Part shown: positions 1 through 64,000 of the stretch, piece by piece
How the letters are laid out: every line of letters starts with the position of its first letter
Position numbering within the stretch: position 1 is the first letter of the stretch
Assembly (NCBI GenBank): GCA_014729395.1
Contig: WJJZ01000006.1
Span: 7,090 to 71,089, forward strand
Source of the DNA: Candidatus Magasanikiibacteriota bacterium
GTDB taxonomy: Bacteria; Patescibacteriota; Patescibacteriia; Magasanikbacterales; UBA922
Direction: 5' to 3'
Length of the DNA stretch: 64,000 nt
Notes under the pieces: model-generated
What the model saw: only the letters and a program-made list of their open reading frames with translations
Database searches by the model: none
Told to the model about the DNA's origin: nothing
Program-made: the position numbers and the translations under genes

Positions 1-1521
1 GTAAAGAAATCTTATCTGACCATCACAAATACCGCATTAACTAACAAGACTGTAGTAGGCGGTAGTACTGACGTTCAAGTGTACGAGGGTAAGCTGAGTG
101 CGGGAACATCCTCTGACATCAAGATTACTGAAATAGTGTTCAACACCTATGATGCCAGTTCTGATAATGAAGACACACTATTTAGTGATACCAACATCTC
201 ACAGCTAAGACTCTACATTAATGGTGTAATGGTAAAAGCAAAGAGTGGCTCTATTACTGAAGCTGCAAACGACACAAGTGACGGCTCCATGACATTTAGC
301 GCTCTAAATACCACCATTCCATCCGGAGATACTTATACCGTAAAGATTGAAGCTGACTTTGCTTCAAATCTTAGTGGTACAGGTGAGTTTGCTTTGTCAA
401 TACCAACCGCAGCCAGTGTAACAGCACGAGATCAAGATAATGAACTTCTTACCTCTAGCAATAAAAATACCGTAACTGAAATTGAGTCTAGAGAGGTTAC
501 TCTTGCTGCCACCGGTGATTTGTTGGTTGATATGCAAACCGATGGTACCAACTGGAATAGAGATTTATATCTCTTGGCCGGTAATGGTTACGCCGAAGAT
601 AGATATGCCGGTGAGTTATACTTCCGGGCTAAAAACGAAGATGTGCTGGTAGAAGATTTATATCTTGAAGTTACATCTACAACCAATGCCACTGAAGATG
701 ATATTGAATCAATTTCTTTGGTAGATGGTGACGGTGTTGTGGTTATGACTGAAGCTTTTGTCTCACCAACGACGACATTTGATAATTTGGATTATGTTGT
801 TGAAGCTGAGAGCTCACAATCATTGTATATCTTGATTAATGCTAAAGGTAGTAATGTAGACGGTGACCCATCATCTACTGCCACTGCCGGTCGTAGTATT
901 TCTCTTATGATTTACAATGTTGTGGCTCGTGGACAAGATACCGGTGACAGTATTAGTATGTCTTCAGGTTCGGATTCTCCTGCATTTGGAAGTTACGATC
1001 ATGTACGTGATACTGTTAGTTCCACAATTATGACCAGTGTTCTATCGAGCGCTGTCAATGCCATGTCTGACGGAACTTTGACAGGTGGAAACGGCAAAAC
1101 CGTTGGTAAATATACCTTTACCTTCGATAATGCCGACAACCGCAATAGTGATAACACAGTTGCTACTACCACATTGACCACATTGGTACTAAACTTCGCT
1201 TCTTCTACAAATGTAAGAGCAGACAATGTTCAAGCATATATTGAAGGCGACAGTACCAATAAGACTACCGCTGTATCAGTTGATAGTAATGGTGAAGCTA
1301 CCATTAATCTAACTACCCTAAGCGGTGATTCAGAGCAAGTTACAGGTGTAGTAACACTTGTGATTACAGCCGACGTTACCACTTCAGCTTCTGATGGAGA
1401 ATACCTCCAAACAGAAATTGATGACTTATCTACTGACTTTACATGGGTTGGTGGTGTAAGTAACGGTGGTGACAGCAAGCTAAAGATTTCTGAAGTTATC
1501 GGCGGTACTCTAAGTGAGTAA
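1..1521 (+). CDS. C-terminal part (ORF open at window start) of a large Thr/Ser/Asp/Asn-rich secreted surface protein with about three tandem ~100-aa beta-sandwich (Ig-like) repeats
   Basis: Frame 1 has no stop from nt 1. The GTG at 79 is only the first start-like codon, not a real N-terminus. Low-complexity T/S/D-rich repeats have a recurring pattern (L.L...G...Y.V.I.AD). The stop at 1521 is followed by a hairpin terminator. Confidence 0.5.
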   Translation, partial: VKKSYLTITNTALTNKTVVGGSTDVQVYEGKLSAGTSSDIKITEIVFNTYDASSDNEDTLFSDTNISQLRLYINGVMVKAKSGSITEAANDTSDGSMTFSALNTTIPSGDTYTVKIEADFASNLSGTGEFALSIPTAASVTARDQDNELLTSSNKNTVTEIESREVTLAATGDLLVDMQTDGTNWNRDLYLLAGNGYAEDRYAGELYFRAKNEDVLVEDLYLEVTSTTNATEDDIESISLVDGDGVVVMTEAFVSPTTTFDNLDYVVEAESSQSLYILINAKGSNVDGDPSSTATAGRSISLMIYNVVARGQDTGDSISMSSGSDSPAFGSYDHVRDTVSSTIMTSVLSSAVNAMSDGTLTGGNGKTVGKYTFTFDNADNRNSDNTVATTTLTTLVLNFASSTNVRADNVQAYIEGDSTNKTTAVSVDSNGEATINLTTLSGDSEQVTGVVTLVITADVTTSASDGEYLQTEIDDLSTDFTWVGGVSNGGDSKLKISEVIGGTLSE

Positions 1522-1575
1522 TTAGTTTAAACTCTTGAAGAACGAAAGTTGTTTAAGAATAAACTAAAAACAAAC

Positions 1576-1606
1576 CTCGCCCCCTACAAGGGGCGGGGTT
1601 TTGTTT
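1576..1606 (+). terminator. Rho-independent terminator (CTCGCCCC-loop-GGGGCGGGG then TTTTGTTT)
   Basis: GC-rich 8-bp stem with a T-run, about 55 nt after the stop of the 1..1521 CDS. Confidence 0.65.
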
Positions 1607-1642
1607 ATAATAATTCCACCATAATCAAACCATAATTACTAT

Positions 1643-1700
1643 ATAATTATTGTAAAATTATAGTCCAATTATCGTCTAATTATAGCCTAATTTTAGTAAA
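1643..1700. repeat. Four to five phased 11-bp direct repeats (aattatagtcc / aattatcgtct / aattatagcct / aattttagtaa)
   Basis: Read directly in the convergent intergenic region. The period is 11 bp, about one helical turn. Confidence 0.4.
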
Positions 1701-1760
1701 ATTATTGAATAAGTTCCCTCACCCCATCACCTCGCTCGGGCTTCGGGACAAACAAAAAAA

Positions 1761-1834
1761 CACCATTTATCTGGTGTTCTTTTGAATAGGCCGCACTCAT
1801 GAAGCTGGTTTTACCCATACTTCATAAGTGCGGC
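1761..1834 (-). terminator. Two hairpins downstream of the minus-strand giant lipoprotein gene (14-bp stem GGCCGCACTCATGAAG/CTTCATAAGTGCGGC at 1789-1834; CACCA-loop-TGGTG at 1761-1776 flanked by A/T runs)
   Basis: Inverted repeats read directly. On the minus strand the second hairpin is followed by a T7 run. It probably acts as a bidirectional terminator. Confidence 0.5.
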
Positions 1835-1867
1835 AGGCTTCCTCCTTCAACCCAACTAGCCTACAGG

Positions 1868-4800
1868 CTATATCGGGTTACATGTTGTTGATATTTGAAA
1901 CGGGGATGAGCGATTGTAGAGACCGTCTATTATAAAATAGTAAATAGTCCCACCCGTAGTCTGAAACTCCCAGGAATCGCTATACCCCCCGCTCGCGCCG
2001 GCGGCGTATTTGTCGGCCGAACAATCGGCAGCCAAAACGATAATGTCCACGTCATCAGTCATGTTGTCAATTGTCAGATTGACATTCATATCAATATCAG
2101 TCGTGAATACATACACTCGTTCCGGGCCGTTGTAGTTGACCAGGTTTCCACCGTAGTTTAATCGGTTATTCTCATAACCGATAGTGGAGCCGTTTACAAC
2201 CACTCCACACTCAACAATACCACCACCATACTCCGAGCCTTCGTAGCTCGTGGAGCAGACAGTATCGGAACCACTACATTCCAGAGTACCTTCGCCACAG
2301 GCGGCCTCAGTCTCCAGACAAGGATCAGCCGCGATGTTGTCTATCTCATCATCGCAGTCATTATCCTCGCCATCGCAGATTTCGTCGCTCGGATCAGGAG
2401 CATCGCAATCTACCCAGTCGCCCGAGTCATTGCAGTACTCCAGTCCGGACCCGCACAGACTACTACATTCACGAGTCAGGTTTTCGTCACCATCGTCGCG
2501 ACCATCGCAGTCATCGTCCAGGCCGTTGCAGAGTTCTTCGGGTTCGGGACCGCAGTCGCCGCAAGCGTTGCGTACACCCTCATCAACATCGCCATCGCAG
2601 TCATCGTCCAAGTTGTTACACTCTTCGCTCGATGGACGACCGGGGGTACAGGTACCTTCCGGCTGGCCGTTGACACAGCTGACCACTGCCGTGGCCTCGC
2701 ATTCGCCTACACCACATTCAATGGTATAGTCATCGAGACCTTCGTCAATGTCACCATCACAGTCGTCGTCCAGGCCGTTGCACTCCTCGTCAGACGGCGT
2801 ACCCGCCTCACAAGTGTTAACTTCCTCGCCGGCGATGCATACGATGTTGCCGACAGACGCGCACTCACCCTGACCACAAGTAGTCTCGGGTTCAGCCAAG
2901 TCTTCGTCGGTTTCACCATCACAGTCGTCGTCAAGTCCGTTGCACTCTTCGTTAGTGGGGGTGCCGGGTTGACAGCTGTCTACCATCTCGCCGTTTTGGC
3001 AAGAGAGTAGACCGGTGGAAAAGCACTCGCCTTCACCGCAGCCGGTTTCAGAATCCGGTATGTCTTCATCAGTCTCACCATCGCAGTCGTCGTCCAGACT
3101 ATTGCAGGCTTCTGCTTGACTACCGGGTTCTACCAGAGCTACGCAAACGGGCAAGGCTTCTTCAGCACAGATTTTCTCGCCGTCACGGCAAATGCCGAAA
3201 TTGACTTCAACCGTACAGGTATCGCCCAGTCCGGGCAATTCGTCGGTTTCACCATCGCAGTCATTGTCTTCGCCGGGATTGAAACAAGTTTCTTCTTCCG
3301 GAAGAACCTGCTCCAAACATTGCAGATCCCAAGTATAGTCTTCAAGACACACTTGGTATCCTTCTTGGCAAATTCCAATGCCGCGTGTCTCGGCCGACCC
3401 TTCATAACAGGTCTGGGTTTCAGGATCCTGATCGTCATATCGGCAAGGACAGTCCTCATCAACATGACCATCGCAGTCATCGTCCAGACCGTTGCAGGTT
3501 TCTTCCTGTGGGTCAACCGTTCCGACACAGGTGAAAGTCCGTACTTCATTTTCAGTGGTACAGACTTCGCGACCAATGCGGCAAATGCCGGTACTGGTGG
3601 TTCCGCATTCAGAAGGCTCATCACCGGGTTCAACCGGTGGGTTGCCTTCATCCACCAGGCCATCGCAATCGTCGTCGCGGCCATTGCAGAGTTCTATTGC
3701 CCAGGGGTTGACCTCCGGGTTTGATTCGTCGCAGTCGGCTTCACCAAAGAAGCCATCCTGGTCAAAATCTTCTTCCGGACATGGTACATCCCCGGCCAGA
3801 CAATCTTGATCCAAGCCGTCACCACAACGTTCCGGAGCACCCGGGTACATGGTGGGATCGTCGTCATTGCAATCGGCTGAAAAATCGTACCCGTCCCGGT
3901 CACTGTCATTTTCAGGACAGGCCAGGTCTTCACCGTCGCAATCCTGGTCAATGCCATCACCACAAAGTTCCGGAGCATCGGGGAAAATTCCCGAATCAAA
4001 GTCGTTGCAGTCGGCCTGGGTGACCCAACCATCGCGATCAACGTCATCTGGCCATTCCGTAGTCGCAAAAATGCCGTCGCAGTCCTGGTCAATACCGTCA
4101 TCAGGAATGTCTTCGGCATCAGGATGAACGGAGTTGTCGTAGTCGTTGCAATCCCGTATGGAATCATGTTCGGCATCAGCATAGTAGCCGTCTCGATCTT
4201 CATCCCGCTCATACAACGGATTATCCGCTCTCCCGTCGCAGTCGTTGTCCATTTCGTCGATGACTTCCGGTGCTCCGGGGTATACCAGAGCGTTTTCATC
4301 ATTGCAGTCAAGGATGGCTATCCAGCCATCATTATCAGCGTCGGTCTGGTCGCAAATCAAGTCCTCACCATTGGAATCCTCATCAACTCCGTTGCTGCAG
4401 AAGCAGGGTCGGTTTTCAAAGGAAGTCGGTTGGTAAGGGTGAATATCTTGCGCCTTGGTACTGTCAAGTGCTTCAGAACAAATGATGGACACCCCGGGAT
4501 CGTCCAGATAAATCCGGTACTTCTCTTGAAGAGTGTCGTCATTGTCCTCTGCGTCATTGAAATTCGATCGGAGTGAGTCGTCCAGGTTTTCACAGCAACC
4601 GGGAACAGTCTCACCGGTATCATCAAGACAATGGTAGAAGCTGTCCCCATCCGAGTCGCATTCCGGTCGGTATTCTTCGAGCTGAATGGAAAATTCTTTG
4701 TTCTTTTTCACATTCAGCCTTCCGGAGTAGGTAGCAATTATATCGCCACCGGAGGACATACCTACAATATGCAAATAAATGACAGTACTTTGTGACGAGT

Positions 4801-5059
4801 TAATTCCGACATCAACGGGGTCAACCCTAATGTCGTTCTCAAATCCCGAAAATTCCTCCACTTCAGAGTGGATCTCTCGGTAATTGCCTTCTTCATCCTC
4901 TTTTTTGATAAGAAATCTGAGAAGGACGATTTCTTCAGTATCGATGCCAGCTTCCGCGCTAACATGAAGGATAAACGGATACTCCTCGTCTCCGCAGCCA
5001 ACGATACTTGCAAAAAAGGCCAATCCAAGAATACAAAGAGTGGTTTGTCTAATGCTCAT
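1868..5059 (-). CDS. 1063-aa secreted Cys/Asp-rich repeat lipoprotein. It has an N-terminal lipobox-type signal (..ASIVGC). Residues ~240-470 carry five MopE-like putative metal-binding motifs (DC(N/D)D...PGAPE...D.DCDG) with Asp-rich Ca-binding-like loops. Residues ~458-905 carry eight to nine ~55-aa Cys-rich repeats centred on ECNGLDDDCDGETDE. The C-terminal ~120 aa form a pre-peptidase-C-terminal (PPC)-like beta domain.
   Basis: Long ORF with a strong SD (AGGAGGTG) before the ATG at 5059. Motifs were read from the translation. GC and codon usage (GAC/TGC/GGC) are clearly higher than in neighbouring genes. Confidence 0.7.
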   Translation of the reverse strand: MSIRQTTLCILGLAFFASIVGCGDEEYPFILHVSAEAGIDTEEIVLLRFLIKKEDEEGNYREIHSEVEEFSGFENDIRVDPVDVGINSSQSTVIYLHIVGMSSGGDIIATYSGRLNVKKNKEFSIQLEEYRPECDSDGDSFYHCLDDTGETVPGCCENLDDSLRSNFNDAEDNDDTLQEKYRIYLDDPGVSIICSEALDSTKAQDIHPYQPTSFENRPCFCSNGVDEDSNGEDLICDQTDADNDGWIAILDCNDENALVYPGAPEVIDEMDNDCDGRADNPLYERDEDRDGYYADAEHDSIRDCNDYDNSVHPDAEDIPDDGIDQDCDGIFATTEWPDDVDRDGWVTQADCNDFDSGIFPDAPELCGDGIDQDCDGEDLACPENDSDRDGYDFSADCNDDDPTMYPGAPERCGDGLDQDCLAGDVPCPEEDFDQDGFFGEADCDESNPEVNPWAIELCNGRDDDCDGLVDEGNPPVEPGDEPSECGTTSTGICRIGREVCTTENEVRTFTCVGTVDPQEETCNGLDDDCDGHVDEDCPCRYDDQDPETQTCYEGSAETRGIGICQEGYQVCLEDYTWDLQCLEQVLPEEETCFNPGEDNDCDGETDELPGLGDTCTVEVNFGICRDGEKICAEEALPVCVALVEPGSQAEACNSLDDDCDGETDEDIPDSETGCGEGECFSTGLLSCQNGEMVDSCQPGTPTNEECNGLDDDCDGETDEDLAEPETTCGQGECASVGNIVCIAGEEVNTCEAGTPSDEECNGLDDDCDGDIDEGLDDYTIECGVGECEATAVVSCVNGQPEGTCTPGRPSSEECNNLDDDCDGDVDEGVRNACGDCGPEPEELCNGLDDDCDGRDDGDENLTRECSSLCGSGLEYCNDSGDWVDCDAPDPSDEICDGEDNDCDDEIDNIAADPCLETEAACGEGTLECSGSDTVCSTSYEGSEYGGGIVECGVVVNGSTIGYENNRLNYGGNLVNYNGPERVYVFTTDIDMNVNLTIDNMTDDVDIIVLAADCSADKYAAGASGGYSDSWEFQTTGGTIYYFIIDGLYNRSSPFQISTTCNPI
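2345..3690. repeat. Intragenic tandem DNA repeats of ~150-170 bp (eight to nine copies) encoding the Cys-rich ECNGLDDDCDG modules of the giant lipoprotein
   Basis: Recurring ...catcgcagtcgtcgtccaggccgttgca... blocks near 2511, 2600, 2756, 2912, 3080 and 3470. Confidence 0.6.
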
Positions 5060-5236
5060 ATTGCACCTCCTATATTTGAATGAGCGTGTTATGGTTTATG
5101 TATACAATAACACAAAATAATAGCATATTTTAGCTATTAAGTCAAATTTGTGAAGCTTTTGTCTAGTAGATAAAAAATACCTAAATTAAGGAAAAAACAC
5201 CACAAATAGCGGTGTTTGGTGGACTTATTATGTTTT

Positions 5237-6031
5237 TTAAAGCGAAAAACATTTTGCCATAAGATGAAATTGACCGGCGCGGCCGGATGAACCGTCGACA
5301 ACAATGTAATAAAGAGTGTTTGGTTCAATGGTTAGAAGCCATTTATCTTCATAGTTTTCTGATTGTCCTCCACCAATAAAATTTCCAGAACAGCTTTCAT
5401 CAAAAATAAATACATCCAACTCTTCATCTATACTATATAAACTTAGTTCCAAACCCCTCTCATGGGTACTTTTAAAAGCATATACACTTTCCGGTCCATC
5501 GTATGCAATTCGAATCGGAGGGTAACTACTAATATTATTTGGGTTATCTACAGTTGAAGAAATTTCTTCAATATTACAATTCAGCACTTGGCCGATAAAA
5601 TCAGAACCTCCGAATTGGCTGGAACAAATTAGATTACTTTCTTGACATTCTTCTACACCCTCACCACAAGCAGAATTTTCTTCCAGGCAGGGCATGGGTT
5701 CCACATTATCAATGATTCCGTCGCAATTATCATCAAAATCATTACACGATTCTTTTTGACATTCATGTGATAAATTTTCTTCATTTTGGTCACTATTATA
5801 ATTCGGTGTATGTGTATCGGGTGATGCATCATCTTGCAACGAGATATCATTATTTGATGAGTCTTCAATAGTTTCGTTTATATCCATACTCACACAATGT
5901 CCATAGTGACAAACACTATCGTCCGGGCAGTCATCTCTTGAATTGCAAGTCATTTTTTGTGTATCGTTACAAGCAAGAACAAGCAATACCGACACTATCA
6001 AGACAAAAGTATTGAGTTTTATTTTATTCAC
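5237..6031 (-). CDS. 264-aa secreted lipoprotein (signal ..LVLAC). It is a small paralog of the giant lipoprotein, sharing one Cys-rich CDG-type module and the C-terminal PPC-like domain (Y.GPE.VY.F...D....C....GG....YY...DG).
   Basis: GTG start at 6031 preceded by AGGAGGTG. The C-terminal 110 aa align by eye with the C-terminus of the 1868..5059 product. Codon usage is the normal AT-rich usage of the host. Confidence 0.6.
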   Translation of the reverse strand: MNKIKLNTFVLIVSVLLVLACNDTQKMTCNSRDDCPDDSVCHYGHCVSMDINETIEDSSNNDISLQDDASPDTHTPNYNSDQNEENLSHECQKESCNDFDDNCDGIIDNVEPMPCLEENSACGEGVEECQESNLICSSQFGGSDFIGQVLNCNIEEISSTVDNPNNISSYPPIRIAYDGPESVYAFKSTHERGLELSLYSIDEELDVFIFDESCSGNFIGGGQSENYEDKWLLTIEPNTLYYIVVDGSSGRAGQFHLMAKCFSL

Positions 6032-6183
6032 CTCGCACCTCCTTTGGAAAAGAACAGTTGATTATCTAATTTTAACATCTGCCTATCATGTGTCAACATA
6101 GTACTAATATTTTCCAAATGGTTTGACTGAAAAATGCTATTCATGAGATAATACGGCCGTCAAATTATTTTTTATAAAATTTT

Positions 6184-8217
6184 ATGCATCGAAAAATAGA
6201 ACTATTGATAAAGGGGTTGATAGGGGCAAGTTTTATAATGCCTTTGATAGTAATTCCTTCTTCATATATATTTCCTTTTATTGTGCCAAAAATCGTCTTT
6301 TTTAGAACTTTGGTTCTAATAATGCTTGCCGCTTGTATTATTTTGTATGCAACGAATTTTAAAAAATATAAGACCGAATTTACACCAATCAATATAATTG
6401 TTGGATTGTTTTTTATAAGTTTTGCCATATCCACTTTTATAGGGGTGGATTGGTATAGGAGTTTTTGGGATAATCACGAAAGGATGCTTGGACTTTTCAC
6501 TATTTTTCATTATGTGGTTTTTTACTATATAGTCACTACTTTTATAAAAGAGTGGAAAGATTGGAAATGGCTGCTAAGACTATTTCTATTTACAGGATCT
6601 ATTGTAATGGTTATTGGTTTTTGGCAAAAATTAGTAAATCCGGAATTTCTTCTAAATCAAGGTAGTGGTCGTGTTTCATCAACTTTGGGGAATGCAATTT
6701 ATTATAGTGGATTTGGTCTGTTTTTAGCAGCGATAGGATATATTCTTGCGATAAAAGAGAAAATAAACACTGAATGGTGGTGGTATGCTGTTGTTGGTGC
6801 TGTTATCGGTCTTTTGGGAATGTTTTTAGGTGGGACGCGTGGTACATTCTTAGGTTTTCTGTTTGGCTTAATGGTACTAATTATTTCCTACCTTTTTACA
6901 ATAAGAGGACACAAGAAAGTTAAGCAAGTTTTAGCTGGAATCATGATTATTGGTGTTATTGTGATTGGGATAATGTATATTTATAGAGATACTGATTTTG
7001 TAAGAGATTTTCCGGCACTGGGAAGAGTTGTTAATATTTCTTTAAGCGGTGGCGGAGTTGAGACCAGGTTGATGGCATGGGATATTGCTGTAGAAGCATG
7101 GAAGGAAAATCCTGTCTTGGGCTGGGGACCGAATAATTTTTATTACGCTTTCAATAAATATTACAGACCTGAATTTTTGGAATATGGATACCAAGAAACT
7201 TGGTTTGATAATGCTCATAGTGCAGTATTAAATACATTAGCTGTTCAAGGTTTAGTCGGTTTGATTTTCTATCTGGGATTGTTTGCAATACCGCTATATT
7301 ACACATGGAGGAGTTACAAGAAAGACAAAATCGATGGTCATAGTTTGGGTATTATAAGCGCATTTTTGGTGGCTCATTTTATTCATAATGCTTTTGTTTT
7401 TGAAAATCCAACTTCTTATTTATATTTTTTCTTATTTTTAGCTTTTGTTAATTCCAGGGTTAGTAATGAAAAGAAAGAGGTTGAGGCATCCAAGCCGATT
7501 TCCATAGGCCTGAGTGTTACAGTTAGCTTGATAATATTATTGTTAATTTACTCAACAAATTATTATCCGGCCAAAGCAAACAAAATGAATTTGAATGTGA
7601 TCAGAGGACTTTATAGTGGGGCTGATATCGTTTCCTTGTATAATGAGGCCAGTGAAGTGCCAACACCACATATTGATGATATTAGGAATGATTTTGCCAG
7701 GACATCAGCTCAAGTTTTACCCAGTTATTTTCAAGGCGGTCAAGCTCAGGCCGGGATGAAAATTTTCGATTTGGCTTATGATGAGCTTAATAAAAATTTT
7801 TTATTGCATCCGGCAGATATAAGAATTCATATTCAACGAACACAGTTGTCTTTGCTGGGTGCGCAGATTAAACAAGACAAGAGTTACTTGCTTGATGGTG
7901 AAAGAATGCTGGAAGAAGCTTTGGAGTACTCCCCAAAAAGACAGCAAACTCATTATATGTTGTCTATTATAAAAGTTGAACTTGGAAAGACTGATGAGGC
8001 TATTGCCTTACTTCAAGACACCATAGAAGATAATCCGAAAGTCGGCGAGGGTTGGTGGAGGTTGGCTGTAATCTACAGAGATTCCGGGAATTTGGAAGAA
8101 GCAAAAAATGTATTACGCGAGGCAGAGGAGTACGGAGCCAGATTCAAAAAACAGGGACAAAATATCAAGAACGAAATATTATCTACGCCTGATCCAGAAG
8201 AGATCGATACAAACTAA
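6184..8217 (+). CDS. O-antigen ligase/polymerase-like (Wzy_C/WaaL family) polytopic membrane protein with C-terminal TPR repeats
   Basis: About 10-12 TM helices and a periplasmic loop with a W..NP.LGWG..NF motif typical of the O-antigen ligase family. The C-terminal ~200 aa are TPR-like. Confidence 0.55.
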   Translation: MHRKIELLIKGLIGASFIMPLIVIPSSYIFPFIVPKIVFFRTLVLIMLAACIILYATNFKKYKTEFTPINIIVGLFFISFAISTFIGVDWYRSFWDNHERMLGLFTIFHYVVFYYIVTTFIKEWKDWKWLLRLFLFTGSIVMVIGFWQKLVNPEFLLNQGSGRVSSTLGNAIYYSGFGLFLAAIGYILAIKEKINTEWWWYAVVGAVIGLLGMFLGGTRGTFLGFLFGLMVLIISYLFTIRGHKKVKQVLAGIMIIGVIVIGIMYIYRDTDFVRDFPALGRVVNISLSGGGVETRLMAWDIAVEAWKENPVLGWGPNNFYYAFNKYYRPEFLEYGYQETWFDNAHSAVLNTLAVQGLVGLIFYLGLFAIPLYYTWRSYKKDKIDGHSLGIISAFLVAHFIHNAFVFENPTSYLYFFLFLAFVNSRVSNEKKEVEASKPISIGLSVTVSLIILLLIYSTNYYPAKANKMNLNVIRGLYSGADIVSLYNEASEVPTPHIDDIRNDFARTSAQVLPSYFQGGQAQAGMKIFDLAYDELNKNFLLHPADIRIHIQRTQLSLLGAQIKQDKSYLLDGERMLEEALEYSPKRQQTHYMLSIIKVELGKTDEAIALLQDTIEDNPKVGEGWWRLAVIYRDSGNLEEAKNVLREAEEYGARFKKQGQNIKNEILSTPDPEEIDTN

Positions 8218-9424
8218 TTGTTCCTTCAATAAATTTATCAAAATCAGAATTCAAATTATTATACGCTTGAGCTGCATAGTTTTGCAGCTCTTGTTTATTT
8301 TGAAGAGCAAATTCAATTTTTTTATTTAAAACTTCGGGATTATTGGGTCGGCAGAGTAATCCGGTTTTTTTATCTTGTATGAGAGAACCAATACTCCCAA
8401 CGTCAGTGGCAATAATGGGAATTTTATAATTGATGGCCTCAAGGATAGTATAGGGCAGACCTTCTTTTCTGGATGGTAGGACAAACAGGTCAAAAGCCGG
8501 GAAAAGTTTGTAGGCTTTATCTATAAAGCCCGGAACTTCAACAATATTTTCAATTTTGGAATTTGATATTTGTATTTTGGAATTTTTGTATTCCGGGCCA
8601 TTGCCGATGATGACAAATTTTATATTTTTTGGAAGTCGATCTTTTTTGAGTGAAATAGCCTCTAATAATATATCGATACCTTTGGTTGGATAAAAATTGG
8701 CGATTGTGCCTATTAAAAAAGTATCTGACTCAATTTTATTTTTTAAAAAAGTATTCAGTTTTTTTCTGGCTTCTTGTTTTTTAAATTTATGTTTCGGCGG
8801 CTTAATTGCCAGCTTAATTAAGTCTAATTTTTCCGGTTTTATTTTTAAAATGTTTTTAGCATCAGAGAAATCTTTGTCTGATAGAGTTATGATTTTATCT
8901 TTAAATCGAGCTGTAAATTTTTCCGATGATTTGTAAAGACATTTTTTTAGTTTTGGTATTGGTTCATTAAAGACCCAGCCGTGAGCAGTGTAGACAATGA
9001 ACAGTGAACAATGAACAATGAACAATTTTGCGACTGAACCCAAGATGCCCGCCTTGGAGCTGTTTAAGTGGATTATATCCGGTTTTGTTTTTTTGTATAA
9101 TTTTTGTAATTCCAAAATTGCCAGTAGATCTTTTATTGGTGATATATGTCTAACTAAGTATTCAAGTTGAACTATTTTTATTTTTTGTTCTTTGTTTATT
9201 GTTCTCTGTTCATTGCCTGCCCTGAGCGAAATCCTGCCCTGGCGGGACGAAGTCGAAGGGTTAGTTGCTAGTTGTTTTTGTAAGTCAGTTTTGCCGTTTT
9301 TTTCACCCACAGCTACGGTAATATCAAAATATTTGTTTAAATTTACCGCCAAATCAAAAACATAACGCTGGGCGCCGCCCCAGTGACCTTGAGTGATTAT
9401 GAATAGGATTTTTTTCTTTTTCAT
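8183..9424 (-). CDS. GT4-family glycosyltransferase
   Basis: N-terminal ILFI...GGAQRYV, ...SSKAGILG...YTAHGW and C-terminal EGLPYTILEA...P.IATDVG motifs. Its 3' end overlaps convergently by 35 bp with the 6184..8217 CDS. Confidence 0.75.
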   Translation of the reverse strand: MKKKKILFIITQGHWGGAQRYVFDLAVNLNKYFDITVAVGEKNGKTDLQKQLATNPSTSSRQGRISLRAGNEQRTINKEQKIKIVQLEYLVRHISPIKDLLAILELQKLYKKTKPDIIHLNSSKAGILGSVAKLFIVHCSLFIVYTAHGWVFNEPIPKLKKCLYKSSEKFTARFKDKIITLSDKDFSDAKNILKIKPEKLDLIKLAIKPPKHKFKKQEARKKLNTFLKNKIESDTFLIGTIANFYPTKGIDILLEAISLKKDRLPKNIKFVIIGNGPEYKNSKIQISNSKIENIVEVPGFIDKAYKLFPAFDLFVLPSRKEGLPYTILEAINYKIPIIATDVGSIGSLIQDKKTGLLCRPNNPEVLNKKIEFALQNKQELQNYAAQAYNNLNSDFDKFIEGTISLYRSLLDQA

Positions 9425-9439
9425 GGTGTTTAGAAATGA

Positions 9440-9468
9440 TTGACTTATTAGCTGAATTATAGCATAAT
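9440..9468 (+). promoter_or_regulatory. Sigma70-type promoter TTGACT-17 nt-CATAAT upstream of mtnP
   Basis: Hexamers and spacer counted directly. Lies in the divergent region between the GT4 gene (-) and mtnP (+). Confidence 0.5.
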
Positions 9469-9509
9469 ATATCTGCCTAAATTTCGCAATATTTAGCTAA
9501 TTTTAGTTT

Positions 9510-10259
9510 ATGGTAAAAGTAGGTATAATTGGTGGATCAGGTTTGGAGGATCCGGATTTGCTAAAAAATATTCGAATTTTAAAAATCAAAACTCAATATG
9601 GGAAACCATCTTCATCTTTAAAAATTGGTAAAATAAATAATGTAGATGTGGTTATGCTTTCGCGGCATGGATCAGGGCATACAATTACACCATCCGGGGT
9701 AAATTACAGAGCAAATATATATGCCTTAAAGCTTCTGGGCTGTACTCATATCATTTCAACAACAGCAGTTGGTTCATTACGTACTAAAATACAAAGAGGT
9801 GATATTGTAATATTGGATCAATTTATTGATTTAACAAGATTCAGGACAATTACTTTTTTTGACAGGTTTAAACCACATAAAGCAAAACATACTCCTATGT
9901 CACAGCCTTTTTCTCCGTCATTAAGAAATTTTTTGATAGAAACAACACAAGAATTAGGAATTAAATTTCATGATAAAGGAACAGTTATAACTATCGAAGG
10001 GCCTAGATTTTCAACAAAGGCTGAGAGTTTAATGTTTCGGCAATGGGGGGCAGATGTTATTAATATGTCAATTGCTCCCGAAGTAATCTTGGCCAATGAA
10101 ATCGGTATTCCATATGCTTCCATTGCCATGAGTACGGATTATGATTGTTGGAAAGAGGGTGAAGATCCTGTGTCTTGGGAAGCTATAGTTGATATTTTTG
10201 AAAAGAACGTGGAAAAGGTTAAAAAAATTTTAATAAATACAATTTCTAAAATTAATTAA
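9510..10259 (+). CDS. mtnP: S-methyl-5'-thioadenosine phosphorylase (MTAP-type purine nucleoside phosphorylase)
   Basis: Near-collinear similarity to MTAP along the whole length (KIGIIGGSGL, YGKPS, LSRHG..HTI.PS.VNYRANI.AL, GADVINMS..PE, AMSTDYDCWKE). Confidence 0.85.
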   Translation: MVKVGIIGGSGLEDPDLLKNIRILKIKTQYGKPSSSLKIGKINNVDVVMLSRHGSGHTITPSGVNYRANIYALKLLGCTHIISTTAVGSLRTKIQRGDIVILDQFIDLTRFRTITFFDRFKPHKAKHTPMSQPFSPSLRNFLIETTQELGIKFHDKGTVITIEGPRFSTKAESLMFRQWGADVINMSIAPEVILANEIGIPYASIAMSTDYDCWKEGEDPVSWEAIVDIFEKNVEKVKKILINTISKIN

Positions 10260-10793
10260 ATGAATAAGATAATAAAACAAAAAATAAGGACAATTCCAAA
10301 TTGGCCTAAACAGGGGGTAATGTATAGGGATGTAACGACCTTATTTAAGGATAGGATTGGTTTTAAAATGGTAATAGATACTTTATTTGATAGATATAGA
10401 GAAAGTTCAATTGATTCTGTGGTAGGTATAGAGTCAAGAGGTTTCATTGTAGGTTCTGCAATTGCAGAGAGACTTGGTGTCGGTTTCGTACCAATAAGGA
10501 AATCAGGCAAGTTGCCGGCAGAGACAATCGGTGAAGAATATGAGTTGGAATATGGTAGGGATAAAATAGAAATTCATAAAGATGCAATATCAGAAAAAGA
10601 TACTGTTTTATTAGTTGATGATTTAATTGCAACCGGCGGTACAGCATTAGCGGCATGTTCACTTTTAGAAAGATTAAAAGCTCAGATAAGTGAATGTGTT
10701 TTTATAGTAGACCTACCAACTTTAGGTGGAAGCAAGAAATTATCAGATAAAGGATTTGGGGTTTTTAGTTTAGTTTCTTTTGATGGGGAATAA
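10260..10793 (+). CDS. apt: Adenine phosphoribosyltransferase
   Basis: PRPP-binding motif VLLVDDLIATGGT and the typical 177-aa length. The start abuts the mtnP stop. Confidence 0.85.
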   Translation: MNKIIKQKIRTIPNWPKQGVMYRDVTTLFKDRIGFKMVIDTLFDRYRESSIDSVVGIESRGFIVGSAIAERLGVGFVPIRKSGKLPAETIGEEYELEYGRDKIEIHKDAISEKDTVLLVDDLIATGGTALAACSLLERLKAQISECVFIVDLPTLGGSKKLSDKGFGVFSLVSFDGE

Positions 10794-10808
10794 TAATTAA
10801 TAGTATAT

Positions 10809-11744
10809 ATGAATATTTTGATTACCGGAGGAGCCGGCTTTATCGGTTCTCATTTATGTGAAAGATTATTGACCGAAAAACATAAAATTTTTTGTTTGGA
10901 TAATTTGTTTACAGGTTCAAAAGATAATATAAATCATTTAGAAAATAATCCAAATTTTAAATTCATTGAGCATGATATAATTGAGCCTTTTTTTATTGAT
11001 CAAGATCTTGACCAAGTATATAATTTGGCCTGTCCGGCTTCTCCAATTCATTATCAAGAAAATCCGGTAAGAACCATTAAAGCCAATACTATCGGCGTTA
11101 TTAATATGTTGGGTCTAGCCAGAAAACATAATGCAAGAATATTACAAGCCTCCACTTCCGAAGTTTATGGTGATCCGGAAATTCATCCACAACCGGAGGA
11201 TTATCGTGGAAATGTAAATCAAATTGGACCACGAGCCTGTTATGACGAGGGAAAGCGGGCGGCCGAAGCCTTATTTTTTGACTATCATAGGATGCACGGG
11301 ATGGAAATAAAAGTTGCTCGTATTTTTAACACCTATGGATCCAGAATGGCTTTTGAGGATGGCAGGGTTGTGTCAAATTTTATTTTGCAATCTTTAAAGG
11401 GTGAGAATATTACAATATACGGTAGCGGTGAACAGACAAGAAGTTTTTGTTATATAGATAATTTGGTGGATGGTTTGATAAAAATGATGAATAGTCCAAA
11501 AGAAATTACAGGACCAATAAATTTAGGTAATCCAAATGAATTTACAATAAAACATTTGGCAGAAAGAGTAATTAATTTAACCGGTTCAAAAGCTAAATTA
11601 GTTTATAAGGATCTACCTCAAGACGATCCACAAAAGAGACAGCCAGATATTAACAAAGCCAAGGAATTTTTGGGTTGGTCACCAAAGATTGATTTAGTAG
11701 AAGGTCTTGAGAAGACGATTGAAGATTTTAAAAATAGATTATGA
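10809..11744 (+). CDS. UDP-glucuronate decarboxylase (UDP-xylose synthase, UXS type)
   Basis: Very close full-length match to UXS enzymes ([56 protein letters not shown]...[31 protein letters not shown]). Confidence 0.85.
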
Positions 11745-12886
11745 ACGGTAAAAAGATTTTAATTTTTTCCACCGCGTATTTTCCTCTTATTGGCGGGGCG
11801 GAGGTAGCAGTAAAAGAGATAACGGATAGAATGAATGGTTATGATTTTGATATGATAACTTGTCGAATGAACAGAAGTTATCCGAAGCAAGAAAAAATTG
11901 GCAATGTCAATGTGGTTCGCATAGGACCGGGCGTACCTTTATTGGATAAAATATATCTGGCATTTTTTGGTCACAGAAAAGCCTTAAAACTGCACAAACA
12001 GAATAACTATTGTTTGGTTTGGTCGATAATGGCGAGTTTCGGTGGTTTTGCCGCTTTGCGTTTCAAAGAGTTAACTAATGTTAAATTTTTGTTAACTTTG
12101 CAAGAAGGTGACTCGATTGATTATATTTTAAAGCGAGTTAGGTTTTTGAAGAAGAGATTCAAACAAATTTTTGTCAAGGCCGACAGCCTTCATGCTATCA
12201 GTAATTATTTGTTGAAATGGGGAAAAGACATGGGTTTTCAAGGAAAGATCGCTAAAGTAATTCCAAATGGGGTGAATGTTGAACAATTCGCAGCTAACAA
12301 TTCGCAGCTATCAGATTACACTGGTCAGACTAGGGCTGAATTAGATATAAACAGCGATGATAAATTAGTTATAACAGTTTCTAGATTGGTAGAAAAGAAT
12401 GGGGTGGGGGATTTGATAAAGGCAATGGAAAAATTACCGGAAAATGTAAAGTTATTGGTGGTGGGGAGTGGTAAACTGGAGCAAGAATTAAAAAATTTGG
12501 CACGGCATTTGAGCTTAGATAAACGTGTTTATTTTTTAGGATTTGTTCGACATGACCAATTGCCAAAATATCTATGGGCGAGTGATGTTTTTTGTCGACC
12601 TAGTCTTTCCGAAGGTCTGGGTAATGTTTTTTTGGAAGCCATGGCAGCAAAAGTTCCGGTAGTGGGCACATTAGTCGGTGGAATTCCGGATTTTTTGGAT
12701 GACGGCGAGACAGGTTTTGTGTGTAAGCCGGGGAATCCGAGGAGTATTGCCGAAGTTATAAAAAAGGTAATTAATTTAGCGCATGAGAAAAAAAAGGAAA
12801 TAGAAAAAAACTCAATTGATCTTGTGCGTAAAAAATATAATTGGGAAGATATTACTAAAAAAATGGAAGAGTTAATGCAGGTTTAA
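11741..12886 (+). CDS. GT4-family glycosyltransferase
   Basis: C-terminal [28 protein letters not shown] motif. 4-bp overlap with the upstream gene. Confidence 0.75.
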
Positions 12887-12981
12887 AAATACCAGCCTCA
12901 GTTTTAATTAATTGCCGGGTTGGCGGTTGGAAACCAACGACAGGTGACATAGTTTACTTTTATTTGTAAAGACAGAATTTT

Positions 12982-13899
12982 ATGAAGAGGGCACTTTTGA
13001 TTAATCCACAGTTTAATATAGCAAAGGAGAATTATGACAGCTCAATTTCAGTTGGGCTTTTGAGTATTGCGTCGTATTTGGATAGTAAAGGGATAGGAGT
13101 AAAAATTGTTGATTGCGTACGCGAGACCAACTATTTAAAAAAAATAAGAAAATATGCCCGCAGTACTGATTATGTCGGGATTTCTGTAATGACAACGCAA
13201 TTGTCAAATGCTTTACGTTTATCAAAGCTTGTAAAAAAAGTTAATCCCTCTTGTAGAGTAGTGTGGGGCGGACCACATGCAACTTTTTTTAAGGAGCAAT
13301 GTGTCGAATCAAAATTTGTAGATATGGTATGTGTAGGAGAAGGCGAAGAGACTTTTTATGAAATTGTAAATGGTGTTGATCCGGAGAAAATTTTAGGAAT
13401 CGTTTATAAAAAAGATGGGGACATAAAAAAAACTTCGGCTCGACCTTTGCACGATCCTACAAAAATGCCTTTGTTTAATTGGGATTTGATCGCACCGGAG
13501 GTTTTATATAATTTAAAACTTGTCCCCACTCTCACTTCAAGAGGCTGCCCCCATATATGTTCTTTTTGTATCAACGCCATCCTTAAATTAAAGTGGCGTC
13601 AGAGAACAGCGGAACAGGTACTTGTGGATTTGGAAGTGATAAAAAGTAAAACATATTTTAAAGGTAAAAAGTTAAGATTTTGGGATGAGAATTTTTTTGT
13701 TGATATTAAGCGCGCCAAAACCATAGTAAAGGGAATGATAGAAAGAAATCTTATCACTCCGTGGGAGACAACAGTCCGCGCCAATTATATACGGGATGGG
13801 ATGATTGATAACGCTTTTTTAAAGGATATTAAACAAAGTGGTTGTTATCTGTTATCATTTGGTGCGGAATCCGGTTGTCCCAGAATTTTAAAAAAATAA
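12982..13899 (+). CDS. B12-binding radical SAM protein, N-terminal part (cobalamin-binding domain plus CxxxCxxC cluster RGCPHICSFC). It ends at a TAA inside an A7-T-A8 run.
   Basis: B12-binding-like N-domain followed by the radical SAM cysteine triad. The reading frame is interrupted at 13897-13899. Confidence 0.65.
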   Translation: MKRALLINPQFNIAKENYDSSISVGLLSIASYLDSKGIGVKIVDCVRETNYLKKIRKYARSTDYVGISVMTTQLSNALRLSKLVKKVNPSCRVVWGGPHATFFKEQCVESKFVDMVCVGEGEETFYEIVNGVDPEKILGIVYKKDGDIKKTSARPLHDPTKMPLFNWDLIAPEVLYNLKLVPTLTSRGCPHICSFCINAILKLKWRQRTAEQVLVDLEVIKSKTYFKGKKLRFWDENFFVDIKRAKTIVKGMIERNLITPWETTVRANYIRDGMIDNAFLKDIKQSGCYLLSFGAESGCPRILKK

Positions 13900-14426
13900 A
13901 AAAAATGATTGATCCAAAGGATATCATTAGGTCAGCAAAAATGTGCTTAAAACATGATATTATCCCCCAATATTCTTTTATGATAGGCTTGCCCGGTGAA
14001 GAAAAGAATGAGATGATGGAGACATTGAAATTGATTGATAAATTAGTAAAATTGAGTTCCAAAGTTCAAATTTTAGGCCCACAGGCTTTTAGGCCATACC
14101 CGGGTTCTGAGCTATATGAGGAGTGTGTAATGTCTGGTTGGAAAGCACCGGAAACCCTTTATGAGTGGTCTGATTTGGTTGAAAATGAATTAAATTATTT
14201 GACTGTACAAAATTTCCCCTGGGTTAAACATAAGGATTTTGTGGAATCCATGGAAGCTTATGTAAGATTTGGAGCTCACAATATCAAAAGTGCTTTGGGT
14301 TCAACAGTTAGTAGTAATAAATTATTGAAATTGAGTTTTATTTTGCTATGTAAACTACGCTGGAAATTAAAATTTTTTAATTGGCCAGTTGAATTTAAAT
14401 TAGCTAAAAAGTTTGTTAGTAAATAA
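13842..14426 (+). CDS. C-terminal continuation of the same B12-binding radical SAM protein in the -1 frame (interrupted gene, pseudogene, sequencing indel or recoding site)
   Basis: From ...KKIKKMIDP onward the translation continues the radical SAM domain (IGLPGEE...). Joining at the A-run gives ...ESGCPRILKKIKKMIDP.., a normal ~500-aa B12-rSAM. Confidence 0.55.
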   Translation: MLSVIIWCGIRLSQNFKKIKKMIDPKDIIRSAKMCLKHDIIPQYSFMIGLPGEEKNEMMETLKLIDKLVKLSSKVQILGPQAFRPYPGSELYEECVMSGWKAPETLYEWSDLVENELNYLTVQNFPWVKHKDFVESMEAYVRFGAHNIKSALGSTVSSNKLLKLSFILLCKLRWKLKFFNWPVEFKLAKKFVSK

Positions 14427-14431
14427 AAAAT

Positions 14432-15556
14432 ATGAATATTTTAATTTGCACAGGTGTTTATCCGCCTGATATTGGAGGGCCGGCTACATATGTTAAGATT
14501 CTGGAAAGAGAACTGCCTAGACAAGGTTTTGATATAAAAATAGTTACTTATAGTGATAAAAACGAAAGAAATAGTGATAACCTTAAAAAAATATATAGAG
14601 GTAAAAATATACTTTTAAGATATTTTGAATTTTTTTTACAAATAATAAAATCATTGGATTGGTCTGATTTAATTTATGTACAAGGTTCTATGAGCGAGGG
14701 TGTGCCAGCATCGCTAGCTGCCAAACTGAAAAGAAAAAAGTATGTTTTGAAAATTGCCGGTGATCATGCTTGGGAGCAAGGAAGACAACGTTTTGGCGTA
14801 AAAGACTCTCTTGATAATTTTCAGGAAAAGAAATATGGGACAAGAGTCGAAATCATACGTTTTTTACAAAAACAGGTTGCTAAAGGTGCGGGTAGGGTTA
14901 TTGTACCGAGCAAATATTTAAAGAAAATTGTATTAGGTTGGGGGGTTGAAGAGAAAAAAATAGAAGTAGTTTACAATGCAGTAAAATTTACAGATGTAAA
15001 AGTTATGAATAAGCCGGCAAACGAAAGGTGGCTTGTGACAGTTGCGCGCTTAACACCTTGGAAAGGAATTGATACTTTAATTGATCTGATGCCAATTTTA
15101 TTAAAAGAGTTTCCAAATTTAAAGTTGAAGATTATAGGAGATGGCAGTGAATTTGAGAATTTAGAATCTAGAATTTTGAATTTGGGACTTGAAAATTCAG
15201 TAAATCTTTTAGGTAGGTTAGCAAACAAAGAAACTTTAGCATACATTAAATCAGCTGACATGTTTATTCTAAACAGTGCTTATGAGGGTTTGTCGCATGT
15301 AATTTTAGAAGCTTTGAGTCTCGGTACGCCGGTATTAGCCAGTGATGTTGGTGGTAATCCGGAGGTTCTACAGAATGGTAAAATTGGTGAGTTGTTTGGA
15401 TATAATAATAAAGAAGAAATTAAAGAAAAGCTAGTTGAAGCTTTGCGTAGTGGTAGTTTGAGGCAGAGTTTGGATAAAGAGAAAAAAGAGTTTTTAGAAA
15501 ATTTTTCAACCAAGCGTATGATTGATAGAATTTCCACGACCCTTAAACATGTATGA
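14432..15556 (+). CDS. GT4-family glycosyltransferase
   Basis: EGLSHVILEALSLGTPVLASDVGGNPEV motif and N-terminal ILICTGVYPPDIGG. Confidence 0.75.
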   Translation: MNILICTGVYPPDIGGPATYVKILERELPRQGFDIKIVTYSDKNERNSDNLKKIYRGKNILLRYFEFFLQIIKSLDWSDLIYVQGSMSEGVPASLAAKLKRKKYVLKIAGDHAWEQGRQRFGVKDSLDNFQEKKYGTRVEIIRFLQKQVAKGAGRVIVPSKYLKKIVLGWGVEEKKIEVVYNAVKFTDVKVMNKPANERWLVTVARLTPWKGIDTLIDLMPILLKEFPNLKLKIIGDGSEFENLESRILNLGLENSVNLLGRLANKETLAYIKSADMFILNSAYEGLSHVILEALSLGTPVLASDVGGNPEVLQNGKIGELFGYNNKEEIKEKLVEALRSGSLRQSLDKEKKEFLENFSTKRMIDRISTTLKHV

Positions 15557-16626
15557 AAATATTTAGTTTTAGTATTGATAAAAATATATTGGAACCAAAT
15601 TCAATCGTTGCAAAGAGAATGATTTGGTTTGACAATTTTGTTGATAAATACTGTATTATTGTGCCGTCTATAAAAAAAATAAGAGTGAGCCTGTCCTATA
15701 AAATAGAGGTATTTGCTAGTGGTGGTAGATCAAAAATTAGCCAACTTTTTAAAATTTACAAGCTGGCAAACAGGTTACTAAAACAAGAGAACTATGATAT
15801 TATAACCTCTCAAGATAACTATTATATTGGATTTTTAGCTTTAATTTTAGCAAAAAAATTTGATATTGGTTTGGAAATCCAGGTTCACGGTTGGGAAAAG
15901 TATGGAGGGTTAAGAAAAATAATTAGTAATTTTATTTTAAAGAGGGCTAATATTGTACGTACAGTCAGTAAACGTTCAAAAGATAAGCTTGTTAAAGAAA
16001 TTGGCTTAGAGGCTGAAAAGATAGCGGTAATTCCAATTTTTGTAGATACTTCAGATTCTTATGGTTTTGAAAGAGATTATCGTGAAAAAGAAAAAATTAT
16101 TTTTTTGACCGTAAGTAGACTGACTTCTGTAAAAAATATTGGTATGCAAATTGAGGCAATTAAGAAGTTGGTAGAAAATAAATTGCAGGTAGAGTTATGG
16201 ATTGTTGGCAAAGGCGAAGAAGAGAATAACTTAAAGAAAAAAATAGGAGAATTAAAATTAGAGAATTATGTTAAATTACTTGGCTATAAAAATAAGCCGG
16301 AGTTAAATGAAATTTACAAACAAGCTGATTGTTTTTTATTAACTTCACAAAGTGAAGGTTGGGGTATGGTAATTATTGAAGCGGCCGGTTTTGGTCTTCC
16401 AATTATAATGACAGATGTAGGTTGTGCCGGTGAAGTGATTAAAAATGAGATTAGTGGATTGGTAATTCCAGTTAATGACAAAGAGGTATTAAGACAGGCT
16501 ATGAGAAGGTTGGTAGAAGACGTTGAGCTTAGAAAGGGTTTGGGTGTTACTGCTCGAGAAGAGGTTGAAAAATTAGCAGATAGAAAAGAGACCTTAGAAT
16601 TATATTTAGATAATTGGCGTATGTAA
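15553..16626 (+). CDS. GT4-family glycosyltransferase
   Basis: SEGWGMVIIEAAGFGLPIIMTDVGCAGEV motif. 4-bp overlap with the upstream gene. Confidence 0.7.
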   Translation: MKIFSFSIDKNILEPNSIVAKRMIWFDNFVDKYCIIVPSIKKIRVSLSYKIEVFASGGRSKISQLFKIYKLANRLLKQENYDIITSQDNYYIGFLALILAKKFDIGLEIQVHGWEKYGGLRKIISNFILKRANIVRTVSKRSKDKLVKEIGLEAEKIAVIPIFVDTSDSYGFERDYREKEKIIFLTVSRLTSVKNIGMQIEAIKKLVENKLQVELWIVGKGEEENNLKKKIGELKLENYVKLLGYKNKPELNEIYKQADCFLLTSQSEGWGMVIIEAAGFGLPIIMTDVGCAGEVIKNEISGLVIPVNDKEVLRQAMRRLVEDVELRKGLGVTAREEVEKLADRKETLELYLDNWRM

Positions 16627-16628
16627 TT

Positions 16629-17477
16629 ATGCATTCACTAGGTCCTGGTTTGTGTTCCAAGATTAAAATATTTTTTATGAATAAATTTATAATGAATAAG
16701 TTAGTAAAGGCCAAAGCAGAAGCTGAGTCTTTGGCTCATGTTGGCTTATTTTCAAAAACGGATTGTTATTGCTTTTTTATTGGTTACGCGAGGAGTGGTC
16801 ACAGTTTGGTGGCCTCTATCATTGATGCACATCCAAATGCCGTTATAGCTCAAGAATTTCCTGTTGTTGACTATTTAAGACTTGGTTACAATAATCGACA
16901 AATTAAGTACTTAACATTTAAACATGCTAAAAAATTTTACAAAAATGATTATGTTGTTGGTGGGTATAAATATCATATACCAAACCAACATCAAGGTTCT
17001 TTTACTGATATTAGAGTTATAGGTACAAAAAAAGGGGGTAGAAAAAATATTTTTTTTATGAAGGAACCTAATTTGTTAAGTAAAATTCCTGAGAATACAA
17101 AATTCGTACATATAACGAGGAATCCTTATGATATAATGTCAGCGATGATGACTAAGTGGAAAAAGGGTTTTAATTTTCATTTTAATTTGTTTTTTTCAAT
17201 TTGTGATGCAAATTTATTTATCAAACAAAATATTAGTGATAAAAATATACATAATTTGAGACATGAAGATTTTGTTCATGAACCAAAAAGAGAAATTACA
17301 AAGTTATGTGATTTTCTAGGTTTAAAGACGTGCAACAGTTATCTTAACGATTGTGTTTCAATTATAAAAGAAAAACCACATGAAAGGAGATATGAGTTTG
17401 ATTGGAGTAAAGAAATGATCGAAAGAGTTAAAGAAAAAATAGAAGATTATAATTTTTTAAAAGATTATACATTTTGA
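16629..17477 (+). CDS. Sulfotransferase family protein (PAPS-dependent type). The start is uncertain: the ORF opens at TTG 16614, and ATGs at 16629 and 16677 are alternatives.
   Basis: 5'-PSB-like FFIGYARSGHSL near the N-terminus and 3'-PB-like HITRNPYDIMSA mid-protein. Confidence 0.6.
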   Translation: MHSLGPGLCSKIKIFFMNKFIMNKLVKAKAEAESLAHVGLFSKTDCYCFFIGYARSGHSLVASIIDAHPNAVIAQEFPVVDYLRLGYNNRQIKYLTFKHAKKFYKNDYVVGGYKYHIPNQHQGSFTDIRVIGTKKGGRKNIFFMKEPNLLSKIPENTKFVHITRNPYDIMSAMMTKWKKGFNFHFNLFFSICDANLFIKQNISDKNIHNLRHEDFVHEPKREITKLCDFLGLKTCNSYLNDCVSIIKEKPHERRYEFDWSKEMIERVKEKIEDYNFLKDYTF

Positions 17478-17490
17478 AAAATTTTAGTAA

Positions 17491-18576
17491 ATGAATGTTT
17501 TTGAAGAAAATAGAAATATGAAATTATTAATCTTGACTCAAAAAGTAGATGCCAATGACCATGGTGTGCTTGGTTTTTTTCATGGTTGGTTAAAAGAGTT
17601 CGCCAAAGATTGTGAGAATGTAATCGTGGTTTGTTTGGAAAAAGGGGAATTTGACTTACCTGAGAATGTAAAGGTTTTAAGTCTGGGTAAAGAAACATGG
17701 GAATCAAAAATTAAATATCTATATAGGTTTTATAAATATATTATTAAATATAGAAAAGATTATGATGCGGTTTTTGTTCACATGAATCAGATATATGTTA
17801 TTTTAGGAGCGTTATTGTGGAAGGCTTGGAAAAAGAAAATTGGTTTGTGGTATGCACATGGTGCAACCCCATTTAGTTTGAAGGTGGCGGAAAAATTGAC
17901 TGATATGATTTTTACACCATCAAAAAAAAGTTTTAGAGTAAAATCAAAAAAATTAAATGTAGTCGGCCATGGTATTGATATGAATAAATATCAATTAAAA
18001 TCTCATAATAAGAAAAGCGAATTATGTGAAATATTAACTGTAGGAAGAATTTCTCCTATTAAAGATTATGAGACTTTAATTAGAGCAATGGAAAAACTCA
18101 GTAAAAAAGAAAGATACAAACATAAAATTATATTGAGAATCGTTGGTTCGCCAATAACAGAGGAACAAAAAAAATATTTTGATAAAATAAAGAAAAAAGT
18201 TAGAGAAAAAGGTTTATCTGACATAATTAAATTCACCGGTGGAGTTAGTTGTAAAGATATTCATAGTGTATATAAAGAATCAGATATTTTTATACATATG
18301 AGTCAGACGGGAAGCTTGGATAAAGCTATGCTTGAGGCAATGGCGACGGGTTTAACGGTTTTATCTTGTAATGATGCAGCCAGGGAGGTTTTTGGCGAAA
18401 ATAATTGCGATTTATTATATAATATGGCTGACTATGAAGACTTGGCGGAGAAGATGCAATATATTATAGACAACCAAGACAGAGATGGTGATTTGGGTGA
18501 AAGCCTTAGGCAGATTGTTGAAAAAAAACATAATTTAATCAACGTTATCAGAAGGATTTGTACAAAACTTAGTTAA
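17491..18576 (+). CDS. GT4-like glycosyltransferase
   Basis: C-terminal GSLDKAMLEAMATGLTV.S motif and an N-terminal Rossmann-like ILTQK segment. Confidence 0.55.
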   Translation: MNVFEENRNMKLLILTQKVDANDHGVLGFFHGWLKEFAKDCENVIVVCLEKGEFDLPENVKVLSLGKETWESKIKYLYRFYKYIIKYRKDYDAVFVHMNQIYVILGALLWKAWKKKIGLWYAHGATPFSLKVAEKLTDMIFTPSKKSFRVKSKKLNVVGHGIDMNKYQLKSHNKKSELCEILTVGRISPIKDYETLIRAMEKLSKKERYKHKIILRIVGSPITEEQKKYFDKIKKKVREKGLSDIIKFTGGVSCKDIHSVYKESDIFIHMSQTGSLDKAMLEAMATGLTVLSCNDAAREVFGENNCDLLYNMADYEDLAEKMQYIIDNQDRDGDLGESLRQIVEKKHNLINVIRRICTKLS

Positions 18577-18591
18577 GTTTATTAACTTATT

Positions 18592-19320
18592 ATGGAATTT
18601 AAAAAAAAAGAAAAAAAATTTTTAATAGTAGGTACCGGTAGAACCGGATCTTCTCTGCTATCTGCAATACTTTTAAAAAGTGGTGCAGATTTTGGCCTGA
18701 GGTCCAAAGATATTTGGGATAGACAAAAGGGCGATTTTGAACACTCGCTTATTCATGAAGCCTATAAATGGCAATCTAGGGTAGAAAAAATAGACCAATC
18801 AATACTGCCGAATTATTTTACAGTTTCTTTTTTTAACAATATTTGTAATAAGAAAATGGAGCAATTATTGACAGAAGTTGATTATGTAAAATCAAGTCAA
18901 TTAGTCTGGTTGGTTCATAGGGCTAAATACAAATTGGGTTTTGAGGTCAAAGTTATTGGAGTTTACAGGAATTTCTCTGATTATGTGATAAGTAGATATA
19001 AGAAATATGGAAGAAGTCTGGATCACTGGAGAAAAGAGTGGTTGGAGGTAAACAAAACACTTTTTTTGCAGGCTCAAATTATTCCTTCTCTGTTATTAAG
19101 TTATGAAGAAATTGTTGGTAGAAATGAAACTAAATGGATAGATAGGTTGGCACTATTTACAAATATAAGCAGAGAAAAATTAAGTTTTGCAGCCAATGAG
19201 ATAGTAGATAAAAAAAGTCACAAGAGAATTATGCAATATAATTTTGAAGATGACGACACCAGAAGAGTCTATAATCGGTTAAAGATGTTTAGTAATAAGT
19301 CCTCTATAGATAATAGATAA
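18592..19320 (+). CDS. Sulfotransferase family protein
   Basis: FLIVGTGRTGSSLL 5'-PSB-like motif and a mid-protein YRNFSDYVISRY motif. Confidence 0.65.
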   Translation: MEFKKKEKKFLIVGTGRTGSSLLSAILLKSGADFGLRSKDIWDRQKGDFEHSLIHEAYKWQSRVEKIDQSILPNYFTVSFFNNICNKKMEQLLTEVDYVKSSQLVWLVHRAKYKLGFEVKVIGVYRNFSDYVISRYKKYGRSLDHWRKEWLEVNKTLFLQAQIIPSLLLSYEEIVGRNETKWIDRLALFTNISREKLSFAANEIVDKKSHKRIMQYNFEDDDTRRVYNRLKMFSNKSSIDNR

Positions 19321-19356
19321 TAGATTTGGGATTATATAGACAATATTTTAACATAT

Positions 19357-20232
19357 ATGCCAGTAAATAAATGCAATTTATTTTTTATAGTGGGCTCATA
19401 TCGATCCGGTACAACTTTATTGAGGAATATTTTGAATTTACATGAGGACGTGGCCGTGGTGCCGGAAATGCATTTTTTTGACAATTTGATTGCTAACAGA
19501 AAAAAATATGGTGATATTAAAAAAAGAAAAAATAAGGTTGAGCTTGTGGATAACATATTTTTTAAAATAAAGAATTTTAATATTAGCCGTGGTGATTATT
19601 GGGAGAATATCAATTTGGATCATAAGTTATTAAAAAGTAAAATGTTAGACTGTACTGATTTGCGTGAATTATTTTTTGTTTTAGCCAGTTCTTTGTCAAG
19701 CAAGAATTCTTTCTCTGTTTTGATTGAAAAGACTCCGTATAATGTGTTCTTTTTAGAACAAATTACTGAGTTGTTTCCTGAAGCAGGAATAATACACATA
19801 ATTAGAGATGGACGAGAGGTCTGTGCTTCGGCCTGTAAAAGATGGGGTCTTGATTATTTAGGCCCGGCCACCAGGTGGAAAGATTCTATTAAAAGTTATG
19901 AAAAATATAATAAAAAAAATAAAGATAAGAAGGAAAAATTTATAGAAATTAGATATGAAGATTTAGTAGATGAACCAAAAAATACTATAAATAAAATTTT
20001 TAAATTTATAAATTTGGGATTAAACGAAAGTTTTTTTGAAAGAATGTCTGATCTCCCGTCTACAAGTTCATTTACTAGATATAAAAAAAATTTTGGCCTG
20101 TATAAAAGTAATAATTTTAAAAAATTTTTTTCTGATTCAGAACAGGATATAATTAACTATTTACTATATGAAGAGCTTAAGAAAAAAAATATAAGACCCA
20201 AACAACCAAGATTTATTTTTTTAAAAAGATAA
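19357..20232 (+). CDS. Sulfotransferase family protein
   Basis: FFIVGSYRSGTTLL and IIRDGREV (3'-PB RDGR) motifs. Confidence 0.7.
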   Translation: MPVNKCNLFFIVGSYRSGTTLLRNILNLHEDVAVVPEMHFFDNLIANRKKYGDIKKRKNKVELVDNIFFKIKNFNISRGDYWENINLDHKLLKSKMLDCTDLRELFFVLASSLSSKNSFSVLIEKTPYNVFFLEQITELFPEAGIIHIIRDGREVCASACKRWGLDYLGPATRWKDSIKSYEKYNKKNKDKKEKFIEIRYEDLVDEPKNTINKIFKFINLGLNESFFERMSDLPSTSSFTRYKKNFGLYKSNNFKKFFSDSEQDIINYLLYEELKKKNIRPKQPRFIFLKR

Positions 20233-20340
20233 AATTAGAGTTTAGAAGATTGAAATCATTTATTTATATATACTTTCAGAGAATCGGTAGGTTTTATATT
20301 TATAAAAAAATTAGAAAAAAAATAAAAAAATTCTTTTAAC

Positions 20341-21213
20341 ATGAATAAGCCAAGATTACATTATATTGGGATCGGTGGGCAGAAATGCGCAACGAGTTGG
20401 CTATCAAAATGTATCTCTGAACACCCTGAATTAGATATTTTTCCGGGTAAGGAAATTCATTTTTTTAGTGAAACTAAAAAATACAATAAAGGCTTAGAAT
20501 TTTATACAAATTTTTTTAAAGACTGTGATTTCAGTAAGAAGGTGGGGGAGTTCAGTACGACTTATCTGAATTCTTTTAAAGCTGCTGATCGGATTAAGGA
20601 GTATTACCCGGATATTAAAATTATTGTTTCCATCAGAAATCCGATCGATCGAGCCGTCTCACATGTTAGGCATTTATTATCAACCGGAAAAATTAATTAT
20701 TTCCGTAATTGGGATGATCCGTTTTTGATAGAACAATCCCTTATCGAACGTGGATATTATGGAAAATATGTTGAATATTATATCAAACTGTTCGGTAGAG
20801 AGAATATATTGATTATTTTATTTGATGATATTTCGAATAAACCTGACAAAGTAGTTAAAGATATTTATACTTTTCTTGATGTTGATAATTCTTTTAAACC
20901 AAGCAGTATAGATAAAAAATATAATAGTAGTAATGCAAGATCTTTCTCAGCTTTTTGGTTATTAAACAATATATATTTAAAATATAGAAATAATTCATTA
21001 TTTAAAATATCAACATCAATATTTAAAAAAATGGGCATTAATTCAGTTTTGATTAATAATTTTTTTGATAAACTTGGCAAAGTTAAAATAGAAAAAATAA
21101 AATTCAAAAGAAGTGAGTTGATTGAAATATATAGAGATGATATAAAAAAAACGGAACGAATAACAAAGAGAGATTTATCGGATTGGTATACTTTTAATGA
21201 AAAAGAAATATAA
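20341..21213 (+). CDS. Sulfotransferase family protein (subfamily with an IGIG..KCATSW...HPE N-terminus)
   Basis: YIGIGGQKCATSWLSKCISEHPEL and SIRNPIDRAVSH motifs. Confidence 0.7.
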   Translation: MNKPRLHYIGIGGQKCATSWLSKCISEHPELDIFPGKEIHFFSETKKYNKGLEFYTNFFKDCDFSKKVGEFSTTYLNSFKAADRIKEYYPDIKIIVSIRNPIDRAVSHVRHLLSTGKINYFRNWDDPFLIEQSLIERGYYGKYVEYYIKLFGRENILIILFDDISNKPDKVVKDIYTFLDVDNSFKPSSIDKKYNSSNARSFSAFWLLNNIYLKYRNNSLFKISTSIFKKMGINSVLINNFFDKLGKVKIEKIKFKRSELIEIYRDDIKKTERITKRDLSDWYTFNEKEI

Positions 21214-21274
21214 AAAATTATTGTACTTTATATATTAATGTTATAATCAAATAATATAGATTCTTTTAAAAAAT

Positions 21275-22690
21275 ATGATAAGTTTATCTAAGTTTTCAAA
21301 ATTTATAAACAACAACAAGATACCAATTTTTCTATTTTTTTTGGCTCTTTTGAGCGGTTTTTTTTGGAACCACCGTTTTTATTTTCAAGCGATTCCAAGC
21401 GGCGGCGACCAAAGACAATATAGTTGCCTTGCAATCGATATGATCGAAAATGGAACGTATACGGAATGTGGTACTGAAAGTTTCTTAGAACCGGGATATC
21501 CATTATTTTTGGCCAGTATTTTTTTATTTTCAGATACTAGCCCCATTGCTGTGAGATTCGTTCAATTGTTTATTTTTGGTGTTATTGTAGTTTTAATATA
21601 TTTTTTGAGCAGAAGATTATTTGATAGTAAGGTAGCTTTCATAGCAGGGTTATTTACAGCCTTACATTGGAGTCTAGCTAACTATACCGGTTCTCTCATA
21701 CGAGAGGTTTTTTTAGTTTTTTCTATTCTGCTTTTAGTTTATTCATTATATATCGCAGTTTCGAGCAAAAAAAATACACATTTTATAATATCCGGGTTGC
21801 TTTTTGGGGTTGTGGCACTTTCGAATGCTATTATAGAATATTTTTTATTGTTTATAATTATTAATTTTATAATTATATTAAGAAAAAAAATAGAGATAAA
21901 GCAAATTTTTTTAAAGATAGGTTTATTTCTTTTTGCATTTTGTTTAATTTTGAGTCCGTGGATTGTAAGAAACTCTCTCTATTATAATAAACTGGTTGTT
22001 TCGCTTACACCAAAGAAGGGTCATATTTTGAGTATGAGGGCCGCCTTGATGGAGGAGATGTACCCGAATATTCATAAATATTATTTTGGTCATCTTTTTG
22101 GTTATTATTTTGCAGAAAAAGTATATCCGGATTTGGATATTTGGGCGTTTAGGGATTTTAATGCTGCGAATAGCGTCATGTTGGAATTGCGCGAAGAAGG
22201 GTATAATCTGAATCAAATAGATGAAATAATTTCAGAAAGAGCTGTTAATAAAATTATCACACAACCTCATAAATATGTAGCTTTTTGTATTTTAGATTTT
22301 TTAAATTTTAACAGTCCATTGATACCACAAAAAATATTCATGGGTAATTCTTATGTCCATTATACCTTTGCTGAAGGTAGATTCCCAACTGTACCCGGCT
22401 ATGTAAAATCAGGTGTGTTGATATTATTTCGAATCTACTGGTATACATTTTTGTTTTTAGTTATTTATGGTCTTTGTAAAAATATAAAAAATTGGGAAAA
22501 AATAAGTTGGTTTTTTTTGATTATTTTATATTTTAATGGTGTATATAGTGCGGTTCATGCACTCCCTCGCTATGCTGTCCAAATTTATCCTTTTTATATA
22601 ATATTAGCTTCAGCAGGAGTATTAATCTTATTTAAAAAATATAAGCATAAAATCAAAAGTTTAGTCGGTAAATTAAGTAAAACCAAATAA
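21275..22690 (+). CDS. GT-C fold polytopic membrane glycosyltransferase (ArnT/PMT-like, GT39/GT83-type)
   Basis: About 11 TM helices. The first periplasmic loop has a D/E-rich GGDQRQY..AIDMIENG motif reminiscent of ArnT/PMT_2 enzymes. Confidence 0.5.
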   Translation: MISLSKFSKFINNNKIPIFLFFLALLSGFFWNHRFYFQAIPSGGDQRQYSCLAIDMIENGTYTECGTESFLEPGYPLFLASIFLFSDTSPIAVRFVQLFIFGVIVVLIYFLSRRLFDSKVAFIAGLFTALHWSLANYTGSLIREVFLVFSILLLVYSLYIAVSSKKNTHFIISGLLFGVVALSNAIIEYFLLFIIINFIIILRKKIEIKQIFLKIGLFLFAFCLILSPWIVRNSLYYNKLVVSLTPKKGHILSMRAALMEEMYPNIHKYYFGHLFGYYFAEKVYPDLDIWAFRDFNAANSVMLELREEGYNLNQIDEIISERAVNKIITQPHKYVAFCILDFLNFNSPLIPQKIFMGNSYVHYTFAEGRFPTVPGYVKSGVLILFRIYWYTFLFLVIYGLCKNIKNWEKISWFFLIILYFNGVYSAVHALPRYAVQIYPFYIILASAGVLILFKKYKHKIKSLVGKLSKTK

Positions 22691-22693
22691 ATT

Positions 22694-23629
22694 ATGTTCA
22701 TGCCGATTATAAAAAAAATTAGTGTTTTCATACCATTTTTAATAACCGGTCTGATTATATATCTACTTTTTAGTAATTTTGATATTGGACAGACTGTAAG
22801 AATAATCCAAACCGGCTCAAAATTTTTTTTGTTTTTATCAATATTTTTTATTTTTTTGACCACTTTAGTTCTGGCTTTACGATGGAAAATAATGCTTGGT
22901 TTATGCGGGCACAAAGATTCTTATAATAATATATTAAAAAAATATTTAGCGAGCGTGCCTTTTTCCAAAACAACTCCTTCAAATAGTGGAGATTTTATAC
23001 GAGCCGTATATACAAAAAATAAAATTGGTCTTACAAAAGGTTCCGGTATTGTTTTTATGGAAAATTTACTTGATATTTATGTTTTGACCTTTTTTGCGTT
23101 ATTCGGATCCTTAATAAAAGGAATGTTAGGTATATTTTTGATTATTTTTTTTATTGTAGTATTATCGTTTTTTTTACTGTTCATCTTAAATAAAATTAAT
23201 TTATCAAAATTAAGGTTAAATAATAAGTTCAAGCAGAAAATACAGTCTTTTTTTTCTATTTTTAGAGAATTTAAGAAAAATTCCATATCGTTTTTTTTAA
23301 AAATTTTGATCTTGACATCGTCAGCTTGGATACTTGTGATAGGCAGCTTTGTTTGCCTATTCATTGCTTTTGGGATAGATGTTCCCTTTTTTGAAGTTGT
23401 ATTTTTGCAACCGATTATTATTTTTTTAGGTTTGTTGCCGATTACGGTTTCCGGGGTGGGTATAAGGGAGTCGGCAATAATATTTTTTTATGCCGGCTAT
23501 GGATCAGCTGCATCATTAATGGCGGTAGGATTGTCTTATTCATGTTTTTCTGCTATTATTTTACCACTGTTATACCTGCCTTTTAGTTATCAGATTATTA
23601 AGAAAAAGCTTTTTTATGCAAGAAAATAA
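22694..23629 (+). CDS. Flippase-like / lysyl-PG-synthase-TM-family (UPF0104) membrane protein
   Basis: Eight TM helices and an LLPITVSGVGIRES motif. It sits between the GT-C gene and a Dpm1-like GT2, as in polyprenyl-phosphate-sugar pathways. Confidence 0.45.
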   Translation: MFMPIIKKISVFIPFLITGLIIYLLFSNFDIGQTVRIIQTGSKFFLFLSIFFIFLTTLVLALRWKIMLGLCGHKDSYNNILKKYLASVPFSKTTPSNSGDFIRAVYTKNKIGLTKGSGIVFMENLLDIYVLTFFALFGSLIKGMLGIFLIIFFIVVLSFFLLFILNKINLSKLRLNNKFKQKIQSFFSIFREFKKNSISFFLKILILTSSAWILVIGSFVCLFIAFGIDVPFFEVVFLQPIIIFLGLLPITVSGVGIRESAIIFFYAGYGSAASLMAVGLSYSCFSAIILPLLYLPFSYQIIKKKLFYARK

Positions 23630-24503
23630 ATATGAAATAAATGATAAATTGTCAATTTCATTCGTTATTCCCGTTTACAACGAAGAAATAATAATAAGAA
23701 ATGTGCTCGAAGATTTGAAGCAATATTTACGGTCTTTGGATATAAATTATGAAGTCATTGTCGTTAATGACGGTTCAAGCGACGATAGTAAAGAGATATT
23801 GGAATCCATAGATAATATTAGAGTTGTGAACCACCCATACAACAAAGGTTATGGTGCAGCTTTAAAAACCGGAGCCATGTTAGCTCGGTTCAAGTGGGTT
23901 ATGTTTTATGATGGCGACGGACAGCACAAGCCGAAATTAATTGGAGACTTAATTAAACATAATTCTCAATATGATATGATAGTAGGTGCGCGAGTCGGAT
24001 ACAAAGGTCCATGGATTAGGCAGCCGGGAAAAAAAATTTTAGGTGTGTTGGCAAATTATTTGGTAGATTTTAAAATTCCTGATTTGAATTCAGGTTTAAG
24101 GATGGTAAAGAAAGATTTTTTTGTCAAATATATCCATCTTTATCCGGATTCTTTCTCTCTTTCTACGACTATCACCATGGCTTTTTTAAAGGCCGGTTTA
24201 AATGTAAAATATGTACCGATTGAGATAAATAAACGGGTGGGTAAGAGTTCGGTCTCACCCAGGGACGCACTTAAAACTTTTATTTTGCTCATGCGAATGA
24301 TAGCCCTATTTGCGCCAATGAGAATTATTTTTCCAATAAGTCTTATATTTTTTGTTATGACACTGGTTTCTGTATCTTATGATCTATGGTTAAAAAATAT
24401 TTCTGATATTTCAGTAATTTTATTTGTTACAACAATTTTATTTTTTATTTTTGGAGTGATTTTAGATCAAATATCAGCCGTTAGAAGGGAGTTGAATAAA
24501 TAA
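23616..24503 (+). CDS. GT2 glycosyltransferase, Dpm1/ArnC-like polyprenyl-phosphate sugar synthase with C-terminal TM helices
   Basis: ISFVIPVYNEE, VIVVNDGSSDDS, NKGYGAALKTG and DGDGQH motifs plus two C-terminal TM segments. Confidence 0.75.
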   Translation: MQENKYEINDKLSISFVIPVYNEEIIIRNVLEDLKQYLRSLDINYEVIVVNDGSSDDSKEILESIDNIRVVNHPYNKGYGAALKTGAMLARFKWVMFYDGDGQHKPKLIGDLIKHNSQYDMIVGARVGYKGPWIRQPGKKILGVLANYLVDFKIPDLNSGLRMVKKDFFVKYIHLYPDSFSLSTTITMAFLKAGLNVKYVPIEINKRVGKSSVSPRDALKTFILLMRMIALFAPMRIIFPISLIFFVMTLVSVSYDLWLKNISDISVILFVTTILFFIFGVILDQISAVRRELNK

Positions 24504-24507
24504 TTAT

Positions 24508-25038
24508 ATGGCTAAATTAGATTATTTAGGTGAAAAATTATTAGATTCAAGAATTAAAGTTTCAATGCCTTATATAACCGGACGTCTTTTAGATTTGGGG
24601 TGTGGAACTAATAAGCTGGTTAGAAATTATAGAGGAGAAGGAGTGGGAGTTGATGTTTTTGATTTTGGTGATGTGGATTTGATTGTGGAAGACAGCAGTA
24701 AAATTCCTTTTGAAGATGAAAGTTTTGATACGATAACCATATTAGCCGCTTTAAATCATATTCCAAATAGGGAGCGGGTTTTACAGGAGATGCACCGATT
24801 ACTAAAGCCGGACGGTAAGTTGTTGGTAACGATGATCAGCCCGTTAATTTCTTTTTGTTGGCATACTTTGCGTGCTCCTTGGGACAGGGATCAAAAAGAA
24901 AGAGGAATGGAAGAAGGGGAAGTTTATGGTATAACCCCCCAAGAAATGATTAAAATGCTGGAGACAGCTGGTTTTTGTGTACAAAGTAAAAAACGTTTTA
25001 TGTTAGGTTTAAATAGACTATATATAGTTCAAAAGTAA
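24508..25038 (+). CDS. Class I SAM-dependent methyltransferase
   Basis: LLDLGCGTNKL motif I and an LLKPDGKLLV post-I region. Confidence 0.6.
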   Translation: MAKLDYLGEKLLDSRIKVSMPYITGRLLDLGCGTNKLVRNYRGEGVGVDVFDFGDVDLIVEDSSKIPFEDESFDTITILAALNHIPNRERVLQEMHRLLKPDGKLLVTMISPLISFCWHTLRAPWDRDQKERGMEEGEVYGITPQEMIKMLETAGFCVQSKKRFMLGLNRLYIVQK

Positions 25039-25044
25039 AGTTGT

Positions 25045-27036
25045 ATGTGTGGTATATTTGGAGCAGTTATTCCAAAAAAAAATAAATTCGATGATAAAGA
25101 ATTAGAAAAGTTTACACAAAAACTTTTTAAATTTTCTGAATCAAGAGGTAAAGAAGCTTCGGGTTTAGCAAGATTGTTTCCAAAAAAAATTGATGTTATA
25201 AAAGAACCTTTTCCAAGCTCTTTTTTAACAAAAATACATAAATTCAAAAAAATTATAAGTGAAAAATCTGACTCTTTTGTAATTATGGGCCATACCAGAT
25301 TGGTTACGAATGGGACACTTGAAAAAAAAGAAAATAATCAACCGGTAGTAAGAGAAGATATTGTTACCGTCCATAATGGAATTATAGTAAACGAAAAGGA
25401 TATATGGTCCGAGATTAAAGATGTTGAACGTGAGTTTGAAGTGGATACGGAACTAATCCCGGTTTTGTTAAGGAAATATTTAAAAAACGGTGACAGTTTT
25501 TCGATTGCAATTTCAAAGACGTTTTCTAAAATAGAAGGTATGGCTTCTATTTGTGCTTTTTTTACGGATTCAGACCATATTTTACTTGCCACAAACAATG
25601 GTTCATTGTATTTTTTAAAAGATAAAAATAATTATCTTATATTTGCATCTGAATATAATATTTTGAAATCTCTGTGTAAAAAATTTAAAAGTCAATTTAC
25701 AGAGGAAAACATTAAGAAATTGAATGCAAACAAAGCTTGTCTTGTGAATACGAGGGATTTGGAAGAGTTAATTTTTTTTGATTTAACTGATGAAAAAGCA
25801 GTCGCCAATAATAATTTGAACATTATAAATACCACCAAACGTACTATTAATGTGTTACCGAGTGAGAAAGCAAATCATTATAATATTACTCAAAATGTAA
25901 ATTATAATGATAGACAAGATTTTATTGATAATTCTGATTATGAAAAGATAAAAAAAATGCGTAGGTGTAAAATATGTATTTTGCCCGAGACTATGCCTTT
26001 CATAAATTTTGATAAAAATGGAATTTGCAATTATTGTAAAAGTTATAAGAAAATTAAACTAAAAGGAAAAGAAAAATTGAATGATGACATTAATAAATAT
26101 TTAAATAAAAAAACAGACAAGATTGTCGTTGCTCTAAGTGGTGGAAGAGATTCTTGCTACGGACTCCATTATGCGAAAACGGTTTTAGGGCTGAATGTGG
26201 TAACTTTTTCTTATGATTGGGGTATGATTACCGACTTGGCTCGACGTAACCAGTCTAGAATGTGTGCCAAATTGGGTGTAGAGCATATTTTAGTATCAGC
26301 CAATATAAAAAGAAAAAGAGAAAATATTAAAAAAAATGTAAAAGCCTGGCTTAGAAAACCTGATTTGGGAACCATACCTTTGTTTATGGCCGGAGACAAA
26401 CAATATTTTTATTATGCTAACAAAGTAATGAAGCAAACCGCATCTAGAGCTATAATAATGAGTGAAAATAATTTGGAAAGAACGCATTTTAAACATGGTT
26501 TTTGTGGGGTTGAACACAATGATAATATCAGGCCGGCTTATTTTTTGTCCAGTGGGGATAAATTTAAGATGATGCTGTATTTTTTTAAAAAGTTTGTTGG
26601 AAATCCCGGCTATATCAATAGTTCGCTACTTGATTCATTTGGTGGTTACCTATCTTATTATTTCGTTCCGCATAATTACATTTATTTGTTTAATTATGTT
26701 CCGTGGCTAGAAAGTAATGTTAATAATGTTTTGGTTAACGAATACAATTGGGAGTTAGCTGGCGACACTGAATCAACTTGGCGGATAGGAGATGGGACAG
26801 CTCCATTTTATAATTATATTTATTATACCGTAGCCGGATTTACAGAAAACGATACTTTTCGTAGTAATCAAGTTAGAGAAGGGATTATATCAAGGGAGGA
26901 AGCTTTAGAATTGGCAGATAGAGACAATCAACCTAGATTGGAATCGATAAAATGGTATTGTGACACAATCGGTATTGACTTTAAAGAAAGTTTAAAAATT
27001 ATTAATTTAATTCCCAAATTATATGGTGATGTTTAA
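25045..27036 (+). CDS. Two-domain amidotransferase. The N-terminal class-II (Ntn, asparagine-synthase-type) glutamine amidotransferase domain is fused to a PseA/WbpG-like N-acetyl-sugar amidotransferase (Zn-ribbon plus PP-loop ATP pyrophosphatase).
   Basis: Starts with MCGIFG (catalytic Cys2) and has GHTRLVTNG and VHNGIIVN. The middle has CKICILPE...CNYC and the PP-loop VVALSGGRDSCY. Confidence 0.6.
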   Translation: MCGIFGAVIPKKNKFDDKELEKFTQKLFKFSESRGKEASGLARLFPKKIDVIKEPFPSSFLTKIHKFKKIISEKSDSFVIMGHTRLVTNGTLEKKENNQPVVREDIVTVHNGIIVNEKDIWSEIKDVEREFEVDTELIPVLLRKYLKNGDSFSIAISKTFSKIEGMASICAFFTDSDHILLATNNGSLYFLKDKNNYLIFASEYNILKSLCKKFKSQFTEENIKKLNANKACLVNTRDLEELIFFDLTDEKAVANNNLNIINTTKRTINVLPSEKANHYNITQNVNYNDRQDFIDNSDYEKIKKMRRCKICILPETMPFINFDKNGICNYCKSYKKIKLKGKEKLNDDINKYLNKKTDKIVVALSGGRDSCYGLHYAKTVLGLNVVTFSYDWGMITDLARRNQSRMCAKLGVEHILVSANIKRKRENIKKNVKAWLRKPDLGTIPLFMAGDKQYFYYANKVMKQTASRAIIMSENNLERTHFKHGFCGVEHNDNIRPAYFLSSGDKFKMMLYFFKKFVGNPGYINSSLLDSFGGYLSYYFVPHNYIYLFNYVPWLESNVNNVLVNEYNWELAGDTESTWRIGDGTAPFYNYIYYTVAGFTENDTFRSNQVREGIISREEALELADRDNQPRLESIKWYCDTIGIDFKESLKIINLIPKLYGDV

Positions 27037-28090
27037 TGTAGCAAAATCAATTGTCAAAAATAAATTTAATAAAATTTCCTATCCTTCTTTTATTACCTAT
27101 TTAATCACATGGCGTTGTAATAGCCGGTGTATTTTTTGTGATGTGTGGAAAAAGAGAGCCGGGCAAATTGATGAGCTTGATATCGATGAAATAGAAAAGG
27201 CATTTTCTCAATTAAAAAAGCTCGATGTCTTGCGTTTGAGCGGGGGAGAGCCTTTTCTTAGAAAAGATTTGGCAGAAGTGATAAATTTGATCGATAAAAT
27301 TAACAAGCCAAGTCTAATTCATTTAACGTCCAATGGAATGCTGACCGAAATAATATCTGAAACTGTAAAGAAAATTAAGCCTTTAAATAAAATCCATATC
27401 AAGATTTCAATAGATAATGTGGGTGAGAAACATGATAAAGTTCGACAAATACCCGGCGCATACAATAAGGCAATGGAGACAGTAAGGATGTTGTCTAATG
27501 TCAGTAAAGAGACCGGTCTTCATGTTGGGGTTAATCAAGTGGTCGTGAATGAATCTGATATAGATTCGTATTTTGAATTAAAGAAAATTTTGAGTGAATA
27601 TAATGTACCGATTTATCCGGTTATTGCCAATCAACCAACTAATAGTCTGTATAGTGACAGTGGTGTGGTAGACCCCAACATATCTTTCAAACCTTTTGGG
27701 GATTTTTCAAAAGAGGGTATTAAAAAATTTATGAAGATTTTACTGAGACATGGTAAAGAGGTGAATGATTTTAAAGAGCAAATGGTGGATAGGTACCATT
27801 TAAAGGGTTTGTATAATCGTTTAGTAGAGGAGAAAAATAATCCTAATCCGAAGTGTGTAGCATTGAATAACCACCTAAGAATTTTACCAAATGGTGATAT
27901 TCCGGTATGTATGTATAATGGTTCTATAGTTGGTAATTTGAGAAATGAAAAATTTAAAGATATTTGGTTTGGAGACAAAATTAAAAAATATAGAACTTAT
28001 GTTAATAATTGTCCCGGTTGTTGGCAGAGTTGTGAGACAGCCGTAAGTGCTATTTATACCGGTGATATTATGAAAGGTATGTTTTATTAA
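27023..28090 (+). CDS. Radical SAM / SPASM-type enzyme
   Basis: CNSRCIFC (CxxxCxxC) near the N-terminus, a GGEPFL glycine-rich motif, and a C-terminal Cys cluster CPGCWQSC. It overlaps the upstream amidotransferase by 14 nt. Confidence 0.65.
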   Translation: MVMFNVAKSIVKNKFNKISYPSFITYLITWRCNSRCIFCDVWKKRAGQIDELDIDEIEKAFSQLKKLDVLRLSGGEPFLRKDLAEVINLIDKINKPSLIHLTSNGMLTEIISETVKKIKPLNKIHIKISIDNVGEKHDKVRQIPGAYNKAMETVRMLSNVSKETGLHVGVNQVVVNESDIDSYFELKKILSEYNVPIYPVIANQPTNSLYSDSGVVDPNISFKPFGDFSKEGIKKFMKILLRHGKEVNDFKEQMVDRYHLKGLYNRLVEEKNNPNPKCVALNNHLRILPNGDIPVCMYNGSIVGNLRNEKFKDIWFGDKIKKYRTYVNNCPGCWQSCETAVSAIYTGDIMKGMFY

Positions 28091-28136
28091 TATATTTATT
28101 TGGTAACTGTCTGATGTTTATATTAATATAATTACG

Positions 28137-28967
28137 ATGAATATAGTTTTTATACTTGGGAGTGGACATTGTGGTTCAACATTGCTTGACCTTATTTTGG
28201 ATTGTCATTCTAAAATAATCGGGGTTGGTGAATTTGAAAATGTAGGTAAGGAGAAACTGTGTAGTTGTGGCAGGGATTTTGAGGAGTGCGAGCTTTGGAA
28301 AAATATTTTAAAGCATAGGGATTTGTCGAAATTGAAGATATTTAGAACTAAAAAAGATTTTTTGTTAAACAAAAATAATTTTTATTACTATAAAAAAGAG
28401 ATGCGGTCGGTTGATTTAAATTCCTATATTACTGAGAATGAAAATATGTTTGATCAGGTTTTGGGTTTTTTTGACCAAAAGAAGGATTTTATAGTTGATT
28501 CTTCAAAGAACGTTGATAGATTTGAGCTACTTTTTAAAAGTAATTATATTAGACCGATTATTTTACATGTTGTCCGTGATGGTCGGGCTGTAACCTGGTC
28601 ATATTTTAAAAAGTACAAGAAAGCTATGCCTTATATGTGGAAATGGTTTGCACAAAATTTTAAAATTTATTATCTAAAAAAAAGAAACAAAGCGGATTAT
28701 GTTTTTGTACGTTATGAAAACTTAGCTAAAAATCCTAAAAAAGAAATTGAACGTATACTTAATAGCTTAGGTTTGGTTTATGAAGAGAATATGTTAAATT
28801 TTAGAAATTTTACTCATCATCAGGCTGGTGGTAATAGAATGCGTTTGTCCGGCACTAATGAGATAAAAGAAGATGTAAGTTGGAAAAAGAATTTACCTAT
28901 GAAATATCGACTGTTATTCAATATTTTGTTTGGCTGGTTAAATTTTTATTATGCAAGAAAAAGGTAA
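28137..28967 (+). CDS. Sulfotransferase family protein
   Basis: VFILGSGHCGSTLL and VVRDGRAVTWS motifs. Confidence 0.65.
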   Translation: MNIVFILGSGHCGSTLLDLILDCHSKIIGVGEFENVGKEKLCSCGRDFEECELWKNILKHRDLSKLKIFRTKKDFLLNKNNFYYYKKEMRSVDLNSYITENENMFDQVLGFFDQKKDFIVDSSKNVDRFELLFKSNYIRPIILHVVRDGRAVTWSYFKKYKKAMPYMWKWFAQNFKIYYLKKRNKADYVFVRYENLAKNPKKEIERILNSLGLVYEENMLNFRNFTHHQAGGNRMRLSGTNEIKEDVSWKKNLPMKYRLLFNILFGWLNFYYARKR

Positions 28968-29850
28968 TAAATTTAAAATTAATTTTATTGGCGTGGGGAC
29001 ACCAAGAAGCGGTACTACATGGATATCCAAATGTTTATCTGAACACTCGCAAATTTGTTTCTCAAAGGAAAAAGAAACTCATTTTTTTGATAAAGATTAT
29101 AATTTTGACAAGGGTCTGGAATACTACCGGTCTTTTTTTGAAAATAAAGAGAAGCAAGAGGGTGTGATTCTGGGTGAATTTACACCGAGCTATTATCGTG
29201 ATGAGAAGTGCGCAAAAAGAATTAAAACATTTTTTCCTGATGTAAAAATTATATTATGTTTGAGAAATCCCGTTGATAGAGCTCTGTCTGATTATCGTTA
29301 CAATAAAAAGAGAGGTGCTAAGCTGGGTCAAAATTTACTTGAAGAGCCTGAATTAAACTTGGATGAAAGAGTGGTGTCAGACGGTTTTTTTTATAATCAT
29401 TTAGAAAAGTTTTTAATTCCTTTTAATTTCAATAATATTCATATTATCCTGCATAAAGATATTAAAAAACACCCGGATAAAGTTCTTAGAAAGCTTTATG
29501 ATTTTTTGGGGGTGAATAATGATTTTATTCCGTCCTCGCTACATCAGAGGGTCAACACCACCGAAGGCACCAATTATCGTTACCCGGCGATAAATAGAAT
29601 TATTAATTATAGAAAAAAATTGAAAAACGATGCTGTAGGTCGATTTATATTAAATATTTTTAAATTACTTGGCATTGGTTATTTGTCAAAAAAGTTAATT
29701 CAAGCCAATAAGACATCCAAACAAAAAAATATTTTTTCTGAAGAGGAAATTAACAATTTTAAAATAAAATTATTTGATGTTTACTTAAAGGATATTAATA
29801 AATTGGAAGACTTGATAAAAAAAGATCTTAGTATATGGAAACAGATTTAG
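28951..29850 (+). CDS. Sulfotransferase family protein (IGVG..RSGTTW...HSQI subfamily)
   Basis: FIGVGTPRSGTTWISKCLSEHSQI and LCLRNPVDRALSDY motifs. Confidence 0.7.
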   Translation: MQEKGNKFKINFIGVGTPRSGTTWISKCLSEHSQICFSKEKETHFFDKDYNFDKGLEYYRSFFENKEKQEGVILGEFTPSYYRDEKCAKRIKTFFPDVKIILCLRNPVDRALSDYRYNKKRGAKLGQNLLEEPELNLDERVVSDGFFYNHLEKFLIPFNFNNIHIILHKDIKKHPDKVLRKLYDFLGVNNDFIPSSLHQRVNTTEGTNYRYPAINRIINYRKKLKNDAVGRFILNIFKLLGIGYLSKKLIQANKTSKQKNIFSEEEINNFKIKLFDVYLKDINKLEDLIKKDLSIWKQI

Positions 29851-31025
29851 AGGCCAAAAAAATCAATATTAAATATATTACTAATGCCAGGATGCCGACA
29901 GAAAAAGCACATGGATATCAGATTTGTAAAATGTGTGAGGATTTTTCTAATTGTGGGGTAGAAATAGAATTAATAGTTCCCAAAAGAGATAATCATATCA
30001 AGGAAACAATTTTTGGATTTTATAATTTAGAAAAAAATTATAGTATAAAAAAAATTAAGAGTTTTGATTTTTTTAAATTACAAAAAGTTATCGGTTCTAG
30101 ATTAAGTCATTATTTACAGAGTTTAACTTTTCTTTTTCACCTTTGTTTTTTGAAAGTCGATGGTAATGAAATAATCTATACTAGAAATCCGGGAATTATT
30201 TTTTTGTTTAAGATGCGAGGGTGTAAAACTGTCTATGAGTGCCATGATTGGTTTTCCAGATCAAAAATTTTATCTTTGTTTTTTTTAAAGAAGTGTGATT
30301 TTATCATTACAACTAATAATTTCATAAAAAAAGAATTTTTAAAAAATAAATTTAATAAAGATAGGTTATGTGTTGCGCCTAACGGAGTCAATTTGGAAAT
30401 GTTTGATTTGAGTTTGAACAAGAAAGAGGCAGTTGAAAAATTATCTCTGGATAAAATGATAAAAGATAGTTTGCTTAATAATTTGGTTCTATTATACACT
30501 GGTAGTTTTAGAACAATGGGGGAGAGTAAGGGGATAGATGAGATTTTAGAAGCACTCGTAAGGTTAAAAAATAAGAATATAATATTTATTGCTGTTGGTG
30601 GGAATAAGAGTGATATAAAATATTATGAGTCTAAGGCAAAAAATTTAAACTTGAAAAATGCTTTATTTTTAGATAAAGTAAACCAAAATAAATTGGCTAT
30701 TTTTCAGAAAGCATCAGACATTTTACTAATGCCTTTTCCTAATAAAGCGCACTATAAGTATTTTATGACACCCCTCAAAACTTTTGAATATATGGCTTCT
30801 AAAAGGCCTATAATTGCATCAGATTTGCCCAGTATTAGAGAAATTTTGGATGATAACACAGCACTTTTCTGTCGGCCTGATAGTATTGATAGTTTGGTGG
30901 AAAAAATTAATGATTTAATTTCAAATAAAAATTTGGTTGAAAGAATTACAAAAAATGCTTATACAAAAGTTCAACAATACACCTGGAAGAAAAGAGCTCA
31001 AAAAATATTGAATTTTATAAAATGA
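29835..31025 (+). CDS. GT4-family glycosyltransferase
   Basis: C-terminal TPLKTFEYMASKRPIIASDLPSIREI (E..E region). Confidence 0.7.
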   Translation: METDLEAKKINIKYITNARMPTEKAHGYQICKMCEDFSNCGVEIELIVPKRDNHIKETIFGFYNLEKNYSIKKIKSFDFFKLQKVIGSRLSHYLQSLTFLFHLCFLKVDGNEIIYTRNPGIIFLFKMRGCKTVYECHDWFSRSKILSLFFLKKCDFIITTNNFIKKEFLKNKFNKDRLCVAPNGVNLEMFDLSLNKKEAVEKLSLDKMIKDSLLNNLVLLYTGSFRTMGESKGIDEILEALVRLKNKNIIFIAVGGNKSDIKYYESKAKNLNLKNALFLDKVNQNKLAIFQKASDILLMPFPNKAHYKYFMTPLKTFEYMASKRPIIASDLPSIREILDDNTALFCRPDSIDSLVEKINDLISNKNLVERITKNAYTKVQQYTWKKRAQKILNFIK

Positions 31026-32092
31026 AAAAAATATTAATAATAGGTTCATATAATAAAGAATATCCCAGAAATAAAGTATTAATAAATACACTTAAGGACT
31101 TTTTTGATATTGAAGAAATTAACAACAAATATGAAAAATGGACCAGGCATGTATTTTTTTTAAAAGCAGTTTTAAAACATAGAAAGGAAAAAGATTTTTT
31201 ACTTTTGTTACATCCAGCTCGTAAATTTGTCTTTAGTTTGTTTCTGTCTAAAATATTTTTTAGTGGTAAAATCATTGTGGATGCTTTTAACTCGGTTTAT
31301 GATTCCTTTATCTATGATCGTAAATTAGCGAGTAAATATTCGATTAAAGCTTTTTATTATTTTCTTTCGGATTATTTAATGTGTAGATTGACCGATATCA
31401 TATTTTTTGATACACGGGAACACAAAGATTACTTCATTAATAAATTTAAAATTAAGGATTTTAAGAAAAAAGTTGTCCTACCTGTTTCTGTTGATTTAAA
31501 TTTATTTGAAGATGTTCCTGACTTATCTGATAAAGGTATCTTTCCTAAGGATAAATTTAATATTTTTTTCTATGGTTGTTATATACCCTTGCAGGGTATA
31601 GAGTATATTGTAAAAGCTGCTAAAATTTTAGAAAAAGAAAAGTTAATGAATTTTGTCCTGTTAGGTGCGGGACAAACTAGAAAAGAGATAAATGCTTTAT
31701 GCGAAAAATTACAATCAAAGAATATTACCTTTATTGATCGAGTTCCTTATGAAGATTTAATAAAATATATAAATGCATCGGATGTGTGTCTGGGTATTTT
31801 TGGTGATACTGATAAGGCTATGAGGGTTGTTCCCAATAAAGTTTTGGAATACGGTGCTTGTAAAAAAATAGTTGTAACAGGTAGAAATAAAGCAATGGAG
31901 AGATACTTTGAAGATGGCAGAGATTTATTATATTGTAATATGGCAGACGAACATGATTTGTCAAAAAAAATACTCCGGGTTTATCATGATTATGATAGTT
32001 ATATTAAAATGGGGGATAATATCTATAAAAAAATTAAGCAAAATTTTACTAAAGAGTCGTTGGCTGAAATTATAAATAAAGAGCTAACATGA
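31022..32092 (+). CDS. Probable GT4-like glycosyltransferase
   Basis: Two Rossmann-like halves, with KVLEYGACKKIVVT near the C-terminus. The motifs are weak. Confidence 0.4.
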   Translation: MKKILIIGSYNKEYPRNKVLINTLKDFFDIEEINNKYEKWTRHVFFLKAVLKHRKEKDFLLLLHPARKFVFSLFLSKIFFSGKIIVDAFNSVYDSFIYDRKLASKYSIKAFYYFLSDYLMCRLTDIIFFDTREHKDYFINKFKIKDFKKKVVLPVSVDLNLFEDVPDLSDKGIFPKDKFNIFFYGCYIPLQGIEYIVKAAKILEKEKLMNFVLLGAGQTRKEINALCEKLQSKNITFIDRVPYEDLIKYINASDVCLGIFGDTDKAMRVVPNKVLEYGACKKIVVTGRNKAMERYFEDGRDLLYCNMADEHDLSKKILRVYHDYDSYIKMGDNIYKKIKQNFTKESLAEIINKELT

Positions 32093-33429
32093 GTATTAAA
32101 AATTTTTACAATAAAAAAGTATATAAAAAAATTAACAGATTTCGTAGGAAGGCTATTTTGAGTTTTATAAAGAAAAATAATCCGGTTGTACTTGATGTGG
32201 GCTGTGGTCGCGGTTTGCTTGGTGAAATAATTAAAAAAGAAAAAAAAGCTACTGTTTTTGGTATTGATATTTCAGAAGACGCAACAAAGGAGGCATCTAA
32301 AAAGCTAGATAATGTTTTTTGTTTTAATTTGGAGACAAATCAGGAGTGGCCGGATGAATTAAAGATGCAAGAATATGATTATGTTGTTATTTCCGAAGTT
32401 TTGGAACACTTGATGGAGCCCGAGGAGATTTTATTTAAAATAAAGCAGGCAATTAGCCATAATACCGAGATAATAATTACAGTCCCCAATATTTTATGGT
32501 GGAAAAATAGATTAAAGATTTTTCTAGGACATTTTGAGTATACTGATAGTGGTCTTATGGACAAAGGGCATATCCATTTTTTTTCCTGGAAAAGTTTTAA
32601 GGATTTAATTAGAAAGACCGGCTATCATATAACACAAGAAAATCACCACATCCCTACACGAGGGACAAAATATTTTGGTAGGATTTGGCCCGGACTTTTT
32701 GCTAAACAGTTTATTGTGAAAATTAAAAAAAATAACATTGTTATATATACTGCTATCTTGGGGGGCAAAGATGCTCTTACAGAACCAAAGTTTATTCCGG
32801 ATAATTGTGATTTTATTTGTTTTACAGATGATGAGGTTTTAAAATCAAAGACTTGGAAAGTGGTAAATATCGGGGTTGGTTCCGGTGACCCGGCTAGGGA
32901 TTCACGAGAAATGAAATTATTACCACATAAGTATTTATCCGATTATGAATATAGTATTTGGGTTGATGGTAATATGTTGGTTCACGGCGACGTTAATGAG
33001 TTAATTGATAAGTATTTGAAAAGCAACAATATTGCCATGTTTGATCATAATCAATTGACTGGGGATAAAAGGAATTGTATATACAAAGAAGCCGAAGTGT
33101 TGGTGAAAATGGCAAAAACAGAAAAATACAAAGATGACCCTAGTTTAATATTAAAACAAGTTAGTAGATATAAAGAAGAGGGGTACCCAGAGGATAATGG
33201 ATTGATATCGGGTATGGTTATTTTAAGGAAGCATAATTATTACGATGTAAAGAAGGTAATGGAAGATTGGTGGTCCGAATTAAAAAATAATAGTAAGCGC
33301 GATCAGTTGAGTTTTAACTATGTGGCATGGAAGAATAATTTGGATTTTGTGTATATCCAAGGTGATTCAAGAGATAATAAGTACTTTAAGCGTTTACCCC
33401 ATTTAAGAAAAAAGAACTATAAAATATGA
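32089..33429 (+). CDS. Fusion of a class I SAM methyltransferase (N-terminal) and a DUF616-like putative glycosyltransferase domain (C-terminal)
   Basis: VLDVGCGRGLLG methyltransferase motif. The C-terminal half has IVIYTAILGGKD...FICFTDDE, recalled as typical of DUF616/TOD1-like proteins. Confidence 0.5.
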   Translation: MSIKNFYNKKVYKKINRFRRKAILSFIKKNNPVVLDVGCGRGLLGEIIKKEKKATVFGIDISEDATKEASKKLDNVFCFNLETNQEWPDELKMQEYDYVVISEVLEHLMEPEEILFKIKQAISHNTEIIITVPNILWWKNRLKIFLGHFEYTDSGLMDKGHIHFFSWKSFKDLIRKTGYHITQENHHIPTRGTKYFGRIWPGLFAKQFIVKIKKNNIVIYTAILGGKDALTEPKFIPDNCDFICFTDDEVLKSKTWKVVNIGVGSGDPARDSREMKLLPHKYLSDYEYSIWVDGNMLVHGDVNELIDKYLKSNNIAMFDHNQLTGDKRNCIYKEAEVLVKMAKTEKYKDDPSLILKQVSRYKEEGYPEDNGLISGMVILRKHNYYDVKKVMEDWWSELKNNSKRDQLSFNYVAWKNNLDFVYIQGDSRDNKYFKRLPHLRKKNYKI

Positions 33430-34298
33430 GCCCTAAAGTATCAGTTATCATTCCGACTTATAATCGACCTGAATTTATTGACAAAGCCATAAAGTCAGTT
33501 TTAAATCAAACTTATCAGGATTTTGAAGTTATTGTTGTTGATGATGGTACAAGGGTTAGGGCTGAAGATGTGGTTAAGAAAATAAAAGACAATAGAGTGG
33601 TGTATATAAAACATCCGGAAAATAGGGGTGGAGGAGCCGCCAGAAACACAGGGATAAAAAAATCCAGGGGAGAATATGTTGCCTTTCTGGATGACGATGA
33701 TGAGTGGTTGCCGGAAAAATTGGAGATACAAATGAAGGAATTTGAAAAGGCGGGTGATGACGTGGGTTTTTGTTTTTCTAGTGTGATCAATAAAACAAAA
33801 GAAGGAGACAAAACCAAAGAAGTCTACGATGGGATAAAAAATTTCCACGAGGATGTCTTACGTAATTTTAAAGGGTTTTTAACTGTCACTCTAATAATAA
33901 AAAGAAAAGTTTTTGATGAGGTGGGTGGTTTTGATGAAAGATTTCCAAGCCATCAAGAACCGGATTTGATTATTAGAGTAACAAAAAAATATAGGGGTTT
34001 GGGTGTAAATAAGCCATTGGTAAAAGTGAATATGATGGGGGACCATGATCATATTGGAGCCAACTTAGATAAAAGAATTGCGGGACGCAGGATGATATTG
34101 AATAAATATTTGGGTGAATTTAAAAAAAAGCCAAGATTTTTGGCAAAGCATTATTTTCAGTTGGCTATTTTTTTAAGAGACGATGGAGAAATTGAAGAGG
34201 CGAGTGAGTTTTTTAAAAAAGCGTGGAAAACAAATTTTCATTGGCGGTATTTTGCTCATTATGTTGTTATGAAAATAAAAACCATTTATATATATTAA
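33426..34298 (+). CDS. GT2-family glycosyltransferase
   Basis: VSVIIPTYNRPEFI, VIVVDDG and FLDDDDEW (DxD) motifs. Confidence 0.75.
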   Translation: MSPKVSVIIPTYNRPEFIDKAIKSVLNQTYQDFEVIVVDDGTRVRAEDVVKKIKDNRVVYIKHPENRGGGAARNTGIKKSRGEYVAFLDDDDEWLPEKLEIQMKEFEKAGDDVGFCFSSVINKTKEGDKTKEVYDGIKNFHEDVLRNFKGFLTVTLIIKRKVFDEVGGFDERFPSHQEPDLIIRVTKKYRGLGVNKPLVKVNMMGDHDHIGANLDKRIAGRRMILNKYLGEFKKKPRFLAKHYFQLAIFLRDDGEIEEASEFFKKAWKTNFHWRYFAHYVVMKIKTIYIY

Positions 34299-35233
34299 TT
34301 ATCCCAATTTAGCTTGCGGTTAAGAAATTTTTCTAATTTTTTATTTTCTTCTCTATATATATCGTTTATAATTTTGCGATATTTAGGTGATAATTGAGGT
34401 CTTTTTTGTAGAGATGTTATTGAGTGTACTGACCTGTCGCAAAATTTTAGTGTATTAAGGGCTAAGTTATTTACTGTATTATTTTTAATAATCGGCATTA
34501 CTCTTTTTTTTATAGAGGATTGCATAAGGTTGTTTTTAATTTTTTGGTAAGTTTTTAGTGTTTTATTATTTTTTTTCCAGGTAGGGTTTGGCACATAATT
34601 TAAAAGCGATGGTGTAAAATTTTTATCCACATCCAAAAAAATATAAATTCTTTTAATAAATTTTTCGGGGTTTACCTTTAGGTCGTCGTGTAATAATAAA
34701 AGAATTTTATCTTTATCAAAAAAATTTAGGTAATTATTTATATGTTTCATATAAAATCCCGTGGATATAATTTCATCATTATTTAAAAAATGATCGAACG
34801 AGAAGAATTTTTTTTCATATTTTTTTTCATAGTTTCCTTTAGCATGTAGATAGTGAGAGTAAAGGCGATCTGTAGGATTCCTTAGGATTGCTATTATTTT
34901 CGTTTCAGGAAAATGTTTTTTGATTAATTTTGGTGTGTCTTTGTCAAATAAGTAATAAACACTGAATTCACCTATTATATTTCCCGGCTTACAATGCCTG
35001 AAATTTTTTTTGTATTCATCAATCCCTTTTGTGTATTTCCACTCTTCATCTTTTCTATAAAAAGGCCTGAATTTGTTAAAAAAATCCAATTCTTTATTGT
35101 TTGAAAGACATATTTGTGGGTGCTCCCTTAGGCATTTTGCCGTCCAACTGGTACCGCATTTGGGAGCACCAACTCCTATGAAATCTATTTTAAAATCATC
35201 TTGATTCATTTTTTTAGCATTTTTTTTGGCCAT
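34295..35233 (-). CDS. Sulfotransferase family protein (IGVG..KCGTSW...HPQI subfamily)
   Basis: FIGVGAPKCGTSWTAKCLREHPQI and AILRNPTDRLYSHY motifs. Confidence 0.7.
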   Translation of the reverse strand: MAKKNAKKMNQDDFKIDFIGVGAPKCGTSWTAKCLREHPQICLSNNKELDFFNKFRPFYRKDEEWKYTKGIDEYKKNFRHCKPGNIIGEFSVYYLFDKDTPKLIKKHFPETKIIAILRNPTDRLYSHYLHAKGNYEKKYEKKFFSFDHFLNNDEIISTGFYMKHINNYLNFFDKDKILLLLHDDLKVNPEKFIKRIYIFLDVDKNFTPSLLNYVPNPTWKKNNKTLKTYQKIKNNLMQSSIKKRVMPIIKNNTVNNLALNTLKFCDRSVHSITSLQKRPQLSPKYRKIINDIYREENKKLEKFLNRKLNWDN

Positions 35234-35572
35234 GATGTTTTTTTGTTAATTCATTATAATAAAATCAGATTCTTTGAATTTAATTTTTCTCCTATTCGTG
35301 GGTTCCATTAGAATATTAATAAATGACTATTTTAAAATGGTAAATCTAAAGTATGATTTCCACATTTTTTCTCCAATTGGATTTTTAATTCCTTCAGGGG
35401 TCATGTGGTTGTAAAAACCCTTGTTATTTGGTGAGTGTTGATATTAATCGTCGTCATTTTTTAGTATGTGGAAATAGATATAATAATATTTTCCTTGTTA
35501 CAATGTTTAGTAAGATTAATTTTTACGCTGATGCCATAACTTTACTTAATTTTATAAACATATATGATCATA

Positions 35573-36823
35573 TTACATTCTTTTAAAAAGATATAATTTA
35601 AATAAAGTAAGTAATATATTTGTTATGATAATGGAAATTATAGCACCCCATATTCCAAAAAATACTATCATAGGGAGAAGTAATATAATTTTTAATACTG
35701 CCCCAAAAATTCTCATATAATATAACTGCTTTTTAAGACCTTGTGAAGTAAAGGTAGTACCAATAAGTATATAGGGTGTCAGTAGTACCGAAATAGCAAA
35801 AACTTGGGAATATTTAACAGAATCTAAATATTGAGGGAATAATATCTTAAAAATAAGAGGTGAGAAGAGAATGTATAAGATAGTGGGAATTATAAGCAGT
35901 AAGGTCATTTTAACTATTTTAGAAGGTAAGGTTTTTTTGATAATATTTTTATCTTTCGAGGCCATTTTAGGCATTGCCAAAGTTGAGATGGCATTAAAAA
36001 ATGACTTCATTTCTTTTATTGGGACGGTAGCAAATGAATATATGGCCAATTGAGCCGCACCCAAAAAATGCCACATTATAATTTTGTCTATGTTGTTGGT
36101 AATCGTTCCAAAAAAATCTATGATTGTTAAATGTTTTCCGAAAGATATAGTGTCAGCTGCTCTTTTTTTGTTTAATTTAAATTTTTTATAAATGTAGATT
36201 GAAAAAAAAGTTTGTATGATTAGTGAGGAAAGGTAAAAAACCGTTATTAAATAGGTCACTTTAGGATAAAATATTAGCGTTATGATAATTAAAATAGCAG
36301 AGCTTACCTGTATTATGGTGCTGTATATGGCACTTTGCTTAAACAATTTTCTTCCCTTGAGAAATGAACCATGAACAATCAAGCCGTTTGTGGTTGGTGC
36401 AAGAGTACCGGCAATTAAAAAACAAAATCCAAGTATAGAATTTCCATTGTGAAAGTAGTAAGCGGAAATAATAAGTCCGGCCAATGAACCCAGGAGTGAC
36501 CACTTAAATTTTTTTTTAATTATCCGCATGGTGTCGTTTTCGTAGCCACGGGCTACGGATCTCGTAAGGGCCGTGTTTAAACCTGGTAAAGCCGTTAAAC
36601 TAAGAATACCGGCGATGGATAGTACGTATTTATATAAACCATAATCCGTTTTTGATAATAGATTGGCATATGCTATGGCTAAAATAAGAGAGCCAACAGA
36701 AGTTATGATTTTGTTTAAACTTAACCATAAGCCACCCTTAGCAATATAAATCATGTCAGTGTGTGTGTATTTCTGACTCCAGATAAGCAGATTTTTTACC
36801 TTGTATTTTAATTTTTTATACAC
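35573..36823 (-). CDS. Wzx-type oligosaccharide/polysaccharide flippase (MOP superfamily)
   Basis: 416 aa with ~12 TM helices, a GTG start, and the typical Wzx hydropathy pattern inside a glycan locus. Confidence 0.6.
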   Translation of the reverse strand: MYKKLKYKVKNLLIWSQKYTHTDMIYIAKGGLWLSLNKIITSVGSLILAIAYANLLSKTDYGLYKYVLSIAGILSLTALPGLNTALTRSVARGYENDTMRIIKKKFKWSLLGSLAGLIISAYYFHNGNSILGFCFLIAGTLAPTTNGLIVHGSFLKGRKLFKQSAIYSTIIQVSSAILIIITLIFYPKVTYLITVFYLSSLIIQTFFSIYIYKKFKLNKKRAADTISFGKHLTIIDFFGTITNNIDKIIMWHFLGAAQLAIYSFATVPIKEMKSFFNAISTLAMPKMASKDKNIIKKTLPSKIVKMTLLLIIPTILYILFSPLIFKILFPQYLDSVKYSQVFAISVLLTPYILIGTTFTSQGLKKQLYYMRIFGAVLKIILLLPMIVFFGIWGAIISIIITNILLTLFKLYLFKRM

Positions 36824-36878
36824 ATTTTAATATCTTAATTATTAGTGGATTATTATATCACTATTTTGTTCGATTTTA

Positions 36879-37826
36879 CTATTCGCTCCACTCTAATTTA
36901 CGATTTAAGAATATTTCTAATTCTTTATTTTTGTCCTGGTAAGTTTGATTTAATTCTTTGATTATTTCTTTTGGGACTCCTTTTTTTTCTTTGTTATGTG
37001 TATATTTTTTGATTAGTTTATCAGTTGGATCAAAAACTATTTTTAAAATAAGTTTATTGAGTTTTAGTGGTTTAAGAAAAAACATTATATTTTTTTTAAT
37101 TTTACTAGACATTATTTTGTTTTTCCAATTTATATAATTGGATCTCAATAAACTAGTTTTTGGCCCGGTTACATTCACTCTTTTATTTAAGCTTTCTGGC
37201 ACAAAATTATCATCTACATTTAGAAAATTGTAAATTGATTTAATGAATTTTTGAGGATCTCGTTTGATATCTTCGTAGATTAAAATTAAAAGTTGTTCTT
37301 TGGAAAAATATCGCAAGTATCTCTTGATATGGTCTATATAGAAGCCGGTTTCGATAAAGTCAGTCTTTTCTTTTATAATTTTTTTGATATCTGGTAGTTT
37401 TCTTTTGCGTTTTCCATCAAATTTACCTTGGAAATAACTAGAGATTAGACGCTCGGTAGGATTCCGAACAATAAAGATTAACTTAATATTAGGAAAATGT
37501 TCCTTAATTAGGGCAGGGGTCTTTGGATCATGATGGTAATGTGTACTGAATTCTCCCTTTATACTAGCTATACTGCAATGCTTGAATTGATCTAAGTACC
37601 AGCTGATTCCTTTTAGGTATTGCCAATCTTTTCTTTCATGGTAAAAATTAGCTTTTTTATTATAAAAATGTAATTCTTTATTTTTGGGAAAGCAGATTTG
37701 TGGATGTTGGGATAGACATTTAGCTACCCAGGTGGTAGCGCATTTTTGGGCCCCGATCCCAATGAAATCTACTTTAAATTGTTTTTTTTGTTTGGAATTT
37801 AGATTTTTTAATATCAGCTCATTCAT
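36879..37826 (-). CDS. Sulfotransferase family protein (IGIG..KCATTW...HPQI subfamily)
   Basis: FIGIGAQKCATTWVAKCLSQHPQI and FIVRNPTERLISSY motifs. Confidence 0.7.
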   Translation of the reverse strand: MNELILKNLNSKQKKQFKVDFIGIGAQKCATTWVAKCLSQHPQICFPKNKELHFYNKKANFYHERKDWQYLKGISWYLDQFKHCSIASIKGEFSTHYHHDPKTPALIKEHFPNIKLIFIVRNPTERLISSYFQGKFDGKRKRKLPDIKKIIKEKTDFIETGFYIDHIKRYLRYFSKEQLLILIYEDIKRDPQKFIKSIYNFLNVDDNFVPESLNKRVNVTGPKTSLLRSNYINWKNKIMSSKIKKNIMFFLKPLKLNKLILKIVFDPTDKLIKKYTHNKEKKGVPKEIIKELNQTYQDKNKELEIFLNRKLEWSE

Positions 37827-37926
37827 AAAGATGTTTTGTTTTTTTTGTTTAGTCTGTTAACATACACACTACCTTAACATTGGATTAGATTTAGCTTATC
37901 ATAATTATTTATAACTGAAAAGATTT

Positions 37927-38733
37927 ATGAAAGATGCATTATATGATGAAATTTTAACTGATTTAAAGCAAATTACCAGCCAAGCCGGAGCAAAAATCTT
38001 AGAATTTTATGCTGAAGATTACACTGATTCTGAAAAAAAAGAATTCCCGGTCACCAAAGCCGACTTGGCTTCAGATAGTATAATTTCGCAAGGATTGGAA
38101 AAGTATCTTGAAAATGGTTTTGGTATTCTTTCCGAAGAGACCTCGGCTGACAAAGATTACTTGAATCATGACAAGGTTTTTATTGTTGATCCGATTGACG
38201 GCACCAAAGATTTTGTTCATAAGACCGGTGATTTTTCTATAATGATTGCTTATGTTGAAAATGGGGAGCCGGTGGTCGGGGTAGTATTTAAGCCACTGGG
38301 AGGGGTTTTATACTATGCACAAAAAAATGAAGGTGCTTTTGTGGAAGTTGGCGGTAATTCAGAAAAAATAGAAGTTTCTCCGCAAGAGGATTTTACAGAG
38401 ATGAGATTACTTGTTAGCCGGTATCACTTGAGAGATCCGGAAATAAAATTGAAAGAAGAGTTATATTTAGCCGATAATTTGGCTATGGGCAGTGCCGGAC
38501 TCAAATTATGTTCAATCGCGGCGGGCAAGGCTCATATTTATGTTAATACCAGTGATAAAACCGGGGAATGGGATACGGCTGCCGGTAGTATTATTCTACA
38601 AGAAGCCGGAGGAATTATAACTGATTTAGATGCTAAACCACTTGATTTTTTGAAGGAAAAGCCCTATAATACTCGCGGTTTTGTGGCCTCAAACGGCACC
38701 CAACACGAACAGATTTTAAATAAATTAAAATAA
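37927..38733 (+). CDS. cysQ: 3'(2'),5'-bisphosphate nucleotidase (PAP phosphatase, inositol-monophosphatase fold)
   Basis: IVDPIDGTKDF and WDTAAGSIILQEAGG motifs match the CysQ signatures. Confidence 0.75.
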   Translation: MKDALYDEILTDLKQITSQAGAKILEFYAEDYTDSEKKEFPVTKADLASDSIISQGLEKYLENGFGILSEETSADKDYLNHDKVFIVDPIDGTKDFVHKTGDFSIMIAYVENGEPVVGVVFKPLGGVLYYAQKNEGAFVEVGGNSEKIEVSPQEDFTEMRLLVSRYHLRDPEIKLKEELYLADNLAMGSAGLKLCSIAAGKAHIYVNTSDKTGEWDTAAGSIILQEAGGIITDLDAKPLDFLKEKPYNTRGFVASNGTQHEQILNKLK

Positions 38734-38743
38734 ATTTTAAATT

Positions 38744-39280
38744 ATGGAAAATAATGGGAAAAAGGGAATAGTATTGTGGTTCACGGGTCTGTCAGGAGCG
38801 GGAAAAACCACTGTAGCTGATGAGATTTTTAATCGTTTACAAGAATTAAATTTAAGGTGTGAACGCCTGGATGGTGATGTGATAAGAAGTAATTTGAATG
38901 AGGATTTGGATTTCTCCAAAGAGGGAAGGGATAGAAACGTCAGGATCGCCGGTTTTGTGGCCAAAATGTTGGCCGAACATGGGGTAGTTGTCTTATCAAG
39001 TTTTATTTCACCATATAAAGAACAAAGAGATAAATTAAGAGAAAAAATTGATTGCTTTGCAGAAGTGTTTGTTAATGCTCCTCTTGAGGTTTGTGAACAA
39101 AGAGATGTAAAAGGGTTGTATAAGAAAGCTCGTAGCGGTGAAATAAAAAATTTTACCGGCATCGATGACCCTTATGAGGCGCCGGATAATCCGGAAATAG
39201 TTTTAAATACCCATGAAGAAGAGATAGAAGAAAGTGTCAATAGAATCGTTTCATATTTAAAATCAAAAGAATTAATATAA
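38744..39280 (+). CDS. cysC: Adenylyl-sulfate (APS) kinase
   Basis: GIVLWFTGLSGAGKTT P-loop, the typical 178-aa length and strong overall APS-kinase similarity. Confidence 0.9.
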   Translation: MENNGKKGIVLWFTGLSGAGKTTVADEIFNRLQELNLRCERLDGDVIRSNLNEDLDFSKEGRDRNVRIAGFVAKMLAEHGVVVLSSFISPYKEQRDKLREKIDCFAEVFVNAPLEVCEQRDVKGLYKKARSGEIKNFTGIDDPYEAPDNPEIVLNTHEEEIEESVNRIVSYLKSKELI

Positions 39281-39283
39281 TTT

Positions 39284-39913
39284 ATGAATTTAGAAGAAAA
39301 AATGGAGCTTTCCCGTATTGTTATTCAACATGCATTAAGCAATTATGAAAAAATTTTTACCAGTTGTTCTTTTGGCAAAGATTCTTTAGTGGTGGCAGAC
39401 TTGGCTCAGGGCATAAAAAAAGATATTCAGTTTATTGGGATTGATACCGGTTATGAATTTGAAGAAACTTTGGAATACGCAGATAGGGTAATTAAACAAA
39501 GAGAGATGAATTTTTTTTGGGCCAAGCCAAGCATGGAAGATGTTGAAAGAATAGATAAGGAATATGGTGATTCTTTTTTAAAAAATGGCCAGTATAAATG
39601 TTGTGAAATGAAGCTGCCGGCAATTGAAAAACATTTATCAAGTTATGATGCTTGGATTACCGGGATTAGGCGTGACGAAACGGAAAGTCGTAAAACCACA
39701 AAAATTTTTGATCAAGGAAAAATTGTCAGAGTCAGTCCGATAGCTTTCTGGACAGAAGCCGATGTTTGGGGTTATATTAAAGACCGAGGGTTGGAATACC
39801 ACCCCTTGTATGATCAGGGATACAAGTCTTTGGGCTGCAAACCATGCACTACAGAGGGTACAGAAAAAAGTGGTGGCGGTAGACAGGGTCAATTTGAAAG
39901 AGCTGGGCAGTAG
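39284..39913 (+). CDS. cysH: Phosphoadenosine-phosphosulfate/adenylyl-sulfate reductase (thioredoxin-dependent, Fe-S type with CC...CxxC)
   Basis: SFGKDS, GIDTGYEFEET, GIRRDE..SR and HPLYDQGY.SLGC.PCT motifs align with CysH. The CC...CxxC pair indicates an APS-reductase-type Fe-S cluster. Confidence 0.75.
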   Translation: MNLEEKMELSRIVIQHALSNYEKIFTSCSFGKDSLVVADLAQGIKKDIQFIGIDTGYEFEETLEYADRVIKQREMNFFWAKPSMEDVERIDKEYGDSFLKNGQYKCCEMKLPAIEKHLSSYDAWITGIRRDETESRKTTKIFDQGKIVRVSPIAFWTEADVWGYIKDRGLEYHPLYDQGYKSLGCKPCTTEGTEKSGGGRQGQFERAGQ

Positions 39914-39970
39914 CATGTAAGATTGGGGCCTGTATATCCTTCACAGCTATTTATTTGCTGATAAAGCAAT

Positions 39971-40060
39971 GTCATTCCCGCGAAAGCGGGAATCCAGGAA
40001 AGAAGTTCGTTGTGATAGGCTGGATTCCCGCTTTCGCGGGAATGACACGGTTGATTTTTT
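39971..40060. repeat. Compound palindrome made of two 26-nt arms, each itself a hairpin (cccgcGAAAgcggg / cccgcTTTCgcggg), separated by 24 nt and followed by a T-run. Probably a terminator or REP-like element.
   Basis: Perfect inverted repeat read directly. GC-rich against the AT-rich background. Confidence 0.6.
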
Positions 40061-40112
40061 AATTGTTTGCTATTTGAAATTTTTATAGAAAATTAGTTTA
40101 ATATTTTTTATT

Positions 40113-41501
40113 ATGAACATCTTATACATCGGAGGAGGTTTTGTCGGGACATGTTCGGCCGCGGTGTCCGCTGATAGTGGCCACAATGTTTTGGTCTATG
40201 ATATTGATGAAAAGAAAATTGATAAGCTAGGTTCATACCAAAAAGACAGGATTGAATCTTGTATGTTTGAGGAAGGCCTTTATGATTTGTTGTCCAGAAA
40301 TAAAGAAAGAATTAAATTTACTTCGGATTATTCCAAAGTAAAGAATTTTCTCGATAAAGCACATGTTGTTTTTATGTGTTTACCAACGCCGGAGATCGGC
40401 GAGACGGGTGAGAGCGATTTAAGTTTTTATTTTGACGCAGCGGAAAAATTGGCAAATACATTAATTAAAAGGCAAGACGGAAAGCAAGATAATTATATTG
40501 TAATTGTAAATAAAAGCACGGTACCGATTGATATGGTTGGCAAGACAAAAGAAATAATGACCCAAGCCGGAGTAAAAAAATTTGGCGTTGTTTCAAACCC
40601 TGAATTTTTGGTTGAGGGTAAAGCGGTTCATGGTTCTGTGAGGCCTGACAGGGTTGTTATTGGTGGAGAGACTGAAAAGGATTTTGAAATAATGCGCAAA
40701 CTTTATGATCGTTTTTACAGTTCTTCCGGTGTAAAATATATTGAGGTTGGGGCAGGAGAAGCGGAAGCGGGTAAGTTACTTTCAAATTATTTATTATTCA
40801 ATAAATTGACTCAGTGTTTTGATGTGGTGGGTCGTACCTGTGAAACTTTTCCGGATTTGAAATTTGAGAACGTCAGAAAAATATTGATTACAGACCCTAG
40901 AATTGGTAATTGGGGTCTATATGATAGTTTGTATGCCGGTGGAAGTTGTTTTATAAAAGACTCCAGATCTTTATCCTATCAATTACAGACGGCAGGCAAA
41001 AATGCCACACTGGTAAATGAGTCTTATTTGGCAAATAAGCGCCAATTGGAATTATTTATAGGTCGTGCAGAGAGAGAATTGGATTATAATTGGGAGGGTA
41101 AAAAGGTGGCCTTACTAGGCTTGGCTTTCAAGCAAGACACGAATGATATTAGGAATGCCCCGAGTATAAATATAGTTAATTTTTTACTTGAGAATAGAGT
41201 GGAAGAAATAAAATGTTATGATCCGGTAGCCAATGGCGATTTTAAAAGATTGTTTGAACAGAGTAAAGAAGTTAAGTATTTTGAAACTGCTCTTGAGGCT
41301 TTACAGGACACAGATGCTGTCATCATAGCTACAGATTGGCCTCAATTTAGGGGTTTATATGACAGTTTGGTCGGACTTTATCGCGGTAAAAAAGGTTTAA
41401 TTATGGACGGTAGACGGATGCTCCAACATAAATATAATGATCTCTCTAGAGAAGGTTTTGATATTATAGCGGTCGGCTCTCCTTTACTTAAAGCTAAATA
41501 A
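40113..41501 (+). CDS. ugd: UDP-glucose 6-dehydrogenase family nucleotide-sugar dehydrogenase
   Basis: N-terminal GGGFVG NAD fold and a catalytic GGSCF.KD motif. Confidence 0.7.
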   Translation: MNILYIGGGFVGTCSAAVSADSGHNVLVYDIDEKKIDKLGSYQKDRIESCMFEEGLYDLLSRNKERIKFTSDYSKVKNFLDKAHVVFMCLPTPEIGETGESDLSFYFDAAEKLANTLIKRQDGKQDNYIVIVNKSTVPIDMVGKTKEIMTQAGVKKFGVVSNPEFLVEGKAVHGSVRPDRVVIGGETEKDFEIMRKLYDRFYSSSGVKYIEVGAGEAEAGKLLSNYLLFNKLTQCFDVVGRTCETFPDLKFENVRKILITDPRIGNWGLYDSLYAGGSCFIKDSRSLSYQLQTAGKNATLVNESYLANKRQLELFIGRAERELDYNWEGKKVALLGLAFKQDTNDIRNAPSINIVNFLLENRVEEIKCYDPVANGDFKRLFEQSKEVKYFETALEALQDTDAVIIATDWPQFRGLYDSLVGLYRGKKGLIMDGRRMLQHKYNDLSREGFDIIAVGSPLLKAK

Positions 41502-41504
41502 AAT

Positions 41505-42809
41505 ATGATATTACTTGAAGAACTAAAAACAAAAAAAGAAAAAATTTGTATCGTGGGGCTCGGCTATGTAGGTTTGCCGCTTGCAGTTTTGTTGTCAAAG
41601 AATTTTAATGTTATAGGTTTTGATATAAATGAAGAAAAAATAAATAATTTGAAAAATGGATTAGATAAAACAAACGAAGTTGAAAATCAAGAATTATTAT
41701 CATCCAATGTTGAATTTACAAGTTCACCGGATCGTATAAAAGAAGCAAAATTTATTATAGTGGCTGTACCAACGCCGATTGATAGAAATAAAATTCCCGA
41801 TTTAAGTATTTTAAAAAAGGCAAGTGAATTGGTTGGAAAAAATTTATCCCCCGGTAGTATAATTGTCTATGAATCAACCGTATATCCCGGAGTTACAGAA
41901 GATATATGTGCACCAATTTTAGAGAAATATTCCAATTTAAAAAAAGGAGTTGAATTTAATATTGGTTACTCACCAGAGAGGGTTAACCCGGGAGATAAGA
42001 AGCATACGATTGATAAAATAACAAAGGTTGTTTCAGCCGGTGATCAGCAGTCTCTCGAGGTTGTGGCGGGAATATATGAGAGTATAACATCAGTATTTAA
42101 AGCTAAGTCAATCGCGGTGGCCGAGGCTGCAAAAGTAATCGAAAATACGCAGAGAGATTTAAATATAGCACTTATTAATGAGTTAACAATTCTTTTTAAT
42201 AAGATGGATATTAGTATTTATGATGTTTTAGATGCTGCCGGAACCAAGTGGAATTTTTTAGGATTCAAGCCCGGGTTGGTCGGTGGACATTGTATTGGGG
42301 TGGATCCATATTATCTCACCTTCAAAGCAAGGGAAGTTGAGCATAATCCTGAGGTTATCTTGGCAGGTAGGGGTATAAATGATTCAATGCATAAATATAT
42401 TGCTCACCAAATCATAAAAAAAATGATATTACTTGGTAAAGATGTGAGTACCTCCAAGTTTGTTATTTTTGGATTGACATTTAAAGAAGATGTAAGTGAC
42501 GTAAGAAATTCAAAAGTAGCCGCACTCTATGAAGAATTGAGACAATTTGGAGTCAAACCGATAGTTTATGATCCTTTGGCTGATCCCAAGGATGTGGAAG
42601 AGGAATATGGTATTATATTAACAAAAAAAGAGGACCTGCCCAAAGCTGATACTCTAATAGTGGCTGTTACTCATGATGAATTTAGAAAAATGACTCCTCA
42701 GGAAATAAAAGAATACATGAATGATCATAATTTACTCTTGGTTGATTTTAAAAAAATTTATGATCAAGGGGAAATAGAAAAAGAGGGTATCAATTATTGG
42801 ACACTATAG
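41505..42809 (+). CDS. UDP-N-acetyl-hexosamine 6-dehydrogenase (WbpA/TviB/WecC-like)
   Basis: GLGYVGLPLA NAD fold and a GGHCIGVDPYYL catalytic motif typical of the UDP-GlcNAc/ManNAc dehydrogenase branch. Confidence 0.7.
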   Translation: MILLEELKTKKEKICIVGLGYVGLPLAVLLSKNFNVIGFDINEEKINNLKNGLDKTNEVENQELLSSNVEFTSSPDRIKEAKFIIVAVPTPIDRNKIPDLSILKKASELVGKNLSPGSIIVYESTVYPGVTEDICAPILEKYSNLKKGVEFNIGYSPERVNPGDKKHTIDKITKVVSAGDQQSLEVVAGIYESITSVFKAKSIAVAEAAKVIENTQRDLNIALINELTILFNKMDISIYDVLDAAGTKWNFLGFKPGLVGGHCIGVDPYYLTFKAREVEHNPEVILAGRGINDSMHKYIAHQIIKKMILLGKDVSTSKFVIFGLTFKEDVSDVRNSKVAALYEELRQFGVKPIVYDPLADPKDVEEEYGIILTKKEDLPKADTLIVAVTHDEFRKMTPQEIKEYMNDHNLLLVDFKKIYDQGEIEKEGINYWTL

Positions 42810-42847
42810 TTTTCAAAAAAAATAATCTACCATAATTTAAAATATTT

Positions 42848-43765
42848 ATGTCACATTATCTAGTAACAGGAGGTGCCGGTTTTATTGGCACAAACTTGGT
42901 AAAAAAATTACTTTCAGACGGTCACAAAGTGCGCGTTATTGATAATTATGCCGGTGGTAAAAAAGAAGAGAGAATTCAGCCCGGTGCGGAATATATTGAG
43001 GGTGATATAAGAGATGAGGCTGATTTGGAAAAAGCTTGTTCCGGAGGCATTGATGGCATTTTTCATTTAGCTGCTCTGCCGAGGGTAACTTATTCTGTGG
43101 AAAAACCATGGGAAACGCATGACGTGAACGTAAACGGTACTTTAAAATTGTTACTGGCTGCCAAAGAGCACGGCATAAAAAGATTGGTGTTTTCATCTTC
43201 TTCGTCCACTTATGGAGCTGAAGAAAAAGAATTGTTGTCTGAAGACGACAAAATAAAAAAACCAATCAGTCCTTATGCTCTGCATAAATTGATAGGTGAG
43301 CATTACTGCCGGTTGTTTTCAGAGTTGTATGATTTACAAACAGTAAGTCTAATATATTTTAATGTTTACGGCCCTTATTTTGATCCGGATGGAGCTTATG
43401 CCCTTGTAATTGGAAAATTTTTAAAACAAATCAAAGAAGGAAAGCCAATGACCGTCTGTGGGGATGGGGAATATTATCGTGATTATACACATGTTGATGA
43501 TGTGGTAAAAGCCAATATTCTGGCTATGACGAATGACAATGTGGGAAAGGGTGAGACTATAAATATTGGTAACGGCAAGCCAACCACTGTTAATGAATTG
43601 GTTAGTATAATCGGCGGTCCTCATGAATTTATTCCACCTAGACCCGGTGACCCACGTTTTTCCGGGGCTGATAATACCAAAGCAAAAAAACTCCTTGGTT
43701 GGGAGCCGACAATAAAGCTTGAAGATGGAATAGCGGAATTGAAGAAGGAGATGGGTTTAGAATAA
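42848..43765 (+). CDS. NAD-dependent nucleotide-sugar epimerase/dehydratase (WbpP/TviC-like 4-epimerase candidate)
   Basis: [12 protein letters not shown], a YxxxK (SPYALHK) catalytic motif and 305 aa. Confidence 0.65.
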   Translation: MSHYLVTGGAGFIGTNLVKKLLSDGHKVRVIDNYAGGKKEERIQPGAEYIEGDIRDEADLEKACSGGIDGIFHLAALPRVTYSVEKPWETHDVNVNGTLKLLLAAKEHGIKRLVFSSSSSTYGAEEKELLSEDDKIKKPISPYALHKLIGEHYCRLFSELYDLQTVSLIYFNVYGPYFDPDGAYALVIGKFLKQIKEGKPMTVCGDGEYYRDYTHVDDVVKANILAMTNDNVGKGETINIGNGKPTTVNELVSIIGGPHEFIPPRPGDPRFSGADNTKAKKLLGWEPTIKLEDGIAELKKEMGLE

Positions 43766-43857
43766 CAGTTTACAGTTCTCAGCCACCATTTCACAGACAT
43801 TTATTAAGTTTAAACATAATTAATGTCTGTTGGCTGCGAACTGATAACTGTGAGTTG

Positions 43858-45249
43858 CTACTGTCCCATCATCCTGACAACCACATTTACAGTTCGAAGT
43901 AATATAGACAGGTCGAGCAAAGCCGATCTGTTTTTTATATAATAAAGATCATATTGTAGTTTTTGTAATGAATCTTCTAAGGTATCGGTATATGATTGAT
44001 GTATTACAGCCCAACCGGTAAGCCCCGGTCTTACAGTATGGCGCAAAGGATAGTATGGCATTTTTTCTTCCAATTTTTTTGTTATTTCCGGCCTTTCAGG
44101 TCTGGGTCCTATTAGTGTTATATCTCTTTTTAACAAATTCAAACACTGCGGCAGTTCGTCCAGTCTTGTTTTACGTAAAAATTTTCCTGTTACGGTTATA
44201 CGCTTGTCATTTTTTTTGGCAAACTGAAAACCATCTATTTCAGCACTGCCATCAGTAGATAAGGCATACATGGATCTGAATTTATACATGGTAAATACCA
44301 AGCCATTCTTACCGACTCTCTTCTGTTTAAAAAAGATCGGTCCTTTTGAATTTATTTTTATTGCAAGTGCAACCAGTGGAAATAAAATTACAAAAAATAG
44401 AGCAAAAATTAATCCCGCACTAAAATCCATAAGGATTCTGAATTTATTGTAAATCGGCTGGTCGCTATTTTTTAAATGTTCCAAAAACCAACCCTCGGAA
44501 AAAACAGTTGGCGTGATTCTACCGGTAATGATTTCATAGAATGTTGGTGTGTCGGTAATATTGACATCCCAAAAAAGAAGTTCATACAATTCTCGAAGAG
44601 CCTCAGAATTTTTTTGTAATTGTGGCGCAATTACAACCAGTTGAGCCGATCTGGTTGAAATTACGGGTCTAATTGTATGCAAACCATGATAAATATCCAA
44701 ATCCGGATATTCATCGCTTCTGATTGTGTGATCGGGATCAATAAAAGCTATGATCTTATAACCTTTTTTAGGGTGTTTTTGAAGGGTATCGATAATTTCC
44801 GGGGTTTCGCGAGTACTGCCAACCATCACAACTTTTGTAACTAATTTTTTTGATCCTACAAATTTATTATATAGAAATCTCCAAAGAGCACTTAAGCTGT
44901 ATCCGAATATAATATTAAGTAATAAAATGGTTTTTGGACTTATTCTTGTGCCGGTAACCAGGTAAAAAAATATCACGCTGATTACAAGAGACATGATAGC
45001 GACCTCAACAAAACGTCTGTAAAATTTCCTATCGTTGGCCTGTTTTGATAAATCATAAAGTCCGTTAATATAATTTACAGTCAACCATAATAAAAAAACT
45101 ATGGAAAAAATAGCCGCATTGTATTCAATGCTTTGCCAAATTGGCAGTTGAAAATGCCTGATGGTGAGACTTAGACCAAGAGCCAACAAAAAAGCAGCCA
45201 AGTCACCGCCCATCAGTATGAATTGTTTTATTCTGTAAATAATTCTCAT
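43858..45249 (-). CDS. Initiating polyprenyl-phosphate sugar-1-phosphate transferase (WbaP/PglC bacterial sugar transferase family)
   Basis: N-terminal TM helices, then a C-terminal KRVGKNG..F..YKFRSM...DELPQ..N.L.G.MTLIGPRP catalytic domain. Confidence 0.8.
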   Translation of the reverse strand: MRIIYRIKQFILMGGDLAAFLLALGLSLTIRHFQLPIWQSIEYNAAIFSIVFLLWLTVNYINGLYDLSKQANDRKFYRRFVEVAIMSLVISVIFFYLVTGTRISPKTILLLNIIFGYSLSALWRFLYNKFVGSKKLVTKVVMVGSTRETPEIIDTLQKHPKKGYKIIAFIDPDHTIRSDEYPDLDIYHGLHTIRPVISTRSAQLVVIAPQLQKNSEALRELYELLFWDVNITDTPTFYEIITGRITPTVFSEGWFLEHLKNSDQPIYNKFRILMDFSAGLIFALFFVILFPLVALAIKINSKGPIFFKQKRVGKNGLVFTMYKFRSMYALSTDGSAEIDGFQFAKKNDKRITVTGKFLRKTRLDELPQCLNLLKRDITLIGPRPERPEITKKLEEKMPYYPLRHTVRPGLTGWAVIHQSYTDTLEDSLQKLQYDLYYIKNRSALLDLSILLRTVNVVVRMMGQ

Positions 45250-45341
45250 AAATCAATAATGGAATTTAACCATAAAATCAGTCAAAATTCAATACCCTGT
45301 AAACATTGATTAAATGCTTATTTAAAGTTATAATAATAGAT

Positions 45342-47345
45342 ATGACTGAGTTAATCAAAAAAAGAATAATATTTTTCTTGACTTTTTTTATTTTAAGTTT
45401 GTTTTTCGGATTGTTAAAACCGGTACAAGCTTTTTTTCCGAATGATGAATATGTTGAGCAATGGGCATATAGTGATACTAAGGTATATGAAGCTTGGAAT
45501 TATGCTACCGGTACCGAAGATGTTGTAGTAGCCATAATTGATAATGGTTTTGATACTTTTCATCCGGATATTAGAGAAAACGCGTGGAAAAATGAAGATG
45601 AAATTGAATACAATGGAATCGATGATGACGCCAACGGTTACATTGATGATGTATGGGGTTGGAATTTTGTTAATGATAATAATATTCCAAGACCAAATGT
45701 ATCCAGATTAACAGATGAAGAAAGACAAAGGGGCGTTTTTAATCATGCAACCGCAATAGCCGGGATAATAGGTGCGGCCGGCAATAATGCTAAAGATGGT
45801 GTCGGATTGAATTGGAAAGTAAAATTGATGAATCTAAAAGCTCTTGGCAATAGCGGTAGTGGTGACATGAGCAAAGTTTATGAAGCGATCATTTATGCGG
45901 TTGATAACGGAGCGGATATAATCAATATCAGTGTGGTTGGTTATGCTGCCGAAGAGTTGAAACAGGCAATCAAATATGCCTATGACAATAATGTACTCGT
46001 TTTTGCAGCCGCCGGAAACGAGGATATTTTTTTTGAAAATATTTTAAGATATCCGGTTTGTGCCGATCTGGGAGAAGATGAACAATGGGTAATCGGAGTG
46101 AGTGCGGTTGATTCCAGGCATTTTATTGCCCCTTTTTCAAATTATGGTGCAGGGTGTATTGACATTACCGCTCCCGGAGTTGATATCGCCAGTACCCTAA
46201 GGTATTCACCAACAAATGGTTTAAGTGAGAGATTTGGTGGTAGTTGGAGCGGCACTTCATTTGCGGTTCCTTTTGTTAGTGGTGCGGCGGCATTGGTAAA
46301 GTCGGTACAACCGGATTGGGGACCAAAACAAATCTATAATGTATTATTAAATTCGGTTCATCACACACCCGGTCAGAATGAAGAAGCATATGCACACCTT
46401 TTTGGAGCCGGACTGTTGCAGATTGATACGGCTGTAAAAACAGCTTTGGGAGAAAATCTTTACAGTCATTCTATAAAGAGTATAAGCTTGTTTAATAGTC
46501 TGGAGAGTAATTTGGTTAAAATAGACGGCTTTGCTTCTCCTGTGATAAATGAAAAAACTCCCGATTTGAGTAATATTTATGATATGGATGTTTTTAGAAA
46601 TGATAATGGCAAGCTTGGTTATGTTACTATTGAGCGACACAAAAAAGGTTTAGCAAAAGTAAATATATATGATAATAATTGGGTTTTAATTGATAGTTGG
46701 TTGACTGAATCCTGGGGTAGAATGACCATAAAAGTTGCCAATGTTGCTGTTGAGAATGGTGATGAGATTATCATATCACCAAAATTTTTTGACAATGAGG
46801 TTTTTAGAGTACTGAATTTTAGCGGTCAAGAAATTGGTAGTTATGAATTACTAGGATCTCATCGGGGTGTAAGTTTATCTTTTATTGACACGGATAATTC
46901 TTTGCAGCATATTTTGGTAAAATATCGATTTGACGATTTGGTCAGATTTGAGGAATTTAATTATTCCTTTGAAAAAATTAATAGTATTGATCTGCCATTT
47001 TTGAAGGATAATGGCTCTATAGATAGTGGTGATATAGATGGTGATGGGGAGCAGGAAATTGTTGTTTCAGCCAGTGAAGGCGATGCCCCTTTTATTGCCT
47101 ATTATGAAAGGGATGGAACTATGATAAAAAGATTTTTCAGTTATGATTTATCAGTACGGGGCGGAGTGCAAATAGTGGTAAGCGATGTTAATAATGATGG
47201 TAAAGATGACATATTAAGCATTAATAGAACAGGCCGAGATGAAGTTATTAAAGTGTGGGATGAAGAGGGCAAGAAAATTGACGAATTAAATTTTACATAC
47301 GAAGGGACTACACCCATATGGAAAATATTAATTAGCAAACAATAA
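45342..47345 (+). CDS. Secreted S8 subtilisin-like serine peptidase with a C-terminal FG-GAP/VCBS-like repeat region. The ATG at 45342 gives a signal peptide; the ORF opens at TTG 45306.
   Basis: Catalytic triad motifs VAIIDNGFD (Asp), NHATAIAGIIGA (His) and GTSFAVPFVSGAAAL (Ser). The C-terminal DGDGEQEIVV / NNDGKDDIL repeats are VCBS-like. Confidence 0.75.
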   Translation: MTELIKKRIIFFLTFFILSLFFGLLKPVQAFFPNDEYVEQWAYSDTKVYEAWNYATGTEDVVVAIIDNGFDTFHPDIRENAWKNEDEIEYNGIDDDANGYIDDVWGWNFVNDNNIPRPNVSRLTDEERQRGVFNHATAIAGIIGAAGNNAKDGVGLNWKVKLMNLKALGNSGSGDMSKVYEAIIYAVDNGADIINISVVGYAAEELKQAIKYAYDNNVLVFAAAGNEDIFFENILRYPVCADLGEDEQWVIGVSAVDSRHFIAPFSNYGAGCIDITAPGVDIASTLRYSPTNGLSERFGGSWSGTSFAVPFVSGAAALVKSVQPDWGPKQIYNVLLNSVHHTPGQNEEAYAHLFGAGLLQIDTAVKTALGENLYSHSIKSISLFNSLESNLVKIDGFASPVINEKTPDLSNIYDMDVFRNDNGKLGYVTIERHKKGLAKVNIYDNNWVLIDSWLTESWGRMTIKVANVAVENGDEIIISPKFFDNEVFRVLNFSGQEIGSYELLGSHRGVSLSFIDTDNSLQHILVKYRFDDLVRFEEFNYSFEKINSIDLPFLKDNGSIDSGDIDGDGEQEIVVSASEGDAPFIAYYERDGTMIKRFFSYDLSVRGGVQIVVSDVNNDGKDDILSINRTGRDEVIKVWDEEGKKIDELNFTYEGTTPIWKILISKQ

Positions 47346-47349
47346 AAAT

Positions 47350-48375
47350 ATGCCAAATGACAAACCAATTTTTGAAAAAAAGAATATTTTAGTAACAGGG
47401 GGTGCGGGTTTTTTGGGCTCCCATCTATGCGAAAAATTATTGGAGTCGGGAAAAATAATATGTATGGATGATCTTTCAAACTCTTCGATTCAAAATATTG
47501 ACCACTTGTTGCAATACCCAGACTTTGAGTTCATAAAATATAATGTTAACGAACCGATTGACCTATCTGCTTTCGAAGAATTGGATAAATTTAGGATAAA
47601 ATATCAGGGCATTCAAGAGATCTATCATTTGGCATGTCCAACAAGCCCAAAGAATTTTGAAGATTTAAAAATTCATTCATTAAAAGCAAATTCAAATTCA
47701 GTTATAAACACATTGGAATTATCTGCGAAATACAAAGCTAAATACTTGTTTGCTTCCAGTTCGGTCGTATACGGAGACGCAACAGAAGAAAATTCTATGT
47801 TTTCCGAAGATTATGAGGGAAGGGTAAATCATTTGTCTCCGCGAGCTTGTTATGATGAGGGGAAAAGATTTGCGGAAACTTGTGTAGCTACTTACAAACA
47901 GGTTTATAATATAGATGCCAATATTGCCAGGATTTTTACCACCTATGGTCCGAGAATGAAACTGCGGGATGGTCTTCTTATTCCTGATTTTATCCTGGAT
48001 GCGCTCGATGGTCGTGATTTGGTAATATACGGAGATGAAACTTTGACTCAATCTCTATGTTTTGTGTCTGATATGATCGATGGTCTGGTAAGGTTGATGA
48101 ATTCTGACGAGAGTGTTTCTATTGTAAATTTAGGTTCAGATCAAATTGTTAAAATGGCTGATGTAGCGCGTAAGATTATCGAGATGACCGATTCCAGCTC
48201 AAAAATTATTTTTGAAGAGCCATTGATGTTTTTGACAAAAAAAGGTACTCCGGATTTGCGTACGGCAAAAGAGCAGCTGGGTTGGATACCGCTTGTCAGA
48301 CTGGAAGATGGTTTGAAAAAAACTATTGATTATGCTATAGCAAATAGAGAGATATTAACTTTAAATAACAAATAA
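47350..48375 (+). CDS. UXS/ArnA-like NAD-dependent UDP-sugar decarboxylase/dehydratase (second copy, divergent)
   Basis: VTGGAGFLGSHL, SSVVYGD and [14 protein letters not shown]...ARIFTTYGPRM motifs. Confidence 0.65.
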   Translation: MPNDKPIFEKKNILVTGGAGFLGSHLCEKLLESGKIICMDDLSNSSIQNIDHLLQYPDFEFIKYNVNEPIDLSAFEELDKFRIKYQGIQEIYHLACPTSPKNFEDLKIHSLKANSNSVINTLELSAKYKAKYLFASSSVVYGDATEENSMFSEDYEGRVNHLSPRACYDEGKRFAETCVATYKQVYNIDANIARIFTTYGPRMKLRDGLLIPDFILDALDGRDLVIYGDETLTQSLCFVSDMIDGLVRLMNSDESVSIVNLGSDQIVKMADVARKIIEMTDSSSKIIFEEPLMFLTKKGTPDLRTAKEQLGWIPLVRLEDGLKKTIDYAIANREILTLNNK

Positions 48376-48376
48376 T

Positions 48377-49036
48377 ATGCTAGTTGCGGTTGTACCGGCT
48401 TACAACGAAGAAAAACGAATAGGTTCCGTCATCCGGGACCTTTTTGAGCATGTTGATAAAGTACTAGTGGTTGACGATGCTTCTACTGACAACACGTTCC
48501 AAGAGGCTCGTAAAGCCGGTGCGATAGTTTTGAAGCATGTTTTGAACCGAGGTCAGGGTGCAGCCCTGCAAACGGGTCATGAGTATGCTAATATTATAGG
48601 CGCAGACTATGTAATTCATTTTGATGGTGACGGTCAGTTCAGTACCAAAGATATATCCGGTGCCATGCAACACATGCAAGAAGCTGAAGTTGATGTTTTA
48701 TTGGGTTCCAGATTTTTACAAAAAAAATCTAACATACCGTGGTTTAAAGCCAAAATTCTTTTGCCTCTCGGCAGAATAATAAATAATTTATTTAGTGGAT
48801 TGAAATTGTCTGATGCTCATAATGGTTTTAGAATCTTAAACAGAAAGGCGTTTAATAAAATTAAAATTAATCAAGATAGAATGGCCCATGCAACTGAGAT
48901 ACCGGCACAAATAAAAAAATATAATTTGAAATATGTTGAATTTCCCATTGAAGTTAAGTATTATGAATATGGACAAAACATGGCCGGTGGTTTTAAAATA
49001 TTAAGAGATTTATTATTGGGTAAATTTTTGAGATAA
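48377..49036 (+). CDS. Small GT2 glycosyltransferase (Dpm1/GtrB-like catalytic domain only)
   Basis: AVVPAYNEE, VVDDASTD and HFDGDGQF motifs. 219 aa with no TM tail. Confidence 0.65.
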   Translation: MLVAVVPAYNEEKRIGSVIRDLFEHVDKVLVVDDASTDNTFQEARKAGAIVLKHVLNRGQGAALQTGHEYANIIGADYVIHFDGDGQFSTKDISGAMQHMQEAEVDVLLGSRFLQKKSNIPWFKAKILLPLGRIINNLFSGLKLSDAHNGFRILNRKAFNKIKINQDRMAHATEIPAQIKKYNLKYVEFPIEVKYYEYGQNMAGGFKILRDLLLGKFLR

Positions 49037-49152
49037 ATCAGGTATTGAATTTTAAATTTCGAATTTTGAATTTAGAATCAATTTTGAATAATTTAATTTA
49101 TAATTAAGTTATTAGTAATTCAATCAAAATTCAAAATTTTAAATTCAAAATT

Positions 49153-49482
49153 ATGTTAATCTTATTTCAAATTTTGTTCATACTTTTTGCCGGTTTTGCG
49201 GTTTTTAATGTTATTTCTCGCAAGCGGAGTGGTCTACTTGGTCAGAGAGCGGTATTTTTTTGGATATTTTTTTGGATTTTGGGTGTGATTGTGGTGATCT
49301 GGCCGAATAGTAGTTCTATTTTAGCGGCATATTTGGGAATAGGTAGGGGAACCGATTTGGTAATATATATTTCTTTGGCTTTGCTTTTTTTCTTGGTATT
49401 TAAATTAAATGTTAAGTTGGACTCACTAAATCGTGATTTGACAAAAATAGTAAGAAAAGACGCATTGGATAATAATGAATAA
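49153..49482 (+). CDS. Small membrane protein with three TM helices, DUF2304-like. This family often partners small GT2 enzymes.
   Basis: 109 aa and hydrophobic. Assigned by position next to the GT2 and from recalled family features. Confidence 0.35.
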   Translation: MLILFQILFILFAGFAVFNVISRKRSGLLGQRAVFFWIFFWILGVIVVIWPNSSSILAAYLGIGRGTDLVIYISLALLFFLVFKLNVKLDSLNRDLTKIVRKDALDNNE

Positions 49483-49562
49483 CTTGGTAGTAAGTTGTAG
49501 AGTTGTAAGTAGTAAGTTAAAAAATTTATAACTCTAGAACTTTCTACTTACAACTGTTAGAT

Positions 49563-50708
49563 ATGAAAATAGGTCAAATAGTTTCCACATATCCGCCATA
49601 TTACGGAGGTATGGGTAATGTGGTTTTTCAAACCGCATCTGAATTGGCAAGACAGGGTCATGAGGTTGAAGTTTTGACACCTCAATACAAAGAACCTATA
49701 AAAAAAGAGGTGGAGTTCGCACGTCGCCTTCGCCCCAGTTTGCGTTATGGTAATGCGGCCAGACTTGGAAATATTGCAAAACATTTGGATGAATTCGATT
49801 TGGTGCATTTACACTATCCTTTTTTTGGTACAGCCAATATAGTTAGAAGATGGAAAAAGAAAACAAATAAACCTTTGGTTTTGACTTATCATATGGACAC
49901 GAGAGCCCCGGGGTGGAAAGGTTTGATTTTCAAAATGTATGCCAAATTTTGGATGCCAAAAATATTAGAAGTAGCCGATAAAATTATTGTCAGTTCATTT
50001 GACTATGCAAATGCATGTGATGCTTCAGAGATATACAAAGAAAATAAAGAAAAATGGACAGAATTACCCTTTGGAATCGATACAAATCGTTTTCAAGCTC
50101 GTAATAAACCGGAGGCTCTACTCAAAAGATATGGTTTAAATCCGGACATCCCAACAATTTTATTTGTTGGTGCTATGGATAGAGCACATTATTTCAAAGG
50201 TATACCCGATTTACTCAAGGCTTTAACTATTACCAAACAAAAAGATTTTAATTTTCAATGTATATTTATCGGAGATGGTGAACTTAAAAACAACTATGAA
50301 ATGAAAGCCAGGGGTCTGGGTCTTTCCAAAGAAGTCAGGTTTATCGGTTTTGTAACAGACGAAGAATTGCCATATCATTACAATCTCGCTGATTTATTTG
50401 TCTTACCATCCACTAGTGCAAACGAAGCATTTGGTATGGTACTACTCGAAGCAATGGCCAGCTCAGTACCGGTAATAGCGTCAGATTTGCCGGGTGTTCG
50501 TCAAGTGGCTCAAGACGGGGGTATTACGGTCCCGTATAAAAAGCCCTTGCTTTTATCTGACGAAATAATTATTTTTTTAAATTATTCGGTGCAAGAAATG
50601 AAGGAATTCAAGAGAAATGTTAGGATTATCACGGAAAAAAAATATGCCTGGCCGCAAATAGCAATAAATTTGGAAAAAATTTATAACAGCTTGTTGACTA
50701 AATATTAA
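49563..50708 (+). CDS. GT4-family glycosyltransferase
   Basis: STSANEAFGMVLLEAMASSVPVIASDLPG motif and N-terminal KIGQIVSTYPPYYGG. Confidence 0.75.
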   Translation: MKIGQIVSTYPPYYGGMGNVVFQTASELARQGHEVEVLTPQYKEPIKKEVEFARRLRPSLRYGNAARLGNIAKHLDEFDLVHLHYPFFGTANIVRRWKKKTNKPLVLTYHMDTRAPGWKGLIFKMYAKFWMPKILEVADKIIVSSFDYANACDASEIYKENKEKWTELPFGIDTNRFQARNKPEALLKRYGLNPDIPTILFVGAMDRAHYFKGIPDLLKALTITKQKDFNFQCIFIGDGELKNNYEMKARGLGLSKEVRFIGFVTDEELPYHYNLADLFVLPSTSANEAFGMVLLEAMASSVPVIASDLPGVRQVAQDGGITVPYKKPLLLSDEIIIFLNYSVQEMKEFKRNVRIITEKKYAWPQIAINLEKIYNSLLTKY

Positions 50709-50783
50709 TTTGCTATAATTGATTCAGATACGCATAATATTGTATTATTTTTATTATAATTTAACTTATTAAAATTAAAAAAT

Positions 50784-51113
50784 ATGGGTAGATTTAAAAA
50801 AGGCCTCTTTCTTGGTGGGCTAGTAGGAGCTATCATGATGTGGCTAAATACAACAACAAAGGGTAAAAAGGTAAGAAAGCAAATAGTGGAAAACTCAGCT
50901 GATGTATATGAAAAATTGAGCGACCAGATTATGAGCTCGGAGAGTTGGGATAAGATGACAAAGACAAAATATGCAAAAATGGTTCAAGAATATGTGGATA
51001 AGTATGCTGTTGATAACGGTTTGGCCGATAATGTAAAGAAAACCATAAAAAAACTAGTGGTTTCGCAATGGGGTAATTTGAAAAAAGAAGCAAAAACTAA
51101 GAAAAAAAGTTAG
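50784..51113 (+). CDS. YtxH-like small protein (N-terminal TM helix plus Lys-rich coiled region)
   Basis: The GLFLGGLVGAIMMW N-terminus is typical of the YtxH/DUF948 family. Confidence 0.35.
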   Translation: MGRFKKGLFLGGLVGAIMMWLNTTTKGKKVRKQIVENSADVYEKLSDQIMSSESWDKMTKTKYAKMVQEYVDKYAVDNGLADNVKKTIKKLVVSQWGNLKKEAKTKKKS

Positions 51114-51252
51114 TTTATAAAGTTAAAATTATTTATAATTAATAATCTCGTTAAAATCGAGATTATTTTTTATTTGAAATTGTTGACAACATTTTCTGGA
51201 AAACAAGCTTTAATTATGTTAAGATTAATATATAAGATTTTAATAAATATCT

Positions 51253-52287
51253 ATGAGTTCAATAGATTCGTATTTTGAATTTGCAATAAAAAAAGGAGCA
51301 TCTGACATACATTTGGTAGCGGACGAAAAACCAATGATACGCGTGGATGGTCAGTTACAAGAACTTTCTGAGGATCCTATGCCGGTTAAAGAAGTTGAAA
51401 CATTAGTGTCATCTTTGTTAAGCGATGACCAAAAAGAGAAGTTTGAAGAAAATTTGGAATTGGATTTCAGTCATGACTTTGACGGAGTGAGATTTCGAGT
51501 TAATTTACACCTACAGTCCGGTAAGTTGGGACTAGCCGCAAGACTAATACCGGATGAGATTCCCACACCGGATGATTTACGTTTTGAGCCGGCTCTGCGT
51601 GATTTTTCAAACCTTTTGGATGGTTTGGTTTTGGTGGTAGGTCCAACCGGATGTGGAAAGTCCACTACGATTGCTTCAATGATAGAAGAAATAAATAAAG
51701 ACAGAAAATCTCATATTATAACCATAGAAGACCCAATAGAGTTTATTTTTGAGGATAAAAAAAGTTTAATAGAGCAGAGAGAGGTGGGTAGCGATACAAA
51801 GTCTTTTGCATCCGCTCTGAAGCATGTATTAAGACAAGATCCAAATATAATAATGGTAGGTGAGATGCGTGACCCGGAGACCATTGCTACGGTTTTAACG
51901 GCAGCGGAGACCGGACATTTGGTTTTTTCAACCTTGCATACTTCAACGGCTGCCGAAGCTGTGGAAAGAATAGTGGATGTATTTGATGGTAGTAAACAAA
52001 GACAAGTACTTATTCAGTTATCGGCCGTATTAAGAGGTGTGGTAGCACAACAGTTATTACCTTCCTCTGACGGAAAAAGAGTTGCCGCCAGAGAGATATT
52101 GGTAAATACTCCGGCCGTATCCAATTTGATAAGGGAGAATAATATTGCGCAGATTCAGAGTTCTATTCAGACAGGTGCCAAAGAAGGGATGATATCTATG
52201 GAGAATTCTCTTAAAGCATTAATAAAAGAAGGTTTGGTAGATAAAGAAATTGCAGAAAAAAGAATGGGAAGACAGAGAAAAAATTAA
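51253..52287 (+). CDS. pilT: Type IV pilus retraction ATPase PilT
   Basis: Walker A LVVGPTGCGKSTT, IITIEDPIEF and Walker B/His-box region (GEMRD, TLHT). 344 aa. Confidence 0.85.
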   Translation: MSSIDSYFEFAIKKGASDIHLVADEKPMIRVDGQLQELSEDPMPVKEVETLVSSLLSDDQKEKFEENLELDFSHDFDGVRFRVNLHLQSGKLGLAARLIPDEIPTPDDLRFEPALRDFSNLLDGLVLVVGPTGCGKSTTIASMIEEINKDRKSHIITIEDPIEFIFEDKKSLIEQREVGSDTKSFASALKHVLRQDPNIIMVGEMRDPETIATVLTAAETGHLVFSTLHTSTAAEAVERIVDVFDGSKQRQVLIQLSAVLRGVVAQQLLPSSDGKRVAAREILVNTPAVSNLIRENNIAQIQSSIQTGAKEGMISMENSLKALIKEGLVDKEIAEKRMGRQRKN

Positions 52288-52294
52288 TTTAATT

Positions 52295-54070
52295 ATGAAC
52301 CCGGTTTCCTATAGACAGCAAAATAAAGATGTAAAAAAAGGTTCAATTCATATCCGTATAAGAGTCTTGTTTATTCTGATTATATTGGTTTCAGTGGCGA
52401 TATGTTCGAACCTTTTTTTAATAATGATAATGCAGCATGATTTTTATACTGCTATGGCAGCCGGTTCTCATGAAATGTATGAACAATTATTCCCAAAGCG
52501 AGGAGAGGTTTTCATTCAGGATTCCAGAAGCGGAGAGGAATATCCACTGGCAATCAATAGGGATTATTTTACAGTATACATAAATACCAAGAAATTAGTT
52601 GACGAAGAAGAAGCCGAAGATGTTACGAAAAAAATATCTGAATTCTTTGGCTATGATGACGAAGAAAAACTTTCATTATTTTTAAAAATAAACGAACGTG
52701 ACGACCCTTATGAACCTATAGAAAAAAAAGTTGAAGAAAGTAAAGTTGAAAAATTAAGAGAATTAAACTTAACCGGACTTGGTTTCGTACGCAGACCCTA
52801 TCGCTACTATCCGGAGGGTGAATTAGCCGCTCATGTGGTCGGTTTTGTGGGTAAAAATGAAGATGGGATGGATATTGGACGTTATGGAGTGGAGGGTTAT
52901 TGGCAAAATCAATTGGCGGGTAGTGGTGGTTTTTTTGAAGGTTTCAGAACCGCTGTGGGGGAGTGGATTCCTCTTGGTGGTCGATCATTTCAACCGGCAG
53001 AGGATGGTACGGATTTGCTATTGTCCGTTGACAGAACGGTTCAATATATGGCCTGTAAGAGAATGCAAGAAGCAATTGATGAGTATGAAGCTTCAGGCGG
53101 GGCTCTGGTGGTAATAGAGCCTGAAACCGGCGCTATTAGAGCAATGTGTTCTTTTCCGGACTTTGATCCAAACAAATACAATGAAGTGGAGTCAATTGAG
53201 ATTTTTAACAATACAGCCATTTTTACTCCTTATGAACCGGGATCAATTTTCAAACCTGTTACCATGGCGGCAGCAATAAACGAGGGGGTGGTTGAACCGG
53301 ATTCAGTTTTTGAGGATACCGGTCCGATAGAAGATTTATGTATGAAACCGATTAACAATGCGGAAGGGACGGTATATGGGAAACAGACTATGACACAAGT
53401 TTTGGAAAACTCTGTCAATACGGGGATGGTACATGTTGTGGAAAAATTAGGAAAATATAATTTTATAGATTATTTGGAAAATTTTGGATTTGGCATGAAA
53501 GAGGGGATTGAGCTGGACAGCGAGGTTTCGGGAACAATTGAAACATTACGTGAAATAAAAAAAGATAAACTTGATTGTTATACCGCTACGGCTTCATTTG
53601 GTCAGGGAATAACAGCCACACCTTTGCAAATGGCTTCTGCCTTTGCTACCATCGCCAATGGCGGTATACTTATGAGGCCTTTTATAGTGGAAGAAATAAG
53701 GTATGCGAATGGAAAGGTGGAAAAGACAAAGCCAAAAGAAATAAAAAGAGTTTTGGATAAAAGAACGGCATCATTGCTTAGCGGAATGTTGGTGAGTGTA
53801 ATTGACAATGGACAATCACAAAACGCTCAGGTGGATGGTTATTATGTTGCGGGAAAGACTGGTACAGCTCAAATTGCCGGTAAAGGTGGCTATACCGATG
53901 AGACCAATCATTCTTTTGTCGGGTTTGCCCCAGTGGACGATCCGGCATTTGTTATAGTTATAAAAATTGAAAAACCTAAGCGTAAATACGCATCTTATAC
54001 GACTACACCGGTTTTTAGAGATATAGCGGAATTTTTGCTTAAATATTACCAAGTTTCACCAGTTAGATAA
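52295..54070 (+). CDS. Class B penicillin-binding protein (peptidoglycan D,D-transpeptidase, FtsI/PBP2-like). The ATG at 52295 follows directly after the pilT stop; the ORF track opens at TTG 52250.
   Basis: An N-terminal TM segment, then the SIFKP (SxxK), SVN (SxN) and KTGTA (KTG) transpeptidase motifs. Confidence 0.8.
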   Translation: MNPVSYRQQNKDVKKGSIHIRIRVLFILIILVSVAICSNLFLIMIMQHDFYTAMAAGSHEMYEQLFPKRGEVFIQDSRSGEEYPLAINRDYFTVYINTKKLVDEEEAEDVTKKISEFFGYDDEEKLSLFLKINERDDPYEPIEKKVEESKVEKLRELNLTGLGFVRRPYRYYPEGELAAHVVGFVGKNEDGMDIGRYGVEGYWQNQLAGSGGFFEGFRTAVGEWIPLGGRSFQPAEDGTDLLLSVDRTVQYMACKRMQEAIDEYEASGGALVVIEPETGAIRAMCSFPDFDPNKYNEVESIEIFNNTAIFTPYEPGSIFKPVTMAAAINEGVVEPDSVFEDTGPIEDLCMKPINNAEGTVYGKQTMTQVLENSVNTGMVHVVEKLGKYNFIDYLENFGFGMKEGIELDSEVSGTIETLREIKKDKLDCYTATASFGQGITATPLQMASAFATIANGGILMRPFIVEEIRYANGKVEKTKPKEIKRVLDKRTASLLSGMLVSVIDNGQSQNAQVDGYYVAGKTGTAQIAGKGGYTDETNHSFVGFAPVDDPAFVIVIKIEKPKRKYASYTTTPVFRDIAEFLLKYYQVSPVR

Positions 54071-54076
54071 TTTTTT

Positions 54077-55339
54077 ATGAGATTAATTGTCAGATATTTT
54101 TTAAAATTATTCACCGCCAGGATACTAAAAAAATACAATCCCGATGTTGTTGGAATTACCGGTTCGGTGGGAAAAACAAGTGTAAAAGATATCACCTTAA
54201 AGATATTAAGTAAAAAATTCAGAGTTTCCGGAAGTCCGGATAGTTATAATACTTTTTTTGGAGTACTTTTAACCGTGGTGGGTGAAAAAAGTCCGGGCAG
54301 ATCATTTATAACTTGGTTTTACATTTTAGGTAAAGCGCTTTTTTTATGTATAAAAAAGAAAAAAAGTTATGCGGAAATACTGGTGCTTGAAATGGCAGCT
54401 AATCGTCCCGGTGACATAAAAGAACTTACAGAATTGATCCAGTGCAATGTTGGTGTGGTAACCGCTATTTCACCGGTTCATATTAAATTTTTTAAAACAA
54501 TAAAAAAGTTATTTAGAGAAAAACAGCTGCTTGTTAGGAGTTTGGACCGTACCGGTTTTGCAATATTAAATAGAGATGACCTGGAGCTTTATTCAATGAG
54601 AAAAAAAACCGATGCTGATGTAATTACTTACGGTTTTCATCCGGACTCTACTGTGAGAGCTAGCGACATTAATATAAAAAAGGATCCGCAAACCGGCTGG
54701 CCGGAAGGTGTTTTTTTTAAAGTTATATACCAAGGAAGTGTTGTGCCCATATATTTGCCCGGTGTAGTGGGGGAGCATGTTATTTATTCAGCCCTTGCTG
54801 CAATTAGTATTGCTATAGTTTTTGGTTTAAATTTGGTTGAAATATCTCGTGCTTTACAAGAGCTAAAAATGCCACCCGGAAGAATGAGGGTGTTGCCGGG
54901 AATAAAAAATACATTAATAATAGATGATAGTTATAATGCTTCACCCATTTCCGTAAAGGCGGCTTTGAATACATTCTCCAAGTTAGATTTAAGTAATGCT
55001 AAGAGATACATTATTTTAGGTGATATGTTGGAGTTGGGTCAGCAAACGGAGAAATATCATCGAGAGATGGGAATTAGAGTGGCTGAATTGAATTTTGATT
55101 ATTTAATAACTGTTGGCTCGGCTACCAAGAATTTGGCTAAAGCGGCGATTAACAAAGGCGTGTCGGAAGATAAGGTTGCCAGCTTTTCGGATACAAAAAA
55201 AGCCGGTTTATTTTTACAAGAAAAATTAAAACCGGGGGATGCTTGTCTAATTAAAGGGTCGCGGGCCATGAAAATGGAAAAAGTGGTAAAAGAGGTCTTG
55301 GCCAAACCATTGAAAGAGAGTGAATTGTTGGTACATTGA
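54077..55339 (+). CDS. murF: Mur ligase, most like UDP-MurNAc-tripeptide:D-Ala-D-Ala ligase (MurF)
   Basis: VVGITGSVGKTS ATP-binding motif and IIDDSYNASP. MurE cannot be excluded. Confidence 0.55.
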   Translation: MRLIVRYFLKLFTARILKKYNPDVVGITGSVGKTSVKDITLKILSKKFRVSGSPDSYNTFFGVLLTVVGEKSPGRSFITWFYILGKALFLCIKKKKSYAEILVLEMAANRPGDIKELTELIQCNVGVVTAISPVHIKFFKTIKKLFREKQLLVRSLDRTGFAILNRDDLELYSMRKKTDADVITYGFHPDSTVRASDINIKKDPQTGWPEGVFFKVIYQGSVVPIYLPGVVGEHVIYSALAAISIAIVFGLNLVEISRALQELKMPPGRMRVLPGIKNTLIIDDSYNASPISVKAALNTFSKLDLSNAKRYIILGDMLELGQQTEKYHREMGIRVAELNFDYLITVGSATKNLAKAAINKGVSEDKVASFSDTKKAGLFLQEKLKPGDACLIKGSRAMKMEKVVKEVLAKPLKESELLVH

Positions 55340-55422
55340 CCCAAGTTGACAAGAGTCTGTTTTTGTGCCATGATTCTACTGTTCTTTAAACATCAATTTA
55401 GACCAAAAAAGGAGACAGGAGG

Positions 55423-55785
55423 ATGAAACAGAGATATATTGTCGTTTGTGAAGACGGACATGAAGCTCTGGTAGCGAAGCCCGCAGTTAGTAACATTTCA
55501 GTTTCAATGTCTTGCATAAGGTGTGGCAAGGATTTGGTTCGAATAACTGCCATAGGGAGTGTAGTAATTAAAGAACGCCAGATCTCACACGACGCATTGC
55601 GGAGTACAAATGAATACATTGCTGCATGCATAAACGGACATAAATTTGAGGTGACATCAGACTTTGGACCCGAGACGGTAATAAATAATATTTGTTGTCC
55701 GGATTGTAAAGCAGATATACTAACCTTGCATAAACAGGGTAGAGGTACGTTCTGTTTTGACTCTCGTCATTTTCGTATTAACTAA
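55423..55785 (+). CDS. Small hypothetical protein made of two tandem Zn-ribbon-like halves (YI..C.DGH...C.RCGKDL / YI..C.NGH...CPDCKADI)
   Basis: Strong SD (AAGGAGACAGGAGG) 5 nt before the ATG. Internal duplication read from the translation. GC is higher than in neighbouring genes. Confidence 0.5.
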   Translation: MKQRYIVVCEDGHEALVAKPAVSNISVSMSCIRCGKDLVRITAIGSVVIKERQISHDALRSTNEYIAACINGHKFEVTSDFGPETVINNICCPDCKADILTLHKQGRGTFCFDSRHFRIN

Positions 55786-55846
55786 CTGACAATTACTTCT
55801 ATTTTACCGCGATATCTATGGATTCGTATTTTAATTTTCTTGGTAA

Positions 55847-55878
55847 GCCCGTTTTTTTAAAGAACGGGTTTTGTTTTA
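55847..55878 (+). terminator. Rho-independent terminator (CCCGTT-loop-AACGGG then TTTTGTTTT)
   Basis: Hairpin plus T-run 60 nt after the 55423..55785 CDS. Confidence 0.55.
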
Positions 55879-55911
55879 TTAAAAAACTCAGTATTAGTGT
55901 TGTTTTTCTGA

Positions 55912-55940
55912 TTGACAAAAAATTAATTCAACTGTATAAT
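55912..55940 (+). promoter_or_regulatory. Consensus sigma70 promoter TTGACA-17 nt-TATAAT driving the tRNA cluster
   Basis: Hexamers and spacer counted directly. The -10 box ends 18 nt before the tRNA-Glu 5' end. Confidence 0.7.
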
Positions 55941-55958
55941 TTTCACTGTTCACAGCCA

Positions 55959-56030
55959 GCCGCCATCGTCTAATGGCTAGGACGCCAGGTTCTCATCCTG
56001 GTAATAGGGGTTCGATCCCCCTTGGCGGTA
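55959..56030 (+). tRNA. tRNA-Glu (anticodon CTC)
   Basis: Cloverleaf folded by hand. Acceptor GCCGCCA/TGGCGGT, D-arm with G18G19, anticodon stem CCAGG/CCTGG with loop TTCTCAT, T-arm AGGGG-TTCGATC-CCCCT, discriminator A. 72 nt. CCA is not fully encoded. Confidence 0.85.
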
Positions 56031-56032
56031 CC

Positions 56033-56279
56033 GAGCTTTTCTATGTCGAGACGAAGCTGTGCTCGCTGGCCGGATTCCAAATAAAAAAGGTTTACCCGGC
56101 GCAGTCCTGTCCCGAACTCGAAGGGTGGGGGATCTGGATGGAAACGGGTCAGGGTAGCTCCCGCCTTCGTCCTTCGGACTACGGCGGGCAGGCAGTTGGA
56201 CCAACTTCTGTTCGAACTGCTATTATAAGTTTATCCTGGAAGCGAAGTTATTATTTACAATCAAAATATGTCAGGGTAG
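56033..56279 (+). ncRNA. Candidate structured RNA (unassigned family) in the ~250-nt spacer between tRNA-Glu and tRNA-Met
   Basis: GC-rich against the AT-rich genome. It has nested helices, for example ACCCG...CGGGT, CCCGCC...GGCGGG enclosing GUCC-UUCG-GGAC (UUCG tetraloop, 56169-56179), GTTGG-ACC-CCAAC and GCAGTT...AACTGC. The 14-mer ggtcagggtagctc repeats the 5' end of the tRNA-Met gene. Confidence 0.3.
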
Positions 56280-56356
56280 CTCAGTTGGTAAGAGCGTCGG
56301 ATTCATAACCCGGAGGTCGGGAGTTCAATTCTCCCCCCTGACACCAGGACACAAAA
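56280..56356 (+). tRNA. tRNA-Met (anticodon CAT). G1-C72 is paired, so it is an elongator type, or a tRNA-Ile2 (lysidine) candidate.
   Basis: Acceptor GTCAGGG/CCCTGAC is perfect. D-loop AGTTGGTAA, anticodon loop TTCATAA, T-arm GGGAG-TTCAATT-CTCCC and encoded CCA. There is one A31-C39 mismatch in the anticodon stem. Confidence 0.75.
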
Positions 56357-56362
56357 ACCCCC

Positions 56363-56390
56363 TGGCGGGGGTTTTTAATTTTTTTCTTTA
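56363..56390. terminator. Bidirectional rho-independent terminator (AAAAA-CCCCC-TGGC-GGGGG-TTTTT)
   Basis: Perfect 5-bp GC stem flanked by A5 and T5. It lies after the tRNA cluster (+) and after the hup stop (-). Confidence 0.8.
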
Positions 56391-56393
56391 TAA

Positions 56394-56753
56394 TTACATT
56401 CCCATGCCCATTCCACTTTCATTATCCTGAGTCTGACTTTCATCATTATCCTGAGAAGAATTATCTTCAGGCTTTTTTTCTTTTAAAGCATCTTTTAATC
56501 TTTTACCTGCTTTAAATTTTGGTACTGTTACCGGTGGAATTTGAATTTTTTCGCTTGGGTTTTGTGGATTAACACCAATGCGTCCGGCTCTTGTTTTTGC
56601 ACTGAATGCGCCAAAACCGGCGATATTTACTTCTCCACCAGACTTTAGTGTATTAATAACTATTTCAACATAGGCCTGTACCATATCTTCTGCTTCTTTT
56701 TTAGAAGTTCCGACTTTGTCGGCTATGGTTTGGGCAAGTTGTGCCTTGTTCAT
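56394..56753 (-). CDS. hup: HU-family nucleoid DNA-binding protein with an acidic C-terminal tail
   Basis: MNKAQL...GFG.F....RAGRNP.T.E.I.IPA...P.F..GK.LKDA is the HU signature. Confidence 0.85.
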   Translation of the reverse strand: MNKAQLAQTIADKVGTSKKEAEDMVQAYVEIVINTLKSGGEVNIAGFGAFSAKTRAGRIGVNPQNPSEKIQIPPVTVPKFKAGKRLKDALKEKKPEDNSSQDNDESQTQDNESGMGMGM

Positions 56754-56917
56754 ATGAATGGTATTATTAAATTTCTTTAAAATTTAACTTAATTAACACT
56801 AATATCATAGCATAAAGTATTATTATTGTCAATAGAGCCAAATTTAAAAAAAGATAAAAATAAAGTCGTTGCTATGCAACGACTTTAGTATATCATTTTT
56901 TGGCTTATTTTAGTCAA

Positions 56918-58480
56918 TTATCTCGCATATTCAATTACTCTTGTCTCTCTTATGACGTTCACTCTTATTTCTCCGGGGTACTGTAATTCATTTTCTATTC
57001 TATGGGCAATATCTTTAGCCAAGTTATATGCTTCATAATCATCTATTTCATTTGGTTTAACAAATACTCTGACTTCGCGTCCGGCTTGAATTGCATAGAC
57101 CTTTTCAATACCGGGGAAATCACTGGCTGTTTGCTCTAGTTCTTCCAGTCTGGCAACAAATTGTTCATATGTATCTCTTCTGGCACCAACTCTTGATCCG
57201 GAAATAGCGTCAGCAGCTTTTACAATTTGAGTAATTAAAAGCTCCGGTTTGTCTTCATGATGATGCATGGCTGCGTCCTGAACTTCTTCACTGAGACCGA
57301 ATTTTTTTAATATGGTAAATCCAATTTCAGGATGACTTCCCTGAGTGTCTTGGTCAACCGCTTTTCCAATATCATGGAAAAAACCGGCTTTTTTTGCTTT
57401 AATTGCATCAACATCCAATTCTTCAGCCATTAGTCCGGCCAGATGAGCAACTTCCATAGAATGGTTCAATACATTTTGGCCATAACTGGTTCTGTATTTT
57501 AATCTACCAACTATTGAAACCAATTTGGGATCTATACCGGTAAAACCAAGTTTATACAAAGCTTCTTCCCCCGCTTTTTTAATATCGATTGCTAATTCTT
57601 TTTTAGCTTCTTCAATAAAATTTTCTATTCTGGCCGGCTGAATTCTTCCATCTTTGATAAGTTTTTCCAGTGCCAGCTGACAAACACGTCTTCTGATTGG
57701 AGAAAAACTTGATATGAGTAGAATTTCCGGAGTTTCATCAATGATAAGTTCACAACCGGTCATTTTTTCAATGGTCTTGATATTTCGTCCGTCTTTTCCT
57801 ATGATTCTACCTTTCATTTCTTCGCTGGGAAGATTAATAGCGGTTGAAGTTGTTTCACTGGAGTGATCAGCTGCGCATCTTTGAATTGTATCCAGGATAA
57901 TTTCTTTTGCTTTGGTTTCATAGGTTTCAGTATTTTCTTTTTCCAATTTCATAATACGGACTGATAAATCTCCCTTTACTTGTTGTTCTATTTTTTTGAA
58001 CAATTCTTCTTTGGCCTCATCTTTTGAAAAACCGGAAACAGTTTGAAGTTTTTCAATGGTTTTTTCATGTAAATCATCCACTTTCTTTTTTACCGACTGA
58101 ATTTCTTCCACTTTTTTTTGCAGCTTATTTTTTCTGTCTTCAAATTCCATTAATTTTTTATCAAACATAGACTCTCTCTTTTCGAGCCTGCTTTGCATAT
58201 GTTTGATTTCTTTACGTCTTTGTCCTTCTTCTTTTTTTGCGTCATCAATCACCTTAATTGCTTTTTCTTTGGCTTGAAGAAGAAGTTGCTTTTCTTTATT
58301 TTTTGCCTCGATTAGGACTTTTTCCGCTCTAGCTTCGGCTGAGTTTGAACGAGCTTGAGCGACTTGTTTTCGTAGGAGATAACCCAGACCGATTCCGATA
58401 GTTATACCACCTACAGCCATGATGGCTATAATAAATTCTGACATACAAAAAAATTTCTCATATTCATGAGTTTTCGGCAT
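56918..58480 (-). CDS. rny: Ribonuclease Y
   Basis: N-terminal TM helix, coiled-coil, KH domain (IGKDGRNIKTIE) and HD domain (HDIGKA...HH). 520 aa. Confidence 0.85.
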   Translation of the reverse strand: MPKTHEYEKFFCMSEFIIAIMAVGGITIGIGLGYLLRKQVAQARSNSAEARAEKVLIEAKNKEKQLLLQAKEKAIKVIDDAKKEEGQRRKEIKHMQSRLEKRESMFDKKLMEFEDRKNKLQKKVEEIQSVKKKVDDLHEKTIEKLQTVSGFSKDEAKEELFKKIEQQVKGDLSVRIMKLEKENTETYETKAKEIILDTIQRCAADHSSETTSTAINLPSEEMKGRIIGKDGRNIKTIEKMTGCELIIDETPEILLISSFSPIRRRVCQLALEKLIKDGRIQPARIENFIEEAKKELAIDIKKAGEEALYKLGFTGIDPKLVSIVGRLKYRTSYGQNVLNHSMEVAHLAGLMAEELDVDAIKAKKAGFFHDIGKAVDQDTQGSHPEIGFTILKKFGLSEEVQDAAMHHHEDKPELLITQIVKAADAISGSRVGARRDTYEQFVARLEELEQTASDFPGIEKVYAIQAGREVRVFVKPNEIDDYEAYNLAKDIAHRIENELQYPGEIRVNVIRETRVIEYAR

Positions 58481-58733
58481 TTTTCAATACGAAACAATCG
58501 CAAACTAATAATCCGCATTTCTACAAAGCGAATTTTCTAAATATTTTATTGTCGAGAATTATTAATCTTAAAAAAGATTTAATTTCGCTAATTTTATTGC
58601 TTTTTTCAGCCGGTTTCAACATGCTTCGTGATTTTTTCATACCGATCCCTCATGATATTATTAATTATTTACACATTAATAATATCACTATTACAGCCTT
58701 TTGTCAATCAGATAATTTTATCCCATTTATGTC

Positions 58734-59474
58734 TTATAAATTGTGGATAAGTCTTTCAATATTGTCAATTTTAACCAGTTTTGGTTTTATTGCATTCTCA
58801 ACTTTGAAATTTCCTATTTTTGTTCTTCGAAGTTTTTCGCAATATCCGGAAACTTCTAATTTTTTACCTATGTCATGAGCAAGTGTTCTAATATAAGTTC
58901 CTCTGGAGCAATCAACCTCCACTACTAAATTTGGCCATTTGTAATTTATTATTTTAAGATTATAAATATTAATTTTTACCGGTTTTCTGTCTATTGTTTT
59001 ACCCTGCCGAGCCAATTCGTATAATTTTTGACCTTTTATTTTTTTTGCGGAATACATTGGCGGAATTTGTTCTTGCGGACCTATGAAATTTTTTATAACT
59101 TCTTCAACATGTTTTGGCCCGGGTCTATGTTCTTTGGAAATATTATTAAAGATTATTTGGCCGGTACTATCTTGAGTATCGCTATAGGCTCCAAGTTTAA
59201 TATTTGCCAGATATGTTTTTTTCATATCTTTGAATTGATCAATTTTTTTTGTTGCATCTCTACCAAGGGCCACAATCAAAAGACCGGTTGCAAACGGGTC
59301 TAATGTTCCTGCGTGCCCGACTTTGGGTCTTTTCGGTTTTGGAGAGTCATTGTGCCGCAAATATCGTTTATAAATTTTTCTAATATAAGCAACTACATCA
59401 TGACTGGTCCAGTCTTTTGGTTTATCGATGAGTAAATAGCCGTTTTTCATAGTAATTGAGGAATTTTTTCGCAA
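58734..59474 (-). CDS. truB: tRNA pseudouridine(55) synthase
   Basis: GHAGTLDPFATGLL catalytic Asp motif. 246 aa. Confidence 0.8.
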   Translation of the reverse strand: MRKNSSITMKNGYLLIDKPKDWTSHDVVAYIRKIYKRYLRHNDSPKPKRPKVGHAGTLDPFATGLLIVALGRDATKKIDQFKDMKKTYLANIKLGAYSDTQDSTGQIIFNNISKEHRPGPKHVEEVIKNFIGPQEQIPPMYSAKKIKGQKLYELARQGKTIDRKPVKINIYNLKIINYKWPNLVVEVDCSRGTYIRTLAHDIGKKLEVSGYCEKLRRTKIGNFKVENAIKPKLVKIDNIERLIHNL

Positions 59475-59544
59475 ATTAGCTTAGTATAGTCCATATTTTT
59501 ATATAAATAGCGATATGTATTAAATAATGATATAATAACAACAT

Positions 59545-60459
59545 ATGAGCAATAATAAAAGCCTTCAAATTAAATCTGTAGGTTGGGGTAGAACGGACGA
59601 AGGTGGAATAGAAATTTGGGACACAAAACCTGTTTTTTGTAATCATGAAATTGGTTATAAAGATAGACTAAAATTGCTTTTTTATCCAAAAAAATATCTA
59701 TTGTACAATTACGTAAAAAAGCATTTTAAAAAAAAATTAAGCTCTGACTTTAAAAAACCGGTCAGAATTTTGGATGTAGGCTGCGGTACGGGAGCAACTT
59801 TGATAGATTTTAAGAAAATGTTTGGCAGGAGGGCTGATATTATTGGCTTGGATGTAATCAGGGCCCAGGTGGATTTAGCCAAGGAAAAAACCAAAAAACA
59901 TGGCGTGTGGGTGGAAATTTATCACTATGATGGCTTGAATTTTCCTTTTGAAGATGGATCTTTTGATATAATTTACAGCTCTGATGTGTTGGGTCATGTA
60001 AAAGATGTACCGGCATGGCTAAGAGAAATTCGTCGCATACTAAAGCCTTCCGGAATATTAGCTATGTTTGCGGAATCCAGTCTAGGGAAGCATGCTTATA
60101 TTAGAAATTATATGTTGGAGCGTGGTTTAAATACCGATCCGCATGCGGAATTTCATATTTCTTTATATTCAAAGTTAACTTTGAAGGAATTTTTGGAAGC
60201 ATCCGGTTTTGAAATTAAAAAAATGTATAGTAGTTTTTGGCTAAAATTTGTACTTCATCCTGATGAGTTGTATCCGGCAATGCAAAAGTCAAATAAATTT
60301 CCTATTTTGAAATTTTTTAATAAATTACTCTATAGTATTAAAAAGAAATTACATCCATACTCAGCTGCTGTTTGTGAGTTGGTGGGTCTAATCGAAATGG
60401 TGACTGTTGGTCGGTTTTTGGAAAGTCAGGGTTATATTATTCTAGCTAAAAAAAAGTAA
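59545..60459 (+). CDS. Class I SAM-dependent methyltransferase (substrate unknown)
   Basis: ILDVGCGTGATL motif I and an ILKPSGILAM post-I region. Confidence 0.55.
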   Translation: MSNNKSLQIKSVGWGRTDEGGIEIWDTKPVFCNHEIGYKDRLKLLFYPKKYLLYNYVKKHFKKKLSSDFKKPVRILDVGCGTGATLIDFKKMFGRRADIIGLDVIRAQVDLAKEKTKKHGVWVEIYHYDGLNFPFEDGSFDIIYSSDVLGHVKDVPAWLREIRRILKPSGILAMFAESSLGKHAYIRNYMLERGLNTDPHAEFHISLYSKLTLKEFLEASGFEIKKMYSSFWLKFVLHPDELYPAMQKSNKFPILKFFNKLLYSIKKKLHPYSAAVCELVGLIEMVTVGRFLESQGYIILAKKK

Positions 60460-60468
60460 TCTGAATTT

Positions 60469-62709
60469 ATGAAATACAATTTAAGTGATGATAAGAGTTT
60501 AAAAAAATTAAGAAAAAAACAACCAAAACGTTTCTCAAAAAAAATAAACGGTGGTGGACAGTATTTAAATTTAATGAATATTAAATTGGATTTGGTTAAC
60601 GGTCTCGATAAAGAAATGTTTGAAAAGGCTTCTAGAATAATGAGAGCCTTGATTTTTGCTTCTGTAGAAAGCGCCCGATCAGGTCATCCGGGTGGTTCCA
60701 GTGGAAAAGTGGAACAGTTTTTGTCAATGACATTAACCGGTGGCATGGCCTTTGATTTATTGGATCCCAAAAATTCGGGACGTGACCGTTTTGTTTGGTC
60801 AGCGGGTCATTGTTCGCCGCTTTTGTACGCCGGTTTGTCACTTTATTACGAAGCATTAAAGAAAACAGGTCATAATTTCAATGCAAAAAAGATTAACGCG
60901 GTTTTAGCCAAGGATTTGGTGAATTTTAGAAGACCAAACGGTCCGCAGGGTCATATTGAAGGCCATTATCCCTTGAGTGATTTTTCAACCGGACCATCCG
61001 GACATGGTTTTCCGGCTGCAGGCGGTATGGCGATTGTACATAAGTCTGTAGGTCTTGATACAAAGGTGTGGGTAATGATGGGCGATGCGGAAAGCGAAGA
61101 GGGTATGACTTATGAAGCTAGAAATATCTTGTCTACGATGGGTATGGATAATATGATCGTAAGTTATTCTTATAATCATTATGGAATTGATGGGGATATA
61201 GATGAAGTTATTTCAACTCCAATAATTAACCACTGGCTTGGTTTGGGTTGGAATGTTATTGAAGTTGACGGTTATCATATAAATAATTTAGTCCAAGCGT
61301 ACAAGAGAGCCAAAAAAGGCTTTGACAATCAGCTACCAACCTTGGTTTTGGTTCATACGATAAAAGGCAAGCTATATGGTGATTTGGAAGACACGGCTGA
61401 ATCACACGGAACACCGACATCTCATGATAAGTATATTGAGATTATGAATAATTTAGGTTTTGATATCCCCGGGGAAGAAGGCGGGGTTGGTGACGATATA
61501 AAGGTTGTAATGAAGGATTTGGATATTGGTCTTGCCAGGTATTTGGAAAAAAGATTAACAGAAGCCAAAAGAAGAATTAAGACGGAAACTAAATTGGTTT
61601 CTCAGATGAGGTCTTCTTTAAAGCGTAGAAAACTGGAAAATCCGATAAACATAACCAGACCAAAAAAACTTCCAAATGATTTGCAATTTAAATCGGGCGA
61701 AAAGATAGCTACCAGAAAAGCGACAGAAGCTTTTTTCAGGTGGTTGATGGGGGAGACTGCTTTTTTTTGGGCGGGAGCCGGTGATTTGAGCAAGTCTGTT
61801 CTCACCAGTAAAGCGGAAAAAGTTTATGGAATAATAAACAAAAAAAATCCGCTTGGGCGTGGTATCAGATATGGCATTTCAGAGGCTAATATGGCTATGA
61901 TGGGTTCGGCCATGACTCACGATAGACTTCCGGGGGGTTTTCAACCTGTTTCTGTTTTCGGCAGCTATGGAGTGTTCACAAATATTATGTGCAATGCTAT
62001 TCGATTAACTGTAATCAGTAATCATCTTTGTCCAAAAAATGCCGGTTTTTTTATTGCTTTGGCTGCGCACGATGGACCTGAGACCGGAGAGGACGGACCA
62101 ACACACCAAGGATTGTATTGGATGAGTTTGTACAACGCTTTACCCGGAATTAAGGTTTATAAACCACTTGATGCTAATGAAACTATTGAGATGCTTTTTT
62201 ATGCTCTAAAGAAAGCTGAACCGATTGTTTTGTCTGTCTCCAGACCGAATACCTTGGTTTTTGAGCGAAGTAATTTTAATAATGCCAAAGAAGCTGTAAA
62301 CGGAGCATATATATTCAAAAATTTTAAAAGAAACAGTAAAAAGAAGGTTACTTTGGTTGTTTCCGGTGGGCAACTGTTAAGTAATTTACTAGAAACCTTG
62401 CCCGAGTTGGAGACAAAATTAAATATAAAAATAGTTGCCGTTACTTCACCGGAGTTGTTTGAGGATTTAAAGATAAAAAATCCGACTAAAGCAGCTAAAA
62501 TTTTTAGTAAAGAAGACAGATCAAGAGCGGTGTTGATGCATAATGGTTGGAAAGGGTTTTTATATCCGTTTTTATTACCTGAAAATTATAGTAATAAAAT
62601 AATTGCGATCGATACATATTTAAAGTCAGGTTCTGTTGAAGAGGTCTATGATATAGCCGGTTTGAGTTCTGATAAATTGAAAGAAAAAATAAAAGCCGCT
62701 ATAAAATAA
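60469..62709 (+). CDS. tkt: Transketolase (long form with N-terminal extension)
   Basis: SGHPGGSSG TPP-binding motif and a GDAESEEG (GDG...E) motif. The pyrimidine-binding and C-terminal domains have transketolase-like layout. Confidence 0.65.
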   Translation: MKYNLSDDKSLKKLRKKQPKRFSKKINGGGQYLNLMNIKLDLVNGLDKEMFEKASRIMRALIFASVESARSGHPGGSSGKVEQFLSMTLTGGMAFDLLDPKNSGRDRFVWSAGHCSPLLYAGLSLYYEALKKTGHNFNAKKINAVLAKDLVNFRRPNGPQGHIEGHYPLSDFSTGPSGHGFPAAGGMAIVHKSVGLDTKVWVMMGDAESEEGMTYEARNILSTMGMDNMIVSYSYNHYGIDGDIDEVISTPIINHWLGLGWNVIEVDGYHINNLVQAYKRAKKGFDNQLPTLVLVHTIKGKLYGDLEDTAESHGTPTSHDKYIEIMNNLGFDIPGEEGGVGDDIKVVMKDLDIGLARYLEKRLTEAKRRIKTETKLVSQMRSSLKRRKLENPINITRPKKLPNDLQFKSGEKIATRKATEAFFRWLMGETAFFWAGAGDLSKSVLTSKAEKVYGIINKKNPLGRGIRYGISEANMAMMGSAMTHDRLPGGFQPVSVFGSYGVFTNIMCNAIRLTVISNHLCPKNAGFFIALAAHDGPETGEDGPTHQGLYWMSLYNALPGIKVYKPLDANETIEMLFYALKKAEPIVLSVSRPNTLVFERSNFNNAKEAVNGAYIFKNFKRNSKKKVTLVVSGGQLLSNLLETLPELETKLNIKIVAVTSPELFEDLKIKNPTKAAKIFSKEDRSRAVLMHNGWKGFLYPFLLPENYSNKIIAIDTYLKSGSVEEVYDIAGLSSDKLKEKIKAAIK

Positions 62710-62751
62710 CGGCTTGATAAGAGGTAAGCAAGGGGACATCTTTGGTCTCCT

Positions 62752-62955
62752 TTATTGTTGATCACGAAGTGGGAAGATGTACTTTTCGTCTCTTTTGTCT
62801 ACACGGCGTATTACCAAGCCTCTACCCGGTTCATGACATTGTATTACAATAGATTCTCTTTCATCATCTACTGCTACTATGCGCCCTGGATATTCATTTA
62901 GGTAGGTAATTAACCTTCCCGGGGTTAAAATTAAAGAGCAAAATTTGTTTTTCAT
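62752..62955 (-). CDS. 67-aa hypothetical protein with moderately elevated GC. A possible small beta-barrel (AbrB/MazE- or Sm-like) is speculative.
   Basis: An ORF with GRIVAVDDERESIVIQ resembling the ...YVDDEKIIL... strand pair of swapped-hairpin proteins. The similarity is weak. Confidence 0.3.
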   Translation of the reverse strand: MKNKFCSLILTPGRLITYLNEYPGRIVAVDDERESIVIQCHEPGRGLVIRRVDKRDEKYIFPLRDQQ

Positions 62956-63080
62956 CTTTCACCTCCTTTTGTTAAGGGTCTGTTTTTATTATAAAACAAT
63001 ATTTTTATTATTAAAATCTAGTCAAGTGTTTCAAATAAAAAAAAGGCCCGTTTGAAAGGTGGAACCCATACCTTATGTGC

Positions 63081-63587
63081 CTAGGCAGCCTTCATCTCAT
63101 CCCCGAACGACTTTTTGATTTCGAGAACGATCTTCTCGAGCAGGTCGTTCGTATCGACATCAATATACATTCGACCCTTTTCGTCGCAAGGTAGTGTTAC
63201 AACTGTCGATTCGTAGATCGTCAGCTGGTAGTGTGCCTTGCGAACTTTTCCCTGTGGGACAAACTTTATTGTTGCCCCGTGTCCGGCCAGAATGAGCAGC
63301 AGTTCGATCTCTCGGTATGTTTCGCCAAGAAGTGAAACAACTTCCAGATCACTGCTGAAGTCATCCACCAGAGATTCAAACATCTCGTCGTCAATCATGG
63401 GGATGAACGGGTCATTCGAGTAGGCGCGGAAGCGTTCGGGTTGGCTCTCGGCTCTTTGCCCATGCGGAATCAGGAGCCAGTGACTGAACCATTGTGAGTC
63501 CTCGGCATAGAACTCTATGCGCAAGCTGTTGTTGATCCAGGCTGCGAGGAAAACCAAAATTTTACGTTTTCTGTTGTCCCTGTCCAT
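63081..63587 (-). CDS. 168-aa hypothetical protein in a GC-rich (~48%) patch. No recognisable family.
   Basis: Clear ORF ending in TAG. Composition is sharply different from the flanking tkt and infB regions. Confidence 0.45.
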   Translation of the reverse strand: MDRDNRKRKILVFLAAWINNSLRIEFYAEDSQWFSHWLLIPHGQRAESQPERFRAYSNDPFIPMIDDEMFESLVDDFSSDLEVVSLLGETYREIELLLILAGHGATIKFVPQGKVRKAHYQLTIYESTVVTLPCDEKGRMYIDVDTNDLLEKIVLEIKKSFGDEMKAA

Positions 63588-63720
63588 AGCACCTCCTAGT
63601 TGGTAACGTTCTTTGCTTTTATCCTTTGCTATTAATGTAGCAAATTATCTTACTATATATCCATATTTATGTCAATAAACTTGTTTTCATTTTAAATATG
63701 GGCAAAATTAGCTAAAAAAG

Positions 63721-63749
63721 TTGACTTATCAGTCTTTTGCCAGTATAAT
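63721..63749 (+). promoter_or_regulatory. Consensus sigma70 promoter TTGACT-17 nt-TATAAT upstream of infB
   Basis: Hexamers and spacer counted directly, 28 nt upstream of the infB ATG. Confidence 0.65.
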
Positions 63750-63777
63750 GCATACACTAAATTATACATACTTATTC

Positions 63778-64000
63778 ATGAACGTCACTGAATTAGCCAG
63801 ACAACTAAGAGTAAATACCAAAGAACTCCTCGAAATTCTTCCGGAGTATGGTTTTGATATTGGAAAAAAAGCTATAAAAATCGATAATCGGGTTGCCAAT
63901 AAAATAATGCGTCAATGGCGGCATATAAAGAGGGAGTTGGATGAAAAAAAGCGTATAGAGGCTGAAGAGAGAAAACAAAAAGAAAAAGAGATGAGACGAC
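63778..64000 (+). CDS. infB: Translation initiation factor IF-2, N-terminal fragment (continues beyond the window)
   Basis: The translation MNVTELARQLRVNTKELLEILPEYGFDIGKKAIKIDNRVANKIM matches the IF2_N domain, followed by a Lys/Glu-rich linker. It is not in the ORF track because there is no stop within the window. Confidence 0.7.
   Translation, partial: MNVTELARQLRVNTKELLEILPEYGFDIGKKAIKIDNRVANKIMRQWRHIKRELDEKKRIEAEERKQKEKEMRR

Follow-up and report, generated by a model that had tools for sequence, protein, structure and literature searches.

How a bacterium with a tiny genome came to carry eight sulfotransferase genes within 21 kb, and what these enzymes might sulfate, is the question raised by a 64-kb stretch of DNA (the window) from a MAG of Candidatus Magasanikbacteria (CPR/Patescibacteria). 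An earlier note proposed that two sulfotransferase subfamilies had expanded here by recent tandem or dispersed duplication, followed by divergence and possibly diversifying selection.

A glycan-biosynthesis island with eight sulfotransferases

The region singled out in that note forms the core of a Wzx/Wzy-type glycan-biosynthesis island, which spans roughly 45 kb (from about 6 to 51 kb of the window) and encodes eight sulfotransferases, about 13 glycosyltransferases, two UDP-sugar dehydrogenases, CysQ, CysC and a CysH-like protein (Table 1). Glycosyltransferase genes are interleaved with all eight sulfotransferase genes, which are named here by their first coordinate. With eight sulfotransferases in 21 kb, the island has the highest count of the roughly 43 related loci that were compared; the runners-up are L039 with six and L002 with five.

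The eight reading frames lie exactly where the earlier note had placed them and are intact and full-length in comparison with homologs. Its functional call also held, as each protein matches PF00685 and/or PF13469 above the curated cut-off, the weakest match being that of 18592, which is marginal (23.8 bits, cut-off 22). All eight are thus identified by Pfam as predicted PAPS-type sulfotransferases, and AF2 models confirmed the fold for two of them.

Table 1 Predicted features of the island and its surroundings (window coordinates)
Feature	Position	Strand	Support
Wzy_C (O-antigen ligase/polymerase-like) membrane protein, C-terminal TPR	6184-8217	+	PF04932 1.9e-21, TPR
GT4 glycosyltransferase	8183-9424	-	PF00534/PF13692
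Epimerase/dehydratase	10809-11744		PF01370
GT4 glycosyltransferase	11741-12886		PF00534/PF13692
Split B12-binding radical SAM	12982-14426		PF02310
GT4 glycosyltransferase	14432-15556		PF00534/PF13692
GT4 glycosyltransferase	15553-16626		PF00534/PF13692
Sulfotransferase A16629 (GF349_01950), singleton PF13469-type lineage	16629-17477	+	PF13469 6e-15
GT4 glycosyltransferase	17491-18576		PF00534/PF13692
Sulfotransferase A18592, rare ~240-aa protein family	18592-19320	+	marginal Pfam
Sulfotransferase A19357 (GF349_01965), TPST/NodH-like	19357-20232	+	PF13469 3e-31
Sulfotransferase B20341, HS 3-OST/NDST-like family	20341-21213	+	PF00685 2e-15
GT-C (PMT_2)	21275-22690	+	
Flippase-like	22694-23629	+	
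GT2 polyprenyl-P-sugar synthase-like	23616-24503	+	
Methyltransferase	24508-25038	+	
WbuX-like amidotransferase	25045-27036	+	
Radical SAM/SPASM	27023-28090	+	
Sulfotransferase A28137 (GF349_02005), 'GxGHCGST' family	28137-28967	+	PF13469 2e-12
Sulfotransferase B28951 (GF349_02010), group B	28951-29850	+	PF00685 6e-21
GT4	29835-31025	+	
GT4	31022-32092	+	
Methyltransferase fused to TOD1/MUCI70 GT-like domain	32089-33429	+	
GT2	33426-34298	+	
Sulfotransferase B34295 (GF349_02035), group B, downstream of Wzx	34295-35233	-	PF00685 1e-20
Wzx-type flippase	35573-36823	-	PF01943 8.5e-21, PF13440
Sulfotransferase B36879 (GF349_02045), group B, upstream of Wzx	36879-37826	-	PF00685 2e-21
CysQ-like 3'(2'),5'-bisphosphate nucleotidase (PAP removal)	37927-38733	+	TIGR01331 1.3e-56, PF00459 1.8e-53
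CysC adenylyl-sulfate kinase (APS to PAPS)	38744-39280	+	NF002059 253.6 bits (cut-off 244), PF01583 9e-62
CysH-like APS/PAPS-reductase homolog	39284-39913	+	NF002537 157.5 bits (cut-off 154)
Perfect 27-bp-stem hairpin and U-run	39971-40046	+	MFE -60 kcal/mol, z -9.7
Two UDP-sugar 6-dehydrogenases (uronic-acid precursors)	40113-42809	+	PF03721, PF00984, PF03720 in both
Epimerase	42848-43765		
Priming phosphoglycosyl transferase (Bac_transf)	43858-45249	-	PF02397 2.6e-58
Epimerase	47350-48375	+	
GT2	48377-49036	+	
GT4, right edge of island	49563-50708	+	

Group B is one family, group A is four

The division into two subfamilies stood for the four group B proteins (20341, 28951, 34295 and 36879) and failed for the four of group A (16629, 18592, 19357 and 28137), which are unrelated lineages. 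Group B forms one genuine family by sequence, related to heparan-sulfate (HS) 3-O-sulfotransferases and the NDST sulfotransferase domain. PDB profile searches retrieved 3RNL (3e-50) and HS 3-OST-5/1/3 and NDST1 (1e-27 to 1e-31), and the AF2 model of 36879 (pLDDT 90.2) had 3RNL and HS 3-OST-1/3 as its top Foldseek matches, with TM scores of up to 0.80 when normalised by target length. The motif RNP.(D/E)R..S was found in all four proteins. Their N-terminus, described previously as near-identical, shows 41-67% identity over a 27-residue block, and the pattern given for it matches exactly in 36879 only. In a profile alignment, E51-x-H53 falls on the 'EIHFF' segment of 3-OST-5, which fits the reported catalytic residues Glu184/His186 and Glu90 (PMC8341778, PMC7183009). 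PAPS-binding and catalytic positions are invariant or nearly so across 84 family members (E51 and R121 in 84/84, S129 in 82/84), and K/R28 and T/S31 are also conserved, whereas identity drops to 21-32% in three diverged loop and C-terminal regions. Diversified acceptor specificity, as envisaged in the earlier note, is therefore plausible.

Among the group A proteins, alignment is hardly possible, and they do not constitute a subfamily; the best pair, 19357/28137, has 27% identity (E 3e-9) and every other pair an E above 1e-4. The pattern G..RSG(T/S/H)(T/S)LL that was thought to unite them is matched by 19357 only, the others reading GYARSGHSLV, GTGRTGSSLL and GSGHCGSTLL. By sequence comparison they represent four separate families, each a singleton here, with external relatives at 40-66% identity versus at most 27% in the window. 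The relatives of 16629 reach 40%; its family conserves R55, G57, E76 and R164, and CurM sulfotransferase is a weak PDB match. The 18592 family is rare, with 149 representative clusters found among 1.84e9 proteins and a best relative at 66%, and the AF2 model of 18592 (pLDDT 92.8) has the CurM and OLS sulfotransferase domains and SULTs as top Foldseek matches; both PAPS motifs align between 18592 and group B (hhalign). For 19357, external relatives have 45-49% identity, the nearest solved structures are TPST1/2 (about E 1e-9), and R16, T20, E37, R150 and S158 are conserved. The relatives of 28137, which overlaps 28951 by 17 nt, have 50-55% identity.

Some active sites look unusual, which could mean that some of the enzymes have lost their activity and that far fewer than eight are functional. 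The PAPS loop of 28137 carries His instead of Lys/Arg, 34295 has Asp at position 53 where most family members have His, a Ser is placed at +7 in 16629, and a radical SAM gene nearby seems to be split. However, these residues are family-conserved rather than private to this genome (His in 83/84 members of the 28137 family; A or S at +7 across that of 16629), every family keeps the core Arg of the 3'-phosphate motif without exception, and all eight frames are intact. We regard such decay as improbable.

Old lineages rather than recent duplicates

Several features favour recent duplication, namely the N-terminal block and RNP..R..S motif common to group B, the position of 34295 and 36879 on either side of Wzx on the minus strand, which was confirmed, and a direct DNA match between these two genes. 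That match is the longest DNA similarity within group B, yet it covers 123 nt at 73% identity in the conserved motif region, and DNA comparison showed no long repeats. The shared blocks are PAPS-binding and catalytic motifs conserved family-wide.

All eight sulfotransferases have closer relatives in other genomes than in the window. Within group B, whole-protein identities in the window are 33-43% (BLAST matrix) versus 45-57% to external homologs: 20341 has 33-35% to its paralogs and 45% to its best external relative, the best external relative of 28951 has 46%, 34295 has 43% to 36879 and 45.5% to the external P0015, and 36879 has 57% to the external P0004. The four genes were monophyletic in 0/60 neighbour-joining (NJ) bootstraps, and 36879 paired with P0004 in 60/60, in a tree that uses a simple distance model and poorly resolves the deep branching order inside group B. 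Synonymous divergence is saturated (dS 1.7 to undefined), and third-position identity is 0.39-0.46 versus 0.31 by chance. The paralogs proved no closer to one another than to homologs from databases, both in group B and across group A, where most pairs are unalignable and each gene belongs to its own family. Expansion by recent duplication is accordingly highly improbable. Paralogs that reside together in L002 and L039 likewise have only 33-49% identity.

For the Wzx-flanking pair alone, an ancient duplication within the cluster, with the other six genes acquired independently, has more in its favour. Genes 34295 and 36879 are mutually the closest paralogs in the window (43%), they share a small NJ clade of six sequences, and both adjoin Wzx, as does P0004, the ortholog of 36879, in L035. 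That clade was recovered in only 15-19/60 replicates, the two were exclusive sisters in 0/60, their external relatives are as close or closer, and L035 (a 5.5-kb contig) shows a single sulfotransferase beside its Wzx. We consider this scenario rather unlikely.

Group B comprises at least three old sublineages, and the eight sulfotransferases, judged from their sequences, are five deeply separated old lineages and not recent local copies. Most probably, genes that diverged long ago were retained, gained, lost and shuffled among related glycan clusters on other contigs, some of them in CPR MAGs, and the set was built and is kept in this way. What sets the island apart is its sulfotransferase density and host phylum, not duplication.

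Related clusters and sulfate activation

Other contigs, one of them from a Patescibacteria MAG, have syntenic clusters with 2-6 sulfotransferases in which individual genes and the pairs 28137+28951, 18592+20341 and 36879+Wzx are found again. That these distinct lineages also occur together elsewhere is a further point against recent local duplication. L043 shares 13 syntenic genes with the island, including the segment 8183-18576 and a Wzy_C/TPR ortholog (61% identity); orthologs of 18592 (65%) and 20341 (46%) are adjacent there, and counterparts of 16629 and 19357 are missing. L038 has two sulfotransferases only, a 28137-like gene directly followed by the ortholog of 28951 (42%), along with Wzx (39%), CysC (49%, adjoining the compact cluster), Bac_transf (38%) and an S8 peptidase. 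The Wzx adjoining P0004 in L035 has 45% identity to that of the island. In L039 and in L041, which has four or more, sulfotransferases are likewise interleaved with glycosyltransferases, and the 19357 orthologs sit among them.

Sulfur-activation genes lie beside the sulfotransferases and end in a terminator-like hairpin, whose stem comprises two exact inverted copies versus 0 expected by chance. The CysQ-like protein scores 192 bits against TIGR01331, below the equivalog cut-off of 228.8. The alignment of the CysH-like protein to M. tuberculosis CysH (7LHR) ends about 22 residues short of the chain end, and an ECGLH-type motif (EC[GA][LIV]H) was absent from every frame of the window. ATP sulfurylase (Sat or CysDN) was not found within these 64 kb of the 107-kb contig.

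Proposed pathway

From this gene content we infer that the product is likely an acidic surface glycan with heavy sulfation at multiple positions. The Bac_transf enzyme would prime a lipid carrier, on which the approximately 13 glycosyltransferases would build an oligosaccharide with probable modified N-acetyl sugars and, given the two UDP-sugar dehydrogenases, probably uronic acid. Each sulfotransferase would then sulfate a different position in the cytoplasm with PAPS supplied by the adjacent CysC, and CysQ would clear the inhibitory by-product PAP. Once flipped across the membrane by Wzx, the unit would be polymerised or ligated at the cell surface by the Wzy_C/TPR protein.

The island holds two assembly logics, Wzx/Wzy and a trio of GT2, flippase-like and GT-C proteins, so the eight sulfotransferases may serve more than one glycan. 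Their targets could be divided among the polysaccharide of the Wzx/Wzy route, a glycan or glycolipid from the trio, and tyrosines of secreted proteins via the TPST-like 19357, whose best solved relatives are TPST1/2; the differing sulfotransferase content of L043 and L038 also suggests functions that are modular and separable. Against it stand the glycosyltransferases interleaved with all eight genes and surrounding the 19357 orthologs in L039 and L041, and PF13469 also covers carbohydrate sulfotransferases such as NodH (PMC11625862). Several targets are possible, if on the unlikely side. We consider it probable that the island holds a long-diverged set of eight sulfotransferases that sulfates a surface glycan and was assembled without recent duplication.

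Comparison with known systems

Among solved structures, PDB 3RNL from Alicyclobacillus acidocaldarius is the closest to group B and aligns over the full length including the C-terminal region (E 3e-50), with a structural identity of about 24%; it is described as 'Sulfotransferase' only and so offers no clue to substrate. HS 3-OST-1/3/5 and the N-sulfotransferase domain of NDST1 share with group B the modelled fold (TM up to 0.80), the 5'-PSB loop, the R..S 3'-PB helix and the E-x-H(F/Y)(F/Y) segment with the catalytic Glu, but identity is only 18-28%. Group B lacks their signal anchor or Golgi stem and has an additional C-terminal helical region. The 'IEKS' Lys of 3-OST-5 (Lys215 of 3-OST-3, in our own numbering) is Phe or Tyr in group B, which has Asn, Ser or Asp five residues past the catalytic Glu, where Asp189 of 3-OST-3 would lie by spacing.

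The proteins 19357, 16629 and 28137 resemble PF13469 types (NodH, KpsS/LpsS; TPST/RaxST) in their R/H-x-G-(T/S)-(T/S) loop and in a conserved Glu about 20 residues after it, like the TPST catalytic Glu (conservation tested for 19357 and 16629). They are distant from these enzymes (at most about 25% identity), and 28137 differs from NodH/TPST types in the replacement of Lys/Arg by His. For all three, the surrounding genes favour glycan substrates over proteins or Nod factors.

At the cluster level, the island resembles the synechan (xss) cluster of Synechocystis sp. PCC 6803, also of Wzx/Wzy type with PAPS sulfotransferases of distinct subfamilies interleaved with glycosyltransferases, where two sulfotransferases and eight glycosyltransferases correspond to two sulfates and eight sugars per repeat (PMC8205485). 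The island differs in having eight sulfotransferases from five lineages, CysQ, CysC and a CysH-like gene beside its cluster, and a CPR host instead of a cyanobacterium. Pontiella sulfatireligans F21, whose sulfated polymers were shown chemically, provides a non-cyanobacterial parallel, with a putative sulfated GAG-like exopolymer cluster that is rich in glycosyltransferases and has a GAG-like sulfotransferase (PMC7356697). It belongs to a different phylum, and its cluster contains one sulfotransferase (three genome-wide) versus the eight of the island (PMC7356697).

Eight sulfotransferase genes within the glycan-biosynthesis island

Eight intact ORFs were recovered by ORF listing exactly where the earlier note had placed its sulfotransferase genes, and are named here by their start positions (table). 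Database self-hits place them in a public MAG of Candidatus Magasanikbacteria (Patescibacteria/CPR, Parcubacteria group). Six locus tags were recovered (GF349_01950, _01965, _02005, _02010, _02035, _02045), with the annotation 'hypothetical protein'. All eight encoded proteins matched Pfam families PF00685 and/or PF13469 above the curated cut-off, 18592 only marginally (23.8 bits, cut-off 22), and by profile all eight are assigned to the superfamily of PAPS-dependent sulfotransferases. AF2 models of 36879 (pLDDT 90.2) and 18592 (pLDDT 92.8) both adopt a sulfotransferase fold, with sulfotransferases as top Foldseek matches. The 5'-phosphosulfate-binding (PSB) loop, with Lys/Arg followed by G/A-(T/S)-(T/S), is present in seven of the eight proteins, the exception being 28137, which has His. 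The 3'-phosphate-binding motif has its R...S at a spacing of +8 in seven proteins and of +7 in 16629. Its Arg is invariant in every one of the families, and its Ser is found in 82/84 members of group B (20341, 28951, 34295 and 36879 with their relatives), 83/84 of the 28137 family and 23/23 of the 19357 family, while the position is A/S in the 16629 family.

The motifs by which two subfamilies had originally been delimited were only partly recovered. The motif RNP.(D/E)R..S occurs in all four group B proteins, but the N-terminal pattern, described as near-identical among them, is matched exactly by 36879 alone, the 27-residue block being 41–67% identical among the four. The pattern G..RSG(T/S/H)(T/S)LL, ascribed to the other four proteins (group A), is matched only by 19357. 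The blocks in common correspond to canonical elements of PAPS binding (5'-PSB loop and 3'-phosphate-binding Arg...Ser helix) and to a catalytic segment, so that their conservation reflects function and not recency.

Positions of the features discussed, with amino acid identities of the sulfotransferases to external relatives and to in-window group B paralogs
Position	Strand	Feature	Identity, external	Identity, in-window
1868–5059	−	Cys/Asp-rich protein, 1063 aa, at least six MopE-type putative metal-binding repeats; 54% GC (30–38% elsewhere)		
5237–6031	−	Smaller Cys-rich protein, shares C-terminal region of the 1868–5059 protein		
6184–8217		Wzy_C-domain protein with TPR		
9510–10793	+	Purine/uridine-phosphorylase-family and phosphoribosyltransferase genes		
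12982–13899 and 13842–14426	+	B12-binding radical SAM enzyme, apparently split; the two ORFs overlap and differ in frame		
16629 (start)		Sulfotransferase, group A	40%	
18592 (start)		Sulfotransferase, group A	66%	
19357 (start)		Sulfotransferase, group A	45–49%	
20341 (start)		Sulfotransferase, group B	45% (best)	33–35%
20357–20426 and 37702–37771		Paralog DNA match, 70 nt at 73%, inverted		
21275–24503	+	GT-C (PMT_2), LPG_synthase_TM flippase-like and polyprenyl-phosphate-sugar-synthase-like GT2 genes		
28137 (start)		Sulfotransferase, group A	50–55%	
28951 (start)		Sulfotransferase, group B	46% (best)	34–37%
28951–28967		17-nt overlap of 28137 stop and 28951 start		
34295 (start)		Sulfotransferase, group B	45.5% (best)	up to 43%
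35072–35194 and 37656–37778		Paralog DNA match, 123 nt at 73%		
36879 (start)		Sulfotransferase, group B	57% (best, P0004)	up to 43%
39284–39913	+	CysH-like gene		
39971–40046		Hairpin, perfect 27-bp GC-rich stem, nested palindrome, −60 kcal/mol, z −9.7, followed by U-run		

Subfamily structure

All-against-all BLASTP upheld one of the two proposed subfamilies. Group B is a genuine family, with pairwise identities of 33–43% over nearly the full length (E 1e-43 to 1e-82). Group A is not: only 19357 and 28137 could be aligned convincingly (27% identity, E 3e-9), and all other pairs had E values above 1e-4. A single group A alignment was therefore dropped, as most pairs were unalignable by BLAST, and its members were searched singly or as the related pair. 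Each proved to represent a family of its own with much closer relatives outside the window than within it. The nearest solved structures of 19357 are TPST1/2 (about E 1e-9), and 16629 and 28137 have weak matches to the sulfotransferase domains of CurM/OLS. Protein 18592 belongs to a rare family (149 representative clusters among 1.84 billion proteins) and had no sequence match in the PDB; the top structural matches of its AF2 model are the CurM and OLS sulfotransferase domains and SULTs, and both PAPS motifs align between its family profile and group B. The 28137 family is distinct in its conserved GxGHCGST loop, checked among members including the external proteins P0123–P0136, in which His replaces the canonical Lys/Arg in 83/84 members and is directly followed by Cys in 67/84; its mechanism of PAPS binding may differ.

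Age of the paralogs

The earlier note had explained the gene set by recent tandem or dispersed local duplication, in itself an ordinary claim. It is wrong, being contradicted by external relatives, tree topology, saturated dS and scant DNA similarity. All eight genes have external relatives closer than any paralog in the window; for group B these were among 776 relatives found at E <1e-5 by a profile search with the four proteins as query. In a distance-based neighbor-joining tree of 118 sequences (60 bootstraps), in which the deep order inside group B is poorly resolved, the four group B genes are spread across almost the whole tree. Neither their monophyly nor an exclusive sister relationship of 34295 and 36879 was obtained in any of the 60 bootstraps, and a six-member clade with both of the latter appeared in 15/60, while 36879 grouped with its external relative P0004 in 60/60.

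Synonymous divergence (NG86) is saturated in all six group B pairs, with dS of 1.7–3.2 or undefined, and third-position identity is 0.39–0.46 against 0.31 expected from composition. The dN/dS comparison that had been proposed for detecting diversifying selection was run on these six pairs and is uninformative at such divergence because dS is saturated. At the DNA level, only two matches between paralogs were found (table), and both fall in the region of the N-terminal motif. As a positive control we compared two external multi-gene sets, five tandem group B genes in locus L002 and four in locus L039, which are 33–49% identical; recent duplicates were seen nowhere in the group B family sample, these loci included.

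Relationship of group B to heparan sulfate sulfotransferases

The group B profile had a full-length match in 3RNL, a bacterial structure (E 3e-50), and matched 3-OST-5, -1 and -3 and the sulfotransferase domain of NDST1 with E values of 1e-27 to 1e-31. The AF2 model of 36879 likewise matches 3RNL and 3-OST-1/3, with TM-scores, normalised by target length, of up to 0.80. Among 84 group B members, K/R28, T/S31, E51 (84/84), E92 (83/84), R121 (84/84) and S129 (82/84) are conserved. E51 of the segment KE.H(F/Y)(F/Y) aligns with the Glu of 'EIHFF' in 3-OST-5 and lies in an E-x-H segment approximately 22 residues after the PSB Lys. This spacing fits that of Lys162, Glu184 and His186 in 3-OST-3 (PMC8341778) and also Glu90, the catalytic residue of 3-OST-1 (PMC7183009); Glu has been reviewed as the catalytic base of HS3ST1 and NST1, similar to TPSTs (PMC11625862). 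E51 is thus the predicted catalytic base, the mapping of residue numbers to 3-OST being our own inference. E92 ('GEFS') was also considered as the catalytic Glu and was ruled out by the E-x-H spacing (PMC8341778) and the 3-OST-5 alignment, where it pairs with the Glu of 'IEKS'.

Heparan-sulfate-binding residues were compared at Lys215, Asp189, Gln255, Lys368 and Arg370 (3-OST-3 numbering), the C-terminal ones of which are not alignable. The Lys of 'IEKS' in 3-OST-5, which we take to be Lys215 of 3-OST-3, is replaced by Phe/Tyr in 78/84 group B members, and the position of Asp189, assigned by spacing as five residues after the catalytic Glu, holds N, N, D and S in the four paralogs. Since the heparan-sulfate-contact positions are not conserved, group B is best classed as a relative of 3-OST/NDST and not as a heparan sulfate 3-OST. 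Divergence among the four paralogs is concentrated at residues 55–88, 137–162 and 216–290, with 21–32% identity as compared to 45–54% in the cofactor core, a pattern compatible with different acceptors but no proof of them.

Gene content of the island and sulfur activation

The sulfotransferase genes are embedded among glycosyltransferase genes, together with a Wzx flippase and a priming transferase, in an island of ~45 kb with a GC content of 27–33%, lower than that of its flanks. Genes and domains of the island are trivially recognisable. Pfam/NCBIfam annotation identified assembly and export genes (Wzx, a membrane protein with Wzy_C and TPR domains, and a priming enzyme of the Bac_transf type), eight GT4 and three GT2 glycosyltransferases, and a fusion protein that joins a methyltransferase to a TOD1/MUCI70-like GT domain. 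For the supply and modification of sugar precursors there are two UDP-sugar dehydrogenases, three epimerase/dehydratases, a WbuX-like amidotransferase, two radical SAM proteins and methyltransferases. The Wzy_C domain is common to polymerases and ligases. Neither PCP/OPX export components nor XssQ/R/S-type regulators were among the Pfam/NCBIfam annotations of the window ORFs; OPX is not expected if the cell lacks an outer membrane. Inside this Wzx/Wzy island, the GT-C, flippase-like and GT2 genes form a three-gene module for extracytoplasmic glycosylation, a hint of a second glycan or of decoration after export. With two assembly routes coexisting in the island, more than one product is possible.

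Genes for CysQ (PAP phosphatase), CysC (APS kinase) and a CysH-like protein directly follow the last sulfotransferase gene, and the set is closed by a strong hairpin. ATP sulfurylase was not found among the ORF annotations of the 64-kb window. The hairpin, unique in the window and located in the gap that separates the CysH-like gene from the first UDP-sugar dehydrogenase gene, is probably a strong terminator and possibly a REP-like element. The CysH-like protein scores above the NCBIfam cut-off for PAPS reductase, and its CC...CxxC Fe-S cysteines are retained. At its end it falls ~22 residues short of M. tuberculosis CysH, whose catalytic ECGLH motif sits beyond this point; no ECGLH-type motif was found in any frame of the window, and thus no frameshifted continuation of the gene that would carry it. 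A reductase that apparently lacks this motif seems odd beside CysC, CysQ and eight consumers of PAPS, and a non-reductive role in APS/PAPS handling is a side possibility.

Related loci and distribution

An external locus of a Patescibacteria MAG (L043; record CAYSPW010000006.1, assembly GCA_964433095.1) is syntenic with the window over 13 genes, with identities of 61% for Wzy_C/TPR, 71% for the epimerase and 31–58% for GT4 genes. Its 18592 ortholog (65%) directly adjoins its 20341 ortholog (46%), and the syntenic cluster has no counterparts of 16629 and 19357. The phosphorylase-family and phosphoribosyltransferase genes, which lie between GT4 and epimerase genes in the island, are absent from L043, as is the B12-binding radical SAM gene, whose apparent splitting may reflect a frameshift, pseudogene formation or an error of sequencing. 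A 51% homolog of the Cys/Asp-rich protein occupies the same position beside the Wzy_C/TPR gene in L043.

In another locus, L038, a 28137-like gene (50%) directly precedes a 28951-like gene (42%), the same pair as in the window, and is accompanied by Wzx (39%), CysC (49%), Bac_transf (38%) and S8 peptidase (35%) genes in the window's order; by gene content, L038 is a compact two-sulfotransferase version of the island. As the pair is adjacent in both, 28137 and 28951 appear to form a conserved two-sulfotransferase module. The overlap of the two genes in the window suggests translational coupling. In locus L035, P0004 abuts a Wzx gene whose product is 45% identical to that of the window. Within 12 kb of locus L039 there are six sulfotransferases, of which four belong to group B, one is 19357-like and one 28137-like; L041 has at least four, and at both loci they are interleaved with glycosyltransferases. 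A dense array of old paralogs is found at L002, another CPR locus (7315–11757 of Saccharibacteria MAG CAYNAD010000006.1), where five group B genes follow one another in strict tandem inside 4.5 kb, their pairwise identities being only 33–43%. The low identity of co-resident genes in the window, L002 and L039, together with the synteny, indicates that the paralogous lineages are old. Judged from these gene complements, sulfotransferase lineages travel together and are gained and lost between related clusters.

Beyond these loci, group B is present in Bacteroidota, Gammaproteobacteria, Desulfobacterota, Methanocaldococcus and other archaea. Sulfotransferases of this type from chromosomes of cultured Methanocaldococcus (L010, L016) and from a Promethearchaeota (Asgard) MAG (L008) are 35–46% identical over the matched region and are candidates that may sulfate archaeal glycans.

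Putative sulfation pathway and comparison with known systems

The best-supported reading of the gene content is that a lipid-linked acidic oligosaccharide would be sulfated at several positions by PAPS-dependent enzymes in the cytoplasm, after which Wzx would flip the sulfated unit for polymerisation or ligation outside the membrane. Position-specific sulfation by different enzymes is plausible. In the synechan cluster, two sulfotransferases and eight glycosyltransferases match the two sulfates and eight sugars of each repeat (PMC8205485), and by the same logic the product of the island could be far more heavily sulfated. It is conceivable, though less likely than not, that this presumably host-attached CPR bacterium carries a coat of a hypersulfated, uronic-acid-containing, GAG-like polymer whose repeat unit is sulfated at up to eight distinct positions by eight non-redundant enzymes, four of them related to heparan sulfate 3-OSTs, and that in related clusters on other contigs this 'sulfation code' varies through exchange of sulfotransferase modules. 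No earlier description of a sulfated glycan system in CPR would then exist, and the sulfotransferase set would be one of the densest of any bacterial glycan locus. The island and its relatives on other contigs with two to six sulfotransferases, one of them in a Patescibacteria MAG (L043), suggest that multi-site glycan sulfation is recurrent and modular in ultra-small bacteria of minimal metabolism, which apparently keep CysC and CysQ just for this purpose. If true, this would make the surface chemistry and host attachment of CPR accessible to testing, and the varied carbohydrate sulfotransferases of these bacteria could serve the enzymatic synthesis of sulfated glycans.

Bacteria are considered to make sulfated polysaccharides only rarely. 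In the synechan study, a cluster with two sulfotransferases was treated as unprecedented (PMC8205485), and GAG-type sulfotransferases were stated in 2020 not to be known in prokaryotes (PMC7356697). Our literature search found no work linking sulfotransferases to CPR/Patescibacteria in a relevant way. The island is of a known kind, that of the sulfotransferase-containing polysaccharide clusters of synechan and Pontiella (PMC7356697), and shares with the synechan (xss) cluster the location of sulfotransferases among glycosyltransferases, a Wzx flippase and a priming transferase. New as compared to these are the density of sulfotransferases (eight in 21 kb, drawn from five lineages), their occurrence in a CPR host and the finding that modular clusters with several sulfotransferases recur on related contigs.

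Follow-up and report, generated by a model that had tools for sequence, protein, structure and literature searches.

Three consecutive genes at 21275–24503 of a 64,000-nucleotide stretch of DNA (hereafter, the window) from a Candidatus Magasanikbacteria MAG raise the question of whether a single sugar is loaded onto a polyprenyl carrier, moved across the membrane and transferred outside the cell, and, if so, to which acceptor. A preliminary description of the window read the triad as a GT-C transferase, a flippase-like protein and a GT2 working by ArnC/ArnT or Dpm1/PMT logic in periplasmic glycosylation. As far as is known, the Magasanikbacteria group has one membrane only; therefore, "periplasmic" is a loose wording here. 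We propose that 21275–24503 encodes the central part of an extracytoplasmic glycosylation system with three components, of the Gtr/Arn/Gac kind, and we place the probability of this reading, including the steps proposed below, at roughly 0.6.

The triad region is DNA of 30% G+C with long ORFs and strong profile matches, and these features, together with a linkage that recurs in other genomes, indicate that the triad lies well beyond chance. Its surroundings are a roughly 40-kb surface-glycan locus of the Wzx/Wzy type, rich in sulfotransferases. The Wzx/Wzy polymer locus described earlier was borne out by genes for a Polysacc_synt flippase (35573–36823, minus strand), a Wzy_C+TPR protein (6184–8217) and a polyprenyl glycosylphosphotransferase (43858–45249, minus strand).

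Families and predicted folds of the three proteins

The last gene of the triad (23616–24503, plus strand) encodes a 295-aa GT2 of the GtrB/ArnC/DPMS type, in which a GT-A domain is followed by two C-terminal TM helices. The protein matched Glycos_transf_2 (PF00535, E = 5.5e-29), and GtrB, ArnC and DPMS were its best sequence matches in the PDB. The motif D99-G-D101-G-Q103 (DxDxQ), which aligns with DADLQ of GtrB, and the following H104 were invariant in 31 GT2 homologues. Hydrophobic segments begin at residues 221 and 259, and the AlphaFold2 model (pLDDT 89.7), with helices 215–232, 234–259 and 264–294, shows a C-terminal TM hairpin. The top 25 Foldseek matches of this model were all ArnC, GtrB or DPMS (291–310 aligned columns, E 1e-17 to 1e-13), separated from other GT2 enzymes by an E-value gap of about 1000-fold or more. 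By its predicted model, this GT2 is structurally a polyprenyl-phosphate glycosyltransferase, and the full-length matches bear out the earlier assignment of an ArnC/Dpm1-type GT2. At the cytoplasmic face, the enzyme would charge polyprenyl phosphate with a single sugar taken from a nucleotide sugar. An equivalog-level match that would name this sugar was not obtained from NCBIfam, as every score fell below its cut-off (AglJ, 75.6 of 325 bits; PpgS, 70.2 of 370; PgfS, 64.7 of 500; ArnC, 54.2 of 529).

The first gene (21275–22690, plus strand) encodes a 471-aa polytopic membrane protein, which matched PMT_2 (PF13231, E = 1.9e-11, 44.9 bits against a cut-off of 26.1). Its predicted fold agrees with that of solved GT-C enzymes (GT-C_A fold); structural matches of the model were to GT-C enzymes only, and transporters scored at chance level. 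Asp45 was invariant, and Tyr49 and Ala53 were at least 90% conserved, among 28 homologues with identities down to 21%. In the model, Asp45 lies at the start of a helix (residues 44–58) directly after TM1 (helix 15–37). The Lys-rich N-terminus suggests a cytoplasmic location, in which case the Asp45 loop would be extracytoplasmic, and Asp45 in this first outer loop is the likely catalytic residue. The preliminary description had allowed that the protein might lack a first-loop acidic motif and be better classified as a transporter; the invariant aspartate and the GT-C-only matches speak against this.

Between the two classes suggested for the 471-aa protein, PMT_2 or ArnT, the former stood, with PF13231 above its cut-off, and the latter did not: no NCBIfam family matched at E ≤ 0.001, which covers an ArnT model if NCBIfam holds one. 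We rejected identity with ArnT (GT83), given this lack of NCBIfam matches, and with GT39/PMT, given that PF13231 alone was reported from Pfam at E ≤ 0.01 and PF02366 (PMT), PF16192 (PMT_4TMC) and MIR were absent at this threshold. Weak precomputed PF02366 matches occur in some homologues. On the basis of the adjacent polyprenyl-phosphate-type GT2, we propose that the GT-C enzyme uses a lipid-phosphate-linked sugar donor. Fusions of a GT2 with a GT-C domain occur in three proteins (P0014, P0037 and P0043).

Between these genes lies one for a 311-aa membrane protein of approximately eight TM helices (22694–23629, plus strand; eight hydrophobic segments). Profile matches place it in the family of the MprF flippase domain (LPG_synthase_TM / UPF0104 / COG0392): it matched LPG_synthase_TM over nearly the whole model (PF03706, E = 1.7e-37, 129.9 bits against a cut-off of 33.4, model positions 2–296 of 302) and the NCBIfam "flippase-like domain" (TIGR00374, 83.4 bits against 43.2). 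All three genes therefore have the families and architectures required by ArnC/ArnT or Gtr logic, and, as in Gtr-type systems, a GT2 of the polyprenyl-P-sugar synthase type and a GT-C are found together in a glycan locus.

A candidate translocator from the MprF flippase family

The unusual part of the triad is its putative carrier-moving protein, which comes from the MprF flippase family. We propose that the 311-aa protein is the translocator of the lipid-linked sugar and that this homologue of the MprF TM domain carries the polyprenyl-P-sugar to the outer leaflet, a position occupied in studied systems by GtrA, ArnE/F or Wzx-like proteins; the proposal draws on its family, on adjacency and on comparative genomics. 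The flippase component varies among three-component systems, and not even GtrA or the MATE-type protein has been directly demonstrated to act as a flippase (PMC11127046). Scramblase activity has been demonstrated for MprF of P. aeruginosa, whose TM domain is a promiscuous, non-specific and energy-independent lipid scramblase (PMC11980842). For stand-alone LPG_synthase_TM/UPF0104 members, lipid translocation is only predicted (PMC5898192, PMC12713373).

To place the triad among its relatives, we compared 24 non-redundant loci carrying the GT-C subfamily, all from Patescibacteria where named, within an 8 kb neighbourhood. LPG_synthase_TM lay within 8 kb of the GT-C gene in 13 of the 24 and directly adjacent in seven, and a GT2 of the window's type was present in 10/24. 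The grouping of GT-C with a UPF0104 protein thus recurs across related genomes, in an order that is shuffled between lineages and kept as in the window by locus L021. A reverse search from LPG_synthase_TM homologues retrieved a GT2 in all three loci and a PMT_2 GT-C in two of the three.

Related loci L001, L002 and L006 contain GtrA-like proteins that matched PF04138 weakly (E 3e-4 to 3e-3). In four of the 24 loci, a GtrA-like protein adjoined the GT-C gene directly, and none of these four had LPG_synthase_TM nearby; conversely, five of the seven loci with an adjacent LPG_synthase_TM had no GtrA-like protein. This distribution would fit alternative fillers of one role. The two families are perhaps not equivalent, because two of the 24 loci carry both; seven have neither within 8 kb. 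These nine loci, the non-specific scrambling by the MprF TM domain and the lack of direct proof for GtrA or the MATE-type protein would suit a different role for LPG_synthase_TM, namely inward recycling of polyprenyl phosphate (compare DedA/UptA and DUF368/PopT) or general scrambling, with the donor crossing through another protein or unaided. We regard this as distinctly improbable. GtrA-like and LPG_synthase_TM proteins almost never both adjoin the GT-C gene in one locus, and the window contains no GtrA (PF04138) candidate: a GtrA-like HMM built from the related loci gave zero matches in it and, apart from a 3-TM DUF2304 protein at 49153–49482, it lacks small multi-TM ORFs of the EamA-like or any other type. 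A scramblase, moreover, works both ways, so that this alternative overlaps with the proposed translocation of the donor.

A glycolipid role for the 311-aa protein was also weighed. HexSDF of C. difficile and GpgSDF of P. aeruginosa are the characterised bacterial operons in which an MprF-like protein stands alone; they likewise pair LPG_synthase_TM/UPF0104 with a lipid-acting glycosyltransferase and act on glycerolipids, not polyprenyl carriers, which counts against our main reading. Stand-alone MprF-like proteins have been tied to identified lipid products only within glycolipid operons, and even there the flippase step is a prediction (PMC10128005, PMC12713373). By analogy with the proposals for HexF and GpgF, the window protein could flip a glycerolipid-based glycolipid and the GT-C could decorate an outer-leaflet lipid or lipoglycan, as ArnT does on lipid A and PimE on PIMs, so that the membrane surface and not a polysaccharide would be altered. 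Four loci (L010, L013, L033 and L035) in which GT-C and LPG_synthase_TM occur without a nearby GtrB-type GT2 are compatible with this and weigh against the proposed three-component system. We nevertheless consider it quite unlikely. HexS and GpgS are GT-B enzymes (MGDG-synthase or GT4 type), whereas all full-length matches of the window GT2 were to GT2 enzymes of the polyprenyl-phosphate type; their operons include a deacetylase and have no GT-C, whereas the window has a GT-C and no polysaccharide deacetylase beside the triad, which sits in the middle of a polysaccharide operon.

Operon extent and the acceptor

Gaps between successive genes along 21275–28090 are 3, −14, 4, 6 and −14 nt, and terminator signals in this run did not exceed those of shuffled controls. 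The three-gene module of the preliminary description is real but too narrow: the triad is followed, at gaps of 4, 6 and −14 nt, by three further genes, and close counterparts of two of these were found in related cassettes. These three genes probably belong to the same operon, and their products would tailor the sugar much like ArnA/B/D in the Arn pathway; on this reading, the functional unit probably comprises six genes (21275–28090).

The first of the three (24508–25038, plus strand) encodes a 176-aa class I SAM methyltransferase (Methyltransf_11, E = 2.2e-16), probably a sugar-tailoring enzyme. A SAM methyltransferase adjoins or lies near the GT2 in eight related loci (L001, L002, L006, L015, L017, L018, L019 and L020), with only generic similarity to the window protein (E 1e-5 to 1e-11). 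The second (25045–27036, plus strand) encodes a 663-aa protein in which a class II glutamine amidotransferase is fused to a WbuX-like N-acetyl-sugar amidotransferase (GATase_7, GATase_6 and PP-loop). It aligned with TIGR03573 (WbuX) over model positions 1–341 of 344 at 111 bits, below the cut-off of 203 bits. A close homologue (E = 2e-68) occurs in L016, clustered with LPG_synthase_TM, GT2, methyltransferase, formyltransferase and aminotransferase genes, and a counterpart also lies downstream of the window-like gene order in L021. The third (27023–28090, plus strand), which overlaps its upstream neighbour by 14 nt, encodes a 355-aa radical SAM/SPASM protein (Radical_SAM and SPASM) that reached no NCBIfam equivalog cut-off. 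In L018, a near-orthologue (E = 8e-152) is flanked by a methyltransferase gene on one side and a GtrA-like + PMT_2 pair on the other.

In the final step, the 471-aa GT-C would hand the sugar on from the lipid-linked donor to an extracytoplasmic acceptor. From the context, the most likely acceptor is the polysaccharide of the same locus, whose repeat unit or polymer would receive the sugar as a side-branch decoration. The preliminary description had favoured protein O-glycosylation of a Ser/Thr-rich surface protein at the 5' end. Such an ORF is present (79–1521; 25.6% Ser+Thr) and probably extends past the window edge; its neighbour, a large Asp/Glu/Gly/Cys-rich ORF with MopE motifs (1868–5059, minus strand), is not Ser/Thr-rich. 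In this alternative, the GT-C would, like actinobacterial Ppm1/Pmt, place the lipid-linked sugar directly on Ser/Thr of a protein at the surface or in the S-layer, with ORF 79–1521 as one candidate. Three points are in keeping with this: the GT-C's Pfam family is named after protein mannosyltransferases, the PDB sequence that its profile matched best is TMEM260, a protein O-mannosyltransferase (E = 1.2e-4), and the Ser/Thr-rich ORF itself is encoded in the window. We find it unlikely, and the proposed acceptor found no support: at E ≤ 0.01 the GT-C matched neither PF02366 (PMT) nor a MIR or PMT_4TMC domain, and the ORF lies approximately 20 kb away, past opposite-strand genes. Among L001–L013 (redundant pairs included), a Ser/Thr-rich ORF was seen only in L013, approximately 7 kb from the GT-C gene, which otherwise sits amid GT4, Wzx and sugar-tailoring genes. 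The context thus favours the locus polysaccharide over the Ser/Thr-rich protein.

Comparison with known systems and a second GT2 pair

Among the closest known systems are the Gtr systems of Shigella and Salmonella, which glucosylate O-antigen with three components (GtrA flippase, GtrB GT2 and GtrC-type GT-C). The Synechocystis GtrB structure was the best PDB sequence match of the window GT2 (E = 1.1e-16) and among its top fold matches; the GT-C gene lies beside a GtrB-type GT2 in a Wzx/Wzy polysaccharide setting; and, as in Gtr systems, the synthase is more conserved than the GT-C (50–61% versus 31–53% identity). Unlike Gtr, the window module has an 8-TM LPG_synthase_TM protein between the two enzymes instead of GtrA, carries sugar-tailoring genes and belongs to a member of the Patescibacteria, not an LPS-bearing proteobacterium. 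Joined tailoring enzymes are shared with the Arn pathway of lipid A modification (ArnA/B tailoring, ArnC GT2, ArnD, ArnE/F flippase and ArnT GT-C), a likeness that extends to L016 with its aminotransferase and formyltransferase. However, the window GT-C had no NCBIfam match, the GT2 scored far below the ArnC cut-off (54 versus 529 bits), and the flippase family is not that of ArnE/F. To our knowledge, a lipid A acceptor is not expected in Magasanikbacteria.

The same three families are encoded together in archaea. Makarova, Galperin and Koonin predicted in 2015 that UPF0104 is a glycosylation flippase in a conserved archaeal neighbourhood of arCOG00899 (UPF0104 flippase), arCOG00563 (PMT/STT3-like GT-C, e.g. 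MJ_1079) and arCOG00897 (AglD-like GT2, e.g. MJ_1080) (PMC5898192). The prediction is the same as ours, the window triad is a bacterial example of this neighbourhood, and the archaeal N-glycosylation GT2 model AglJ was the best NCBIfam match of the window GT2. The archaeal neighbourhood is tied to S-layer N-glycosylation, whereas the window triad lies in a polysaccharide cluster. No experimental follow-up of the archaeal triad was found in the literature searched.

A bolder reading, which we hold to be less likely than not, is that Patescibacteria share a cassette centred on the GtrB-type GT2, which is highly conserved (50–61% identity across many lineages) and with which sugar-tailoring enzymes recur: SAM methyltransferases, B12/SPASM radical SAM proteins, a deacetylase or amidotransferase, and nitroreductase/FrhB-like proteins. 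Polyprenyl phosphate would then be the carrier on which, or for which, an uncommon sugar is made, perhaps an amino sugar with a methyl or acetamidino group; an MprF-type scramblase interchangeable with GtrA would take it across the membrane, and lineage-specific GT-C enzymes would attach it. If true, this would be a group-specific route of cell-surface modification in Patescibacteria and would show the MprF flippase fold acting on polyprenyl-linked sugars for the first time in a bacterium.

A second mini-module had been described as repeating the theme of the triad. Its two genes are real: a 219-aa soluble GT2 of the GacI/PpgS type (48377–49036, plus strand), best matched by PpgS (NF058614, E = 2.1e-50, positions 5–223 of 226), and, after a gap of 116 nt, a 109-aa protein with three hydrophobic segments (49153–49482, plus strand) that matched DUF2304 (PF10066, E = 1.3e-22, 80.5 bits against a cut-off of 25.5). 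A soluble GT2 adjoining a 3-TM DUF2304 protein is the arrangement of the GacI/GacJ and PpgS/Rv3632 pairs, and the window pair shares both families with GacI/GacJ/GacK/GacL of Streptococcus pyogenes and PpgS/Rv3632/Rv3779 of Mycobacterium tuberculosis. It differs in scoring below the PpgS equivalog cut-off (171 versus 370 bits) and in having no adjoining GT-C or flippase gene. The 3-TM protein did not hold up as a flippase: its homologues GacJ and Rv3632 are GT2 activators in studied systems (10.1101/180810), and by analogy it is probably an activator subunit of the 219-aa GT2. The pair at 48377–49482 is probably a second synthase of a lipid-linked donor, probably HexNAc, of the GacI/GacJ type, whose transferase partner could be either the GT-C of the window or one outside it. 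Two related loci (L003 and L052) carry the same type of GT2 and DUF2304 protein beside a GT-C of the window's subfamily.

Genes and families of the triad

The three ORFs of a proposed lipid-linked sugar module that a preliminary description had placed at 21275–24503 were found on the + strand at exactly these positions. A 471-aa GT-C protein (21275–22690, +) matched PMT_2 (PF13231, E = 1.9e-11, 44.9 bits, cut-off 26.1), a 311-aa LPG_synthase_TM protein (22694–23629, +) matched PF03706 (E = 1.7e-37, 129.9 bits, cut-off 33.4) and, also above cut-off, NCBIfam TIGR00374 ('flippase-like domain'), and a 295-aa GT2 (23616–24503, +) matched Glycos_transf_2 (PF00535, E = 5.5e-29, 101.7 bits, cut-off 23.3). 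Their packing is operon-like: 3 nt separate the GT-C gene from that of the 311-aa protein, which overlaps the GT2 gene by 14 nt. A protein identical to the GT-C is recorded, on a 107-kb contig, from a Candidatus Magasanikbacteria MAG, which places the organism in the Patescibacteria (CPR).

Among PDB sequences, the GT2 was most similar to GtrB (1.1e-16), ArnC (1.5e-12) and DPMS (4e-8). Its best NCBIfam matches, all far below equivalog cut-offs, were AglJ, PpgS, PgfS, PgaC and ArnC, which are polyprenyl-phosphate sugar synthases with the exception of the polysaccharide synthase PgaC; as no match reached equivalog level, the sugar of the 295-aa GT2 is not identifiable from these models. In the predicted structure (pLDDT 89.7), long C-terminal helices come after a GT-A domain, and its top 25 Foldseek matches comprised only ArnC, GtrB and DPMS proteins, aligned over the full length at E values of 1e-17 to 1e-13, with other GT2 enzymes beginning at ~1e-10. 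The motif D99-G-D101-G-Q103 was invariant across 31 homologues. In Patescibacteria, this GT2 family has many members (4175 proteins at E ≤ 1e-10) and is well conserved, the best 119 relatives after the self-match being 50–61% identical, whereas the GT-C (31–53% identity) and the LPG_synthase_TM protein (25–38%) are far more divergent. Gtr systems likewise combine a conserved synthase with a variable transferase, a pattern that the window's GT2 and GT-C share.

The preliminary description would have been refuted by a 471-aa protein that lacked the acidic motif of the GT-C first loop and was better classed as a transporter; on the strength of an invariant aspartate and matches to the GT-C fold, we reject this reading. 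In an alignment of 28 homologues, reaching down to 21% identity, D45 was invariant, Y49 and A53 were nearly so, and P73, Y75, Q97, E144 and R432 were likewise invariant. In the AlphaFold2 model, which is confident (pLDDT 91.5, pTM 0.90), the first helix that follows TM1 begins with D45. The best Foldseek matches were GT-C-fold proteins throughout, with transporters and GPCRs appearing only at E ~0.8 and probabilities ≤0.1. No NCBIfam model matched the GT-C, so that no subfamily could be assigned; Pfam found none of PF02366 PMT, MIR and PMT_4TMC in it, and a sequence search against PDB chains returned nothing. With a family profile, the only PDB sequences found were those of TMEM260 (E = 1.2e-4) and STT3 (E = 1.2e-3), weak matches that show superfamily kinship and give no pointer to the acceptor. 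With a profile of close homologues, 423 clusters (50% identity) were collected at E ≤ 1e-30, and the window's subfamily is a modest part of the very large PMT_2 group. Two of its members, P0187 (821 aa) and P0298 (839 aa), carry a C-terminal extension of ~350–380 residues of unassigned nature, and GT-C ORFs in the related loci L035 and L038 (819–825 aa) have an extension of the same size.

We also considered whether the GT2–GT-C fusion protein P0014 joins a GT2 of the window's type to a GT-C. Only its first 123 residues align, without the DGD motif, and its GT2 part resembles a different GT2, the one adjoining the GT-C in locus L012. P0014 supports GT2–GT-C coupling in general terms only.

Linkage in related loci and the proposed flippase

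Related loci were gathered via the GT-C in three ways: by looking up exact homologues, by scanning species-representative genomes and by scanning metagenomes. All named sources were Patescibacteria (Portnoy-, Falkow-, Azam-, Yanofsky- and Saccharibacteria, and Paceibacterota). After removal of near-duplicates, 24 loci with at least 5.5 kb of flanking sequence were counted, and genes were scored within 8 kb of the GT-C. An LPG_synthase_TM gene was present in 13 of the 24 loci (directly adjacent in 7) and a GtrA-like gene in 6 (directly adjacent in 4); 2 loci had both and 7 had neither. In all four loci with a GtrA-like gene abutting the GT-C, LPG_synthase_TM was absent. A GT2 of the window's 295-aa type was found in 10 of 24 loci, and a GacI-type GT2 with DUF2304 in 2 of 24. 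If PF03706 genes have a background of a few per megabase in these small genomes, which is our estimate, 13 of 24 would far exceed chance. Starting in reverse from LPG_synthase_TM homologues, a GT2 lay within 3.5 kb in 3/3 loci and a PMT_2 GT-C was present in 2/3.

LPG_synthase_TM genes were counted with a ten-sequence iterated HMM; divergent LPG_synthase_TM genes in L010, L012 and L013, later recognised by Pfam, had been missed by single-sequence phmmer and a four-sequence HMM. As iterated HMMs for the two GT2 types merged, GT2 genes were typed by their phmmer scores against the two window proteins. The order GT-C, LPG_synthase_TM, GT2 is shared by the window and L021, L001 and L002 have LPG_synthase_TM, GT-C, GT2, and L011 and L017 are arranged divergently. 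Because gene order varies by lineage, we argue for selection on the linkage rather than a single inherited frozen operon. Three loci (L011, 5428–7020(−); L015, 7761–9395; L017, 2107–3789) encode, between GT2 and LPG_synthase_TM, a conserved protein of 530–560 aa (mutual E values 1e-84 to 1e-151), which had no confident Pfam match, only faint pectate-lyase or ulvan-lyase hints, and has no counterpart in the window.

A sequence search of the 311-aa protein against PDB chains returned nothing. The transmembrane domain of MprF, of the same family, is a promiscuous, energy-independent scramblase, whose substrate preference, its authors suggest, may stem from nearness to the fused lipid-modifying enzyme (PMC11980842). 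A glycosylation-flippase role was predicted for UPF0104 in 2015, its genes in archaea having a conserved neighbourhood that holds a PMT/STT3-like GT-C and an AglD-like GT2 (PMC5898192), and the flippase slot of three-component systems is filled by unrelated families, namely GtrA, SMR-type and MATE-type proteins (PMC11127046). These three observations make a flippase role plausible for the LPG_synthase_TM protein, and we lean slightly towards its moving a lipid-linked sugar. The alternation of LPG_synthase_TM and GtrA-like genes is circumstantial evidence on an unsettled question, namely which proteins flip polyprenyl-phosphate sugars.

We propose that the GT2 would make a polyprenyl-phosphate sugar, the LPG_synthase_TM protein would move it across the membrane and the GT-C would transfer the sugar from it, and give this core mechanism a probability of roughly 0.6. 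An MprF-type scramblase would then take the place of GtrA in textbook systems. Overall, systems like this are well known, a bioinformatic prediction of the variant containing UPF0104 already exists for archaea, and 'flippase-like' is the name that NCBI already gives the family; the result is the correct annotation of a known module type and not a new mechanism. New here are the placement of the module in Patescibacteria, the alternation of LPG_synthase_TM and GtrA-like genes beside one GT-C subfamily, the widening of the unit to six genes and a corrected role for the DUF2304 protein.

A proposed six-gene unit and a second GT2 pair

Three further genes follow the GT2 at gaps of 4, 6 and −14 nt. 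The first (24508–25038) encodes a 176-aa class I SAM-dependent methyltransferase; methyltransferases recur beside the GT2 in most related loci, their likeness to the window's protein being merely generic. The second (25045–27036) encodes a 663-aa class II glutamine amidotransferase fused to a WbuX-like N-acetyl-sugar amidotransferase, the latter part matching TIGR03573 across the entire model at 111 bits, below the cut-off. The amidotransferase also follows the identical gene order in L021, and a close homologue (E = 2e-68) occurs in L016. On that metagenomic contig, an Arn-like set (5294–12199) comprises LPG_synthase_TM, a GFO/IDH oxidoreductase, a DegT aminotransferase, a GT2, a formyltransferase, a methyltransferase and the amidotransferase homologue; the contig ends before any GT-C is visible. 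The third gene (27023–28090) encodes a radical SAM/SPASM protein, whose near-orthologue in L018 (E = 8e-152) has a methyltransferase on one side and a GtrA-like plus PMT_2 pair on the other. L018–L020, found via the GT2, carry a GT2, nitroreductase, methyltransferase, deacetylase, B12 radical SAM enzymes and radical SAM/SPASM proteins.

Given the tight gaps and the recurring tailoring genes, we read 21275–28090 as one unit, in which a sugar would be tailored (as nucleotide sugar or lipid-linked), attached to its carrier, taken across the membrane and transferred. Scans of 20000–29000 gave 59 promoter-like sites (47.8 ± 7.2 in shuffled controls) and 5 terminator-like sites (4.3 ± 2.3), neither above controls, and did not define the operon ends.

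A second GT2 (48377–49036), which matched the PpgS model over its full length at 171 bits (cut-off 370), is followed by a small membrane protein (49153–49482). In the preliminary description this pair repeats the theme of the triad. Its small protein belongs to DUF2304. In M. tuberculosis, PpgS is stimulated by Rv3632 (10.1101/180810), and by analogy the DUF2304 protein would serve as an activating subunit and not as a flippase. Among the annotated window ORFs of at least 120 aa, none was a second PMT_2 GT-C. In L003 and L052, the GT-C beside a GacI-type GT2/DUF2304 pair belongs to the window's subfamily, so that the donor of the second pair may also serve the window GT-C; alternatively, the pair may have a partner outside the window.

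The surrounding glycan locus and the acceptor

The triad lies within a co-directional, tightly packed glycan locus of ~40 kb. This includes a polyprenyl glycosylphosphotransferase (43858–45249, −; TIGR03025 above cut-off), a Wzx-type flippase (35573–36823, −), eight GT4 genes, two UDP-sugar dehydrogenases, three epimerase/dehydratase genes and a Wzy_C protein (6184–8217) with 12 predicted TM segments and a C-terminal TPR domain. The last could be a Wzy polymerase, a ligase or an O-oligosaccharyltransferase of the PglL/WsaB kind, transferring glycan to a surface protein, and no NCBIfam model separates these three functions for it. Eight sulfotransferase-family genes (among 16614–21213, 28137–29850, 34295–35233(−) and 36879–37826(−)) and an APS kinase, CysQ-like phosphatase and CysH-like PAPS reductase (37927–39913; CysH-like protein 157.5 bits, cut-off 154) suggest that the surface polysaccharide of this member of the Patescibacteria is heavily sulfated; within the window, no gene for a sulfate adenylyltransferase was recognised. 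In L001, too, the GT-C is flanked by sulfotransferases.

We consider this polysaccharide the probable acceptor, because genes for GT4, Wzx and sugar tailoring always surround the GT-C subfamily and the GT-C lacks the GT39 hallmarks. The preliminary description had instead raised the possibility of protein O-glycosylation of a Ser/Thr-rich surface protein (79–1521; 25.6% S+T), which we regard as unlikely: besides the missing hallmarks, this ORF is ~20 kb distant, behind opposite-strand genes, and among related loci L001–L013 only L013 has a Ser/Thr-rich ORF, ~7 kb from its GT-C. The 1063-aa protein encoded at 1868–5059 was rejected as a Ser/Thr-rich acceptor by its composition (S+T 11%). That the GT-C glycosylates a lipid or lipoglycan is also unlikely in our assessment. 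This reading is somewhat strengthened by HexF and GpgF, the stand-alone MprF-like proteins for which products have been identified, as both belong to glycolipid operons, but the synthases of these operons are GT-B enzymes, unlike the window's GT2. With the locus polysaccharide as acceptor, a sulfated Wzx/Wzy glycan would be decorated outside the membrane by way of a lipid-linked monosaccharide. Most Patescibacteria (CPR) are uncultivated, and the cultured ones are episymbionts dependent on host surface contact (PMC12206443); how they build and vary surface glycans is largely uncharted, and the locus offers a concrete prediction.

Several other features of the region were recorded. A B12-binding radical SAM gene appears to be divided between two ORFs that overlap in different frames (12982–13899 and 13842–14426; 305 and 194 aa), and intact homologues in related loci have 464–483 aa; a frameshift or a misassembly is the probable cause. 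Between the phosphoglycosyltransferase and an epimerase plus the GacI/GacJ-type pair lies a secreted 679-aa subtilase (45306–47345), whose best match, far below cut-off, was a mycosin model and whose C-terminal half appears repeat-rich by eye, possibly FG-GAP/VCBS-like. A 111-aa ORF (55973–56308) is spurious, spanning tRNA-Glu(CTC) (55959–56032) and tRNA-Met(CAT) (56270–56346), which are separated by ~237 nt. The 1063-aa protein (1868–5059, −) is a predicted lipoprotein very rich in Asp, Glu, Gly and Cys (D 15.6%, C 7.5%), with MopE-type putative metal-binding motifs (PF11617; six stretches pass singly), and its region has a G+C content of 54%, against ~30% for the glycan locus. The adjoining 264-aa ORF (5237–6031, −) has Cys-rich motifs and a C-terminal region similar to that of this lipoprotein.

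Follow-up and report, generated by a model that had tools for sequence, protein, structure and literature searches.

A predicted sugar amidotransferase family with a built-in class-II glutaminase, encoded beside polyprenyl-phosphate glycosyltransferase-like genes

Acetamidino sugars are positively charged. They influence serotype, recognition by phages and antibodies, and motility in Campylobacter, Legionella, Pseudomonas and methanogens. The N-acetyl-sugar amidotransferases (NASATs; family model TIGR03573), among them WbuX, WbpG, PseA, PtmG, MMP1081 and the Legionella enzyme LpNASAT (PDB 8WEX), have been linked genetically to acetamidino groups (PMC2952790, PMC3766260, PMC10607449). They have in common an SGGXDS motif and a zinc motif defined as CXXCXn[GN]XCXXC (PMC10607449), and the described members depend on separate HisH/HisF-like partners (PMC11340318). 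The NASAT PtmG together with the methyltransferase PtmH gives rise to an N-methylacetimidoyl group (PMC3766260). No reconstituted NASAT reaction was found in the searchable literature. In AsnB and its relatives, such as beta-lactam synthetase and TsnB9, an Ntn class-II glutaminase is followed by a PP-loop ATP-pyrophosphatase to which the ammonia is handed on. A further group of relevance here is formed by the three-component extracytoplasmic glycosylation systems (GtrA/B/C, ArnC/ArnT, PpgS/Rv3779 and the Citrobacter undP-ribose system), which combine a GT2 enzyme, a flippase-like protein and a GT-C glycosyltransferase. ArnD is a precedent for the auxiliary remodelling of a lipid-linked sugar. 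For undecaprenyl-phosphate sugars, auxiliary enzymes of such systems are documented, with DprE1/E2 and ORF13 as further precedents for remodelling of this kind (PMC11127046).

The window analysed here is a 64,000-nucleotide stretch of contig WJJZ01000006.1 from a Candidatus Magasanikiibacteriota bacterium. A preliminary description of this DNA had noted a 663-aa open reading frame starting with MCGIFG, in which a class-II Ntn glutaminase is fused to a PP-loop domain of the WbuX/WbpG/PseA (NASAT) type, and both the reading frame and the Pfam, NCBIfam and profile matches agree with it (Table 1). The ATG is the earliest start codon 3' of the preceding stop, so an N-terminal extension that would bury Cys2 is excluded. 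The gene is clearly real, since an identical protein is on record for a Candidatus Magasanikbacteria MAG and since the 119 further best matches listed, of 7951 scored, all have E ≤ 1e-198, nearly all of them covering the whole protein. We read the AF2 model (pLDDT 86, pTM 0.88) as a defined two-domain arrangement, with predicted disorder confined to the linker, where residues 252–263 and 273–287 have pLDDT below 50. Both domains were confirmed by Foldseek on this model, and the protein is devoid of any hydrophobic segment.

Table 1 Features of the fused gene, its gene block and the UDP-sugar dehydrogenase genes in the window.
Feature	Position	Strand	Basis or remark
GT-C type glycosyltransferase (PMT_2, ArnT-like)	21275..22690	+	PMT_2 44.9 bits (cut-off 26.1)
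Flippase-like membrane protein (LPG_synthase_TM / TIGR00374)	22694..23629	+	PF03706 129.9 bits; TIGR00374 83.4 (cut-off 43.2)
GT2 resembling polyprenyl-phosphate glycosyltransferases	23616..24503	+	Glycos_transf_2 101.7 bits; C-terminal hydrophobic segments
Small SAM-dependent methyltransferase, 176 aa	24508..25038	+	Methyltransf_11 and Methyltransf_23; 6 nt 5' of fused gene
Fused glutamine amidotransferase / NASAT-like PP-loop amidotransferase gene	25045..27036	+	663 aa; Pfam and NCBIfam matches
Class-II (Ntn) glutaminase domain, aa 1–240	25045..25764	+	GATase_7, GATase_6, GlmS models
Variable inter-domain linker, aa ~241–304	25765..25956	+	Length and sequence differ across homologue alignment
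NASAT-like ATP-pyrophosphatase domain, aa 305–663	25957..27033	+	TIGR03573, 8WEX
Tetracysteine zinc motif CKIC-x16-GICNYC (C308, C311, C328, C331)	25966..26037	+	Translation
PP-loop SGGRDS (S365–S370)	26137..26154	+	Translation
Radical SAM/SPASM gene, 355 aa	27023..28090	+	Radical_SAM 70.3 bits, SPASM 36.7 bits; overlaps fused gene stop
Two UDP-sugar dehydrogenase genes	40113–41501 and 41505–42809		13 kb downstream of fused gene

GATase_7 and TIGR03573, two models that the preliminary description had named, both matched the protein: the former at 52.1 bits against a cut-off of 25, the latter nearly end to end. GATase_6 was also matched above its cut-off (46.9 bits against 27), and the N-terminal part of the NCBIfam GlmS models scored 70.9–73.7 bits. 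A profile built from the family retrieved the glutaminase domain of GlmS from the PDB (4amv, E 2.5e-16), and Foldseek matched the AF2 model to GFAT, GlmS, PurF and AsnB, all of the Ntn-hydrolase fold, at probability 1.00. The catalytic set C2, R34, R85, T88, N111-G112 and D134 is invariant among 30 homologues, every one of which matches both TIGR03573 and the N-terminal part of GlmS. Based on an alignment with 1xff and on general knowledge, we take R34, R85, T88, N111-G112 and D134 to be the glutamine-site residues of GlmS. The glutaminase of GlmS and GFAT is the best match to residues 1–240 in both sequence and structure, with identical catalytic residues. The N-terminus is thus a class-II (Ntn) glutaminase domain that is nearer GlmS than AsnB, and the earlier label 'AsnB-type' is better replaced by 'class-II, GlmS-like', as this domain scores higher with GlmS-type than with AsnB-type glutaminase models.

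The remainder of the protein carries the zinc motif and the SGGRDS PP-loop that had been recognised before, both of which were located by translation. The NASAT-like part is smaller than the C-terminal two thirds first assigned to it and makes up about 55% of the protein. Its four zinc-motif cysteines are invariant across the homologues and their spacing conforms to the NASAT motif; SGGRDS is likewise invariant and has SGGKDS as its counterpart in 8WEX. TIGR03573 (WbuX) matched with E 7.7e-32 over profile positions 1–341 of 344, and 8WEX was found both with the family profile (E 2.2e-15 over chain residues 78–385) and by Foldseek (E 2.1e-11, TM 0.54 on the target, 20% identity). The C-terminal domain therefore aligns with the NASAT family model end to end and has a similar predicted fold. 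However, its score of 111.1 bits is about half the curated cut-off of 203.2 bits, and the best of the 30 homologues (E 3.6e-44) is in our judgement still below it. These matches place the protein as a homologue of the NASAT family that lies outside the curated subfamily, so the fused family could differ in substrate or chemistry.

In contrast to NASATs, which are served by separate HisH/HisF-like proteins, the fused enzyme has a covalently attached N-terminal class-II glutaminase. No HisH or HisF gene was present among the annotated open reading frames of the window or in the 20 annotated recurrent neighbour clusters from 81 homologue loci, in keeping with the preliminary description, which had contrasted the protein with NASATs relying on such partners, as the literature also has it (PMC11340318). 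In its overall plan, an Ntn class-II glutaminase ahead of a PP-loop domain, the protein is like AsnB and its relatives. The synthetase domain belongs to another PP-loop family than that of AsnB, with a zinc ribbon and no PF00733, and global superposition on AsnB is poor (TM 0.28–0.37, rmsd 22–23 Å). Unlike GlmS and GFAT, the fused enzyme has no SIS isomerase domain and its acceptor domain is unrelated to theirs.

Homologues have been named AsnB, GlmS, QueC and TilS in databases, and we considered a misplaced housekeeping enzyme: AsnB, GlmS, or a nucleoside- or tRNA-modifying enzyme of the PP-loop type (QueC, TilS, TtuA). Weak matches to QueC, TilS and LarE are indeed seen over the PP-loop region, and beyond its own family LpNASAT is structurally closest to TtuA-type enzymes (PMC10607449). 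However, the QueC and TilS matches span only ~60–80 residues around the PP-loop and stay below cut-off. Canonical AsnB and canonical GlmS were both rejected: neither an Asn_synthase (PF00733) nor a SIS domain is present, and models of the two enzymes cover only the N-terminal ~230 residues (profile positions 1–188 of 517 for TIGR01536, which is the glutaminase part, and 1–226 of ~600 for GlmS). The PDB search with the family profile led to 8WEX for the C-terminal part and returned no AsnB chain. The C-terminus is therefore not that of a canonical AsnB, a match to which would have led the preliminary description to give up its reading. Recognisable glycan-synthesis genes, the setting in which NASATs are also found, surround the fused gene in nearly all of the 81 loci, and a housekeeping role is highly improbable.

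The fused family is large. At least 590 species genomes encode a full-length homologue; they come from many phyla, archaea among them, and a few belong to cultured strains, such as Solidesulfovibrio carbinolicus DSM 3852, Ramlibacter humi and Oceanibacterium hippocampi. Homologues with E ≤ 1e-30 form 381 clusters at 50% identity, and thousands of metagenomic proteins come in addition. Members from different phyla, and likewise bacterial and archaeal members, are 45–53% identical, far more than is typical of NASATs. The family, spread over many bacterial phyla and some archaea, has no consistent name; its members are annotated as hypothetical proteins or, contradictorily, as AsnB, GlmS, QueC or TilS. 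The built-in glutaminase had been called unusual, which holds for the literature and not for the genomes, where the architecture is common: no description of a glutaminase-NASAT fusion was found in the searchable literature, outside which most subscription journals lie, so that this absence is not proof.

In the window, six genes in the order GT-C enzyme, flippase-like protein, GT2, methyltransferase, amidotransferase and radical SAM/SPASM enzyme form a block (21275–28090) in which neighbours overlap or stand at most 6 nt apart. The GT2 has three hydrophobic 19-mers past residue 220. Of the NCBIfam models, AglJ, PpgS, PgfS and ArnC match it best, with scores that stay far below cut-off. A promoter and terminator scan of positions 21000–29000 gave counts not clearly above the shuffled expectation in this AT-rich DNA and was uninformative. 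The only matches to Rfam in the window were two tRNAs far downstream.

In order to see which genes accompany the fused gene elsewhere, we examined 81 loci from many phyla, counting as neighbours the genes within five genes of it. The commonest neighbour was the GT2 family (52 of 81 loci; the other 29 have no such GT2 within five genes). Among the 70 loci whose upstream flank is long enough, 33 have it at positions −1 to −3, and an immediately neighbouring GT2 gene is mostly separated from the fused gene by 3–21 nt. In many phyla it lies on the same strand directly 5' of the fused gene. C-terminal hydrophobic segments were found in 51 of 53 GT2 members, and the best models are AglJ, PpgS and ArnC, with scores far below cut-off. 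The recurrent partner of the fused enzyme is thus a membrane-anchored GT2 resembling polyprenyl-phosphate glycosyltransferases, a feature that sets it apart from the described NASATs. A methyltransferase family was found in 29 loci, and a homologue of the 176-aa methyltransferase of the window directly adjoins the fused gene in 11; PMT_2 families were near it in 13 loci and the LPG_synthase_TM / TIGR00374 family in 12. Hexapeptide acetyltransferases, DegT aminotransferases, GFO oxidoreductases and WecB epimerases, which are makers of N-acetylated amino sugars, recur as well.

One 756-aa homologue (P0296) has its NASAT-like domain joined to an LPG_synthase_TM domain, and on its contig the glutaminase is separate, as a split-off open reading frame. 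This fusion may have arisen from sequencing errors. It is a singleton, with no second example among the 120 best matches, and it was rejected as Rosetta-stone evidence and counted as gene adjacency only.

From the homology and the neighbour genes we infer that the fused enzyme forms an amidine on an N-acetyl sugar. The same PP-loop domain might instead adenylate the carboxylate of a uronic acid and yield a uronamide (sugar-CONH2), a route to amidated uronic acids without AsnB. Adenylation of carboxylates is common among PP-loop enzymes, as in AsnB, NadE and QueC, and the fused protein has weak matches to QueC and other PP-loop models; its score below the TIGR03573 cut-off also makes a shift in chemistry possible. 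The window holds two UDP-sugar dehydrogenase genes, which the preliminary description had tied to the product. The genes are present as it stated, but the link is weak, because they lie far downstream and the recurrent neighbours in the 81 loci include no UDP-sugar dehydrogenase family. AsnB-type genes are the usual candidates for uronamide formation, and they adjoin the fused gene in seven of the 81 loci and on a Solidesulfovibrio plasmid, which argues that the fused enzyme has a different job. As the sole full-length homology is to NASATs, with their genetic link to acetamidino groups (PMC2952790), uronamide formation seems quite unlikely.

The recurrent GT2 partner and the tight six-gene block led us to propose that the fused enzyme tailors an N-acetyl-hexosamine loaded on polyprenyl phosphate by the GT2. 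The Ntn domain would hydrolyse glutamine at Cys2 and release ammonia, which would be channelled to the NASAT-type PP-loop domain. There, the carbonyl oxygen of the sugar N-acetyl group would be adenylated with ATP, and ammonia would displace AMP and turn the acetamido group into a positively charged acetamidino group. This is the chemistry assigned to WbuX, WbpG, PtmG and MMP1081, and the presumed ATP-dependent step would be common to NASATs and the fused enzyme; the fused glutaminase would take the place of separate HisH/HisF-like ammonia donors. Like PtmH, the methyltransferase encoded just 5' may add an N-methyl group to the amidine. The target could be a nucleotide sugar or the lipid-linked sugar, and the tailored lipid-linked sugar would be flipped and then transferred to a surface glycan by the GT-C enzyme. 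No aminotransferase or N-acetyltransferase genes were found in the window, so the sugar would need housekeeping UDP-GlcNAc as its source.

The enzyme could also belong to ordinary repeat-unit synthesis and act on nucleotide sugars in solution, with the GT2 merely transferring the finished sugar and no three-component route involved. Nucleotide sugars are the presumed substrates of described NASATs, for example CMP-Leg5Ac7Ac for PtmG (PMC3766260), and a protein that lacks hydrophobic segments would fit it. Wzx-type flippases and GT4 enzymes are frequent near the fused gene, and the GT2, flippase-like and PMT_2 components are recognisable together in only seven of the 81 loci. On the other hand, the length of the GT2, its C-terminal membrane segments and its best models are those of polyprenyl-phosphate glycosyltransferase-like enzymes; its position directly 5' on the same strand recurs in many phyla; and the window block links the GT-C, flippase-like, GT2 and tailoring genes with hardly any gap. 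The accessory radical SAM/SPASM gene also occurs elsewhere in cassettes of GT2, GtrA and PMT_2, and we regard the soluble route as unlikely. In our view the fused protein is probably an N-acetyl-sugar amidotransferase that draws on glutamine without a partner protein and works for a cassette for decoration with polyprenyl-phosphate sugars, substrate and product being deduced. The window block differs from the described three-component systems in that its flippase candidate is of the LPG_synthase_TM family and not GtrA or MATE. Amidotransferases, methyltransferases and radical SAM enzymes are, moreover, not known as products of tailoring genes in such systems.

The gene that follows encodes, as first noted, a SPASM-type radical SAM enzyme, and the 14-nt overlap holds when the first ATG is taken; a GTG at 27026 or an ATG at 27029 would give overlaps of 11 and 8 nt. 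Its CX3CX2C motif is at C32/C36/C39, and 22 homologues share five invariant C-terminal cysteines; in a canonical two-cluster SPASM domain there are at least seven. The suggestion that this enzyme carries out a coupled modification step was not borne out, and a conserved coupling was rejected: tblastn found a radical SAM homologue in one of 84 fused-enzyme loci, and of 80 loci centred on radical SAM homologues, four encode the fused enzyme. These four are among the 16 loci whose radical SAM protein is at least 45% identical, and none of the 64 below 45% has the fused gene. The GT2 accompanies the radical SAM gene in 35 of the 80, and homologues elsewhere lie in cassettes of GT2, methyltransferase, deacetylase, GtrA and PMT_2 genes without the amidotransferase. 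The radical SAM/SPASM gene is therefore accessory to the cassette, and its pairing with the amidotransferase is not conserved.

A correct family name would mend many annotations, and the association with the GT2 provides a concrete substrate hypothesis. As a single polypeptide dependent on glutamine, the enzyme would lend itself well to a first study of the biochemistry and structure of sugar amidine formation and of the predicted ammonia channel. More tentatively, the family as a whole might make amidino sugars at the membrane and tailor three-component cassettes in which amidotransferase, methyltransferase, deacetylase and radical SAM modules are interchangeable, which we hold to be less likely than not. 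In that case many uncultivated lineages, among them CPR bacteria, Chloroflexota, Planctomycetota and some archaea, would bear cationic, possibly N-methylated, acetamidino-hexosamines on their surfaces, put in place by a GT-C enzyme.

Translation of the fused amidotransferase gene can start no earlier, downstream of the preceding stop, than at the ATG at 25045, which places Cys2 at the N-terminus, where Ntn hydrolases need it. The open reading frame, the MCGIFG start, the zinc and PP-loop motifs and the overlap with the following radical SAM gene, all read from the sequence in the preliminary description, were correct. The junction between the two genes is ATGGTGATGTTTAA, and the overlap is therefore 14 nt (first ATG), 11 nt (GTG) or 8 nt (second ATG). 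In the homologue alignment the Ntn catalytic set (C2, R34, R85, T88, N111-G112, D134) is invariant, as are SGGXDS and CXXCXn[GN]XCXXC, both of which are found in the fused enzyme. These two motifs define the N-acetyl sugar amidotransferase (NASAT) family (paper describing 8WEX, the Legionella NASAT structure).

Features of the window and of homologue loci (window positions unless a locus, L, is named)
Feature	Position	Strand	Remark
MopE-type repeat ORF	1868-5059	-	1063 aa
B12-binding radical SAM gene	12982-14426		apparently split
Sulfotransferase/sulfate-activation stretches	16614-21213, 28137-29850, 34295-37826 (-), 37927-39913		
PMT_2	21275-22690		first gene of six-gene block
Flippase-like protein	22694-23629		six-gene block
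GT2	23616-24503		six-gene block
Methyltransferase	24508-25038		six-gene block, directly before fused gene
Fused amidotransferase ORF	25045-27036	+	663 aa, N-terminus MCGIFG
Zinc motif CKIC-x16-GICNYC	25966-26037	+	fused gene
PP-loop SGGRDS	26137-26154	+	fused gene
Radical SAM/SPASM ORF	27023-28090	+	355 aa, next after fused gene
Two-domain protein	32089-33429		446 aa
tRNA genes	55959-56030, 56270-56343		
RefSeq-named cultured homologues of fused enzyme	L085 8107-10071; L086 8236-10050		
Tailoring cassettes with radical SAM/SPASM homologues	L087/L088 600-9233; L089		
Metagenomic contig with separate glutaminase	L090 5186-9332		

Domain searches supported the reading of the protein as a glutaminase joined to a sugar amidotransferase. 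In Pfam, GATase_7 (52.1 bits) and GATase_6 (46.9 bits) both exceed their cut-offs over residues 68-208, and residues 359-435 give only weak PP-loop matches (QueC and ATP_bind_3). In NCBIfam, TIGR03573 (WbuX) matches residues 305-651 nearly end to end (E 7.7e-32, profile positions 1-341 of 344), with a score of 111 bits that is below the curated cut-off of 203. GlmS models score 71–74 bits at the N-terminus versus 50 bits for the AsnB model, and both are confined to the first ~230 residues. Each of the 30 homologues in the alignment has matches to TIGR03573 (best E 3.6e-44) and to the GlmS N-terminus, but only 13 have one to the AsnB model. A canonical AsnB C-terminus, the alternative named in the preliminary description, was not found: Pfam detects no Asn_synthase domain in the fused enzyme, and the AsnB model matches only N-terminally.

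Comparison of the family profile with PDB sequences retrieved the GlmS glutaminase domain (E 2.5e-16) and 8WEX (E 2.2e-15, chain residues 78-385), and no AsnB chain was among the matches. The PP-loop and the second Cys pair are in register in the alignment of 8WEX with the fused enzyme. An AlphaFold2 model built with a 30-sequence alignment (pLDDT 86.2, pTM 0.88) is disordered only in the linker, residues 252-287. Through its N-domain, Foldseek retrieved GFAT/GlmS, AsnB and PurF, and through its C-domain 8WEX (TM 0.54 on target); no known two-domain enzyme found by Foldseek superposes globally on the model.

An identical protein is recorded as a hypothetical protein from a Candidatus Magasanikbacteria MAG. 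A protein search with the fused enzyme scored 7951 proteins at E ≤ 0.001; the best 119 other matches are 46–53% identical to it and nearly all span the full protein. In a scan of one genome per species, relatives were found in at least 590 genomes, 80 of which were kept. These 80 include Patescibacteria, Chloroflexota, Planctomycetota, Bacteroidota, Acidobacteriota, Pseudomonadota, Omnitrophota and Bacillota, as well as archaea and some cultured strains, Ramlibacter humi and Oceanibacterium hippocampi (CECT 7691) among them. Plasmid-borne copies occur in Solidesulfovibrio carbinolicus DSM 3852 (pDCAR1, L085; protein WP_129355994.1) and Agrobacterium sp. MA01 (L086), where RefSeq names them "7-cyano-7-deazaguanine synthase" and "glucosamine 6-phosphate synthetase" respectively; neither name is likely to be right.

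When the C-domain alone served as query, exhaustive searching gave 2654 representatives at E ≤ 0.001 and 381 at E ≤ 1e-30. Among the best 150 matches, 143 are proteins of 588–693 aa matched in their C-terminal half, and the others are N-terminally truncated, fragment-like proteins, apart from P0372, which stands alone, and P0296, an odd fusion. Two truncated proteins that were read both start within the glutaminase domain. Given this proportion and the wide genome spread, the fused architecture is the rule in the subfamily, and common. Fusions of glutaminase and PP-loop domains are a familiar theme. The arrangement had been called unusual; this holds for the searchable literature, where no published description of a glutaminase-NASAT fusion was found, but not for genomes.

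In order to define the gene neighbourhood, ORFs were called at the homologue loci, five genes on each side of the fused gene were clustered, and neighbour families were identified by annotating representatives. Among the 81 analysable loci, the most frequent neighbour is a GT2 of ~320 aa (52 loci), followed by a Wzx-type flippase (32), a SAM methyltransferase (29), GT4 (27), a hexapeptide acetyltransferase (15), an SDR epimerase (14), PMT_2 GT-C (13), an LPG_synthase_TM flippase-like protein (12), a DegT aminotransferase and a WecB epimerase (10 each), B12-radical SAM and DUF354 (8 each) and AsnB (7). Of the 70 loci with sufficient upstream flank, 33 have the GT2 gene at -1 to -3, mostly on the same strand, and where directly adjacent it is mostly 3–21 nt from the fused gene. 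The best models for this GT2 family are AglJ, PpgS, PgfS and ArnC, all of them polyprenyl-phosphate glycosyltransferases, with scores far below cut-offs; 51 of its 53 members have C-terminal hydrophobic segments.

The window carries a block of six genes (PMT_2, flippase-like, GT2, methyltransferase, fused enzyme, radical SAM/SPASM) separated by at most 6 nt or overlapping, and bounded by gaps of 61 and 46 nt. The block looks like a three-component extracytoplasmic glycosylation system into which tailoring genes have been placed, and auxiliary enzymes have been reported in such systems (PMC11127046). Since the complete set of components can be recognised at only 7 of the 81 loci, we put forward as a hypothesis that the block is such a system.

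The radical SAM/SPASM protein has a CX3CX2C motif (C32/C36/C39) and five C-terminal cysteines invariant in 22 homologues. Its overlap with the fused gene in the window is real. However, the coupled modification step that the overlap had suggested is not supported, as only 1 of 84 loci has a radical SAM homologue close to the fused gene. In the reverse test, with radical SAM as the query, the fused gene was present in 4 of 80 metagenomic loci, all four among the 16 with a radical SAM identity of 45% or more; GT2 was present in 35 of the 80. Two of three distinct radical SAM contexts read in detail have no amidotransferase: one includes GT2, methyltransferases, a polysaccharide deacetylase, a FemAB-like acyltransferase, a GtrA-like protein and PMT_2, the other GT2, methyltransferases and B12-radical SAM. 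Such cassettes (L087/L088 and L089) suggest that, in CPR and Omnitrophota, polyprenyl-phosphate-sugar decoration systems are surrounded by tailoring enzymes that form a modular set. Radical SAM and amidotransferase are best regarded as distinct accessory modules of the GT2 cassette, found together in some cases.

The third context, the metagenomic contig L090, has the same gene order as the window (GT2, methyltransferase, glutaminase, NASAT-like domain, radical SAM/SPASM). There, the glutaminase has a 251-aa ORF of its own, P0296 (756 aa) joins the NASAT-like domain to an LPG_synthase_TM flippase-like domain, and the radical SAM/SPASM gene comes next, overlapping by 4 nt. The P0296 fusion was seen only once and may be artefactual.

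A mechanism for the fused enzyme is proposed from known PP-loop enzyme chemistry and NASAT genetics. Glutamine would be hydrolysed at Cys2, the sugar N-acetyl oxygen would be adenylated at the PP-loop, and ammonia attack would then give the acetamidino group, AMP and PPi. The acetamidino group is lost on deletion of MMP1081 (PMC2952790), and PtmG converts CMP-Leg5Ac7Ac to CMP-Leg5Am7Ac (PMC3766260). WbuX-type genes are accompanied by HisH/HisF-like partners (PMC11340318), which the fused glutaminase would replace; no HisH/HisF family is among the recurrent neighbours in the 81 loci. PtmH N-methylates the amidine (PMC3766260), a precedent for the methyltransferase adjoining the fused gene. The main chemical rival, formation of a uronamide, is less likely, because true AsnB genes co-occur with the fused gene and conserved dehydrogenase neighbours are lacking at the homologue loci. 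An N-acetylated amino-sugar substrate would fit the acetyltransferase, aminotransferase, oxidoreductase and 2-epimerase genes of other loci. The GT2 partner would point to a hexosamine loaded on polyprenyl phosphate, amidated before or after loading.

The glycan region also contains eight sulfotransferase genes (at 16614, 18592, 19357, 20341, 28137, 28951 and, on the minus strand, 34295 and 36879) and likely sulfate-activation (PAPS) genes, encoding an APS kinase, a PAPS_reduct-domain protein and a member of the inositol-monophosphatase family, perhaps a PAP phosphatase of the CysQ type. Together they point to a heavily sulfated surface glycan in this Candidatus Magasanikbacteria (CPR) genome. 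The B12-binding radical SAM gene is apparently split by a frameshift, a 471-aa homologue aligning in frame 3 as far as ~13890 and from ~13938 onwards in frame 2; the gene is a pseudogene or else the assembly is wrong here. In eight other loci, the fused amidotransferase is flanked by intact members of this B12-binding radical SAM family. The 1063-aa ORF has five MopE-type putative metal-binding repeats and a GC content of 0.54 versus 0.27–0.39 in most of the window, and may represent foreign DNA or a repeat protein of unusual composition. In the 446-aa protein a SAM methyltransferase domain is joined to a glycosyltransferase-like domain of the TOD1/MUCI70 family, which is named after plant proteins. 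The only Rfam matches in the window are the two tRNA genes.

Sequence comparisons thus support the fused enzyme as a predicted NASAT with a built-in class-II glutaminase, from a large family that lacks a consistent name. This family would be well suited to the first biochemical work on how sugar amidines form, and offers a testable link to lipid-linked sugar decoration.
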